NCBI GenBank assembly: GCA_036172245.1
Contig: JAYWIR010000031.1
Coordinates: 1 to 64,000, forward strand
Direction of reading: 5' to 3'
Origin: Raillietiella orientalis
Taxonomy: Eukaryota
Length of the DNA: 64,000 bases
The notes under the pieces were generated by a model, which was not told the DNA's origin, ran no database searches, and worked only from the letters and a program-made list of their open reading frames with translations. A program made the position numbers and the translations under genes. Of the stretch, positions 1 through 64,000 are shown piece after piece (position 1 is the stretch's first letter; the number at the start of each line of letters is the position of its first letter).

Positions 1-29
1 TCCTTGGCGCGGATAGACGCAGAAACACG

Positions 30-3000
30 TCTGCACTGTACGAGCGCAAGAGATCGAACGGATCTCCGGAGGGCGGCTATGGTACAGGTGTGGGAGACCG
101 AAAAGTTGCGGTGTTGCCTACTTGCTTCGGCCAGCCGTCGAGGCCGCGGCTCGGGGCGTGCGGTTCGACGATCACGGTCGTGTTAGCCAGCTGACACTCA
201 GGTGGTCCGACTCGATCGATCTGATCGTCACGAACGTGTACGCACCGAGCGGCAAGGACCTGATGAACAGCAGGGCGAGGAAAGAGTTTTTCCTAGCCCT
301 CCGGCGACACTGGCTGACCGAAGCAGGCGTGCGGAATGCCCATCTGGTTGCAGGCGATTTCAACGTTCGCCTGAAACCAGATGGGCAGAATCCCGAGCGT
401 GACCCGGTCAACGAGGTGTGCATGGCGGTGCACACCTGTAATTTGTTGGCCAGTGCACCGGGGATGGAAGAAAGCATCGACCACGAGTTTCTTGACGAGC
501 ACCTATGCCCTCGCGTGAGCAGGCGCTGCAAGTTACCGCGCGAGCTGTCCGACCATCGCCCGAAAGTTCTCTAGATCCCTCCGCGCGACAGGGGCCCCCC
601 CTCGTAAGCGTGGCGTCTCCCAGGGACTGGCTGAAGGTCCAGGACGCGGTGGAATATGTATGCACGTTCATACGGAGCTTCAGGAGGCGGACACTCCAGG
701 ATTGGGACCGCTTCAAGCGGTCGGTTTAGGAGTTCTGCGACCGGTTCCCTCTGCACCGCCTAGCTACGGGTTTTGGGACCGGGGTCCGTAACAAAGGAGC
801 CTATTTACAGGCCCGTCGTTACGCCAGGACCCCCGATATCCGCAGGCTGGCGAAATACAAAGCGGGAGCCGAGAGGCAAGCCTGGCAGTCCGGATCGGCC
901 AGCTTACTGGACGATCAGGGCCAGGAGCACTCGGCACCTGCCCAAATCCGCGGCCTGCTGCGGAGTTACTACTCTTCCCTGTATCCCAGGGCACCTCCGG
1001 AGAGGAACGTCTCACGACTCCTACTTCCGGAAGGCGCTTTAGCGATCGGGGAGGAGCAGAGAAAGACCCTCGACGAGCCTTTCACGATGGACGAGATCCT
1101 CTCGGCCATCGGAAAGCTCAAGAGGAGAAAGGCTCCAGGGAAGGATGGCCTGCCGCGGAGTTTTATCATACTTTCGCGGCTGAGCTTACCCACCTGGTAC
1201 AGCAACTCACCTTGCTGATACGCGAGACAGGTGACGTTCCCGCCTCGTTTCGTTCGGCAAAGGTGCGGCTCCTCCCTTAGGGAGGAGATCTGAGGAGCAT
1301 GAACAACTGGCGTCCCATCACAATAGTGAATGCGGACGCCAAGTTGCTAGCAAAGGTTTGGGCAGAGCATCTTGCACGGGTTGCCAACATCTTCATCAGC
1401 CCGGAACAGACATATGCTGTTCCAGGGCGAAGCATAGAGGCGAACCTGTACCACGCTTCCACCTGGCAAGAGCTCCAACATGAAAGGAGCTTGGTGCGCA
1501 GTCGGAATTCCGGTGCGTGCGCCGGCAAGGGGTTGGATGGTCGGGTAGGGGAGGGAGCCCTTGCGGTCGCAATCGACTTGCGAAAAGCATTCGATTGCGT
1601 CGACCAGAATCTCCTTCTGGAGCTTCTGGAACGCTTGGGCTTCCCGGCCTTATTAGTGGCCTATCTGCGCTCCAGCTGGCGCGACGCGCTCATCAATGTT
1701 ACTTTCAGCGGGCAGATCGTGCACAGCGTGCCGGTGCGGCGTGAGATCCGGCAGGGAGACAGCCTGAGCCCCTTGCTCTTCAGTACCTACGTTGAGTTGG
1801 TACTGAGAGCGTACAGGGGAACTCTGGCGCACCTGCCGCGCGACTGTGCCGGTACGCCGGCCGTTTCAGCGTACGCGGACGACCTTCTGCTGCTGCTCCC
1901 TATGTCCATCCCGGCTTCGGCAGTCGAGGAGTTCTTCGACCTGCTGCATCGGGGAACCGGACTTACGGTGAACAGAGCGAAGTCCTCCGTGATGCCAGTT
2001 GGTGTGGCGTGGGCAGGGTAGCAGGACTGGGTCTGTTTGGGGATCCCCACGGTGATGTACTTCAAGTACCATGGTGTACTGTTGGGGGACTACTCCCCTT
2101 CGGAAGCGTGGTCCTGCTGCCTGAAAAAAGTAGAGACGGCGATCGGCCCGTTCCGAGGCGGCAGGTTTTTCCTGCCTGAACGGGCCGTGGTTTGGAACAC
2201 GTTCGCGGCTCCTCTCCTCCGCCCCCTGCTTTTCGTTTTTCCCCCCACAGAGAGGATCAAAAAGCGGACAAAGGACCTCCTCCGTATCGCCCTTTGAGGC
2301 AACGGGAGGGCCCGAGTCCGCTTAAAGGACTTGTGCGCTCCTCGTCGGGACGGTGGTCTGGGCCTCCTGACGCTGGAGCGACTGGAGCTTCAGCTCCAGT
2401 TCCAAATGTCGGCACTTGTTCCAGAGTTGTGGTGCACCTGTTGGTGCGTCCCTGAACGTCTCCTCCTCCAGCAAGCCACCGGCAAGACGGGACTGACGTC
2501 GTTTCTTGCACTCCGTCGCCGCGTCAACCGATGCGAACTCCAGCTACGGAGGGTGGCTGCGCTGTATCGGAAAAACCCAGGATTGCTCACCTGTCGCCCT
2601 TTCAACGGTAGTACCTGGTTGCAGGAAACCGTTCGAACGTGGGGACAGTTCAACATGCAACGCTCCCAACAGGAACGAAGGTTCCTGTTTGGGGGTTACA
2701 GAAGTTGCACGCTCCGCGAGATCCTGGAGGATCCAAAGAAGAGAGCGTGGGCAGGAAGAACCCCCCTCGCTGCTGCGCTGCCCTCCCTGATGGAAGATCT
2801 GGACAGCGATGTTGCGGCGAAGTTGGAGGTTTCAGTTCCAATCTCCAAAAAGGAGAAGAAGATAGGAGAGTGGAAGACGAGCCAGTTAACAGACGCTGCG
2901 TCCCCGAGTACGCCTCCCAATGGACTTCTGCGCTGGGGCGCGCTGCTCGATATTCCCATTGAACATCTGAAGTGGCCCCCGGTGCTCATGAACACTTCCG

Positions 3001-3688
3001 CCCTCCCCTTAAAATGGCAGAAGTCGGCTCTCCTGTTGCAGCACTGGGGACTCCCCTGCAACGCCCGCCGACACCACTGGACCTGGGGAGCGGTGGACCC
3101 CAATTGCGTCAGGTGTGGGGAACGGGAGTCCCTCCCCCACCTGCTTGTGGATTGTGTTGCCCTTCGGCCCCTTTGGTTCCTCTTTGCCGCGGCCATCGGA
3201 ATACTCTGCGGCAATTCCAGGGACGCACTGAAAGCCCTCTTCGTTGCCGACGCCCTTCGGCCAGCGGCCTCGTTAGCAGCTTTGTGCTGCCTACGCGGGA
3301 TCGTCACCGCTTGGAGCAAGGCTACGGGAGGATAACGCGACCAGGGTGCCATCCAGCCAGCCTCCCAGTTCCTGAGCAAAGCGTCCCGATGGCCCCACCT
3401 GGATCCAGGAATACACAAGGAGCTTGCCGGCATCCTGCAAAGGATGCAACGGCCCCACCAGCAACTGTGATCCCTTCCCTTACCCTCCCAAGTTTTCTTT
3501 TCTTTTTTGTTTTGTTTTTTGTTTTTTCCCCTTCCTCCTGCTGCCGTGGTGGACCGTATTGGTCTGCGATCCGGTGACCCGGCAGGCTCTGTGTTTCTTC
3601 GTGCGTGGCTGGAACAATGGTCCAGTCACCGCACGTCTTTGTAAATGTTTATTTTACAATTAACGCTCCGTCGAAATCCGGGTGAAAA
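30..3688 (+). mobile_element. L1/Tx1-type non-LTR retrotransposon, subfamily A copy 1 (5'-truncated, disrupted ORF2 plus complete 3' UTR)
   Basis: APE motifs NVYAP, GDFN and SDH (ORF 122-574); RT motifs NWRPITIVN, DLRKAFD, QGDSLSPLLF and YADD (1299-2021); C-terminal CxxC..ESxxH..C finger (2331-3335); several stops and frameshifts; 3' UTR ends ...ccgggtgaaaa at 3688. Confidence 0.93.
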
Positions 3689-4117
3689 TCGATTTGCATA
3701 AAGCATTCGAGTGTGTCGACCAGAGGCTCCTCCTGGAGCTCCTGGAACGCTTGGGCTTCCCGGTCTCTTTGCTGACCTACCTGCGATCCTGCTGGCGCGA
3801 CGCGGTCATCCAGATCTTTTTCAGTGGACACACCATGCACGGCGTACCGGTGCAACGCGGCATACGGCAGGGAGACAGCATGACTCGCTTGCTCTTCAGT
3901 ACCTACTTCGAGTTGGTACTGAGAGCGTACAGGGAAACTCTAGCGCACCTGCCGCGCGACTATCCCGGTACGCCCGCGGTGTCAGCATATGCGGACGACC
4001 TACTGCTGCTGCTCCCTATGTCCACCCCGGCATCGGCGGTCGAGGAGTTCTTCGACCTGCTAAGTCGGGGAACCGGGCTTGAGGTTAACAGGGCGAAGTC
4101 ATCTGTCATGGCAATCG
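3689..4117 (+). mobile_element. RT-core fragment of subfamily B fused to the 3' end of A
   Basis: DLHKAF...QGDS...YADD in ORF 3682-4185; near-identical to the reverse complement of 9484-9912. Confidence 0.9.
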
Positions 4118-4743
4118 AAAATGGAGGGTTTCGGCCACAGTACGTGCACCTCACCGTATTTCCGCAATTCCTCACCAACCGCTGACCGCGTCATGCGGCT
4201 GGTGATGCCAGTCATGTGGTCCACCACGGAGCGGTCCATTGATACTGGCAGGATCTTGCGGCCGTCTACGTTCAGCGGCGCATGGATTAGGCGGTGAGCC
4301 AAGGTGACATCTTTGCAGACCACCTCGACCCGCTGCCCGCCGCCGAGGACGGAGAGGCCGTCCAGATCCTTCTCATTAACGTTCGCGTCCTTCAACGCTA
4401 TGCCGAAGGCGCGCGCTGTCCGGCCGTCGAACAAGTTGCCTACCTGGTAGACAAGCGATGGCTTGTACCCGGAGGCCTTGTATGCGGCCATCTCCGCCAT
4501 GGCTTCTGCGCTGGGCGCGGCCACCATGGCGCTCCATGTCCTCGGCGTGGCCGGGGATGATTCCGGGGCGGCTGCCCCTGCTCCAGTAGGCTGTGGGGGC
4601 GAACTAGCCTCCCCCACTCCCACCTCTATCGCGGTGTCCTCTGGCGTCGTGACCATTGGACATCGACGATGTACACAAAACACCACACACAAGAAAGCGC
4701 TTTCCTACTACCCTTTGAGGAGTGAAGGAAAAACACGTCCTCC
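4118..4743 (-). mobile_element. 5' end and ORF1 N-terminus of an L1/Tx1 element (segment C)
   Basis: MVTTPEDTAIEVGVGEA...YKPSLVY...DRSVV is homologous to the ORF1 start of element G (MAEMPEDTAMEVGGGEA); GGACGTG motif at 4734-4740. Confidence 0.8.
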
Positions 4744-5030
4744 AACTGGCCGTGGAGGTTGCTGGCTGCAACGAGGCTGCCAGATCCTCCGTGGCTCGCG
4801 CGAAGGCTACGTCATCGATGGTAGTGTCGATGACGGACGCCGCCGCCGGCTCGCTCCCCTCGCTGTTGACAGAGTCAACAGAGGGGTTGTCGTCGGTAGC
4901 GGCGAGTTCTTTCTCGCAGCTGTCGGGAATACGCTCCACGACAACGGCCGCACGGACCTGTTCTGTGTTGCTCCTCGAGCGTGATTCCTTTCCGTCTTCT
5001 TGTGTGAAGTGTGCTCGAGTGCGTCCACTG
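4744..5030 (-). mobile_element. Internal ORF1 fragment of subfamily A
   Basis: VERIPDSCEKELAA...FARATEDLAASLQP matches 14090-14268 with few substitutions; right boundary approximate. Confidence 0.8.
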
Positions 5031-7780
5031 GAATTTTCACGGAGGCCCTGCAGCAAAAGATGGATGTGGAGGCTGCTACTGGCAGTAGAGACTCTACTCC
5101 AGATGTCCGCTCCGCCTCTGATTCTTGTGTCTCGCCACCGGCGAGAAGCTTCGCCGCCGTCGTCAAGGCGGCGGCAGCCAACGGAGCACCGCCCGACGAA
5201 GCGGAGCTGCAGGCATATGCGGCCCATGGCTACAAGTCTGCGCTCTGCTATCCGGTGAGTGCTGCGATCTCCGACGGGGTCGGAGAAAATCTATGGGATG
5301 AGCTTTTGCGCGTCGGGGACCGACAGGACGACCTCCTGGCCGTCATGCCGGTTAACGCGCTCGGACACTGGAAGGTGGACTGCAAAGAGGCATCCCTAGT
5401 CCAGAGCCTTCTCCGAACCCCGCTAAATATCTGCGGGAAGGTAGTCGTCCCGTCGGCCATGGACCAGTCGTTCGTGGTCCGATTGTCCGCCGTCCAGGAC
5501 ACGCCCGATCGCGTGCTCGTCGCTGCACTTAGTGCATTCGCCACGGTGCACGCGCTGTGGAGAGCAGACAATCCGATCAAAAGGATTGCATCTCTTTACA
5601 GCAGACTTTCCATGGCGCGTGTCACCATGGCGGATAGGAGGCAAATGCCTCCGCACTTTCAGGTGGGCGATGCGATCGTCCACCTTAAATTTGCCGGTCA
5701 GCGACCGACTTGCGGCATTTGCGGTGCAGAGGGCCACCGTCCGTGGACGTGCCCTTCACGCAACTGCCGCTATTGTAAACAGCTTGGCCACTCCATCAAA
5801 GAGTGCGCCGAGCTGAAGAGAAAGAAGCAGGCGAAAAGCCGCCAACAATCTACCCCGTCCGCCCCGAAAAGATCCCCCGTTGTGCCACGGGAGAAATCGG
5901 GCGCGAAGGGCGGGGCATCTTCGAGTGGTGGTTCTGCGAAAAAGGGCGCGGTTGCTTCAGGGAAGCCACCATCCCAGACAGCCGCGCAGACGGGAAAGTT
6001 GCCACGTCGCCCTGGGGGCAAATCGCCCCCTCCGAAGCAGCCTAAGAGTGCGGGCACGCACTCAATCAAGGCTGGTGAACCGTCCGCGTCCGCTTGCGCG
6101 TCCAGCGGAGCACACGGGAAACCGTGCGCGGTAACCCTCGGAGCTGCCTCTGAACGGCACTCTCCTCTTACGGCGGTGGAGATCACGTCTTCCACGCCGA
6201 AGGCACGAGCAGCGAAGGCTGCAATAGCGCCTCGCGGGACGACGGCAATGACCGCCGTTTCGCCCGCATCGGCTAAGGAGCAGGTGCAGTGCGTAACGGG
6301 GACGGAGCCGTCTCCCGCCGCTAGCGCGAAACGTGAGCCGGCATCTCCGGCCAAACAATTGAGGGAGGCGTCGTCCTCCCAGGAAAGCGTCCCCGACGCG
6401 GGCTGTAGTCGCGTCTCCAGGACGCCCACAAAGGGGAAGAAGAAGGTTGACCCTTCAATATTCCCCATCCTTAAGGTGGGTGGGAGGCAAAAGAGAAGCA
6501 CGGCGAAGAAGGTGCGTACCCAGGTACGCACTACGGCTGCGTGCTCTGTCTCTGTCGCTTCGCGCGAGAGAGCGGCTGCGGAAGCCAAAGCTCCGGAAGC
6601 TGCGTTGGCGACTGCGACAACTTCCTCGCGGGCAGGGCAAGCCTCCACCTGCCGAAACAAAAAGAGACTGGCAAAACGTCAGTCTCGCGCCAGGTACTCG
6701 GAATCCGAGGTGGAGTCCGAGTGCAAACAAATGGGGCGCGCATCCCGGGGTAAGCCGGTAGCGCGCCGGGCTAAAGTGCGAAAGCACGATCCTGTTGCCG
6801 GATGCGGTTCCGGTTCCTGCACGGAGACCGAGGCGATGATCCTCGGCTCTTAGGACTCAGCTGGGCGCGATGTGGCGGCGAAATGGAGCGATTCCGCTTC
6901 CCAATCCGCTCTCCTACCAGCTGACTTCTCGCCGGACTGGGCGAGGAGCACGCCGTCATGTCCGCAGCAGTGATGCGTGGACTCGCGTCCGCTCGTCGAG
7001 TCAGCGTGGCCTGTTGGAATGTCAACGGGCTACGTGATGCTGACAAAAGTCGGATGGTTGCCAACGCTTTGCGCGCGTTCGATCTGGTGCTGCTGCAGGA
7101 GATACATAGCATCTCCAAACTGCAGGCATCGGATCTGGAAGAGTGCGCGGGCGGGACGCTACACTGGCGGCAAGGCTCCGCCCACACGTGTGGAGTCGCG
7201 TTCCTCGTCCGAGGCAGGGTGGCGGAGACGGTGCGGAACGTTTGTTTCGACGAGGAAGGTCGTGTGGGCCAACTTGTCCTCAAGTGGTCCGAATCGATCG
7301 ACCTGTTCGTTACGAACATCTACGCGCAGAGCGGCGACCGGCATTACGCCCTGCGACTTGCATTCCTGGGTGGCCTGCGCAGCCGCTGGCTCGCTGACTC
7401 CGGCCCTAACGTGGCGCACCTCCTTGCAGGAGACTTCAACGTCCACCTGCTAACAGAGGAGAGATGCCGCTTGAGGGAGAAGAAACTGGTGAGCGAGGTA
7501 TGCGCGTCCGTGTGCGTGCAAAACTTGCTTGCTGGTGAGCCCGGGATGGAGAGATCGCCGGACCATGCGTTCCTCGATGAACACCTGCTCTCAAGAGTAG
7601 GTCGGAGAGGGCGCCCGCTGTCCGCGATTCCGGATCATCCCAGACTGGAATTCGAGCTCCTCCCGCCTGGCAAAGGGCCTCCGATGAATGTCTAAGGGTT
7701 GCCGGCCGACTGGTTTAGCAATTCGGAGGCGGCGGAGCATCTTCGCCAACACCTCCGGGGCTTCGCCATCCGTGAACTCG
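5031..7780 (+). mobile_element. Subfamily D element: ORF1 plus endonuclease domain, 3'-truncated
   Basis: ORF1 with two CCHC knuckles (CGICGAEGHRPWTC, CRYCKQLGHSIKEC); ORF2 start with WNVNG, LQEIH, NIYA and GDFN. Confidence 0.92.
5060..6973 (+). pseudogene. ORF1 (gag-like nucleic-acid-binding protein) of element D, with premature TAG at 6851
   Basis: Long ORF with RRM-like region, two CCHC knuckles and a basic low-complexity tail; the frame continues past the 6851 stop to TGA 6971-6973, which overlaps the ORF2 ATG. Confidence 0.8.
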
Positions 7781-9912
7781 ATTTTCACCCGGTTGCGCCG
7801 GGGCGTTTATTCTTTAGAATAAAACAAACGTTGGTGGCTGACCAGGTGGTCCGACCACGTACTGGTATACAAAATTAAGCCTGCCGGGTCACCGGTTCGT
7901 ATTCCGGCACGCTCCACCACGACAGCAGAGGGGCCAAGGACAAAACAAAAAATAAAACAAAAAAAACAGAAATATATAAAATCAAGATCTGAGGGGCACG
8001 GGAAGGGATCACAGTCTGCTGTGGGGCCGTTACATCCTTTGCAAGATGCCGGCAAGCTGTTTTTGGATGTTTGAATCCAGATGGGTCCATCCTGTCGCCG
8101 TCCGCATAATTTCGGCTGCGCACTGGACGGCACCCCTATCGCGAGGTCCTCCCGTTGCTTTGCTCCATGCAGCGATGATCCCGCGAAAGCAGCACAGAGC
8201 TGCTAACGCGGCCGAGGGCCGAAGGGCGTCGCAAACGAAGAGGGATCTGGTTGCGTCTCTGGGGTTGCCACAGGGGTTACCGATTGCCGCGGCAAAACGG
8301 TTCCAAAGGAGCCGAACAGCCACACAATCCAAAAGGAGGTGAGTGAGGAACTCCCGTTCTCCACACCTCGCACAATTAGGGCTCACCGCTCCTCAGGTCC
8401 AATGGTGTCGGCGGGCGTTGCAGGGGAGTCCCCAATGCAGCAACAATAGCGCCGACTCCTGCCATTTTAAGGGGAGGGTGGAGGTGTTCATCAGCACCGG
8501 GGGCCACTTCAATTGTTACCGCGGTACATTTAGCAGCTCTCCCCAGCGCAAAAGTCCAATAGCGGTGGTAGTCCGGGACGCTGTATCGCAGAGAATTCCC
8601 GTTTTCCATTCCCCGATCTTTGTCTCCGTACCGGAGATTTTAACGTAAACATCCCATTTCGCAGCAGTGTTGCCGTTTAAATGTTCCGCGAACAAAAACA
8701 GCATTGCAAGGAGGGGAGTTTTTCTTGCCTACGCTCGTTTTTGGGGGTTCTCCAGGATCTCCCGGAGCGTGAGGCGGTCATTACGGGCGAAGAATTGTCT
8801 CTGCTTTTCTTGGGTGCGTTGCTTGTCGCTCCTTGCCCACGTCTGAACCGTTTCCTGCAGCCATGCAGGTCCGTCAACGGGGCGACAGCAGAGCCATCCT
8901 GCGTTCTTCCTCATCAGATCAGCCACTCTCGGTAGCTGCAACCAGCAGTGACCGACTTGGCGGCGACGACGGAGCGCAAGGAAGGAAGACAGTCCCACCT
9001 TGCCTGTAGCCTGCTCGACGAGGAGACGTTCGGGCTCGCACCAACTGCTACTCCAATATTTCGCCACTAGGGCGAGTAACCGAAACTGGAGCTGGAGCTC
9101 CAGCCGCTCTAGCGTCAGGAGGCCGAGACCGCCGTCCCGACGCGGAGCGCTCAAGTCCTCAAGGCGGACTCGGGCCCTCCCATTACCCCACAGCGCAATC
9201 CTTAGGAGGTCCTTCGTCCGCTTTTTAGTTTCTGGGGTGGGGGGACAAACAAAAAGCAGGGAACGGAGGAGGGGAGAAGCGAATGCGTTCCACACCGCGG
9301 CCCGTTCCGGCAGGAAAAACCTGCGGCCTTGGAACGGGCCGATCGCCGTCTCTACCTTTTGAAGGCAGCTGGACCACGCATCCGAAGGGAGATAATCACC
9401 CAACGGTACACCGAGGTACTTGAAGTACCATACCGTGGGTATCCCCAAACGGACCCAGTCCGGCTGCCCTGCCCACGCCACACCGATTGCCATGACAGAT
9501 GACATCGCCCTGTTAACCTCAAGCCCGGTTCCCCGACTTAGCAGGTCGAAGAACTCCTCGACCGCCGATGCCGGGGTGGACATAGGGAGCAGCAGCAGTA
9601 GGTCGTCCGCATATGCTGACACCGCGGGCGTACCGGGATAGTCGCGCGGCAGGTGCGCTAGAGTTTCCCTGTACGCTCTCAGTACCAACTCGAAGTAGGT
9701 ACTGAAGAGCAAGCGAGTCAGGCTATCTCCCTCCCGTATGCCGCGTAGCACCGGTACGCCGTGCATGGTGTGTCCACTGAAAAAGATCTGGATGAGCGCG
9801 TCGCGCCAGCAGGATCGCAGGTAGGTCAGCAAAGAGACCGGGAAGCCCAAGCGTTCCAGGAGCTCCAGGAGGAGCCTCTGGTCGACACACTCGAATGCTT
9901 TATGCAGATCGA
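7781..9912 (-). mobile_element. Subfamily B, 3' half (RT core, zinc finger, 3' UTR)
   Basis: ORF 8729-9919 with YADD and FKYLGV; CARCGERE..H..C at 8030-8386; AATAAA plus terminal hairpin at 7781-7811. Confidence 0.92.
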
Positions 9913-12900
9913 TTTTCACCCGGATTTCGACGGAGCGTTAATTGTAAAATAAACATTTACAAAGACGTGCGGTGACTGGACCATTGCTCCAGCCACGCAC
10001 GAAGAAACACAGAGCCTGCCGGGTCACCGGATCGCAGACCTGTACGGTCCACCACGGCAGCAGGAGGAAGGGGGAAAAACAAAAAACAAAACAAAAAAGA
10101 AAAGAAAACTTGGGAGGGTAAGGGAAGGGATCACAGTTGCTGGTGGGGCTGTTGCATCCTTTGCAGGATGCCGGCAAGCTCCTTCTGTATTCCTGGATCC
10201 AGGTGGGGCCATCGGGACGCTTTGCTCAGGAACTGGGAGGCTGGATGGATGACACCCTGGTCGCGTTGTCCTCCCGTAGCCTTGCTCCAAGCGGTAACGA
10301 TCCCGCGTAGGCAGCACAAAGCTGCTAACGAGGCCGCTGGCCGAAGGGCGTCGGCAACGAAGAGGGCTTTCAGTGCGTCCCTGGAATTGCCGCAGAGGAT
10401 TCCGATGGCCGCGGCAAAGCGAAACCAAAGGGGCCGAAGGGCAACGCAATCCACTAGCAGGTGGGGGAGGGACTCCCGTTCCCCACACCTGACGCAATTG
10501 GGGTCCACCGCTCCCCAGGTCCAGTGGTGTCGGCGGGCGTTGCAGGGGAGTCCCCAGTGCTGCAACAGGAGAGCCGACTTCTGCCATTTTAAGGGGAGGG
10601 CGGAAGTGTTCATGAGCACCGGGGGCCACTTCAGATGTTCAATGGGAATATCGAGCAGCGCGCCCCAGCGCAGAAGTCCATTGGGAGGCGTACTCGGGGA
10701 CGCAGCGTCTGTTAACTGGCTCGTCTTCCACTCTCCTATCTTCTTCTCCTTTTTGGAGATTGGAACTGAAACCTCCAACTTCGCCGCAACATCGCTGTCC
10801 AGATCTTCCATCAGGGAGGGCAGCGCAGCAGCGAGGGGGGTTCTTCCTGCCCACGCTCTCTTCTTTGGATCCTCCAGGATCTCGCGGAGCGTGCAACTTC
10901 TGTAACCCCCAAACAGGAACCTTCGTTCCTGTTGGGAGCGTTGCATGCCGAACTGTCCCCACGTTCGAACGGTTTCCTGCAACCAGGCACTACCGTTCAA
11001 AGGGCGACAGGTGAGCAATCCTGGGTTTTTCCGATACAGCGCAGCCACCCTCCGTAGCTGGAGTCCGCATCGGTTGACGCGGCGACGGAGTGCAAGAAAC
11101 GACGTCAGTCCCGTCTTGCCGGTGGCTTGCTGGAGAAGGAGACGTGCAGGGACGCACCAACAGGTGCACCACAACTCTGGAACGAGTGCCGACAATCGGA
11201 ACTGGAGCTGAAGCTCCAGCCGCTCCAGCGTCAGGAGGCCCAGACCACCGTCCCGACGAGGAGCGCACAAGTCCTTTAAGCGGACTCGGGCCCTCCCGTT
11301 GCCCCAAAGGGCGATACGGAGGAGGTCCTTTGTCCGCTTTTTAATCCTCTCTGTGGGGGGGCAAACAAAAAGCAGGGGGCGGAGGAGAGGAGCCGCGAAC
11401 GTGTTCCAAACCGCGGCCCGTTCAGGCAGGAAAAACCTGCCGCCTCGGAACGGGCCGATCGCCGTCTCTACTTTTTGCAGGCAGCAGGACCACGCTTCCG
11501 AAGGGTAGTAGTCCCCCAACGGCACACCAAGGTACTTGAAGTACCTCACCGTGGGGATCCCCAAACGGACCCAGTCCTGCTGCCCTGCCCACGCCGCACC
11601 AACTGGCATCACGGACGACTTCGCCCTGTTCACCGTAAGTCCGGTTCCCCGATGCAGCAGGTCGAAGAACTCCTCGACCGCCGCAGCCGGGGTGGACATA
11701 GGAAGCAGCAGCAGAAGGTCGTCCCCGTACGCTGAAACGGCCGGCGTACCGGCACAGTCGTGCGGCAGGTGCGCCAGAGTTCCCCTGTACGCTCTCAGTA
11801 CCAGCTCAAAGTAGGTACTGAAGAGCAAGGGGCTCAGGCTGTCTCCCTGCCGGATCCCACGCCGCACCGGCACGCCGTGCACGGTCTGCCCGCTGAAAGT
11901 AACGTTGATGAGCGCGTCGCGCCAGCAGGAGCGCAGATAGGCCACTAATGAGGCCGAGAAGCCCAAGCGTTCCAGAAGCTCCAGAAGGAGATTCTGGTCC
12001 ACGCAATCGAATGCTTTCCGCAAGTTGATTGCGACCCCAAGGGCTCCCTCCCCCACCCGACCATCCAACCCCTTGCCAACGCACGCACCGGAATTCCGGC
12101 TGCGCACCAAGCTCCTTTCATGTTTAGGCTCTAGCCAGGTGAAAGCGTGGAACAGGTTCGCCTCCATGCTTCGCACGGGAGCAGCATATGTCTGTTCCGG
12201 GCTGATGAAAATGTTGGCAACCCGTCCCAGACGCTCTGCCCAAACCTTTGCTAGCAACTTGGCGTCCGCATTCACTATTGTGATGGGACGCCAGTTGTTT
12301 ATGCTCCTCAGATCTCCTCCCTTAGGGAGGAGCCAAACCGTTGCCGAACGAAACGAGGCGGGAACGTCACCTGTCTCGCGTATCAGCAAGGTGACTTGCT
12401 GTACCAGGGGGTAAGCTCAGCCGCGAAAGTTTGGTAAAACTCCGCGGGCAGGCCGTCCTCCCCTGGAGCCTTGCGCCCCATGAGCTTTCCGATGGCCGAG
12501 AGGATCTCCTCCATCGTGAAAGGCTCGTCGAGGGTCTTTCTCTGCTCCTCCCCGATCGCTGGAGCGCCTTCCGGAAGCAGGAGTCGTGAGTCGTTCCTCT
12601 CCGAAGGTGCCTTGGCATACAGGGAGGAGTAGTAACTCCGCAGCAGGCCGCGGATTTGGGCAGGTGCCGAGTGCTCCTAGCCCTGATCGTCCAGCACGTG
12701 GCCGATCCGGACTGCCAGGCTTACCTCTCGGCTCCCGCTCTGTATTCCGCCAGCCTGCGGATGTCGGGGGTCCTGGCGTAATGACGGGCTTGCAGGTAGG
12801 CTCGTTCGTTACGGACCCCGGTCCCAAAACCCGTAGGTAGGCTGTGCAGAGGGAACTGGTCGCAGAACTCCTGGACCGCCCGTTTGAAGCGGTCCCAATC

Positions 12901-14268
12901 CTTGAGTGTTCGCAGCCTGAAGCTCCGTATGAACTTGCGGAGATGTTCCGCCGCGTTCGGGAGCTTCAGCCAGTCCCCTGGGAGACGCCACGCTGACGAG
13001 GGGGGGCCCCTGTCGCGCGGATGGATTTCAATCACGATTGGTCGATGGTCGGACAACTCGCACGGTAACTTGCAGCGCCTGCTCACACGAGTGCACAGGT
13101 GCTCGTCAAGGAACACGTGATCGATGTTGTCTTCCATCCCCGGTGCACTGGCTAACAAATTACAGGTGTGCACCGCCATGCACACCTCGTTGACCAGGTC
13201 ACGCTCGGGATTTTGCCATCTGGTTTCAGGCAAACGTTGAAATCGCCTGCAAGCAGATGGGCATTCCGCACGCCTGCTTCGGTCAGCCAGTCTCGCCGGA
13301 GGGCAAGGAAAATCCTCGCCCTCCTGGTCATCAGGTCCTTGCCGCTCGGTGCGTACACGTTCGTGACGATCAGATCTATCGAGTCGGACCACCTGAGAGT
13401 CCGCTGGCCGACACGACCGTGATCGTCGAACCGCACGCCCCTAGCCGCGGCCTCGACGGCTGTCCGAAGCAGGTAGACGACACCGCAACTTTTCGGTCTC
13501 CCACACCTGTACCTCTGCCGCCCTCTGGAGATCCGTTCGATCTCTTGCGCTTGTTGTGCAGAGATCACATGGATCTCCTGCAGCAGCGCAAGGTCGTAGG
13601 ACTCCAGAAGGGCGGCGATGTCTCGACTCCTCCCGGCGTCTGTCATGCCGTTCACGTTCCAAACGGCGATGCGCAGACGACGGCGGGAGGAGATTGCCGG
13701 CATTACTTCTGGGAAGATTAAGGTGTGGGGGAGCCCACCTCTTGCGAGGCAGGCGGGATGTCCATGGGGGTTTCGGCCTTCTCATTCACCTGAGGCACCT
13801 GTTCGGCCTCCACCCCCTCTATCCCCTCCGTGTCCGTCCGTGGGAGTCTCTCGGGCGATGGTTCCCGAGAGTTTCCCACGCTCATGGCACCCTCGCTTGC
13901 GGAAGCCATCTTTTCCCCTTCGACGGGGGAGACCAGCTTTCTTGGCTTTGTGGACTTACTTCCAGACTTCTTGCATGGTGCCGTGGAAACGGAGGCTGCG
14001 CTTCCGGCCTCCACCTCGGGGTCGGTAGTGGAGGACTCTTGAGGGGAGGCCGGACGCCTCACGGCCTTCTTGTTAGCCTTGGAGGGCTCTGGCTGCAACG
14101 AGGCTGCCAGCTCTTCCGTGGCTCGCGCGAAGGCTATGTCATCGATGGTGGTGTCGATGACGGACGCCGCCGCCGGCTCGCTCCCCTCGCTGTTGACAGA
14201 GTCAACAGAGGGGTTGTCGTCAGCAGCGGCGAGTTCTTTTTCGCAGCGGTCGGGAATACGCTCCACCA
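9913..14268 (-). mobile_element. Subfamily A copy 2 (ORF1 C-terminal part, ORF2, 3' UTR)
   Basis: EN start MPAISSRRRLRIAVWNVNG at 13703; 752-aa RT/zinc-finger ORF 10131-12389 (YGDD in place of YADD); frameshifts in the EN-RT linker. Confidence 0.94.
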
Positions 14269-14990
14269 CTTGCATTCCTGTGTGGCCTGCGCAGCCGCTG
14301 GCTCGCTGACTCCGGCCCTAACGTGGCGCACCTCCTTGCAGGAGACTTCAACGTCCACCTGCTAACAGAGGAGAGATGCCGCTTGAGGGAGAAGAAACTG
14401 GTGAGCGAGGTATGCGCGTCCGTGTGCGTGCAAAACTTGCTTGCTGGTGAGCCCGGGATGGAGAGATCGCCGGACCATGCGTTCCTCGATGAACACCTGC
14501 TCTCAAGAGTAGGTCGGAGAGGGCGCCCGCTGTCCGCGATTCCGGATCATCCGAGACTGGAGTTCGAGTTCCTCCCGCCTGGCAAAGGGCCTCCAATGAA
14601 TGTCTGGAGGCTGCCGGCCGACTGGCTTAGCAATTCGGAGGCGGCGGAGCATCTTCGCCAACACCTCCGGGGCTTCGCCATCCGTGAACTCGAGGACTGG
14701 GACGATCTGAAAAGATCGGTCCGCGAGTTCTGCTGCCGGTTCCCTTTGCACCTGCTGCCCCGCGGCTTCGGGGAGGGTGTCGCGAACAGCAGATCCTATC
14801 TGCAGGCGCGTACCTTCTCCCGATGCCCGGACGTTCGGCGTCTGGCGGAGTACAAGGCCAGGGCCGAGCGCCAGGTTAGGCAGTCTGGAGCGGCTTGTCT
14901 GCTCGATGACGCTACCCAGGAATGTTCGGCTGCAGCCGAAGTACATCGCGTAGTCAAGCGCTACTACTCCTCGTTGTATGCGGAGGAGCC
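14269..14990 (+). mobile_element. Second fragment of subfamily D (EN C-terminus and linker)
   Basis: 14269-14692 duplicates ~7357-7780 (AHLLAGDFNVHLLTEERCRL...) and then continues further into ORF2. Confidence 0.9.
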
Positions 14991-17900
14991 CATTGTTGCG
15001 GTAACAGCGCCTTTATCCAGTCCGTCTTTGCTGAAGAAGCGTCGAAGCAGGTCTGTGGCAGTGTTCTGAGGACGATTAAGTGCCGAAGCAGGTCTGTGGC
15101 AGTGTTCTGAGGACGATTAAGTGCCGAAGCAAGTCTCCGTTATAACACCTGCAAGTCATTACACTCAAGGAGCAGGTGCGTAAGCGATTTTACCGCCCTG
15201 CACCTGAGGCAGTTCGGGGAGACGACTCCCCCTGTAACCAAGTTTCTGCGCTTATTGCACTGGAATCCCCAGTGCAGAAAAAGAAGAACATCCTGTTTCA
15301 ATCGAAGCGGGAACACTGAGCTGTCCACACACAAGGAAGGGACCACGAGATCTTCGGGGAGTAATCCGAGAACCTCACTCCAACAAAGAAGTCCCTTTTC
15401 CAGGTAACGAGGAGTGGCAGCGTCTACCAACACGCTCGTTCTGCAGCCGCTCAACAGTCTTCTCACTCCTGCAATGCTGCAGAAGAACTCCCACCTTGCC
15501 GGTTGACTACTATCGTTGTTTGCCTTGAGAGCAGACAGCGCTGCGGCGATGGGTGAGACGACTATCCGGGACCAAAGCGACCAGTCCTGTAGGATCACTC
15601 CTAGCGGTTTGCGTAAGAGGCCCTGTAAGGGTCGCAGTTGCTCTGGGCGCACATCCAAAGTAAACGTCCAGTGCTCCAGAGCTTCCTGCTGCCAAGCATT
15701 CCAATTGGAGGGGCGGCAGGAAATCCAGGAATGAGCTAACAGCAACGAGGACAAGTGCCTCAGTGGGTAGCCAAATCCAGTTCTCCGGCGAAGGTTGCGC
15801 GGCAGCAACGAAAGCAATCCTGCACTGCTGACACATCGCTGGAGAATATGGCGAGCCGGAGCACACCAGTGACTAGACCACAATTTCCCACATAGGTATA
15901 GAAGCCGGAACTGCACTTGCAGTCCAATCTTCTGGATGGTCAAGATGCCCAGGCCTGCGTCCTGGCATGGCGCCACCAAATCTTTGAGGCGAACCCTGGA
16001 TCGCACAGCGCCCCACAAGACCTTACGTAGGAGACGCTGCGCCCGGAGTTTAACCACATAGGGAGGCGGGCAAACAAAAAATAAGGGGCGGAGGAGGAGG
16101 GCAAGTAAAGTGTTCCATATGCACGCCCTTTCCGGCAAGACGAACTTGCCTCACAGGAACGGGCCTATAGCCATCTCTGCCTTTTGAAGACAGGCCGACC
16201 ACGATTCAGACGAGCAGAAGTCGCCCAACGGTACGCCAAGGTACTTGAAGTACCTGACCGTGGGGATCCCCAGGCGGATCCAGTCGGCCTGTCCCTCCCA
16301 CGACGCACCCACCGGCACGACGGAGCACTTCGCCCTGTTAACGCTCATGCCCGCTTCACGACGGATCAGCTCGAAGAAGTCTTGGACCGAGTCCGGCCGA
16401 GTAGACATGGGCAACAGAAGCAGAAGGTCGTCGGCGTATGCTGCCGCGGACGGAGTGCACGGAGAGGCGCTGGGCAGGACGGCCAGCGTCAGCCTGTACG
16501 CTTTTAGCACCAACTCAAAGTAGATGCTGAAGAGCAACGGGATTAAGCTGTCGCCCTGTCTGATGCCTCTGCGCACGGCCACTCCGTACACACGGGAGCC
16601 ACTGAAATACAAGTTGATAATCGCGTGGCGCCAGCAGGAGCGCAAGTACAGGAGAAGATGATTCGGAAGCCCAAGACGCTCCAGGAGCTTTAAGAGGAGT
16701 TCCTGGTTTACGCAGTTGAATGCTTTGTGCAAATTTACTGCTAGTGCCAAGACTCCCAGCCTTTCTTCCGTCCGTCCGCACTGGAGCACGCAGTCGGCAG
16801 AAGGTCTTGCCGCTGTTCGGCTATCCGCCGCAACGCGCTCTTGAAGCTGCTACCAGGTGCGCGCGAAAAGAAGGTTCGCATCCATGGATCTACCCGCTAC
16901 AGCGTAAGACTGCTCCGGGCTTACCACGGACTCCGCGACTTTCCCTAAGCGCGTGACCCACAGCTTCGAAAACAACTTGACGCCCGTATTCCATAATGTG
17001 AACGGACGCCAGTTGTTGAGTGGGCGCAGATCCCCTCCTTTCGGAAGGAGACGCACCCTCGCTGAGCGGAAGGAAGAAGGGACATCGCCGGTCACCCACA
17101 TCAGCGTCTAGATTCTGAGCACCAGTGGGGCGAGTTCCGCCGCGAAGCTCTGATTGAACTCCGCGGTCAGCCCGTTCTCACCTGGCGTCTTCCGTCTCTT
17201 GAGTCCTGCGATGGTGGAAGAAACTTCCTCCAACGTGAAGGGCTCGTCGAGACGAGCGCGTTCCTCCTCGCCGATGCCATGTGCAGCCCGCGGCAAAAGT
17301 AGTTCGGAGAGGACTCTTTCCGTCGGGAAATTAGCGTACAGCAAGGAGAAGTGACGCTTTAGTGCTCGCCGCACTTCGGCAGGAGCCGTGCATTCCCGGC
17401 CTTGGTCGTCGAGCAGAATAGCCGCTCCAGACTGCCAGACCTGGCGCTTGGCCCTCGCCTTGTACTCTGCGAGTTGCCAAACTTCCGCACGTCTCGAAAA
17501 GGTGCGCGCCTGCATAAATGCTCTTCTATTGGCCACGCCTTCCCCGAAGCCGCGTGGTAGCAGGTGCAGGGGGAACCGGTCGCAAAACTCACGAACCGAT
17601 CTTTTAAGATGTTCCCAGTCTGCGAGCTGCCGGATGGCAAAGCCGCGAAGGAACTGGCGAAGATGCTCCGCCGCCTCCGGATGACTGAGCCAATCCGCCG
17701 GCATCCTCCAAACATTGTTCGGAGGTCCCTTGCCCGGCGGGAGTAGCTCGAACTCCAGCCTATCATGGTCCCATAACGTGGACGGCGCCCTCCCTCTCCT
17801 TCCCACTCGTGAGAGTAGGTGTTCATCGAGGTGGACGTGATCCACGCACCTTTCCAGTCCAGGCTCGCCGGCTTCCAAGTTACGCGCGTGCACCGACGCG

Positions 17901-20590
17901 CATGCCTCTTTCACCCGCGACCGATCCGCCAGGGACCTCGTTTAGTTGGAAAGCAGGTGGACGTTGAAGTCCCTGCGACGAGATGTGTCACTCTGGCTCC
18001 GGAGTTCCTGAGCCATTGGCTCTCCAGCACATCGAAGAACTCGATTCTTTCGGCGCGCAGATGAAAGCCGCTCGGCGCGTAGACGTTCGTCAGGACGAGG
18101 TCGATTGAATCTGACCACTTGAGTACAAGTTTGCCCATTCGCCCTTCCTGGTCGAATCGAACGCTGCGCACCGCTCCCGCCATCCTACTATTGACGAGAA
18201 AACCGACTCCGCACGATTGTGCAGAACCTTCTCGCCAGTACAGAGTGCCACCCGCGCGCTGTTCGATTTCGGCAACCTCCGCATCGGAGATGTAATGCAT
18301 CTCCTGAAGTATCGCCAAATCGAAATGCCGCAGGGTGTCTGACACGTCGCGCCTCTTTCCGTCCCTGCGCAGCCCATTGACGTTCCAACAGGCTACGCTG
18401 AATCGACGAAAAGAGGCGACTTCCTGCATTAAGGCTGGGAAGGTGAGCACAGATTTCTCGCCTTGTCCGGCGAGTGGTCACGAGACAGAGCGGTCGATCT
18501 CAGAGACTGGAAATCTCCATTCGAAGCCGCACTGCTTGTTGCCGGTAGCTCAGAGGTGAGGTCCTTTTCCTCCTCTTTGCTCCCCAGCAACAGTTCCTCC
18601 TCAGCAACCACGCGCTTGCGGGTCTTCGGGAGGCGATTGCGCGGTTTCGAACGGTTGTCGCGCTGTGTGCTCTTTCTGTCGGACTCTGGATCAGAATCCG
18701 ACAGTCGAGGGCTTGCCAGGCGTTGCTGCTGTTTCCCGGAATTAGGAAAATCGTTCGCTGCCTGTTTCCTAGCGCATTCTGCTACTGCGGCTGGGACTTT
18801 CGTCCTTTTAGCCGCAGCAGCAGCTTCCCGCTCCATCCGCGAGAGGACGACTGCGCAGGAGGAAAGAATCGCAATCTTTTTCTGGGAAGGTTTCGCGGGT
18901 TTGATTCGCCCACTCACCTTCACACAGAGCTGCGAAGACCTTGATGGTTTCTTTCTAATGATCTTTCTCACCTGCATCCAGCCGTCTTCCTTCGCGTCGC
19001 AGTTATCTTTGCCATCCTGAGATGGCGCTGCTTCCACGGATGTAAGAGGCGTTGCCTTGGCTGCCTCTTGGAGTGCTGCCTCCACGCAGGCGTAAGCAAC
19101 TTTTTTGCGATCGCGAGAGGCGCTGCCTCTTCCAGATCGGAGTGTTCGTGCGTTGCCTTTGCGACCGTTGGGGGCACTGCTGTAGCGGTTGTGCTCGCCC
19201 TAGCAGTTGCTTCCTTGGCCGCAGTAGGCGCTGCGTCAGAGCGCGAGGACTGCGGGTTTGCCGGCTGTTTCTTCGCGGCACTCGGTGCCTGGGGCACCTT
19301 GGCCGCGGTAGCTTCAGACGGCGCGGTGTTCTTTGCCCGCGGGCGCGTTTTTCCCTTATCGGGCGACCGACCGCATTCCGCGCCGCTCGTCGGGGCCTTG
19401 GTACGAGGCTTCGCGGTCGTGATGCCGACAGTAGGAAGCTTTTTGACCTTCGGCACAATGTCTCCTGCATTCAACAATTGGCTGCGAGGTCTCGTAGAAA
19501 GGTCGCATTCTTTGCGAGCTTCCTTCGGGTCGATAGCCGGAGGCTTTGCCGCGACGAGTTTTTTTGTGTTTTTCACCCCTTCTTTGTGGGGGCGAGAAAC
19601 AGTTTTTTGCACGTGCGTGGTCGCGGTTTTCGCAACGCTTTTTGAAGCTTTGATGTTTCTTTCTCTCGATTCGCGGCGATTATTCCGCGATGCGGAACGC
19701 GATTCGTTCCTGCGCTTTTCGTTTTTTAAAAGGAGCTCCGGGCACGTTCCTTTAGTGTGCCCGTGCTCGTTGCAGTAACGGCAAGCGGCCGAGGGACACT
19801 TCGTAATGCGGTGACCCTCCTGCCCGCATTCCGCGCATACACGCGTTTGCCCGGCAAACCACAGGCGGACGGTCATTCCATCCACCTGCAGTCGCGTGGG
19901 CATTGCACGGCGATCCGTCATCGTCACTCGCACTTGCGCGAGCCCGCTGTGGTGGTCTTCGAACCCTTCAGCAGGGTTTGGCAGTCTCCAAAGCGCGTGG
20001 ACGGTAGCGAATTTTTCAAGGGCCTCCACGACCTGTCGGTCCGAAAGGCCCTTGCTCAGTCCACTCAGCCGGACAACGAACGACTGATCCGTAGTGGTGA
20101 AGAGTATTTCCTGCCCACGAATGAGCAGCGGCGTGTGCAGCAAACGCTGCGTAAGGAGAGCGTCCTTACTGGACATCTCCCAGTAGTCGCACCCACTCAT
20201 GGGCATGATGGACTCCAGTTGGCCTTTTTGAACTCCAATCCGTTGGAGTTCCTGGCCAAACTCGCGCCCAACCCGCTCAGGCATAAGGACACTTACCTTA
20301 TACCTGAGTGCAGACGTGTAGCCATTTGCTACATACGCCTGAAGCTCAGAGCTGTCGGGCGAAGGTCCCATCGTAGCCGCGAGGGCAGCGACCTGGGCGA
20401 ATGTCTTCGCCGTCGGCGAGGACAGAGGCTCCTTGCTGGCAGCCGAAGCAGCCATTTGAGGAGCAGGTGGCGTTCCCTTCTTGCGGCTGATGTTCTTCTT
20501 GGCTCCCATTGCAGCACAGAAGCACAGCAGAACAAAAACACGCAAGAGCCAATCTACCGCGGAGCGACGCAAAAGCACGTCCGTACGCAA
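14991..20590 (-). mobile_element. Subfamily E, near-full-length but disrupted element lacking its 3' UTR
   Basis: ORF1 ~20509-18429 (two CCHC knuckles, frameshift near 19085); ORF2 18429-15140 with WNVNG, LQEMH, NWRP, QGDSL, YADD and CLRC..H..C, broken by stops and frameshifts. Confidence 0.93.
15043..15131. repeat. 41-bp tandem duplication
   Basis: cgaagcaggtctgtggcagtgttctgaggacgattaagtgc at 15043 and 15084, partial third unit at 15125. Confidence 0.92.
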
Positions 20591-22294
20591 CCGTCGCTGA
20601 TGCGTGAGACGGGAGATGTTCCCGCTTCTTTCCGCTCAGCAAAGGTGCGTCTCCTGCCGAAAGGCGGTGATTTGCGCCACCTCAGCAACTGGCGTCCGAT
20701 CTCTTTGGTGAATTCGGACGTCAAGTTGTTCTCCAAGCTATGGGTCGCGCGGCTGGGGAGAATCGCGGAGTCCTTGGTAAGTCCGGAGCAGACGTATGCT
20801 GTTCCGGGGCGGTCGATGGAAGCGAATCTCTTCTTCGCGCGAACATGGTTCGAGTTGCAGCAGCGCGTGGCGAAGCAGAGCCAGGCAGCCGAAATCGCCG
20901 CTGCCAAAGGTAAGCGGCGGTGTTCAAGGCACGATGGAACGCCGGGAGCCTTAGCGGTCGCCGTCGACCTCTGCAAAGCGTTCGACTGTGTAGACCAGCA
21001 ACTCCTCTTGGCGTACCCTCGCCATCGCAGCGAAGATGTGGAGCACCCCGTGGTGCATTCCGGCTAGCCTTCTCGCCAGTCGTGTGTCCCGGTGCGAGGG
21101 ACTTTCGTCTTTTCTTGTGTGCCCCGGCCGGAAGATCAGAAGATGCGGCCTACAGCTCGGGCGCATGGCATCGTTGGCCATGGAGAACAGCTGGATGGTT
21201 TGCTGCCCCGCCGACTCCTCCGCCTGGCTGGAGGAGAACATCGGAACCTGGGCAGTGGTGAACCAGAGAAGCCACGTAACGTGGAATCGTCTCCGATGCG
21301 GCCTCTACGCCCGCTGCACTCTGAGGAATTTCCTGGAGAATCCAGGTAGAAGCACGTGGGCAGAGACAACTTGCTTGGCTACGGCGCTGCCCTTCCTGAG
21401 GAGGGCGCTTTACAGCAGTCGGACGCCAAGGTGGCAAGTCTCCTGCTGCATCGAGGGACGGGAGAAGAGAATGAGCGGCTGGACCATGGGTCAACTGGCG
21501 GACGCCACGACCCCGAGCGTCCAGCCGCGAGGACTAAGAAGATGGGGCGAGCTGCTGGTCATCCCTACGGATGTGCTGAAGTGGCCCCTGCTTCTTCAGG
21601 AATCCAGGATCCTGCCCCTTAAGTGGAAAGAGTCGGCGTTGCTGTTGTTGCATTGGGGTTTACCCTGCAACGCACGCCGCTCCCACTGGACAAGAGGAGT
21701 TGTGGATCCTGCGTGTGTCAGGTGCGGAGAGCGGGAATCGCTCTCCCACCTTATTGTGGACTGTGCTGCCCTCCGTCCCCTTTGGGAACGGTTTGGGACG
21801 ACCCTCGGTCTCCCTACGGGCAGTTCCCCTAGAGACGTTTTTCGGCCCCTCTTCGTGAAGGACGCCCTGCAGCCAGCCGCAGCCATCGCAGCCTTGTGCT
21901 GCGTCCGAGGCATCGTGGCGGCATGGAGCGACACCAACAAGGAAGGAGTGGGTCAACACGCGAGGGATGTCATCCCATATGCCCAACGCTTCTTGCGGAG
22001 AGCTGCTGGATGGCCCCAACTGGGGAACATACGAATGGACCTCGAGGGCTTCCTTCAACGGATGGGCCCTCCTCTCAGCGAACAGTGATCCCTTCCCTGC
22101 CCTCCAACCTCTTTTGTTTGTTTGCGTTTTTATTTTTACTTTTGTTTTTTCCCCATCCCCTTTCGCTGCCGGAGAGTGCCACGCCGGGCTGCGTTCCGGC
22201 GTCCCGGTAGGTCCCGTGCATAAGGCCGTGAGCGGGGCCTGGTACCGCAATTGTAGAGTTTTTTATTAATAAACGCCCCGGGCGTACCCGGGTG
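20591..22294 (+). mobile_element. Subfamily F 3' portion with internal deletion of the RT core
   Basis: LMRETGDVP...NWRPISLVN...DLCKAFD jumps at ~21010 to the post-RT region (QGD and YADD missing); zinc finger; stop at 22088; 3' UTR, AATAAA 22268 and terminal hairpin. Confidence 0.9.
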
Positions 22295-25005
22295 GCAACT
22301 CCAAATCCCCGAGGCAGGCGGTGCAAAGTGAAATCCTCGCAGAACTCGCGGACCGAGACCTTCATGCGGTCCCAATCTCCGAGGTTGCGGAGGATGACGC
22401 CTCTCAGGAACTGACGGAGATGTTCCGCCGCACCGGAGATGCGCGTCCAGTCCCCTGGCATACGCCACGCCCTGGATGGTGGTCCTTTGTCGCGTGGCAT
22501 AATTTTGATCATCAACCGGAAGTGGTCCGATAGCGTCGACGGAAGTTTCCCTCGTCTGCCGACCCATGGGCACAGGTCGGCGTCAAGGAAGACGTGGTCT
22601 ACGCTTTGGGCCATTTCCGGTAGGTCCCCCAGCAAGTTGCGCGTACGCATAGCGGCGCACAACTCGTTGGTTGCGTCTTTTTGCCTGCAAGGCACACCTG
22701 AGAGCAGGCGGATGTTGAAATCCCCACCGATCAGATGTGCCTTGCGTACGTTTGTATCCGCCAGCCAGTCGCGCTTCAGGGTTTCGAGGAACCGGGAACG
22801 TTCCCCGTACCCGCGTCCTCCGCTCGGAGCGTACACATTAGTCACGACAAGGTCGATCGAGTCGGACCACCTAAGGATAAGCTGGCCAACCCGACTGTCC
22901 TTGTCGAATCGTACGTCCTTGACGAAGGAAGCGACTGCTGGCTTCATAAAAAACGCGACGCCACAGGTGTTGCGAGCGCCGCATTGCCAAAATAGACGAC
23001 CCCCTGCGATCCTTTCGATCTCCTGGGCGTTCTCCGCGGTGATCACGTGGATCTCCTGCAGGAGTGCCAGGTCGAAGTCACGCAGGATGTCGGCCGTGTC
23101 CCGCCTGTTGCCGTCATCGCGCAGCCCGTTGACGTTCCAGCAGGCTACGCGTATCCTACGGCGACAGGCGAGTCCAGGTGTTAATCCTGGGAAATTGGCA
23201 ATGGGGCTCCCGCCACCTTGTCGGGCGGGACGCTAGGAGGAGGGGGTGCGTCGCGCACCGCTTCTCCCTCCTCCATGGAGGACGAATCGTCGTCGGGGCC
23301 TTGCAGAGGAAGTAGGGGTTCACCCACCTGTACATCCTCCTCCATGGGGGTCGCTAGCTGCACGGTGTCGGGGAATGAGATATTCCCACCCTCGCTTCCC
23401 ACGCTGCCGGCTTCCCCCTCGGGGGCCGATTCATCCGCCTCCTTATTGATCCGGATGCGCCTCCTGGGATTCTGAGACTTCCGTCCCGTCTTCTTTGGTG
23501 ACGCCTTCGCTGAAGAGGACGCACTTTCGACGTCCGGATCGGCCTCACCTGCCTCCGGAACCTTCCTCGCGGCCGTCCTTCGCAAGGCTTTTCGCGAGTT
23601 CTTTTCACGGCCTTGCAGTTCAGCCGTGAGTTCTTCCACCGCCTGCTGGAAAGCGGCCTCCTCGATCGCGTCGAGCGTGGCGCGCGGTTCCCCCTCTGTT
23701 TCGCCAGAGGGTTCACCATCGACCGTCGCGGCTTCGGCGGACGCGAGGGGGGGGATTGCTCCCCCGGCGGCGGCATCGGGTGACTGCACACGTTCTAATT
23801 TTACCGAACACGCGCGGAGCTTTTCGCGGCACGGTTTTTCGCGCTGCGTTTTTGTTTTCACCGCGTTTCGTTCGGGACTCCAGGGATTTCTTCGTGGCTG
23901 TACCGTCTGCCAGCCTTCGCCGTCACCAGCGTCGTCGGGAGTGTTCTCAACCGACGTTTGCTGTGAGGGCTTAGGGACTGGCATCTGGGTGTTTACAGCC
24001 TGTTTCTGTGTATGCGTCTCTCCCGTGCGTTTCCCCTTTGCCTTTTTGGCAGCGGATGGGGACGGGATTTCTCTTCTTGGGCACACCTTACGGATGTGGC
24101 CCTTATTTCCACATAAGTGGCATTGGATGTTAGGGCACCGCTTTTTTAGATACCCTGTAGCATCGCAATGGCCACAATACTTGGGCTTACCCACGTACCA
24201 AACATCGACTTTTTCTTCGCCGATATTCAGTTTGTGGGGAAGCCCACCATGCTCTGGTAGGGTGACGCGGGCTGCGGCCATCCCACTGAATAGCCTTCCG
24301 TACGTTCGGAAGACATTGGGTTTGGCCCAATACGCGTGCACACTACTATGCTTCGACAGCTCCTCATGGACGCTGGTTTTGTCCATTCGGAGTGATACGC
24401 CCGTGAGGTGGACCACGACGGAGCGGTCCTCCGTCACAGGGAAGATCCTGTGGCCGTCCTCCGTAATAGGGGTGTTCAGCAGTCGCTGCGCCAGACTTGC
24501 CTCTTTGCATGTCAGCTCAACTCGCTGGCCCCACTAAGGACGGATAGGCCTAAAAGGTCTTCCTCCCTCACGTTCAGCCTTTGCAGCTCCATTTCGAAAG
24601 AGCGTGCAATTTTTTCATCAAACACACTGCCTACCTTATAGATTAGAGACGGCTTGTAGCCGCTGTCCTTGTAGGCAGTCTGCTCCGCCACTGCAGCCGG
24701 GGATGGTGCAGCAACGACGTCACTTCAACTCCTCGCCAATGGCGAAGAGGGTCGCGAAGGGGCGGTTGCCCCCGATTCCGATGGGGCAAGTGCCCCGGAT
24801 TCCGTGGGGGCAGATGCCCCCACTTTCATTGGTGGAGGAGTGCATGTCGCTTCTCCTCCTCCAACTTCCATCGCGGTGTCCTCAGGCATTTCTGCCATGG
24901 GACACCGGTGCTCCCACACACCATACAACCAACGAAAAGCTTCCCACTGACCAGTCCGTGGAGCGATGCGAAACCACGTCCGCTCCCTAGAACGACACGG
25001 GGAAG
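22295..25005 (-). mobile_element. Subfamily G: 5' UTR, ORF1 and endonuclease, 3'-truncated
   Basis: ORF1 from ~24899 to 23181 (disrupted; CGHC..C and CHLCGNKGHIRKVC knuckles); EN motifs NVYAP, GDFN and SDH in 22075-23046. Confidence 0.92.
24975..24981 (-). promoter_or_regulatory. DPE-like GGACGTG internal-promoter motif (also at 20576-20582 and 4734-4740)
   Basis: The same 7-mer followed by NTTT...TC(G/A)CTCC occurs near the 5' end of three diverged elements; it matches the RGWCGTG downstream promoter element known from Drosophila LINEs. Confidence 0.6.
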
Positions 25006-25582
25006 TTTTTACCCGGTCACGCCGGGGCGTTTATTCCTAAACACTTTGTTTTCGCGGTACGAGGCCCCGCTACGGCCAATAGTTCTTTGGACCTGCCGGG
25101 AAGCCGGCTCGCAGGCCGGCTTGACTCTCCTTGGCAGCGGAGGGGGTAGGGGGTAAAAACGAAAAGAAAAATAAAAGAAATAAACGAAAAGAAACTATTT
25201 GGAGGGCCGGGAAGGGATCACAGCCCGCTGGAGGAAGAGACCATCCTTTCGAGGATGCCCTCGAGGTCCCTCTTCATTGTTCCCAGATGGGACCAGCCGA
25301 TCGCGATTCGCAGGTATCGACCAGCGTGTACGATGGGATCCCTGTCGCTGCTTCCTCTGTTGGCTGTGCTCCACGCGGCCACAATCCCTCGGAGGCAGCA
25401 AAGTGCTGCCAGGGCTGAGGCTGGTGTCAGGGCGTGTCGCACGAAGAGGAGTCTCATAACGTCTCTGGGGGTGCTGCCTACCGGCATTGAGAGGTTCGTA
25501 GCAAAACGTTCCCACAAGGGCCGGAGGGCAGCGCAGTCCACTAACAGATGGGGGAGGGATTCCTTCTCCCCGCACACTGCAC
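25006..25582 (-). mobile_element. Subfamily H 3'-terminal fragment
   Basis: CAVCGEKESLPHLLVDC...LEGILERM, stop at 25218, then conserved 3' UTR and AATAAA/hairpin. Confidence 0.88.
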
Positions 25583-26188
25583 AGGGGGAAGTGTGAACGC
25601 AAACTGTGCCCGGTGTGGGGAGCGGGAATCCCTCCCGCACCTGTTAGTAGACTGTATTGCCCTCCGACCCCTTTGGAAACGGTTAGCCGAGACCCTCCGG
25701 TTGCGCAGTGGCAGCACCCCTAGGGACGTCATGCGCCTCCTCTTCGTGAGGGACGTCCTGCAGCCAGCCGCAGCCTTGGCAGCACTTTGCTGCATCCGCG
25801 GGATTGTAGCTGCCTGGAGCGGCGGCGATACAGGAGGAAGCAACCAAATAGACGTCGTCGAATACGCAGTTCGCTTTCTGGGAATAGCCTCCGATGGCCC
25901 CACCTGAGGTTATTCCGGAAGGACCTCGCCAGGATCCTGCGAAGGATGAACCCTCCTCCTGAGGGTCGTGATCCCTTCCCTTCCCCTCCAGAGTGATTTC
26001 TTCTTTCTTCTTTCATTTTATTTTTGTTTTTTGTTCTCTCCCAATCCCCCTTCGCTGCCAAGAGCGGTCCCGTCAGTACTGACGTACTGACGACCCGGCA
26101 GGTCCACCGACTGATTGGCCGTACTGGAGCTCCGTACCAGATTGTTCCAGGTAGAATTTTCAAATAAATTCTCCGGCTTGATCGGGTG
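25575..26188 (+). mobile_element. Subfamily I 3'-terminal fragment
   Basis: CARCGERESLPHLLVDC...; tgatcccttccc stop context near 25968; conserved 3' UTR; AATAAA at 26163. Confidence 0.88.
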
Positions 26189-26540
26189 TCAACGTCAAAA
26201 CAAACGTTTCGCACCGCTTCTGCCACCCTACTCCGAACAAGGAATGCTACTCTGCAGGTATTCTGGGAGCCTTGCCGCCAATGGAACGTCCCGCCTGCGC
26301 GACCTGCAAGATCGGTCGCTTATTGTTCGGAGATGGCGTGGATCTCCTGCAGCAGGACCAGATCGAAGTCGCGCAAGACGTTACCTACCAAGTGCCTCTT
26401 CTTGGCGTCTTGCAGTTGACGTTTCAACAGGCCACGCGGGCGTGACAAGATGCGAGCCCGCGCATTACTGCTGCGGACATGGCGACGCGTTCCTGGCCTC
26501 GTCCGGCGAGGCATCAGCCGGGAGCACGACAGATTGGGGA
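26189..26540 (-). mobile_element. Subfamily J fragment (ORF1/ORF2 junction and EN N-terminus); right edge of the array
   Basis: DAKKRHLVGNVLRDFDLVLLQEIH, similar to element D; TAATG at 26467-26463. Confidence 0.82.
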
Positions 26541-26599
26541 GCGGTTCTGTCATAATCACCAAATCGCGATTATGCGTTCACGTTGCGTATTCGTTCCTC

Positions 26600-27660
26600 A
26601 AACATGCTAACGCAACCTATCCCGACATTTCATTTCGTTGATGAGCACACAGTCAGGCAAGAGATTAGTCTAATGACGCCTCGGGGATCGAATGGCACGT
26701 AAACCAAGATCACGCTTCGGAATGGCAACAGTTGTTCAGCGTGCCAGTTTACGATTTCTCGCTTGCTTGTGCTGGCGCCTAGCGTTGCGATCGCGGCTCT
26801 GGAAGCCGGTCCAACTTCGTGCCCCGGAATTAAGGCGGACTTGTTCCAGGTTGCCCTCATTATCTGTACCTGGGGGCATGAAAGGAAGGAAACCTTGGCT
26901 TTTTTTCTGTCCTTGTGGTGGCGACCAGCTCGTGCCGGACTCGTGCTATTTGGCGTACGCGATTCTGGCATTTAAGACGCCGTCCTGAAATGACACACAA
27001 GATACGAAGTACTTCCCTTGACCTCGACGAAAAGGGTGGAGTATGCATGGGTTTGACAATGAAAGCTGTACGTCTTTTGCTGCTTTGGCGCCTTTGCGTG
27101 CGTGACAAGGTGCTGTGTAGCACGAGTAGGAACGTGGTTGTTGCAACATCGCGGAAGCGCACCACCCACAAAGCAGTTTCGGGTGCAGGCTGATTCTAGG
27201 AACGTGTGGAGCAAGAACTCGATAATGTTTGCCAGATTGAGCCAGATTGAGATTTTCGTTTTGTACGAATATTGGAGTGAGGACGATCCGTGGGGATTAT
27301 TCACCATCTCCACTTCTGAGTCACCATCCTGCCAATCTCCTAGCCGAGGCTCTGCTCTTCGGGATCTTGCTTACCTACAGCTGGTGGCGCAAGCAGTGCT
27401 TGCAATCTGCATCGTTTGCACCACCGGCTGAAATTCCGTATTCTTCCTCTTAAATCTTCATGTGTTCACAGTACTAGTAACTGTTTTGCCATCACCTAAT
27501 GCAAGTCCTTTGGAGTGAACATTGTACTGCTGATGAATATTATGTTTCAGAATTGTTAACAGTTTGAATAAGCTGTCAAGAGCAAAGCTAAGCTCGTTTT
27601 TTATGCAGATTGGATAGACTGACTCCGTTGATTTACCAGCGTATAATTTCTCGTTGGCCA
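26600..27660 (-). pseudogene. Possible decayed hAT-superfamily transposase
   Basis: Frameshifted remnants resembling EEYGI...C.(A/R)HQL and LQQ..VPTR (compare DVxTRWNS) in the expected order. Confidence 0.4.
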
Positions 27661-28553
27661 TTCTTGCTGGTATGTAGATAGATTTCTTTATTTGATATTA
27701 TTATTATTGAAAAAAATATATTACACCTTCTTGAAAATTCTCAATGGTTGATGCACCAGACCAGAGAAGATTCTCATGCCATCCGACGTAACCAAGGCGA
27801 TAATCGGTAATCCACTGCTGCGATCTGTTTCGCCGCAATCTGTTTTTTGGCCGGGTCCGATGAAAACAGTCCTAAACCAAGCGGTCCGTACGTCTCACCG
27901 AAGTACAACATCGAGTGTCGCTTTCTTCGATCTGTAAAGTGGTTTTCCTCGTTTCTCTCGGTTTCTTGGTAACGGGCAGGTTGAGTAACTTGGGAATACT
28001 CACAACTATAACTTGGAAATACAAGTTACTCAATTTGGAAGTACAGCTTGCACAAAATCAATGAAATGCAGTTATTTGAAGAAGAAAAAAAGGGCTAAAG
28101 GGGCAAACATTGAACATGGAAAGGGGAAAAAAAAATAGACATGCTATTTGCTGTGAACATAAAGGGAAACATAAGGCATTTCTTTTCATAGATGATGTGT
28201 AAAATTATAGTCACAAAGTTTTTTTTTGGAAGGTTGGTACAAACAATTAGAAGCAGGGACTTAGTTATCAAAAGTGAACGAGTGTATGCATACATGACAT
28301 GAACCTTAACATACTACCATCTGCTTTTGTGCTTAAAGTCTGGCACAGTTGTATGAAACAATGAATTGTTTTAACATGAGCTATTGAACTTGAGAACAGT
28401 ATCTATTCTAGATCCACGATACCTACACCATCTATTATATTTTTCCCTTTAAGGAATCTTTGTAATTATATAAGCCTTCCCTTTCCAATTTAAAAAACTT
28501 TCATTTGTCCCTGAATGCTTATGTGCATTAAAGTATCAATATAGACAAAAACT

Positions 28554-31500
28554 TCAAGTTTTATTGTTGTGCAGTTTTTTATGACGCAAAATTTCTGCCA
28601 GTGTTAGTTTCAATTCCTGTTTACAGTTCTGACAAAAATATGACTTCTTATTTGGATTGTCAGTACCACTAGAAACATGATCTGCAAGAAACAACAAAAC
28701 TTATTTAAATACAATTATCAAGAAGATACTTACCAAAACGATCTTTGTGACATGATGCTAAATGAGCAATGTCTTCCAGTGCCACAGCACCCAACTCTTG
28801 ACCACAATTGGGGCATGGCCACAGTTCCAATGCTCCAATAGAATCTCTGTTAGGTAAGCTACAGCAAGCCTCACATAGCACAAAACCTATATCACACTCA
28901 CCATCCATAAGTTAAATATGTTGAAAGCAACACGCCTCCTTTCATAGAATCTCTTTGGGGCACGAACTCAGGAAACAAAGGATTTTCAGTAACATAACTG
29001 TCTTGATATGAAGGACCAGCATACATAGTTTTCAAATCAGCAGCTAAAAGGCGCTTCAGTCGATATGAAGCTTCTAGTGTGTGATAAAAATGAATGAGTC
29101 CATTACAAAGGCGTGTTTCTAGGATGGCCATTTCTTTTTGTGGGTGTTCTTCTAGTTTGCCCTTGAGTAACTTTTCCCAAAGGCTACGTAATTCCAGAGC
29201 CTTGGCTAAGAATATCTGACCCTCTTGATAATTTTTAAATTCCAAAAGTAGCCACTGATCACAAGCCACTTGTGTCATTTGATGATCAGTTTCAAGCACA
29301 TGACTAAATAAGAGAAGTGTCTGTGCTGCTGGCACTCGCATAGAGTTCATAAGATATGGTTTTGTAGTCTCCAGGAGTGATCTGTTATTTCATAGCATGC
29401 ACTCAATTGGATTCCCACCTTACATACACATATACCAGCAACTGGTGTTGGCTGCTTAAAGGATGCAGAGGATCTTCATCATGTTGCTGACATTCCTGTG
29501 GTTGAAGCATCTCAGGATTGTTGGCATAAACTCCCATAGGATGGAGGAGTGTGAATGGTTTAGCACGAGTATGAAAAAACTGATCTGACCCAGAACGATA
29601 AGAGTTGTGATTATCAGCCACAGCTAAGTGTGGATAAAGGCTACTAGTGACTACCACTTTAAGCAATGTCACTTCTCGAAAACTGCTAGTACGGCTTCTT
29701 TCCAAGAGCTCATGTACTTGCATAGTATCATTTTTCAAGCGAAACTCCACATCTCGAATATCAATATCTTCTGCATTGCCATCCTCAAAAGCAAGAGGAT
29801 CTGTACTACCATCATCTACTTTTAACACTTTTCGCTGATGCTGAGCAACTGAATGGAATTTCCGCTTTAGACCACGTAACATTTTAAGTTCTCCATGTCG
29901 CAGTGATCGTTCTGCCCCTGACATTTCGGATCCAAAATCATTATCTTGAAGCAACTTTGCTTCCTTGAGGACCTGTTGGAACTGAGCCTGCAGTTTCACC
30001 ATTTCATAAAAGCGCTGTTCTTCTAGTCCACGATGCTTACACCAGTTGCGACTGTTGCCATTATCATTCACCTTTTCCTCCATCCAGGCAGTGAAAGCTG
30101 TTAATAGGCTAAAGGGATCACCTAAATTGGATTCTAGCTGAGTACGTAGTGCCTATTGGGTTGCAATAACACACTCTTTCCAAGATCTTGATCTTACCAC
30201 ACAATCAGAATCACGATAACTCCTATTAGTAAAAGGAGACTGGACACTAAGAGCTGCTGCTAGGATCAATGCTGGTGTCATTTGATGGAAGAGACAGCCA
30301 TTGATGAGCATTTTGCCAATAGGTACATCCACAGGAAGATGAGAAAGCATCTCTCCCATTGGAGTTAAGATCTCCTTTTCATTTAAAGCACCCTGAGATA
30401 TACTGTGTAAGGATTCTTTGGAAAAATTGCAAAAACCTGTTCTTTGAGAGATGTGATAGAATTTTCTAAGGATTCCAGGGAAGGAGCATCTAGAAAAGGA
30501 AACTGACGAACATCAGGCAGACCCATAGAGAGCATCTGTAGAATAAGAGAATCCAGAGGTACTCTGAGTATTTCTGGAGTGGAAAAGGAGGATAAAGCAT
30601 CATATTCAGATTCTGAGTATATACGAAAGCAAACACCAGGTCCCGTGCGTCCTAAAATACAATAAATTGCCCTGAATTTTTTACTCAAATTTTACCTGCA
30701 CGTCCTTTCCTCTGTTCAGCACTTGCCTGGCTAATCCAGAATTCTTTGAGTCTCTGCATTCGAAAAGCTGCATCATAACTCATTTCTTTCACTTTTCCAC
30801 TATCCACAACAAAGCGAATTCCATCAATAGTGAGTGAGGTTTCAGCAATATTTGTAGATAAGATGCATTTTCGAACACCCTCAGGAGCAAAATCAAAAAC
30901 TCGATCCTGTTCAGCCAGGGAGAGTGAACTGTGTAAGAGCAGTATAATCCAGTTAGAACGTGTCTGAGCATAATCCCGAGCAGCATCTGCCACTGACTGA
31001 ATCTCTTGCAGACCACTGAGGAAAATAAGTAAATCGCCTCTCTCTGAAGAAGGGTAATTATTATCAATATGCTGTAGTATTCGCACATATGGAGCAGGGT
31101 TCAATCGTTCCATACGACCAGTGCGTTCACTTAACTGTAGTGGAAGGTATTTCACAGAGATGGGAAACAAACGTCCAGGGATCTAATTTTGCCAATTTTT
31201 GTAAATCACTAAACCATACAAACCTGAATTATTGGTGCATTCCCATGAAAATAGTCATGTAGCAGCTGAACATTAATGGTGGCTGACATAAGAATCACCT
31301 TAAGATCATCACGTTGTTGTATAAGACATTTGATCACTCCAATGAGAAAATCACCAAATAGGTGACGCTCATGAATTTCATCTAATACAATCACCTTATA
31401 AGTGGATAGCATGGGATCCATGGCCACCTAAAGGTCACTTGGTTTTTGTATAAAGTCAATCCATCTACCTGACGCAGCAGCAAGCCTTCAGTTAAAAATA

Positions 31501-32380
31501 ATATTTTCGTGTGAGGTGTGCGTCGCCTTTCAAAACGAATTTGATAGCCCACCCTGGAACCGAATTCATTCAATGTTTCCAATGCTACCCGTTTAGACAA
31601 TGAGATGCAGGCAAGTCTCCGTGGTTGTGTACAAGCTAAGAGAAGAGGTTTTATGAATGACAAAGTCTCCTACCAATAAATTCAAAGCCTGCATTCAATA
31701 AAAACTGAGGAAGCTGGGTACTCTTTCCACACCCAGTGTCTCCAGCAAGAATCATGACTTGGTGATTGCTGACTGTATTGAGAATTTGTTTCCTGTAAGA
31801 AAGCTTGCAGATTCACATACATATGTGAAGGGATAACAAACCGGAATGCAGCTATGGGTAAGTGCATTTGAAATTCCCTTAATTTCTTCATTTTGATAAA
31901 TTTTTCTTTTTGAAGAAAATTGACAAACATATGCAAAACTTGCTGGAATTCCTGAACCTTCTGCTTGGAAATGAGTTTCCTTTTTTCCCAGGATTCCATT
32001 GGAGGCAAGCGATCGTATAAGTCGTCCAGTTTGTCCATTTCGATCCGAAAACAGATTAAGTGCATCTGTGAATAGATGCCCGATATTCCTAATTCCTTAT
32101 GTGCTTCACAAAAATCATTAACTGAAACTTTTCTGGGGGCTTTGTTTTGAATATCAACATACTTTTTTAAAAATTTCCAAAATTCTACATAAGTATCTGT
32201 TCCTTTTTTTATAATATCGCTATCACCAAAAAACATTCTGTCCAATTCGAAAACATGTTTCTCAAACGAAAATTCTTTGTCCTCCACATGTCTAAACTCT
32301 CCATGAAATCTTTCTCTTTCATGTTTAGCATGTTTTTTTCTTTTCTTGTCTTGAGAATCGGATTTTCTTTTATGCGACAT
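28554..32380 (-). CDS. DHX34: DEAH-box RNA helicase DHX34 (NMD factor), 11 exons
   Basis: Motifs [35 protein letters not shown] and QRKGRAGRTG; HA2/OB region and C-terminal zinc fingers. GT-AG introns at 31793-31841, 31636-31673, 31428-31468, 31183-31223, 30652-30695, 30393-30436, 30153-30197, 29382-29427, 28859-28901 and 28682-28733 restore one frame. Confidence 0.93.
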
Positions 32381-34879
32381 GCGTCCGTTCGCCGAGATCC
32401 CTCCAAATATTGGCGCACCGTTTCAGTGCTCATGCACTTTGTTGTACTTTATGAGACATGCATGCCATGTTAACGAATAAATACTGCAGTTTTATATAAA
32501 CAAAAATAAAGATACAGTTGTACATAGAATACACAATTCAATATTTACATAACAAGGTGACAATACTTCTCTTACAACTTTTTATTGCAACAATCCTATG
32601 ATAAATACTAATGAAGAATAATACGATAAAGGAAACAGAAAGGAAACTAAAAGAATCAAGCAATATTACTCAAATAGAGATAAAATCATAATCGTATTAT
32701 TCTAAAAGATGATACCATAAGAAAAAACAGGTAATTGCATATTCTTTTTCCTAATATAGAAATTTTTGCAGAAATTGCCAAAGACTGTCGCATACAGCTA
32801 CAATTTCAATAAGAATTTTCCACAGAATTAAGTCAAAAAGAAATTAGCTGAGTTTATTTCTTGTTTTTGACTTGTCAGTAAAATTGACGATTCTTGAACA
32901 TCTTTAAAAGGAACACGGTTAGTCACCAATTGGAATATCTCTTGGTTATTATACCATCCATAATGTCGGGAAAACAATTTTCCAAAATCTTGTTTTGTAA
33001 AGATTTTTTTATCATCCAGAACTAGTAGGACGAGTCTTAATTCTGTCTTTTCTAGCACTGGGTTTATGACTCAGATTTGGAAAGCAGAGGGATAATAATA
33101 TCAACAAAGCTATAATTTTGTGTCCTCAATATTTAAAATATATAGTGAGAGATCTATGAGGCCGTTCAAAGTCCCATAAATGAAGGGAAAAGCACATTTT
33201 TTCTTACGAATCATGTCCAAGTTCCATTTTAATTTTTTTTCATTTATTCGAAGGAACACCGAACTTTTTGCCAATCAGATTGTTAATCTCGACATCTCAT
33301 CTTATTCGCTTTATGCTATTTAGCTTTAATGTGCTTTGCTATTGAAACACCTATCTTATTACATCCTTGCTACTTTGTTTTCATTATTTATAGCTAGAAA
33401 TCTCTCAACATTACAGTAGCTGTACCCACTTCCGCTTTTCATAATTTAAAAGCAGGCTGCAAATAGAAAATAAAGCCCTTCAAATCAATGCGGCAAAAGT
33501 TCCGGTAAGCTCTCTACATGCTTTAATGATAATTCATAATCATGACTTGATACACATTAAGCTCACAATAAGGTGAAAAGTGCATTGCATGGAACACTTT
33601 AGCATTCCATTTCACTGCAGTAAGCAGAATACATTTAGTATTCTTTGTAGAAGTGCATTGTAAAATTATTAGGCATTGAATTTTCAAGTATCGGAGTTTT
33701 ATTGCTTATCTCAATAACTGAGTCTTCGATAAATGCGTGTTCCTCGAGTGATCACTGTAAAAAAAAAAGCTACGATCTCAATGGAGATGCACTGATCACA
33801 TGCTTGCATGTGAGATCCCTTATTTGTGCTTTTCAAAATTGTGGATGCTTAGAAAGAAAACTTCAAACTCAAACTACCCTCTGGTTTCGAAATATCGGCT
33901 TCTGAAAAATTTTTACAGAACTTGAGTGGAAAGGTAGAAAAGAAGAAAGGGGGAAAAAGGAGAAACGTATCAGGAGATCCGAGATTCGCAAAACCTAAAT
34001 TTTATTTTAGAACTAGTAATCCTCAGTCTGTAGGTTCAACCAAATTATGGATGAAAAATAGTTACAACTTCCACTATGAACAATGATTTCACCATTTCTT
34101 ATGCTGGATTTTAATTGAATCTACTTGAAAGCCAACAGAAAAAAGTGTTCAAATCTGTCTCTCTTATTATTCTGTTAATAAGTTGTTCCTGCGTGGTCTC
34201 CTTCTTGCTACCTCAGTTATTATAGATGCAAGGATGTTAGTCGTTTTCTTTTTGACAAACCCGTAAGTAATGATTTTCAGCCATCTGGAATATTGAAATG
34301 CATCCAGTTTGAAGAACAAGTGTTATTTGGGCTGTTGACAAGACACCAACCCGTACCCCCTTCTCGCAGAAATTTAGAGAAATTGGTGTTTGAGTGTATC
34401 GGCATTTATATACACATGATGCTTCGGTAGAACTGCATGTAAATTAGTTGATATTTCCTGTTCTGCAGAGAACATCTTCGATTGTGCTGATTATGGATGC
34501 AGAGGAACTTCAACCTTTTACCTTTGCGGGAATCTTCTACCTGAGACGGTGTTCAGCTCTCATGCAGGTGGTGCAAAAGATGGGAGGAACGACTAGGCAT
34601 TGTCTGCAACAAATGAATCAGCAACCAGACCATCATCACGAAACTGTGATCCGGATTAAGAAAGCTGCTCTGAACCAACCAGAATATTACGGGAACGGAT
34701 TCAGCGCAAAAGCAGGATCTAGTGCTCCGGGGAGGAAGGAATGTACTCATGTCAGACGTAGCTTACCTTTGAAACCATCCATTAGTGGTGCTAAAAGAGG
34801 CAAGGAAGAAGAAGGGGAGCTAGTGATGGGATTGGGATTGGCTCTCCAGCTTGCCTCAAAAAGTGTTCCATCTATTAAA

Positions 34880-35350
34880 GGAACGGTCACAGTTGGAGGT
34901 CTGGGATCCTGAGATCAGAAAAATGGTGAAGTGTTGAGAATGATAACAGTACCCAGGTCGCAGGTTGAGCGCACCAGAAAAGCAAGTGATGTGCTCGGAC
35001 ATGAAGTAATCCCAGTCTGTGTGCTGCAAACATTGGATGGGCCACCTCTCATACTGCAAGAAAACTCGAAAATCACTAGAAAAGAGAAAAAGCAGGAGTG
35101 AAAACTCCTCCATTTTATTTGTCTGTTTATATTCCCTTGCTAAGATGCACGTATTGAAATTAAAATAATTCCGACAGTATCTCATTCAATAATTGACTTT
35201 TCAGATAGACTGAAGATTTTCAGTGCGATGATGATCAGCAGAGCAGACACACCATCTTGGCACCATCTCTTACAGAAGCAAACAAGTAGACGGATTGTTG
35301 GACGCAACCTTGACGTCATTTGTCATGAAAATGCAAACTAGTTCTCTGTG
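34880..35350 (-). pseudogene. Possible Tc1/mariner transposase relic
   Basis: Frameshifted remnants resembling QQDGAP and SPDL.PCD (atcccagacctccaactgtgac). Confidence 0.3.
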
Positions 35351-35799
35351 GTGTCTTGTTAATTCTGCACATAAAAGCCGAACTCTCTCTTTTCAGATTG
35401 AACCATGAGAGAGTAAGGAGCAGCTATGCTCTCTGCAAACTCCGAAGGGATGCTTTCAGAGAATATTTCTAGAGGGGGGAAGTTAACACACCAGAGTTGT
35501 TTCAATTGGTGAAAATGCCACGAAGCTGGCAAACTGCTTGAGATGGACCATAGCATAAAGGATAGAAGGATCGAAGGTTCAGAAAGATAGAGGATCATAA
35601 GGATTGAAGATCGAGACGGCATCAAGCATTTGCAACAGGCGGCAATATGAAATGTGCAGATTTCTTTATCAGAAACGACATCTGTGTTCGATATTGTGAG
35701 AACTCGACATTTGTTTGCTCTCAATGCCTTGAATACAAGAATATCCAATTCGTCATGGGATGGACAAAGAACAAGCTCACGAAGAATGTAAAATGACGT

Positions 35800-36400
35800 A
35801 CAAACACAACTGTATCTGAACAATCTAAAAATGGAGAAGAGAGATTTCTAAAGAAGATAAGCATGCATGGTGGATCCATCATCTCCATTCCATGAACAAA
35901 AGATAGCTCAGATGCCCCAAATATTTACACCCAACTAGTGCCGGTGAAGATAACCTTAGCTATCGTCTGGAATTCCAGTGGGTCGGTGATAACTCATTTC
36001 ATCCTAAAGAAGAGATCATTTGCATTACCCGATACAGGAAAAGATCAAGAAATGAAACGAGATCAGTGATTCTATCCAAAAGCTGGAGAAAGCTTTTTGA
36101 TTTAATAACCTTACTATATGATGCTGAGATGCTTCAAGGTCCTAAAGGTACGACTCAGATGCTGGAGGAATTTAAGTTCGAGACTTTCGCCACACCCAAC
36201 ATAAAAATCTGGTTGACACCATGCAACCTCTCTCCCTATGGCATAATCAAAGATGAGCTAACAAACAGACAAACATCTTCAAAGCAGAGAAATGGAGGCG
36301 CAAGATTCTTTGTATGCGTGGAGATAAAAGTTTTTTTTTTTTTTTTTGTCTACAGGCGAAAGTTTGTGAAGAGCCGAAACAAGCATCTAAATGGATACTG
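35800..36400 (+). pseudogene. Decayed mariner transposase
   Basis: Remnants in the expected order: WIHH; VW..G.I; LLYDA (compare LLHDNA); EEFKFE...LTPCN...GIIKDEL (compare HPPYSPDLAPCD..LFG.LK). Confidence 0.5.
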
Positions 36401-37315
36401 ATAAGCTTCCCTTATATCCTTGCATTTTCATTTAGCTTATGCATATCTCCGGTCCTTTTTGGATTACACAAATGAACTCGTTGTACTGGGTCGGAGAAAT
36501 CTACTTGCGGAACGTACGTGTTGCAAACTTTTCTGAGAATCAAGGCGTCTGTGAGAATAGAAATAAAACATGTCAGAGTCTTTTTTGCCACTGAACCTGC
36601 TGCTAGATTAATTCTACATGTTAATAATCTTCACCCTTCCATGGATCACGAAGAATCAGTCGATCTAATGAGCGAATCATATAGCACTGAACACATATGA
36701 GCATGTTGAAAAATGATTAGTTCAAAATTCGAAAGTACAAATCCAGTTCCACAGCCAGATGATGTAGGAACAATCATCTTTGTAGTAATGTATCCAGTAA
36801 TGCATCTGTGCTTCGGTTGGCCTCTGGTATGTGAACAAACAACTAAACATATTGTCTCACTCTCAACTCTTCAGCTGCATACATGGATACTAAGTAGGTG
36901 CTTTCTTTAATTGCAGAATCACATTATACAAACGAAAGTTTCATTTTTGCGAAATAATGAGCCTAAAAGACAAAAAAATAGAATTGTTTAGAAGTGATGC
37001 GCGACGACCTCCCTATGAGAAACAGTACAACTCTGAATGATGACGATGACAGTAGTGTTAAGGAATTTTTCCCTTAGTTCAAAGCAAAGATTGGAGGAAT
37101 TCACACTTAAACAAAATAGTCATTTCTTTATTTCGTTTCTTTCAGCTCAATCTTCGATCCACTTTCTTTTGTCTTACTTAAATGGAGAATAACCTGACTT
37201 TATGAAACTCTGGCAAACTGCCTGCTCTTGTTTACTAAATCCTCACTTCGTGTGAATAGCCCTTGAATGTGGATAACCACTTGAATAAGTCTGTTGTGTT
37301 CGGCTAGCAGCCACC

Positions 37316-38799
37316 TTAATCTTTGAAGGTACCAAAACTACTGTCGTTGATACCTGAAGAAATGCGCTGTTGCTCTGTTTTGATTTCTGGAATAACTAAA
37401 CCATGGAAAACACTTGCAATCAGACATGTACTGGCGAAAAAGAAACAGATTCCTGGAAGGCCGAAAGCGTTTCTCAAGTCGAAGTAAATCTTCGCACTCA
37501 GAAATAAGGTGATCCAAAGCCAGCTTCCAACGATAACAGAGCATACATTCTGACACGACGGTGGTAATAAATCCCCTACCAAAACGAACTTCAGCGGTCC
37601 AGGCCCTATTGAAAACAAACTTATTATGCTCAACAGCATAAGCATCGGTATCCAATTGAACGGTAAGTTTGGTGAGATCGCAGATAGTATCAGGTAAATA
37701 CCCATGACAACATAGCAAACGCTCATGACTCCATAGGAAATTATCCCGATGACTTTCCTCCCTAAGCTGTCCATCAGGAATGCTGAGGGTATCGATGCTA
37801 CGACCTGCAGGACACTCAAAAAAATAGCACTGTCGTGTTCATCTATCGACAAGCCCATATCTCGGAAAAAGGAAACAGCGTACAAAATAATGCTAAAATA
37901 TCCGCTGAAACGTTGCAGCAGCAGGAACACCAGCAATATTGTGATTGGACGTAGGACACTGTACCGGAACAGGCTCACTTGCTCTTCGACTGCAACTTTC
38001 TTTGACTGATAAGACTCGATAAGCTCAGAAACTTCCTTCTCTTCCAAAGGACCTTTCAACCACCTGATGGCATACTCGGCTTCTGAATAGCGCTTCTGGA
38101 TGGCGAAATATTTGGGGGATTCCACTACCAGAAATATGGGTATGGACGAGATAACGTTCACAAGAGCGCAGAACCAAGCGAGGGACCTCCAAGACAGATA
38201 TTTTCCTAAAAATATAAAAGGGCCCGGTTTTTCTGAAGCACCTTACCTGCTATGAATGTTGCCATCAATCCGAGGTTAACAGCTAGAAGCAGAATGGAGG
38301 TGAGATTTCCTCTTATGTGAGGTTCGGTGACCTCGGTCAAGTAGATGATGGATACGATAGCAACCATCCCTATTGTGATGCCGAAAATAAATCTTCCGAC
38401 CAAAACCCATGTGATATGGGGTGCAAAACAGATACACATCCAGGAGAGCATCCGAGGCGGCAAAACAAGACACATCGCTCTCTTAGGACCCAATCTAGAA
38501 TACCAAGTATGAAGCAGGGAGCCAAAAAAGGCTCCGAAATAGGGCAGGCTTCCGATCCATGACGCTTCCTCTTCCGTGATGCGAGGAAATGTTTTCGTGC
38601 CAAAGTCACTCATGGATGCGATAGCAGGCGATGTGTATCCTTCGGATAACCCCATCGGCAGTATAGCCAGGCTTGCTGAGATGGTCACCATAACCTCGAA
38701 ATCAAAGATTTTGGCATCACAAATCAGAATCCGGAAAGATGTATGAGCAGTCAGAGTCCGCTGCCGCGTCGTCGGCAGAAGTGAGCAGAACGTCATCAC
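37316..38799 (-). CDS. MFS sugar porter, facilitated trehalose transporter Tret1-like
   Basis: GYTSP, WIGS, LGPK, GRFIFG, YLTEV..P.IRG, ESP, DSLGRK, IGPGP and PE motifs with hydrophobic helices; 41-nt intron 38206-38246 joins the two ORFs; start codon uncertain. Confidence 0.88.
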
Positions 38800-38859
38800 G
38801 ATTCCAATTCAGTGCTAAAGAGAAGTATCTGACGCGAGTGATTCTCTAGATCGAGGATA

Positions 38860-41100
38860 TAGCAAGATGCTTCACTGCAAGAACTTGCAGGAAGGAGAGG
38901 ATCGCGGGACGCACAGCGCTTTCGCCGCCTTTAGAACGTCGACGCGGCGTCAGGCAGGACGGCGGCGCAACCAGAGAAAGCACCGGGAATTGGAACCGAC
39001 TGACGGCGTGCTGTTTCTGAGAGCAGAAAGGGGTCTGTTGCATACCTGACGGAACATGGTACCAGAAAATGCAGGAGTGCACTCCCTTTGCGAGGAAGCT
39101 TGGTCATTCCTTCCCATTTCGGTTCCTGGCTCGGCAGTTCTCGGATCATCCAAGACCCTCGCAGGAGCACGCGTGTTCGATCAAGAAGATCTAAGAAGCA
39201 GATGCAATCCCGAGTCCAAGCGTCCCAGGGCTAGATCAGCTCCTCATCTGGAGAAACATCGGCAGTTTGCTCCCATCCAAGTCGATCCCGCTCACCCCCT
39301 TCAGCTCCCGCCCACCACGCGCCCCAGGGAATGAGAGCCCGCTGGTCCCTGGTCGGTATGAGTGGACGAGAAACGTCAGTTCATCCTCAGAAATTTACAG
39401 ATCGCTCCATAATCGAAAGAGAACTCGGGATGCAGCCGAGAAGTTGGGGCAGCTTCCCGCCACCGTGAGGAAGACTCTTCGCGCAGTGCAGCTTGGGAGG
39501 AGTGAAGAGACCCGAACACGAATGGCCGCTGTGTGGCACCCAAGAAGGAGAAAAAAGGGGGAGGAAAGGAAAAGAAGAGAAGGAAGCAGGCGAGCCAGAG
39601 CGGGAGGTAACGCACACCTAAGAAAGGAGAGTTTTGTAAGAGGATGCTGAAACCCGATCAAAGGAAGGAACTGGAAAAGGAATGGAAGAGAGCTCCAGAG
39701 TGATTCGGGGATGAGACTAGCAGCAGCATCCGCGACTAGCCCTTGGTCTCATTCGGGAACCCCTTGATTCGCTGGGTAACACTCGGATCTGCGCTCGACC
39801 GACACCACGCACTCGCGATGGGGAAAAGGAAGCGGGTCACCAGAGTGTGGGCAGATGGCGCAGGGAGAAGTGGTGGGGTTCGAGATCACCAGTAGAGCAG
39901 AGATGAAACTACATCCTACAGAGCAGAAAAGTCAATGGAAGGAGGAGAGGGCGAAACTGATTGTAGATTGGGGGAAGGATGGGGGAGGAAGGAGACAGCA
40001 TTTTCAGGCGAAAGGCCAAACGGTACCGCCTTGCTTCTGGGCGGCGGAAAGACAACGCATCCTCAGATCCACTTATGGCGATGGATAGGGAGGTTGGGTT
40101 GCAACGGCCCCCGTCAATCACCGGAGCCAGCCGCAAGAATCCCCTTTCTCCCCCGTAAGAGCTCTCGGCGTTTAGGAATGCAGGATCTCTTTTTCATTTC
40201 TGGGATGAAGAGCGGATCTTCATATTGGAGAAGCCTCTGCGTTCAGATGGTGTGGAAATCAGTTCGGTTTTTCATCTCTGCATGATACTGCAACCTGCCA
40301 GGAATCCAAACAAGACGCGTGGGAGCAGAGATCGGTTCTCTAGCATACATTGCACCGAAATGGAGATGGGAAACAAAGACGGCAGAGATGACACGTAGCA
40401 GATGACGTTGAAAAGTGTGCCTGGCTGTTCCCGTTTTGTTTTCGTTTCTTGATTCCCCGGCCGTGACGAGACGGAGATCCTACGCTCTGAGAATCTGGCG
40501 AGCCGTCGTCCGGGGCAAGCGTTCCTAACCGGTAGCATAAGGAATCTCTCGTAACAAGTGCACTCGGGTTGCTCTGCTCTCTTCACTTCCTCCTATTGCA
40601 GACGCATCATCTTCAACTCTCTGAGCCCTTTGGATGCTCCCTCTACTGTGCAACCCTTCTAACAGGGGCTTCTTTTCGGCTCGTTTTCTTTCTTTCACGG
40701 GAGGAGCCGTGTGTAATGGTCTGCGACGTGCAAACACTGAAGACGAGTTGAGAGAAAATTGTGGAAATATCTGTTCCGCCCTCCACCTCCATTCACGGCA
40801 TGTGTGAGCAGTCAATAAACGTCCGGATACAATAAGAATCGAAGGCACGCCAGACTGGAAGATTGAACTGGCAGAACTTCCAAGGACCAACAACAACGAC
40901 AGAGAGATGCGGAAACATGGCCAAGGGATGTGCATGACAAATTTCGGGAAAAGATGTGCCCTCTCTGGGATGGACGGCACCAGCTGGGATTCGTTCCAAC
41001 GAGCGCCTGAAGAGCAACGGCATCGTGGAGTTTAGGGTCGAGACTAGCAGCAGTCGCGGGAAAATTCGTACACTGCAAACACAGAGCTCCTGATCTCGCT
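38860..41100 (-). mobile_element. Heavily decayed L1/Tx1 fragments related to the left-hand array
   Basis: Remnants such as (V)LDDPRT..., SVPI...DAAS and PERAHLFPKFV resemble array ORF2 (EILEDPKKR, VSVPI..DAAS, LPERAAVWNTF); locally raised GC. Confidence 0.5.
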
Positions 41101-43217
41101 GATTTCAGAAGACAAGGTGCCGGTATCACCATAGGTCCAAGGTCGCTCAGAGAAGTGATGTGTGTGTCTTTCCCAAACATCCCACGCTTATAAGCCAAAA
41201 TAGCGCTCGGCAAAAACATGCATCTTCAGAGCGAAACGGGAATTTTTTTCTCACGGGAAACTTAGTAACAACTTTTGTTCCCTCCTTGTAAGAAGGGAAA
41301 AAAAATCCATCCGTGCCATCTGCAGAAACTGTTTTTTATCTGCAGAAATAATTTCCTACTTGCTGCATCTGTGGCTCTCTTGATCTACGGACGTGGCAAA
41401 TATTCTTTCGAGAAGGAGTGGGAGCTGTGAGCTTCCGTAGCCGTCGGATCCCTCTCGGCAAAATCACTGCCAGATCGTGGGCGATGCAACCAAAGCACTT
41501 AGATGCAATGTGGCGCACTTCCGAGATTGGTTGCAATCTTTCTTCACAGAAATGCTATCTAGAGAGGCAAGACAGTAAACCAGGTATAACAGTGATTCGC
41601 TGGATTGCAGTGTGTTTGCATCATCGCGATTCAAATCGATCGTTTTCACGTCATCCAACACGGAAATTTGTTTTTTTCTCTCTCTCTCTCTTAACGAAAC
41701 ACAATCGATTACTGATCGCCAAATAAAATTCTAGGTACAGAGAGAAAAACACACACACGTACACGTACACTTATATGGTGCCGTAAAACATACACATGTG
41801 TTAACACTTTGCATTTTCTGAATTATGATACCAAGTGTTAGTAACCAAACAAGGGTGATTTCTATGTTTCAACACGTGCAGAGTCGGAACAGGCGTTAGG
41901 ATATGTCTGCCAGAGTGCAATGGTTCCCCTTCCTCATGCTTGCAAGGTGTCCCCATTTCGCAAATGATGCCGGAGTCTCAAATCTCGCCCGCCGCGCAAT
42001 TTAGCAGCATCTCAACTCTGACTTAGGAATCTCGATTCTAGGAACGCCAAAATATAGAATTCGGCATGCCACGAACCTTTTTCCAAGAATGGACGAAGGA
42101 CGTTTCCCATCACCTTCAGCCAAGAACTTGAGACGGCTGTGAGGAAACTGGCTCTCTAAAACGCAAGGCAGCTACACAACAAACACCCTCGGACTGGCTG
42201 CATTGCAGCTCACTAGCTCCCTGACGGGATACGCAAGCTCTGCAAGCTGTCACCGGGCAGGTGCGAAGGAAATTAGGATGGCTGGAGTCGCACTTGCTTC
42301 AGCTGCAAGTTTTCTGATTCATTTATCAGCACCTATTGCTTTGAGAAAGACGTAATCACGACGGTTGCTTATCACAGAGAGATGGCAAACCCGTATAGAA
42401 TTTCCACTTATGCAACTGTTCCCAGCTACTAGGCAAAAGGAGTCAGCAACGAAGAGGCCAATTCCAGGCATCGAGGCTCGCGAGTCCTAAAATCGGAAAC
42501 AAAGGAAACCTGACAGCTTTTTTGTTTGTTTTTTGTTTTTACACATGTAGAAGTAAAGAGTCTTAAGTAGTCACAATGCATTAATTAGAAATAGCATTTA
42601 ACCATGCGGAAACTATAACGAGAAAATATTTTTCCTTTTAAACGCACCACGTGGATTCATTCAAGTGAGTGGTACATGTGGTTTTCTAGAGTTGTAACAT
42701 CCTTTATTTAGAGCTTGACAAAGAGCCCTTGGATTAGAAGAAACTGCTACCCGATGTAAGAATTTTTTGTTTAAAAAAAAAAAAACAATGGGAAATAGAG
42801 TTTTACACCACTCTTACCCGCAGACTTGCACACGACGAAACAGCCCGCATCTTTCTTCGATCTCTCTGCGTGTGCCTTTCTACGAGCTTTCAAGGGTAGT
42901 GCGATGGAATCAGCAAACGAACGGAGGTGGCCTTAGAGAAATCCAGAAATAGAACAAACAAAAAGAAAAGAATCCAAAACTTCGGGTGAGAAAGCATGTC
43001 CACTCGGAGCTCCTTTCGGAAACAGTCTTAGCAATAAGAGTGGCTTCCACCTCAAGCGATGCGAGGCATATCGGATGCTCAGCATTTCGAAAAGTTGACT
43101 TCATGTGATCTACACAACAAATAAAACTCCGTTTTAGACTTTGAAGATGAATAAGCATCAGATTTATCGAATCAAACTCGTGTTAGCTACATGAAACAAT
43201 ACCTTAATTTTCCTTAA

Positions 43218-43701
43218 CCCTTTGGGTGCGGAGCTCATCAGATTGAAACGTTCCATGTTGACGTCAGTCGCAGTTGGACGGACTGCTTCTTCGCGCGCTC
43301 CATCGAGGCACCGACTGACTACAGAAAGTGCTGCTACAGAAAGTTACTGTTATAATTGTTTGTTGACACCGCATTACATAGAATGTCTCCATTTTGCCCA
43401 AATATATTTTATTTATTTTAAAATTATAACTATAATTCCAATAATTCGTTTGGGTGTGGTACAATAAAATCGCTCATATACGGCGCAACTAGGACATTAT
43501 GTTATTCTCGGCATTCAGAGAGATGAAAAACCGAGAACTGTCAGCCGATATACATTGAAGTTTGTATACTGTCGTTTCTAAGGGAATTATAAGAAAATAA
43601 GCGTATGTGTCCACCTCAAACATGGATAGTGTTACTTATGCCGCGTGTACAAGATAAAAACATTTGCCAGACGCATATATGCGTCCACAGCACTCAAAGG
43701 G
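43218..43701. mobile_element. piggyBac-like non-autonomous element (MITE), ~484 bp
   Basis: TIR CCCTTTG(G/A)GTGC at both ends, flanked by TTAA (43214) and ATAA (43702); subterminal palindrome gacgcatatatgcgtc at 43670-43685. Confidence 0.75.
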
Positions 43702-44329
43702 ATAAATGATACTTCGAGTAATTATTAAATTAAGCATCACTTTGTCATAATCAATCCATGATTATCTTTGTCAGATTAGCCAAAGGAACCCATTTCAGGA
43801 CACAGAGACTGACTTTTGCTTATGCATCTGAAAGGTTGCGGCACCTACCCTCCGTAACGTCGATTCATCACCACTTCTCTCAACACTGACGCGTTGACCG
43901 CTTCACCTACGAATCCGTCCGGCAGCACTTCGGCGGGTCTGTGCCTCTGTCCAGGAGTTCTGAACATTCTTGGTCACCAGCAACGTCTTAACCACAGAAC
44001 TTTGCGGTGACAAACCCTTCAGATGCAGACTTCACCAAAGGACTGACACACATTATCGTAGACACCGTTAAGCCATCTGGCAAACAGCGGCAGTGGAACG
44101 GTACATTCCAATGTCCCCTCCGTGTACCAAATGCTCGCAAAGCAGGACATTTCAGACAAACGTAACTTTGTACGTAACCTTACACTAAACGTTGCTTCAA
44201 GGATCATAGGAAACATAAGAGTGGTGGTAAACTTGGATGCTTGTGAGCATCCTCGTATTGTCGACATTTCCTGACAAATGCGGAGCGCGATCAGGTTGTG
44301 CACATCACAGCATCTGAAAGGATGCGTTG

Positions 44330-45150
44330 TGATCATGTATTTGTGAAATGAAATTCTTCCTCGCCAAGTTCCGGCCGCTCACAGCAATCGAAGAGACAAT
44401 CCGGTGGCTGTAGAGGATCCAGGCGAAGATCTAGACGTTCTCCTTCGCCAATGACCGGAGCTGACGTCTCCTCATCGGCACACGCTGGGGATGTTGCACG
44501 CGAGGAAAGATGAAAGTCGGCTACTCGACTAACGACTCGAGCAGGAACGCACCCAGAAGAGGCTTCGATACTTCTCCGGGAGTTGAAGCTCCATTCGCTC
44601 CAGCTTCAGAGGGTCCAGTCTTCCATCCCGACACAGAGCAGTCATGTCTTTCAACACCTTCCTGCGGGTCCGAAGGGCTCTCCGTAGGAAATCCTCGGTT
44701 CGCCTTTCCACATCTCTCGGAGGCAGGGCAGACGAAAAGCAGGGGGCGGAAGAGGGAGATCCACGAATGTGTTCCATGACGCGGCCCGTTCCGTCAAGGG
44801 AGACTTGCCACCCTGGACACTGTCCTTTCGAAAGAGGCCGCCACCAAGCTCCTGCTGGTCAGAAGTCCTCCGACGGGCTGCTTTAACTATCCCACCCGCG
44901 GGGGATCTCCAAGCGAATCCTTCAAAGGATGCAGAGGACCCCCCACCACAGACTGTAACCCCATCCCGAAACCCCCATGAAGGTTTCCTTCTTTGTATTC
45001 ATTTATTTATTACTTTGTTTTCCTTTCGTTTGTTCCCACCTCTTCCCTCTCCTCCCCCTTCCTCTGCTGCAAGGGCGAACTTTGCCTATCGAAGTGCCGG
45101 CATCTCAGTCCGCTCCCGAGAGAACCTGGACGTGGTAGGGCCAGGAGTCC
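44330..45150. mobile_element. Decayed L1/Tx1 copy: inverted post-RT fragment (-) joined to the 3' end (+)
   Basis: Minus strand RRTEDFLRRAL...RDGRLDPLKLERMELQL matches RTKDLLRIAL..RRDGGLGLLTLERLELQL; plus strand atccttcaaaggatgcag...ctgtaacccc, pyrimidine tract and cctctgctgc match the ORF2 end and 3' UTR. Confidence 0.75.
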
Positions 45151-47287
45151 TGCTGCGGCTTATCATCTGTGTGCTCACTGTAAGAGATCAATGCCTCCGC
45201 ACAGCCGGGTGACGAGGACGTTACGAAGGGAATCAGAAAGAGAGGCAATTAAAGGAGCAGGATACTTCTGAAGGTGTGTGTTCTTCGCGCGACATTTCCC
45301 CGGTGGCGGAAAATTTTGCAACCCTGTTGCGTAGGAAAGATTCTTAAAATAACTGGACATGCCATGTGGAAGGAAGAAAGCTTCTGGCTTGAATAGTTAC
45401 AAGCAGAGAATACGCCCAGGCACAGTTCCATCCCTCGAAAGGGCTGATTGCTTGAGTGAGGAGGCAGAGAGTCACAAGAAATGGATGAACGAAAGAATAC
45501 GCAGTTCGTGGGGAGGATTCAAAGTTAGTGATGGGCAGGTGACTGGTGGAAACAAAGGATGCTCAGAATTTTTGATGTAGCGCCTTACAGTGTCGAGTGA
45601 AGTTTGCTGAAGATGGAATGCAAGCAAACAAGAAAGGTCTTTTTGTGGTCTTCCTCCATCAGAATCCGAAGAAGGTTTCCGAAGATAGTGGAGTCTCTCG
45701 GGACGAACCCATTCACTGCTTCTCTATGGTAACGTGAACTCACAAACTCGGGAACGGCTAAGGACGAGTCTGCCTTTTTTTTTTTCCGACACACGCGGAA
45801 CCTTTAGCTCAGAGCACCTGACGCAATCCGTTTTATCCCACCATATAGCCCAGTGTCTTGGGCCCGAACAAATTCGCCATTCATCTCACGTCAAGAAGAG
45901 GAAATTTTTTTTTTTTTTTTGGCATTCCCTTTATGGTTACTCTCCAAGCGCTTTCTTTTTCTCCTACCTTGGAAGCATCTATCAAACTGAGTCCGTGTCC
46001 TTCGAGATTCAAAAGAGTGCCATAGCAGCAGCGTCTCTGAAAATCAGGTAAACAAGAAATCTTTGAATGTAGGTGCTTTTCCGACCATTCTGTTCCAGGA
46101 TTTATCGGACATGACCAAGAAGGTCTGAGCGCGGCCGAGGACCCGACCCAAATGGGAAACGTCATCGTACTCTTTGCTACAGCCACACGCAACATCCGTT
46201 GTTTGAGTGTATTGGAATAAGATCTCGGATACAGTTCCCTATCTTGGCCGATACAGGGACCTCGAAGCATGCTACGTCCTTCTGCAGCGTCCATCTTGCA
46301 ACCGTTCAAATTTCCGTTACCCGAGGACATGAATGCTTTGGAGCAGCTGCAAGTTTCTACCGGGAGAATTGCATCCTACTTGTGTGGTTCCATAAAATGA
46401 TTGTAGCTAAATGCGGTAAATCTATTAAAAAAATCCACTATTAGTGGATGATTCGGTTTGGAACGCCTTGATCTGTAAAATCTTGATCTTGCTGATTGCC
46501 TTAGCATGCTTCAAGATACCCAATACAATGAGTGAGCACTTGGCAGCGTCCCGAAGAAAAAGAAAAAATGCATCAGCTGATCTTGTTGCGAGCTTCACTT
46601 TCCAGCTTTCCCTGGATGCTGTCATGCTTTCCAGGTTTCAACACGAGGCAGGGGACCAGAACCGTTGGATTTAAATGGAAATTTTTAGTGTAGGAAATAC
46701 GGGAAACGAGATTGTAGCAACAGACAGCCACTGTGACACAAGGAATTCTCCTCATTACAGAGATGTCCAGCTGGCTCTCTAAAAACGGAAGAAAGGGGCC
46801 ATCTCTACAATACCGCTCAAACGAGTCTCATTGTATTTCTTGAGATGCAATCAATATGGGAAGCAGGTTTTAGGAGCAGCGCAGGAAGACAAGAGGCAAC
46901 AATCAACCTTCTCTGCAAGCACGGTGGCTCAACTGTCTTCCACAATACCCGTGTCGGAATTTCGATCGGATTCTGTGCACCTGGACCGGGTGAGTTCCAC
47001 GAGCAAACCACACGCTGGATATGAAATGAGTAAAATTCATCAGGACTCATAGATGACGATGTGGACATGCGTGGGCAACTTGGATGCGAACGTGCTTCAT
47101 CGTCCTAAGCTCTCCAGTTTTGAAAATACTCCTGGATGGGCAGCAGATATTTCAGATCAGAAGCTACGAATGGTGGTTTAGAAGACTTTCGCATTCCGCT
47201 TGAATCGAAGGGCAAACCAATGCAATGCGTACGAACAGGGCATACTTGAATGAAAGGAAAAATAGGTGGTGGCTTAATAGCTTAACC

Positions 47288-47362
47288 CGTGTCGGAGGCC
47301 ACGGTGTTGAGGTCTCCGCTTGCGGCACCAAGAGTCGCGGGTTCCAATACCCGGCAAGAATC
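47288..47362 (+). repeat. Possible tRNA-derived SINE head
   Basis: Degenerate A-box-like (aggccacggtg) and B-box-like (gggttccaatac) motifs at tRNA spacing; no clean cloverleaf. Confidence 0.3.
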
Positions 47363-47479
47363 GACGCCCAGAGATGGGGGGTGAGTCGTGTGTTAGAGTT
47401 TTACCTGCAAGATGACGCTGGTTGGCCTAGGTGCAGCACTGGTAGCGGTTCGAACCGGATGCCTTCGATGAGTGGCCAG

Positions 47480-48010
47480 GATTGGGAGTCGCCCTCCGGT
47501 CCTTCCAGGAAACAGAATCAAGGAGTGGGGGTTTCCCTCCGGTTCTGCAAAGGAGCCGTCCCTTCCCCCTCGTGGATGGACCCTCTGTCTCGTACCATGG
47601 AGCTGGTTTGGCATCTCCAGAGTGCAGAGAAGCGAGCCGCTCCCTTCGGGGAGCGTCCTTCTGAGAAAAGAAAATTCGGTCCCTTCGGGGTTCTTTTCAG
47701 AGGAGGAAAACAAGAAGCGATTCATTTGCAAGTTCCCTCCGGAAATGAAATTCCTACTAGCGGATCCGTTCCAGTTTCCCTTAGGAGAAGAAAAATGGAG
47801 CAATCCCCTCCGGGGATCCCTCCAGAGAGAATAAGGAAAGAGATTCCCTTCGGGGTTTCCTTCGGCGACAGCCAGGGTGGAGGGTTCACTTCGGGGATTC
47901 CTTCCCAGAGTGAGAGGAACGGATTCCCTTCTCTGGAGTCCTTCCTGGATTCATAGGATGGTTTTCCTCCCGGGGTACCCACTATCTTGAAGGATTACAC
48001 TCCTCGGGTG
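47480..48010. repeat. Degenerate GC-rich repeat of ttccctcc/ggattcc/ggag(g/a) motifs
   Basis: Many recurring (gg)attccc(t/c)c and ggagga-like units in both orientations. Confidence 0.5.
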
Positions 48011-51000
48011 GCGTGGACAGCGTTAAAGTGCTACGTGAGCTGTCAGGTGAGCGACTGTTCTTGAGGTACTCGGTGAACACCCCCCAAAATTGCTTAACCA
48101 GTGAGCATCTTAAGGTTTCCACCAGCGCCTTCCAAACGTGCTAAAAATGCTCCGTAGACTCTCTTGAGCTCTACATGAGGAGTGACGACATTTATTCCGT
48201 AACTGTTCTCATGTATTACATTTTAGTTTGCGTACTCTCACAATACGGAGTCTCTGAGCTATTTCACGGTGTGCATCAGCGAATCAAGAAGTGGCAACCC
48301 AGGATTGCCAGTGCAGTACCATTCCACCCCCTGCTACGAATCCAGAGGAAATGATAGAATGAGGATCCTCTGATCAGACCTTCAGTTGAGCATCTCTCGA
48401 GCAATCCTTAATGATTAGCATGATCAGCACATCTCATATCTGATGTAAGGTTGGAAATCGCATCAGGGATCCCCTTGGGCATGTTCCGGAACGTTCACAA
48501 GAGAATTCCACGAGACATCTTTTTGAACTATTAGATAAAACACAACAAACTTCACTCATCGGATTGACACTGTTTGGAAATCCCGGAGGATGGCGTGTTC
48601 CAGCGATTCCAACAATGAAAATAAATCGCCGTTTTTTGATGTCTATCAGAAAATGGAACCTTTGCTAGTAACGTAAATTCTTTTTGAGTCGCCATCGATT
48701 ATGCAGAGAATATTAACAGCATCCAATGATGTTTCGTTTTACTCTGAATTATCTTCTCGCTGTCCACAGTGGCACGATAATTTAGTTAAATCAAATATCC
48801 TGCCGGTGTCCATTTGCAATGGCAGTACAATGGTGTAATCAGGTTGAATTAATCAACTAGGTTCTCCATCTTGAATGCCTTTAACAATAATGCAATATAA
48901 AAGCTTCTCTATCATTCTCGGATCACAAGAAGCATCCTTACAGGTTGACTTCTCTCATGACGTTATCTATCAGTAGTTTTGGTTCATATCTATGACTGAG
49001 ATCGAAGCTATAAAGATTTAAAAGTCGAACACCGTTAGGGAAGTAAGAAAGATTTCAATTATCTATCGAATATGCTAAAAAAGAACAATATGCATGTAAG
49101 ATAAGATTAAAAATACACACATGAGACGATAAATATAGGTGCACATGCGATACATACGTGTTTAAGACAAGCAAAAGAGTTGGACTGATTCGAAGGTCTC
49201 TGCGCGTGCGTCAGGTGCATAGCAATTAAAAGGACCCAACCACAGCAATTAAAAAGAGGCTGAAGCATGCGAAACAGTAAAATCATAGAATCAATGGAAT
49301 CATGACAACAAAATAAAATGCAAAGTATTATGCAATGCAACCTATTAATTATTTGTTGGATTTATGAGCGTTATATTTTAATAGGATAAGATGCTCACTG
49401 TCTTCATTTTAAAACAGTATTCTAAATTAGCAGATAACGGTGATAGCTGGGAGAGAGATAAAAGAATAGTGATAGGATCGTAAAGCAGTAATTTGCATTC
49501 GAGCCATCCCATCATCTTAGAGGATTTCATACAATGGTCGACTTCCTATTGGCCGCTCAGCAGCAACCGTAGATCTAATATGTATATAATTACTGCCCTA
49601 TGTGCATGAGATGGAAAAGATGACGGATGAGGACCGTAAATGCAGAATCAAAGAATGCATTTAATTTTCACTGTGCTGCAAGTTGATGCGACAACGTTGT
49701 TTTGGTCATGTAAACCCACTTGCTATCGGAAATCCCAATATATCCATAGCTTAAGTCAGAAAAACAGTTTGATTCATTGACTGTGACTGGGTGTTGTTGG
49801 AAAAGTAGGGATTTCCAATGGAAGCTACAATCTATCCAGAAGTGTGGTTTCCTGAAAGCGTGTTGAATGGATTCCAGTCTTCAGAAATATCACAAACCCA
49901 CAAGTGAAGTGGCAGTTGTTGGGCACAGACATGTGAAATCTTCGCTCTTCTATTTCCTTATGGACAACAAATTATCAGCTTTTCGAATGTCACATTCTTA
50001 TGAAAGTGGAACAACAGATGAAACTATCTTTCGGTAGCAGCATGTCGAGATTTCATTTCTTACAATCCACTGATTCATAAAGAGATGATATGAAACTGAC
50101 GCGGACGATATAAGGGTAACAACACCGCGAAAACTTCTAATTCTGAATAGAATAGAAAGAAACTCCGTTTGATGGCATTCACATTGCCAAAGATTTCTGT
50201 CACCTGCTTCACACTTATGCGGTGAAAACACCCGCGACGAAATTCCGCTACAGTTCCTTTGAAACGAGATGCAGACACAACCTTCTTTCAGAGGAACAAA
50301 AGTAGAAACAGTGTCTAATGTAAATTGCATGAAACTAGATGTCTAAATCGAGGACTGTTTTCTGCTACTTTGGACATGATGGACACAGAGCATAAAGTTT
50401 GTTCTCTCCATGAGCGCTCTCTCTTTGAAAAGCCTGGAAGAATATGTTTGAACTCAGAAATAAATCACATCTTAAAAGAAAACAAAGGACAAAGATTCGT
50501 AACACTTGAAAACAAAAAATAAATTTTAGGATCCGACTGTAACCAAGCACTGGTATAAGACTCGCGACCATACCTCAGTATTTCTAATTAATATATTTAG
50601 GGCGCATAATTCCCACCAGATAATGTCAATGACAGACAATAAAACTAAAATTATTTTAATAAGAATCTTGATGTCAATATTTTTAAAAATCTTATTGATC
50701 TTAATATTTATTTCGTTTTAATACACTATTATGCTTATTTTAAAACAGTGTTATTATCACTTGAAAATAATGTGTTCTAATAAAAAAATGCATTCCTGTA
50801 AAGAAAAATCTCAATAGTAAGAAAAACAAATGCTTATACAATGTTCAGTTTAGAAGAAGAATGAAAAAATGAAAAACAAAAGAACACTGTGATGTAAATA
50901 TACGAAGCACTTGTGAAATAATTGAGGCAAGGAACAAATGATGAAAGCTAGGCAATCCTGATTAAAACTGGACAGGTGGCAATCCCAAGTACGATTCTCT

Positions 51001-53144
51001 CTGTTCCTGTTTTTTGAGATGCTTTTATGCAACACTTTTTTGTTTGCATGCCAAATTAATTCTTCACTTACAAACAGGATTCCAAAAGTTTCAGATGACA
51101 CCTGCTTCTCTGCGTTAGTTTGCTGAGGAATGATCGAATCGGTTTTACAGACAAATATTTAACGAAAAGCAACACCGAAAGTCATAATGATAAACGTGAT
51201 TGCCAGCCACTACACTTGAATTCTCCGTAACATTCAAAGCATGGGGAATCTTTTAGGCATGTTTATTGCACATACCTTGCTTTTTGAGGAGTGAAATGTC
51301 ACTTATCCATGTAATATGTAACGTATGAACGTAACGTTAAACCACGGAAAACATGTTTACCGCATGCGATGTCGTCATCGTATTCACCCAAGTAAACGAG
51401 AATTGCACAGATTTCGTTTACGGTTAGTGATAGTTTGTGTGAGAATATTCAAACATATTTCGAGAAAGTCACCAAACAGCAGCTAACGACATAGTTATTT
51501 CATTGCATGCAATGATCATCCTTGTGCACCATTCCCGTGTTTATAACTCGCGACCGGTTCTTTACGTTATAGGAACCTTGTAGTTGGATTTCGGTGCATG
51601 TTTTTATTTAGATTTTATGTTTTTATGAAGAATTGAATAGCAATAAGGATATTCGTAGTCGTGTTAAATACCAAAAATGACATGCGTAATGAAAGCTTTG
51701 CCCAGTTGTTGATAAAGGTAGGTGTTTTGTTAAATTATTAGTGTAGTAGATGTTTTCGGCACATGTTAAATATTAAAGTGATTAAGTTGTTGACTTTAAT
51801 TCGATGTGAGAAAGCATCTTCACAGACTTTTTTTTGACGTAGAATGTGTAGTGATAATTTGTAACTATTGATATTCTAAGTTTGTCACACAGATTTGAAA
51901 AGAACATTTACCTTTTGGTATTTTTGTGGGCACTTGCAAAACGTTATGATTTGTGAATGCAAGTATTTTGCTATTCATGTATGGAAGCTTTCCATATTTT
52001 ATTTGGCAAGAATTATTTTAAAATGTCATTATTGAAAGAATTAGTTTTTTTTTTATTTATTTCTTTGTATGAATTTAATAACTAATGAATACATTTGTGC
52101 CCAAAAATTAGTTGCAGATTTATTATCTAATTTCAAGTGGAAATGATGCAAATTGTGATTTTGTATAATTGAAATGATGGAATGATAAATATGTAGTAAT
52201 GGTAAATACTCAAAAACATAAAATTTAACTGAAGAGTATACTGTAATAGCTAGCACCCTGGAATTATATAATAAACAACGTGAAACAACATTTGTCTAAC
52301 TAGCAGCTGGATTGTTCGATTTTAACATCCTATTAATAGGTTAATGAGATGGGTTAATAAGTTAACCTATTAATTTATTAACCATGAACTGGATCAAAAT
52401 GAAAAATTATACTCTTATTGTATTAAAGAGTATTCATTTCCTCCCAATTTTAAAGAGAGCACAGTTTTGAAGTTCAGTTTATTGTATCATAATTCAATGA
52501 ATTCATTTTACAGGTTTTCATTACATGCATTCAAGGGTTTTATTTATTCAGCTGTCTTATTTCATTTTTCCACACATTCATCCAACCCTGATCAGAATTT
52601 CAAAATGGTTTCCATTTTTGATCTAGAAATTATTGGAATAACTCTAGTTGACATGTTGAACATTCAGCTTTGGATGAATTGGCGTCTTCTTTTGATAACA
52701 AACAAATATATATACATTATTCTTACAGCTATTGGGTGACAACTACCAAGTAACTTGTTTTTGCTTGTTTTCCCTTTGGCAATTTATGTATTCAAAGGAA
52801 GTTTGTTACTTTGGTATGCACATGATGATGTAAGCATAATGTAAAGTGTTGTGTCATTTTGCTAATAGAATGTAAATGATGCATATTAATACTCCTGTAG
52901 TATGATTTTGCTGTTTTGTACATGAGATTGTAAGTTACTGAAAAATAGAAAATCAAAAAGTATAAAAAACTTGTTTAGGTTATTTTGGTTTTTCTCCAGG
53001 CTGTGGATGCGAATTTTTGATAACTCAACTTCAGAAGAATAGACTTGGAAAATTGTTGTATGTTTGGATGGTCTTCACAATGCATATCAGACACATATAT
53101 GTTGATTGTGTCCAGCTTATGCCAATCTCTGTGTGGTGCATCTG

Positions 53145-55067
53145 ATGGAGACAGAGGACAGCATGCAAGAAAAGGAACGTTTTGCCAGGGAAAACCATTG
53201 TGAAATTGAGCGCCGTCGTCGTAATAAGATGACTGCATATATCACTGAGCTGTCAGACATGGTGCCCACATGCAGTGCATTAGCTCGCAAGCCTGATAAA
53301 CTTACTATTTTGCGCATGGCTGTTGCACACATGAAAGCACTACGTGGCACTGGCAGTACAACTCCAGAAGGCACCTACAAGCCTTCATTTTTAACTGACC
53401 AAGAGTTAAAACACCTAATTTTGGAAGCGGCTGATGGCTTCTTATTTGTTGTTGGCTGCGATTCAGGGCGTATTATTTATGTCTCAGACTCAGTGACACC
53501 AGTCTTGGGCCAGTCACAGGTATGTTACAAGCTGTGACATGCAAAGCTTAGATTACTGCTTATTACATAGAATGAGATGTTTGGAGCCAACATTTATGAT
53601 TATCTACATCCAGATGATTTAGAGAAGATGAGAGAGCAGTTGAGCACTCAGGAATCTCCAGGATCAGGCAGGATTTTAGATTTAAAGACAGGGACTGTTA
53701 AAAAAGAAGGCCATCAATGTAAGAAAATTCAATGGGATTCTCCATTCATATGTTCAGCAGCATCTATTCGACTATGCATGGGTTCAAGACGGGGTTTTAT
53801 TTGTCGTTTGCGCATGGGTAACATCCAACCTGAAGGCACAGGCAGCTGGGCACGCTTACATCATCGCCGTACACTGGGTCCAGCTACAGATGGCCATACT
53901 TATGCCATAGTGCACTGCACTGGGTACATCAAGAACTGGCCTCCAACTGGTATCCCTTTGGATCGAAGTGCTGAAGAAGATCCCCATGGAGTCAATAGCC
54001 ATTCTTGTTTGGTTGCCATTGGACGCCTACAGGTTACATCTACTCCTAGCAGCAGTGACTTGTTAGGTTCCAGCACTAATCCAGGTAAATGGTATACTTC
54101 AATGAAACAGCTTTCTTCTTTTGCCTCAGAGTTTATCTCTCGACATAGTGCTGATGGCAAATGTACTTTTGTGGATCATAGAGTACTTCCCTTATTGGGG
54201 TATGCACCTCAAGAATTATTAGGCAAACCGTTCTTTGATCTGGTGCATACTGAGGACCTGGTTCATTATAAAGACAGTCTGGAACAAGTGGTGAAACTGA
54301 AAGGACAAGTAGTATCTATGATGTACAGATTGCGCACCAAATCTCGTGAATGGGTATGGCTGCGCACTTCATCCTTTGCTTTTCTGAATCCATATACTGA
54401 TGATCTGGAGTATGTGGTGTGTACTAATAGTGCTATAAAGTAAGTGGGAAAACCAGTGGGTTAAGAACCACTGAAGGTCTTCTGCTAGTCATCCAGGAAA
54501 TGAAGCACCAGTTACAGACCATTTGTCACAATATTCAGTTGACTATAGCCTGCGCACTAGAGACTCTTATGCATCTCCATTATTGGTTCCACCACGTGGA
54601 TTAGCTCCTCCACCTCCTTCTGCTCTTTATCCCACCTATGAAGCCAGTAACTACTCTCCTGTTCCAGCCAGTTTGCAACAAACACAACATTTATCACGCA
54701 CAAGTAAGCCTTCCACCCCTCCAGTGCAGGGCTCATGGCCTCAGGCCCCTGTGAGACAGGTAGATTGATTTTTTAAAATTAAAATCCCAAAACGATGTTC
54801 TCATAGGCAGAAGGGTACCCTTACAGTGGAATGAGCCCAACAAGTAGATCTCCATCAGGAGCACCCACTTATGCCCAGTTAGATGGGCCACGCTATCCCA
54901 CTAGCAGTCTCTGGCAGTGGCAAGCAGCAGCAAATACAGGCAATGAAGGTGGTCAGCCAACTCCTGGCCAGCCTCATGAGCTGCATGATATGCTGCAAAT
55001 GTTGGACCAAAATGTATCAGGACCTGCTTTTGATGAACTCAACATGTTTCCAGCCAGTTTTGAATGA
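53145..55067 (+). CDS. ARNT: bHLH-PAS transcription factor ARNT/tango (HIF-1beta), 6 coding exons
   Basis: [34 protein letters not shown] bHLH, PAS-A, PAS-B and PAC; introns 53520-53570, 53719-53757/60, 54085-54129, 54440-54488 and 54760-54806. Confidence 0.97.
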
Positions 55068-55456
55068 TCAGTAAAAATGTGCTCTTATTTTCAAAGCATG
55101 TTAGTATGCTTTGGAAAATAGGTGACGAGCAGAAATTGTTGCTCTCTTTATAACGAGGGGAGTTTTTTCTGCTGAGATTTTGTTGTTGAAGGTGAACATG
55201 TGGTTCAAGGTGAACATGCAAGATGTCACCATGTGCCAGTTCTTCCTTTTTATATCTTTTTCTTTTCTTGTCTGTTTTTGAAAACCTAGCTCACTTTTCT
55301 GGCCAGTTGGATGAATATTAGGTTTGGTAGTAAAAGGAGAATACGTCAAAAATAGGTAGAGGGAAGGACTTTGTTGTAGTATTTGCTCCCATAATGATAG
55401 TTCCTGCTGAAAACTATTTGTCCAGCTGTTCCACACAAAAGAATTTTATTTAATAT

Positions 55457-58400
55457 TCACTCATCTGCAAGTTCCTGACTGATTTTGTTGTCAGTTTGTT
55501 AAAGAAGCTTACCTTCATGCTCCTTTTCATCCACTGCTTGCTTCTTTTTTACTTGTTTTGAGCGTGCATACTGTTCGTACTCCTCCCTCATTTTGAGTTT
55601 TTTTTGTATGTGTTCCTGTTTTTGCTCCTTTTCATGTTGTAACTGAATTGCAAAAGCCATCATGTGGTACTTTATCTTGCCATATATGTACCATCTGCTC
55701 TTCCTCTTGTAACGTCATTTGTCTATATAATTCATCCAATTGACGGTCTTCATCCTGTAATTTCTGTTTTTCTGTTAGCTGATGATCAAGTTCCTTGCGT
55801 ATCCTTTCAGAATCCAAAATACAGGGATCTTGTGGTCTGGAAACAATTTATTTATGTGCTGTAAGTGTTACTCACTTTTTTAAGAAACCTTGTGCCAACC
55901 GTAAGCGTTGTTCCCGCAATCTTTGCAGACGTGACTTGATGATATCTTGAGTAGGATGTTTCATAGCAGCTAGTTCACTCCGCAGTAAACGTTCTTCGCA
56001 CTTTAGTAGCTCTCGAAGTCTGATTTCGTAGAAATTCAGGATATTACGTTTTTTTGAAATTAGTGAATATAAGTATGAATAAAGTTATTTCCATCAGTTG
56101 GAAACCAAAAATATAATTTTCAAATGGAGAAAATGTATATCATCTTGCTAAGAAACATACGGAAACATGCACAAATGAAATAAAAGTCTGGAGCACTTCG
56201 TATTAAAAAGAAATGTCTTAGCATTTTAATGGCATCATGCAGCTATGTGTGCTGTAATACATATATGCAATGTCTTGCATGAATACTTGATAACAGAGTA
56301 ATGGTCTCATTGTTTCAGCAATTAATGGTTATCAACCAATAAATTCCTGATATGAAAAGGCTAAGCTTTGGTAGCCTAAGAAAAATTAAGGAATACAGAA
56401 AACAAAAAGCTGATTAAAAAAATATAGCTAGTAAAGAATTAATCAAATATCCAGTCATCCGATTGATGTGAACATGCTGACTCTAAATAAGAGTTACGTA
56501 TCTCTTGAGAAGTATGCAAAATAATAAATTAGTTTATCCAAAATCAAGCTTTGCAAAACTTTTGGAGTTGATGCAAACATGGTTACAACTGAAATAGTTA
56601 TTCACAATGGTTTCATGGAAGATTCTTATCGACTAAACTAAAGCGATCGATCTGAGCAACACTAAAATGTAACGCTTTAAGCAATTTGGGGAAAAAATGC
56701 GTTCAGATTTTGAAAACATTGATACACACGTTAAACATTGAGTTCATATTTCGATGTGAAAATCTAAGTCTAACTCAAAACTAATCTTCTATGAGAAAAC
56801 ATCATCATCTGCAAGCAGCTAAATACCAAAGCAATTGAATTAAGTATAAATATGAGATAACGAATATCTGAAATGAAAGCATTGAAAGAAGTAGATTCCA
56901 TATCTCCTGGAAAAAAGACTTTTATATATTCATGAACGAATGACTAACCAAAGAGTAAATAAACGTCAATAACGTGTAATTCTAACTTTAAGTACGTGGA
57001 CATAATAGGTAGGAGATTATATAAGACTTTTCAAGATTAAACACTTGGCAATTCTGTTTATCCTTGAAAATTAACCCCAATAAAACTACGAATATATTAA
57101 TGAATAAACTTCAGGTAAGAAGCTACAGTATTCCAATGCTATGTTTGCCTAATTAGGAATATAAACTAAGAAGTTAATTTTGAAATTCTGAGACTAAAAA
57201 AGCATAATTAATAACATGGCGCCATCAACGTTAAAACCTAAACGATGGCCAAGTAATGGAATATCAAATGAAGACTAATCATTATTATTATTTTTAATTA
57301 GGAGAAAATGAAAGGGAAAACACGTACTCGCGTTATCTACAATCCAAAGTATACCTACCTACAAAGAAATCTAATGAAGAAAAGAAAAAAAATCATTATT
57401 AAACAGAACTGAGGTAAATAACAAACTGAGTAAGGTTCCTAAGTACCGTGCAAGCACGTTACATCTTTCAAGCAAGTTTAGTGGAATTAAAATTATATCT
57501 ATCACAAGTCGGTAGATTTGCTTTTTAAAAATATTCAGTCTAGTATAGTCATCAAGATCAAGTTGGAATTTATGCAGTAAGCAAATAAAAAGCATTTTCA
57601 CATATACAGAAAAAAAAAAAGCATTTCTATTCATTTGTGCACCCAAGCTCTCAATGCATAATGTAATTTTTCAACTCAAAGACCAACACTTTATTTGTTT
57701 GAAATGGCTTTTTTAACGTGTTTGAAAGATGACCATTAAAATACGTATTGTACATTGGAACTCTGACTAAAACAGAACTAAAATAGGAAGATTTGTTCGT
57801 ATTGTGCTTTGGCAACTTATTGGCAAGAAATTTACTTTTTTTTTGTAGGCATAAATATTTCGAAAACATAAGCAAAAGCTAACGCAGTGATCAAACTCCA
57901 TAACATGTGGTTCCAAATATTACTGGAACGACATGGAAATCAGTTCGTATAACATACTTGATTTCTGTTTTTTTAAAAAAGAGTTCTCTGACATAGAAAA
58001 AATATATTATATTAAATATATATATTAACCTAGAATCCACAGACAATGAGAAAAAAATATATTAACCTAGAATCCACAGACAATTTACAGAAAATTCTAG
58101 CAACTCAACTGGAGTTGGAAAACATGAAGCATAATTTTCACACAAAAGAGACTTCTTATTGGAATTCCTGTATACTAGAGAACAATGGCAAATTGCACAT
58201 GATTCTTTTCATTTTGAAACCATCCACGAATTAGATACAGATGATATGTGTAAATAAGGAAAGAAACTGCATTGATGCAATTCTTAGCTTTTTCTGCGGA
58301 CTATTATATAACAATTACACTTAAAGTTGGTTTTCTGCTTTGATTAGCCAAAAAAATCAAGTGTAGTTTGCTGATTAAAGCAGTTATTTCGGCAAAACAG

Positions 58401-58814
58401 CATGTATTTAAACACTTTTATTTACATAAAATTCACTTGCACTCTAAAGAATTCGTATGACTAAACTGATGTGTATCATTACATAATTTTTCTGAAACTC
58501 TCGGCACGGGTAATTTGCCTGGTAAAAGCAACACATGCTATTTTGAGGCTTGCAATGCTTGCTACACTACTTACGAAAGCTATTTTAAAAAGATCATACC
58601 TTTCACGTCTTTCAGTAAGTTGTTTCTTGAAAAATGTTATGTTTTGTTGTTCTGATGCTGAAGCTCGTTGTTGACGGAAGTCATAATTTTTATCTGTAAC
58701 TCTTTGCCATTCCTGAAAAATATGTTCTCGTTGTTGCTGCTTGTTAAAACTCTGAAGGTTTCGTATTTGGTCTTCTCGTTTTCTCAGATTTTCCAACTTC
58801 TTACTAGAAGTCAT
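55457..58814 (-). CDS. Short coiled-coil protein, CFAP53/trichoplein-like (~208 aa, 5 exons)
   Basis: Exons 58814-58600, 56019-55876, 55836-55692, 55627-55513 and 55464-55457 splice in frame; QEWQRVTDK and LTERRERLRELLKCEE resemble the CFAP53 N-terminus; AATAAA just after the stop; X-box upstream. Confidence 0.68.
58022..58085. repeat. Short intronic direct repeat (atattaacctagaatccacagacaat x2)
   Basis: Two identical copies about 37 bp apart. Confidence 0.8.
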
Positions 58815-58846
58815 TGTTCTTGAGAGAATAGCTCAGAAGTAAACAG

Positions 58847-58860
58847 GTTGCCATAGAAAC
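58847..58860. promoter_or_regulatory. RFX X-box GTTGCCATAGAAAC
   Basis: Fits the GYTNYY-N1-3-RRNRAC consensus and lies ~33 bp upstream of the ATG of the ciliary-type gene. Confidence 0.75.
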
Positions 58861-59344
58861 TAGTGTAATGCTCGTAAATTTGCAATGCAATGTAACCCCA
58901 GAAGTTTGTCGACAATCGGTGTTTTTTGCGATCCATAAATTATAGGCCAAAGAAAATGCGTTATCGAATTTTAACGGTATTAAGTAACCTAGCCGAAAGT
59001 AAATTAGCCGTGGATGTATATCAGCAAAATTGAGTAAATTATCTTACCAATAAAAACTTATCACTAATTGACAGAAAGCATTTTTGCTACCCAGTACCAT
59101 AATGATGTGATTTAGAAATCAGAATTTGTGCTAAATTCTATTTCTAAAACGGAGTTCGCCTCGAAACCAGGAAAATGTGCAATAAGTATTTGAAAAATTA
59201 GCAAAATCAAGTGAGTCACAAATATGAAAAAATTTGCAAATGTAATGAAGGGACCTTCAGGAGAGGACACTTGATGCCTGGACCATTAAAAGCTTGTAAA
59301 ATATAAAATTGTGAAAAAGTTACTATGATACACAAAAAATAGCC

Positions 59345-61085
59345 ATGTACCACCTCACGGAGGAAGAGCAAAAAGTATAAAGCACAAAATGCTATCAATC
59401 CCTAATATTTGTACAGATCTTACAGGAGTTTCATTCACAGCTCCAGTGCCAAGGTTTTGGTGATGTTCCACATAGCAAAGCATTACGCTTTCTTATGGCT
59501 CGAAAATTCCAAATCACAAGTAGTCTAGAATTGTATGCCAAACACCAGACCATGTGCAAACGAGAAGGACTGTTGCACATTGATCCCAATTCCTCTCCAT
59601 TGCAAGAAGAATTGGAATCAGGCAAACTGACCATATTGGTAAGGAAATGGTCAGATGGTTGTGCCAAAAGTTAGAATGCAGGAGCCCACTGGACTTAAGG
59701 GAGGCCCTGTAGTCTTGTTCACTGCCAGTTTACACCATCCCCCCAAATCCTCTCGCCAAGTGATTTTGCAGTCTTTAGTATACCAACTGGATGTTGTGCT
59801 TGTTGAACCTAAGGTACAGCAAGAAGGTGTAGTGTTTGTATATGATATGCGTGGTGCTGGCTTTGCCAATTTTGACTATGAACTTAGCCATAAAGTACTC
59901 ACTTTACTTCAGGTAAGTTATAATTCATTGCTCTCAAAACATGCTTCTTAGGGTGCTTATCCTGCTCGATTGCGTAAGGTGCTAGTTGTGCAACCTCCTC
60001 TTTGGTTTCATGCTCCATTCCATCTTCTACGCTTGTTCCTTCGTGAGAAACTTCGGAAACGTGTCTTCACCGTTAATACTGCCAGTGTACACCATCATCT
60101 TAATGCAGAGGCATTACCTATCTCTTTGGGAGGCATTTGCCAACATAATCATAAACATTGGCTTAAACAGTGCCTAAGTGTTTCCACATCAACACCAGTT
60201 TCCTGGCAAGAGTTCATGTTGCAAATCACACCCAAAAGACGCCAAGAACTTTTGGAGGAATATGAAGGAATCAAGCTACATGATCAGTCTGCTTCAACCT
60301 TGGCATTCAATTTGCCTTCTAATGCTGCCAAAAATCGTTACAAAGATGTGCCATGTTATGATCATACTAGAGTGGAACTTCCAAATGATGTGTACATCCA
60401 TGCCAATCATGTTCAGATTCATGAAGCTCCAACAGCAAAATATATCTGCACACAGGCACCTCTTCCCAGTACCATTGAAGATTTCTGGTTGATGGTGTGG
60501 CATCATGAAGTGCACATTATAGTGATGATGACACGTCTTATTGAGCTAGGATGCATCAAAGGAGTTTCATACTGGCCTGAAAAGGAAAGTGAATTCAGGA
60601 GGTATGGTTCTTTGCTGATTGCCAACTGTGGGCTGGAATCACATAAGGATTATACAGTAACATCCCTTCATGTGCACAATAAGGAAAAGGTACGCATTGT
60701 TCATCATTTTCAATACCATTCATGGCCAGATTATGGTGTTCCAAGTTCTACTACAGCATTTTTGGATTTTTGGAAGCATGTGCACACTTTGCGAACTTCA
60801 TTATTAAAAGAGGTGGAACCCTGCCCAATCATAGTGCATTGTAGTGCAGGTGTGGGAAGAACAGGTACATTTTGCACTGTGGATGCTTGTATCCAGCAAA
60901 TGCAAAATGGATGTTCTGTTAGTGTGCGGCAAGTAGTAGAAACTGTCCGAGCACAACGTGCTTATAGTGTGCAGAATGGAGAGCAGTATATTTTCTGCCA
61001 TCAAGCCCTATTTGATTGGGCCCAAAAAGAGGGTCTGATGAATACTCAGAATTTACCTAATTTGCTCAGCCCTTATAAAGTTTAG
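59345..61085 (+). CDS. PTPN9: Non-receptor tyrosine phosphatase PTPN9/PTP-MEG2 (CRAL-TRIO plus PTP), 4 coding exons
   Basis: RFLMARKF, VYDM.G...NFDYELS and GAYPARL (Sec14 domain); KNRY, WPDYG and HCSAGVGRTG; introns 59375-59416, 59639-59681 and 59913-59951. Confidence 0.94.
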
Positions 61086-64000
61086 TGCATATCCAACATT
61101 ATAAAGATCTGGATATGCTTGCTTACAACCTGATACCAGATACTTCTTGTTGTTTGTGCTCCTTTTAATGCCATGTAATCAGTGTTCGGCAATTGGGCTT
61201 CACATCTATTAGCTGTTCAAATATTTTATATCGCTAAAATCACAATTTTGCTATGCCAGAATATCAAATGTTTTCATTGTATGACTTAGCCGTGACAAAA
61301 GTTTAATAAAAAACATATTGAACACAAACTTTAAATCAGTTTCATGCTGACGAGTTCAATTGTATGTTTTTTTTTTTTTTTCCTTGTTTTAAGAAGTACT
61401 ATGCAATCTTAAATGTCATGTGCTAAACTGAACTTGGCGTTTTGCTTGTTTCAAAACGAAAACCCCAAAATACTGTCAGGTTTATGAAAGATAAGGGAAA
61501 CCTAGATGAAAAACACCTGCAGTTTAGGTTCTTTGGTTTGCCCAGAAACTTTCAGTGAAATACGACGTGTAGAATAAACAAACTTGGCAGATAGACCTGT
61601 GCAGTATGCGATTTTCACATCGCTAACGTCATTAAGGTCAGTATCATCACACATAACATTCTGTTATTTGGATGCATACCGGGATTATGATTGTAGAAAA
61701 ATAAGACGAAATCAAATCAGTTTTGGACACCAAGTACTAACGACACAATCTCTATTTGCATGAGATATAACTAGGATTGCCAGATTCCCAAGTGATCCAG
61801 CAGTATGGGAAGTGCGGATTTTTTTTCCAATAAAAAACTAATCTCTTTATTCAAAACTAATACATTTACTTTATGAAAACCTTTATTGCTGTTAATATTT
61901 TTGAAAGCAGAATAACTATATGCAACTCATCAGATTAAGCCCATATTTCAGTATCAATTAATATAATGTATCACTTTCACTTTTAATATTTAGTTATTAA
62001 AACTTTAAAATTTATGCAAGTGTCATTTGTTCCAATAAATACAGAAATAGATGCATAGCTACTTGAAATGAATTTAATAATTTCTTAGTTCATACAGTAT
62101 CGAAGTGTATTCTGACTCTGCATGCATCTCAAGGGTCTCCTTTACTATGATCTCTGCGTTTAAATTTTCCAAGTTCTATTCCTTTCTATCCTAGTCACAA
62201 TCGTCAAACCAAAAAACAAACAGACAAATAACCCAATTGTTTCAACAAAAAAATGGCCATAGCTTTCAGATATATGAAATTAATCGCTTTAAGTACTTTA
62301 GCGGCATTGCAATAAGTCGTAGCATGCGTAATCTATATTCGATCTATCTGACAGGCTTGGTCAAATGTTGGTTCCCACAGGAAATTTTCAATACTCACAT
62401 TCTCCAAAAGAGTGTCTGCTATTTTCCTTGATTTCGAGTAACTGTTTTCATCTAAGTTGCTTTAGATCTGATTTCTTAGCAAAGATGATTGGGATGAATT
62501 GAAAATTTTACTTCCGAAATAAAACCGTTTGTTGGAAAAAGAGTTGTAAGAAACAAGCCCTTTTATTAAGTTTCATACAAATTTGTATTTGCATTTTCGA
62601 AATTATCTTTGCAACAGAACCATCAGATTCTTTGACTTTCAAGAAAGCGAACACATCTTGCATTTTTTTCTGATTTCTTATGTAAAATAGGATGAATCAT
62701 TTTGATTACTATTGTGAACAAGGGAGACGATGAATAGGAATCGTCGTTACTTGGGAAAAAGCTCAGTTCTGAAGAAAACATTTTGAGCGAGAACTTTTGT
62801 GTTTGCTGGTTGTTAGATTTTCAGCCATTTGGAGTTCTTCATGTTCCTTCGAATGTTGCTAGTCACTTGCTGGAAAGTTCATGCTTTGATCATTCAATAT
62901 TCATGCACTCGGAAATTGTTTTATTGGATTTTTCATTAATAATGGGGTTTTACTGTGTATTTTCATTACACTTGATTCTAACTTAAAGTTTATAGTGAAC
63001 CAGAATTTTTTCATCATATTCATCAAAATATAGTATTTTTTTTAGCTTTGTGATCTCATTAAAAGTCAATAGAACCATTTGTGATGCATGTACAGGCAGA
63101 GGTCATCAATAGAAAGATGAACTAACGAATTTTTTTTCTTACCATTCCAAACATTTATTTACCAAATGATGAACTCAAAACTACAGATGTATTTTTTTAC
63201 TTTACTAAAGTAGAGAACAATTAAACAAGTGATTTTGCACAGTTTATTGCTTGTAATAGTTATAGTGATTTAGATGGATAAACAATAACTATGTTTCAGA
63301 TCTTTCAGACTTCTTAATCCATGGTCATCGTTTAGTTGGAGTTTCAAGTTGTAAATTTTTGAAAAAATTTGGAAACACACACACACACATACAGGCTGAT
63401 AACATGAAATTTGCTTTCAACATTTACATTTCGAGTCACTTTTAGGAATTCAAGAAACCAAAGTGATCAAATGCAATACTTCTATGAAAACAACAAATTT
63501 CTGGGTTCTGAAGAAATAAAAGCGCTAACGAATTACGATAAGCGTGAAGAGAAAAATTATGAAATAAATTCTGGAGATTAGAAAGTCGAGAAGGAACAGA
63601 CAACCAAGAAAGACTTACAATTTGTTCCATGGCTTTGCTACAGAACGAAGTGCAGCCTAAAATGTTCCAAAGCAACAAATCATCAAAAAATTTATTTAAA
63701 ACAATTCATTTGAGAATTCATCTTTCTAATTTGAACGAGCAAGACAAATGTAGCGAAATTCTGCTCCATATATTAGGTGGAAATTGCCTGAATTTCTATT
63801 CTATAAGTAAAAAAAAAAAGTGCTTTCCGAAGTTAATTCTGTTTATATTGGAACTGTAATGCTGAGAACCTGTTTGGAAAAACTTCGGAAAATTGTTTTG
63901 ACTCTAAGATTATTTTCAAACAGCAATCATTTTGAAGTAACATCCTGTAGTATAGTTTGAAATCATTCTGTCAGTAATAAAAACGGTTTGGATTTCCAGA

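Follow-up and report, generated by a model that had tools for sequence, protein, structure and literature searches.

A single-family mosaic of L1-like retrotransposon pieces beside gene-dense DNA in Raillietiella orientalis

The leftmost 26.5 kb of the window analysed here (the whole 64,000-nucleotide stretch of Raillietiella orientalis contig JAYWIR010000031.1, positions 1 to 64,000) is made of pieces of a single L1-like non-LTR family with a CCHC ORF1, an APE endonuclease, an RT and a C-terminal zinc motif. We prefer to read this block as a LINE-only transposon island, or nest, edging gene-dense DNA of a compact, TE-poor animal genome, a reading to which we give about an even chance, and the island as real yet of a fairly ordinary kind. 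At least 10 elements from at least six deeply diverged lineages of this GC-rich family, active over the same period, would have integrated serially, each either inside an older copy or next to one, through reverse transcription primed at the target or possibly at a break. Later changes at the DNA level would then have reshaped the patch: inverted duplication or gene conversion, microhomology-associated internal deletions, and the disappearance of half of every target that had been interrupted. The island may persist because insertion into a dead copy costs the host nothing, insertions in the compact neighbouring genes being purged by selection. What the sequence shows directly is the make-up of the block, the anatomy of its junctions, lineages that diverged under selection, and tracts of recombination; the order of events, the role of selection and any part in silencing we infer.

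Composition and boundary of the block

GC per 2-kb bin stays at 0.576-0.608 throughout 1-26000 and lies at 0.30-0.52 past 28 kb; the mean is 0.592 for 1-26544 against 0.403 for the remaining window. On its left side the block is open at window base 1 and continues beyond, and on its right it ends sharply at 26544/26545, with 26546-30000 having zero coverage by matches elsewhere in the window. Pfam matches to Exo_endo_phos, RVT_1 and zf-CCHC occur on the + and - strands, with zf-RVT under its cut-off. At strict thresholds 87.2% of 1-26540 has a match elsewhere in the window, superseding a lenient count of 97.3% that was inflated by tblastx sum statistics; the six stretches without a paralogue are ORF1 C-terminal halves and 5'UTRs of the copies called B, D, E and G below, collinear within their elements and for the most part in long ORFs. 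The block divides into 13 element pieces and two occurrences of a 191-bp piece, X, with about 10.4 kb on the + strand and 16.1 kb on the - strand, and all copies are truncated and/or carry stops or frameshifts. An earlier note on this DNA had described a two-stranded mosaic of some 13 segments from one family, every copy defective, with an abrupt switch to AT-rich gene-bearing DNA, and these counts agree with it on each point; it had overlooked that one of the defective copies, E, is nearly full length. Its proposed explanations, namely a lineage that targets its own relatives, a silencing memory locus, or a centromeric or subtelomeric array, find partial support. No other TE domain was found in the tested ORFs of the window, and no RNA gene in Rfam and tRNA searches of the sequence.

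CpG o/e is 0.98 in the block, with no depletion, against 0.27-0.49 in the depleted host gene bodies. From this value, and from long open stretches of 761, 622 and 310 aa, the copies appear to be young. The block might also act as a dual-strand source of piRNAs, keeping fragments of all the lineages and silencing those lineages, which we think improbable, and which would be compatible with a nest or with the homing origin discussed below. piRNA clusters are composed of defective TE fragments, and here such fragments lie on both strands, from every lineage seen, at a gene boundary, and without CpG depletion despite the depleted host gene bodies. The dual-strand clusters known so far contain numerous TE families, however, as opposed to the one present here, and DNA alone offers no cluster-specific feature. 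Since the block lacks the CpG depletion of the host gene bodies, any silencing would not go through germline CpG methylation.

Neighbouring host DNA

The neighbouring 37.5 kb has four compact genes, the nearest beginning 2.4 kb from the block edge, and one 0.3-0.5-kb relic of the LINE family, and lacks repeats and further TE domains. The relic is a decayed piece of RT (44532..45025, - strand; blastn 64-68%, phmmer 3.5e-7 to the RT of copy D) with GC 0.55, situated 18 kb into the host part. The wider tract at 38.8-48.2 kb (GC 0.49) was considered as the decayed remains of an older LINE patch and ruled out except for 44.5-45.0 kb. A PTPN9-like exon in the host part shows 33-43% identity among the matches listed, with arthropods best.

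We see no sign of a subtelomere and none specific to a centromere, and no telomeric or satellite repeats were found in the window. Zepp-type LINE clusters are said, in the title of a 2025 preprint, to be associated with CENH3. That the block marks the border of a centromere built from transposons nevertheless seems quite unlikely: transposon-cluster centromeres do recur across eukaryotes, as an atlas of centromeres describes them, and the block extends beyond the window to a full size larger than 26.5 kb, but LINEs make up just 1.3% of centromeric sequence in the same description (10.64898/2026.09.17.752431), a gene lies close to the edge, satellites are absent from the window, and the block has no centromere-specific feature.

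The abrupt change of GC from 0.59 to 0.40, together with the difficulty of assembling repeats, might suggest an artefact, either chimeric or mis-joined repeats or foreign GC-rich DNA fused to the host. We consider this very improbable, given that the junctions coincide with genuine element termini whose ends are conserved, that the duplicated parts are 2-12% diverged with indels and not collapsed, that a same-family relic sits well inside the host part, and that an independent DNA run has many copies 95-99% alike. That one run (Logan contigs, share 0.08), compared with 8501-28500, gives 263 pieces of related copies, with identities of at least 99% for 23, 95-99% for 93 and 90-95% for 147; it leaves the unique flank 26510-28500 nearly bare and provides neither an assembly check nor the flanks of other copies, and its apparent joints are paralogue switches among D-, C-, F- and J-like copies.

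The element pieces

Piece A (1..3686, +) extends past the left edge of the window and runs from mid-endonuclease of ORF2 to a 3' terminus with AATTAAC...CCGGGTGAA; it has Pfam matches for the endonuclease, RT and zf-RVT and 6 in-frame stops. Adjoining it is A' (3687..4117, +), an RT fragment of a C-type element that begins at RT motif A, with 84% identity to A 1571-1997 and 97.5-99% to C 9914-9484, of which it is a copy. Piece I (4118..4755, -) is the 5'UTR and ORF1 start of a G-like lineage, with its 5' end at about 4755-4762 and an internal cut at 4118, identified by 63-67% identity to 24318-24981 in the same orientation, a 5' motif in common and a tblastn match to residues 2-74 of G ORF1. 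The first copy of X (4749..4939, no strand assigned) follows, and is 93.3% identical to the second at 14076-14269; X has no further homology at strict thresholds. As a small-RNA gene target X was rejected, having no tRNA and no Rfam match at the gathering score, the single match with E<1 being ssnA at 20.7 bits against a gathering score of 37.3.

Piece B (4940..7781, +) has a 5' end with the 5' motif at about 4945, an open 622-aa CCHC ORF1 and an endonuclease, both with Pfam matches (zf-CCHC and endonuclease), and is cut at 7781 by the 3' terminus of C. C (7782..9914, -) runs from RT motif A to its 3' terminus at 7782, which reads AATAAACGCCCCGGCGCAACCGGGTGAAAA; it has 4 in-frame stops and 77% identity to D and A. 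D (9915..14075, -), recognised by Pfam and tblastx, has the end of ORF1, the endonuclease, RT and C-terminus (761 aa open) and a 3' terminus at 9915, with 3 frame changes and 1 stop in the endonuclease/linker part; 13871-14080 bears a weak likeness to the G ORF1 C-terminus. At 14076..15024 (+) the second X (14076-14266) is fused to H, a B-type endonuclease/linker piece starting from the equivalent of B 7355 and extending past the cut point of B.

E (15025..20590, -) has the 5' motif, ORF1, endonuclease, RT with 4 stops, and C-terminus, followed by a short 3'UTR with a 41-bp repeat in 2.3 copies and without a canonical terminus. F (20591..22300, +) runs from the RT start to a 3' terminus and has an internal deletion of about 0.76 kb, seen as a tblastx reference jump from 4227 to 4991 at 21010. 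G (22301..25003, -) is cut at 22301 by the 3' terminus of F and has an ORF1, an open endonuclease (Pfam 2.3e-13) and a 5' end that immediately follows the terminus of J. J (25004..25584, -) runs from the C-terminal zinc motif to a 3' terminus at 25004 and is 72% identical to the 3' end of F. K (25588..26199, +; 3' terminus at about 26192-26199) is the equivalent part inverted, head-to-head with J. L (26200..26544, -) is the endonuclease start of a B-like lineage, 73% identical to B 6894-7252, and adjoins host DNA, GC falling past 26544.

Family and lineages

The endonuclease at the N-terminus of ORF2 is APE-type (Exo_endo_phos E = 2.3e-13 in G and 1e-11 in B), and the RT is closest to L1-type RTs (RVT_1 E = 2e-20). 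Its best match of solved structure is human L1 ORF2p (1.4e-18, versus 8.5e-11 for R2), a comparison that cannot separate APE-LINE clades, as other such clades have no solved structure. zf-RVT scores 19.8-23.5 bits, under the 27.5 cut-off, with a CxxC...H...C motif visible; the domain is carried by 27/46 nearest relatives and, in a second set, by 6/12, and the atlas neighbours of ORF2 are RVT_1+zf-RVT. ORF1 is of the Type I kind with a CCHC knuckle (zf-CCHC 23.8 bits in B, over the 20.8 cut-off; atlas neighbours zf-CCHC/ZCCHC3-like), and no RRM was detected in it. The endonuclease, RT and ORF1 matches support assignment to the L1 superfamily, at the level of the L1/Tx1 group only; of the earlier L1/Tx1 label the superfamily part stands, and a place in the Tx1 clade specifically is no more than a possibility, the nearest proteins being unnamed and at most 38% identical. 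That limit holds for the proteins listed except two metagenome fragments; metagenome contigs add 7 loci at 25-32% identity, save for one 28-residue match at 57%, which are of no use for studying flanks. With RT identity of at most 38% to nearly all public proteins, the family is a previously unsampled one.

At least six lineages (A/D, C, E, F, J, K) can be told apart in the 3' region, at 61-77% nucleotide identity, in line with the earlier count of at least 5-6 diverged subfamilies. Between lineages dS runs from 0.59 to above 2 and dN/dS is 0.18-0.33, hence they diverged while active. A 3' hairpin shows conservation only, with 0 compensatory changes in 5 pairs.

Copying and junctions

Part of the mosaic is DNA-level copying, not insertion, a share that the earlier note had overlooked along with the deletions. 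Together, A and A' reproduce D and the start of C in inverted orientation, the region aligning to 13562-9484 at 95.0% identity over 4090 columns, with a gradient from 84-92% up to 97-100% across the common junction. H is 95.8% identical to B 7331-7781, with about 290 bp at 100% inside surroundings at 93-96%. H and F have internal deletions, the one in H with the microhomology TACGC at its junction. Pieces A, A' and H may be DNA-level copies and not insertions of their own.

Only 5 junctions in the block are canonical, meaning an intact 3' end against another copy: the termini of D/A, C, F and K adjoin internal endonuclease or RT positions, and that of J adjoins the 5' end of G. At none of the junctions in the block does the interrupted target continue beyond the insert, nor was any target-site duplication observed; the nest is therefore not a simple one, and a simple nested reconstruction, with elements removed in turn, fails at every junction. 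Three junctions are head-to-tail (D to C, A to A', J to G). Four are head-to-head 5'/5' and have no explanation, including J/K, where lineages 70% identical are cut within about 15 nt of an equivalent position; a fold-back duplication was ruled out there, at only 70.4% identity over 587 columns. It may also count against the LINE-nest reading, depending on the TE repertoire of the genome, that passive accumulation usually mixes TE classes and the block has one family.

Such a make-up might instead come from active homing, the family or its ribonucleoprotein preferring its own copies or their chromatin, with islands growing by self-nesting. We regard this as a possible but doubtful account. All 5 of the independent intact 3' termini lie within family DNA, in a block with at least six lineages yet one family, while the adjoining 37.5 kb received one old relic; but any junction within an all-LINE block necessarily meets a LINE, that relic does sit in host DNA, and selection by itself can yield an identical picture. 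Four of the termini meet a copy of opposite orientation, with the cut in an 830-bp endonuclease/linker stretch, and the C to B and D to C junctions both read GAAAA/TCGA. The four native target sites nevertheless have no convincing motif in common, so that the earlier suggestion of insertion into relatives stands for the 5 termini and not for sequence-specific targeting, and a Tx1-style sequence-specific endonuclease is not supported. An upstream GTC, tried as a shared endonuclease target motif, vanished once the K junction was re-placed. A and D sit at one shared target position, and the differences between them bear some mark of purifying selection (pN/pS 0.58 versus 0.81 under neutral simulation, p = 0.023); the position repeats only as a duplicated junction, however, and the uniform divergence there (4/219 in the 3'UTR, 7/430 in the flank) agrees better with the junction having been copied than with two independent insertions.

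X precedes two B-type copies, one of full length and the other truncated, at the identical nucleotide, and this, with the GAAAA/TCGA found twice, could hint at a site preference.

The window itself offers a LINE nest resolved cleanly and well, an L1-like family not sampled before, and gene bodies depleted in CpG that contrast sharply with a TE block that is not. If homing is true, it would be a tractable case of a retrotransposon finding a safe harbour in a compact genome.

Comparison with known systems

HeT-A/TART/TAHRE and SART/TRAS form telomeric LINE-only arrays in which 3' ends are joined to truncated predecessors, as in our head-to-tail junctions. A uniform head-to-tail order at a chromosome end is not what we find: strands are mixed, there is no telomere-type repeat in the window, and genes are adjacent. 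Dual-strand piRNA clusters likewise hold defective TE fragments on both strands, of which only one family is present here. The heterochromatic TE compartments of compact genomes such as Tetraodon and the heterochromatic TE clusters of Drosophila, as outlined in PMC8909793, also keep TEs outside compact gene regions and piled in blocks; the compartments mix many TE classes and minisatellites, and ours has one LINE family and no satellites.

The target-specific LINEs of the Tx1 clade have the L1-superfamily architecture and CCHC-type ORF1 seen here. Some of these families can target other transposons, which favours homing: in the accounts of PMC4494074 and PMC5203782, Tx1L goes into Tx1D, Tx1-Mar into Mariner-N4_AMi and Tx1-8_Crp into LTR elements, with Keno going into U2. 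In our block, by contrast, independent junctions have no recurrent target sequence and no RNA-gene or microsatellite target, and the family is GC-rich, whereas vertebrate L1/Tx1 families are mostly AT-rich (PMC7140322).

The closest analogue is Zepp/ZeppL of the green algae Chlorella, Coccomyxa and Chlamydomonas, likewise L1-group elements in single-family, tens-of-kb clusters at GC peaks. In Coccomyxa, Zepp is described as 26 nested clusters of 1.5-42.3 kb with 61% versus 53% GC (PMC3446292), which again favours homing. The present block also has a single LINE family and a GC peak; as to nesting, 3' termini lie inside other copies, yet no split target resumes. It differs further in its animal host with an AT-rich genome, in its CCHC ORF1 as against the HTH_1-like ORF1 of Coccomyxa Zepp (PMC5203782), in bringing at least six deeply diverged lineages together, and in having both orientations and rearranged junctions that are not cleanly nested. 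We think it unlikely that the block is an animal counterpart of Zepp/ZeppL. In such a system several active lineages of a sequence-isolated, GC-rich L1/Tx1-like family would seek out their own copies or chromatin nucleated by them; the resulting islands, each of a single family, would evade CpG methylation and might act as the cores of centromeres or supply small RNAs specific to the family. If homing and not selection explains the single-family make-up, Zepp-type self-nesting of LINEs would extend from green algae to animals.

Composition and borders of the block

The first 26,544 nucleotides of the window form a block with GC of 0.576 to 0.608 in all 2-kb bins of 1–26000, versus 0.30 to 0.52 from 28 kb on, and a mean GC of 0.592 versus 0.403 for the rest of the window. 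Long stop-to-stop frames on both strands contain Exo_endo_phos, RVT_1, zf-CCHC and, below its cut-off, zf-RVT. A lenient self-comparison covers 97.3% of 1–26540, a figure inflated by tblastx sum statistics, so strict thresholds were used instead; with these, 87.2% of 1–26540 matches a paralogue at another place in the window, against 0% of 26546–30000. The six stretches lacking a paralogue (4944–5107, 5945–6831, 13754–14071, 18571–19603, 20444–20548 and 23251–24077) are all 5'UTR or ORF1 C-terminal half of the pieces we call B, D, E and G, with collinear flanking homology and with long ORFs enclosing most of them. Since they are collinear and lie within elements, the block is gap-free family DNA, except for a 191-bp piece, X, that is present twice. 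The right border is at 26544/26545, and four genes lie beyond it. The alignment of pieces A and D is still running at base 1, so the block extends left past the window. The earlier note had described a gap-free single-clade mosaic on both strands, with all copies defective and an abrupt switch to AT-rich gene-bearing DNA; that observation is confirmed and refined, while the interpretation attached to it (self-targeting, a silencing memory locus, or a centromeric or subtelomeric array) is only partly supported.

Anatomy of the pieces

Copy E (15025–20590, minus, nearly full length) served as the coordinate frame, which was kept unaltered, together with pairwise alignments. From the left, the block reads A (1–3686, plus, mid-EN to 3' terminus), A' (3687–4117, plus, an RT fragment), I (4118 to ~4755, minus, 5'UTR and ORF1 start), X (4749–4939), B (4940–7781, plus, 5' end, ORF1 and EN), C (7782–9914, minus, RT motif A to 3' terminus), D (9915–14075, minus, end of ORF1 to 3' terminus), the second copy of X (14076–14266), H (14267–15024, plus, B-type EN/linker), E, F (20591–22300, plus, RT start to 3' terminus with an internal deletion of ~0.76 kb), G (22301–25003, minus, 5' end, ORF1 and EN), J (25004–25584, minus, zinc motif to 3' terminus), K (25588–26199, plus, the same element part as J, inverted) and L (26200–26544, minus, EN start), next to which is host DNA. 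No copy is intact, all being truncated and/or interrupted by stops or frameshifts, and the surviving long frames are RT to C-terminus in D (761 aa), ORF1 in B (622 aa) and EN in G (310 aa). E, G, I and B have a 5' motif in common. The same kind of 3' terminus, made up of AATAAA, a CCCGG...CCGGG hairpin and a brief run of A, is found in five lineages, none of which has a long poly(A) there; the hairpin is conserved, with 0 compensatory changes across 5 pairs. Short tandem repeats occur in the shortened 3'UTR of E (41 bp x2.3, 15043–15136) and near the 5' end of G (24 bp x2.3, 24767–24821), and a T-rich 12-mer is found two to three times in the 3'UTRs of A (3493–3525), C (7942–7964) and D (10076–10108).

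The two copies of X have identical ends and are 93–96% identical in sequence; beyond each other they show no homology, and Rfam gave no credible match. X stands once before a full-length B-type copy and elsewhere before a copy starting inside the endonuclease, at the same nucleotide. X may be a 5' leader specific to the lineage, in combination with a deletion; alternatively, it may be a target flank that both places share.

Family identity and lineages

The elements encode a CCHC ORF1 followed by APE, RT and a C-terminal zinc motif. Among solved structures the best match is human L1 ORF2p (1.4e-18, versus 8.5e-11 for R2), atlas neighbours are RVT_1+zf-RVT clusters and zf-CCHC or ZCCHC3-like clusters, and zf-RVT is present in 27/46 and 6/12 of the nearest relatives in two relative sets. 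An exhaustive HMMER search of 1.84 billion representatives gave 17485 matches at E ≤ 1e-3 and only 9 at ≤ 1e-30; the top two are fragments from metagenomes, one at 71% and one at 66% over 132 aa, and everything after them is at most 38%. Together these results support placing the family in the L1 superfamily, the level that covers L1 and Tx1; within it the family may belong to either. According to PMC5203782, CCHC-type ORF1 variants of non-mammalian animals are consistent with Tx1-like groups. Because L1/Tx1 elements of vertebrates are mostly AT-rich (PMC7140322), the 59% GC of this family is unusual.

The lineages are well separated, at 61–77% nucleotide identity in the 3' region (A/D, C, E, F, J, K) and 59–74% in the EN region (A/D, B/H, E, G, L), and all keep a GC of 0.56–0.62. 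Between lineages dS runs from 0.59 (C vs D) up to saturation and dN/dS is 0.18–0.33, which indicates that they diverged while active elements and not in place. The ORF1 C-terminal half (5945–6831, 13754–14071, 18571–19603, 23251–24077) has no paralogue even by translated search and stays open in B and G despite divergence; the ORF1 tail is hypervariable between lineages.

Junctions

In five canonical junctions a 3' terminus is found at an internal position of another piece, namely D meeting C and its copy A meeting A', C meeting B, F meeting G, and K meeting L. One junction is head-to-tail (3' end of J to 5' end of G), four are head-to-head 5'/5' (I with X-B, D with X-H, E with F, J with K), two are internal-to-internal (A' with I, H with E), and one joins block to host. 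At the block junctions the interrupted targets never resume past the insert and no target-site duplication is seen, so the block is not a clean nest, and its formation requires that targets were lost on insertion, that insertion was primed by breaks, or that the DNA was rearranged afterwards. J and K stand head-to-head though only 70.4% identical. Their cuts fall at nearly one and the same point of the element, to within ~15 nt, immediately ahead of the C-terminal CxxC...H...C motif, and this motif contains the near-palindrome GGGAATCCC.

Active homing of the family to its own copies would account better for the single-family make-up, and Tx1 families targeting U2 genes, microsatellites and other transposons are described in PMC4494074. 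GAAAA|TCGA reads at both the C–B and D–C junctions, and no convincing motif common to the native sequences of the four target sites was found. Homing is without sequence-level support in the window, and we regard it as unlikely.

Probable copying between pieces

A and A' together correspond to D and the initial 430 bp of C in inverted orientation, at 95.0% over 4090 columns. Identity climbs from 84–92% (A 1–1600) to 97–100% (2200–4117), and synonymous divergence is 0.11–0.17 in EN and 0.049 from RT to C-terminus, with 4/219 differences in the 3'UTR and 7/430 in the flank. Overall pN/pS is 0.58 versus 0.81 +/- 0.13 when neutral change is simulated for these codons (p=0.023). The low and even divergence across the shared junction is in keeping with gene conversion, or with break-induced copying, onto a relative that was older and had inserted separately; two separate insertions at one site match it less well and are less probable. 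B and H share ~290 bp at 100% (7353–7640 vs 14265–14552) within 93–96% identity, likely a recent gene conversion between copies 7 kb apart. H lacks the counterpart of B 4940–7354, with microhomology TACGC at the join. Not all of the pieces, then, are likely to be independent insertions.

Host part and CpG contrast

To the right are a DEAH-type helicase (28.9–32.4 kb, minus), a sugar transporter (37.3–38.8 kb, minus), a bHLH-PAS gene (53.1–54.4 kb, plus) and a CRAL-TRIO tyrosine phosphatase (59.6–61.1 kb, plus), an exon of which has only 33–43% identity to the proteins listed, with arthropods ranking top. We take the host to be a divergent bilaterian. Among 117 of the 151 listed ORFs of at least 70 aa no other TE domain was found, and the host part has no repeats of at least 40 bp. 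A decayed internal RT fragment of the block's LINE family stands alone at 44532–45025 (64–68% to block copies, GC 0.55); it has no 3' terminus, so simple 5' truncation on insertion does not explain it. The region 38800–48200 has GC 0.49, CpG o/e 0.86 and many overlapping ORFs on both strands, and shows no Pfam match, no repeats and no LINE homology save that relic. An assembly artefact is scarcely credible given bona fide termini, diverged duplicated parts and this relic in host DNA.

Three host gene bodies are strongly CpG-depleted (o/e 0.49, 0.39 and 0.27 at 28900–32420, 53106–54440 and 59643–61082), with a TpG/CpA excess of 1.25–1.49, and the LINE block (1–26544) is not depleted, at 0.98. 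Invertebrate gene-body methylation is the basis for reading CpG depletion in genes. The contrast suggests germline methylation on genes but not on the block, or copies too young to show depletion. A piRNA source would be compatible with the window and is, in our estimate, improbable; a centromere edge would be compatible too and is a good deal more doubtful. Satellites and telomere-type repeats were not found in the window.

Origin of the block and the nearest known system

The reading we put first, at about an even chance, is a LINE-only island. Several active lineages would have inserted one after another into earlier copies, such insertions being retained because, beside compact genes, they do no harm, and ectopic recombination would then have reshaped the island. 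Compartmentalisation of TEs in compact genomes is treated in a review (PMC8909793). The closest known system is the Zepp cluster of Coccomyxa, for which PMC3446292 gives 26 clusters of 1.5–42.3 kb, nested, one per chromosome; related papers deal with ZeppL of Chlamydomonas. Like those clusters (61% vs 53% GC), the block is GC-rich, but they are nested as described there, whereas the block is not a clean nest.
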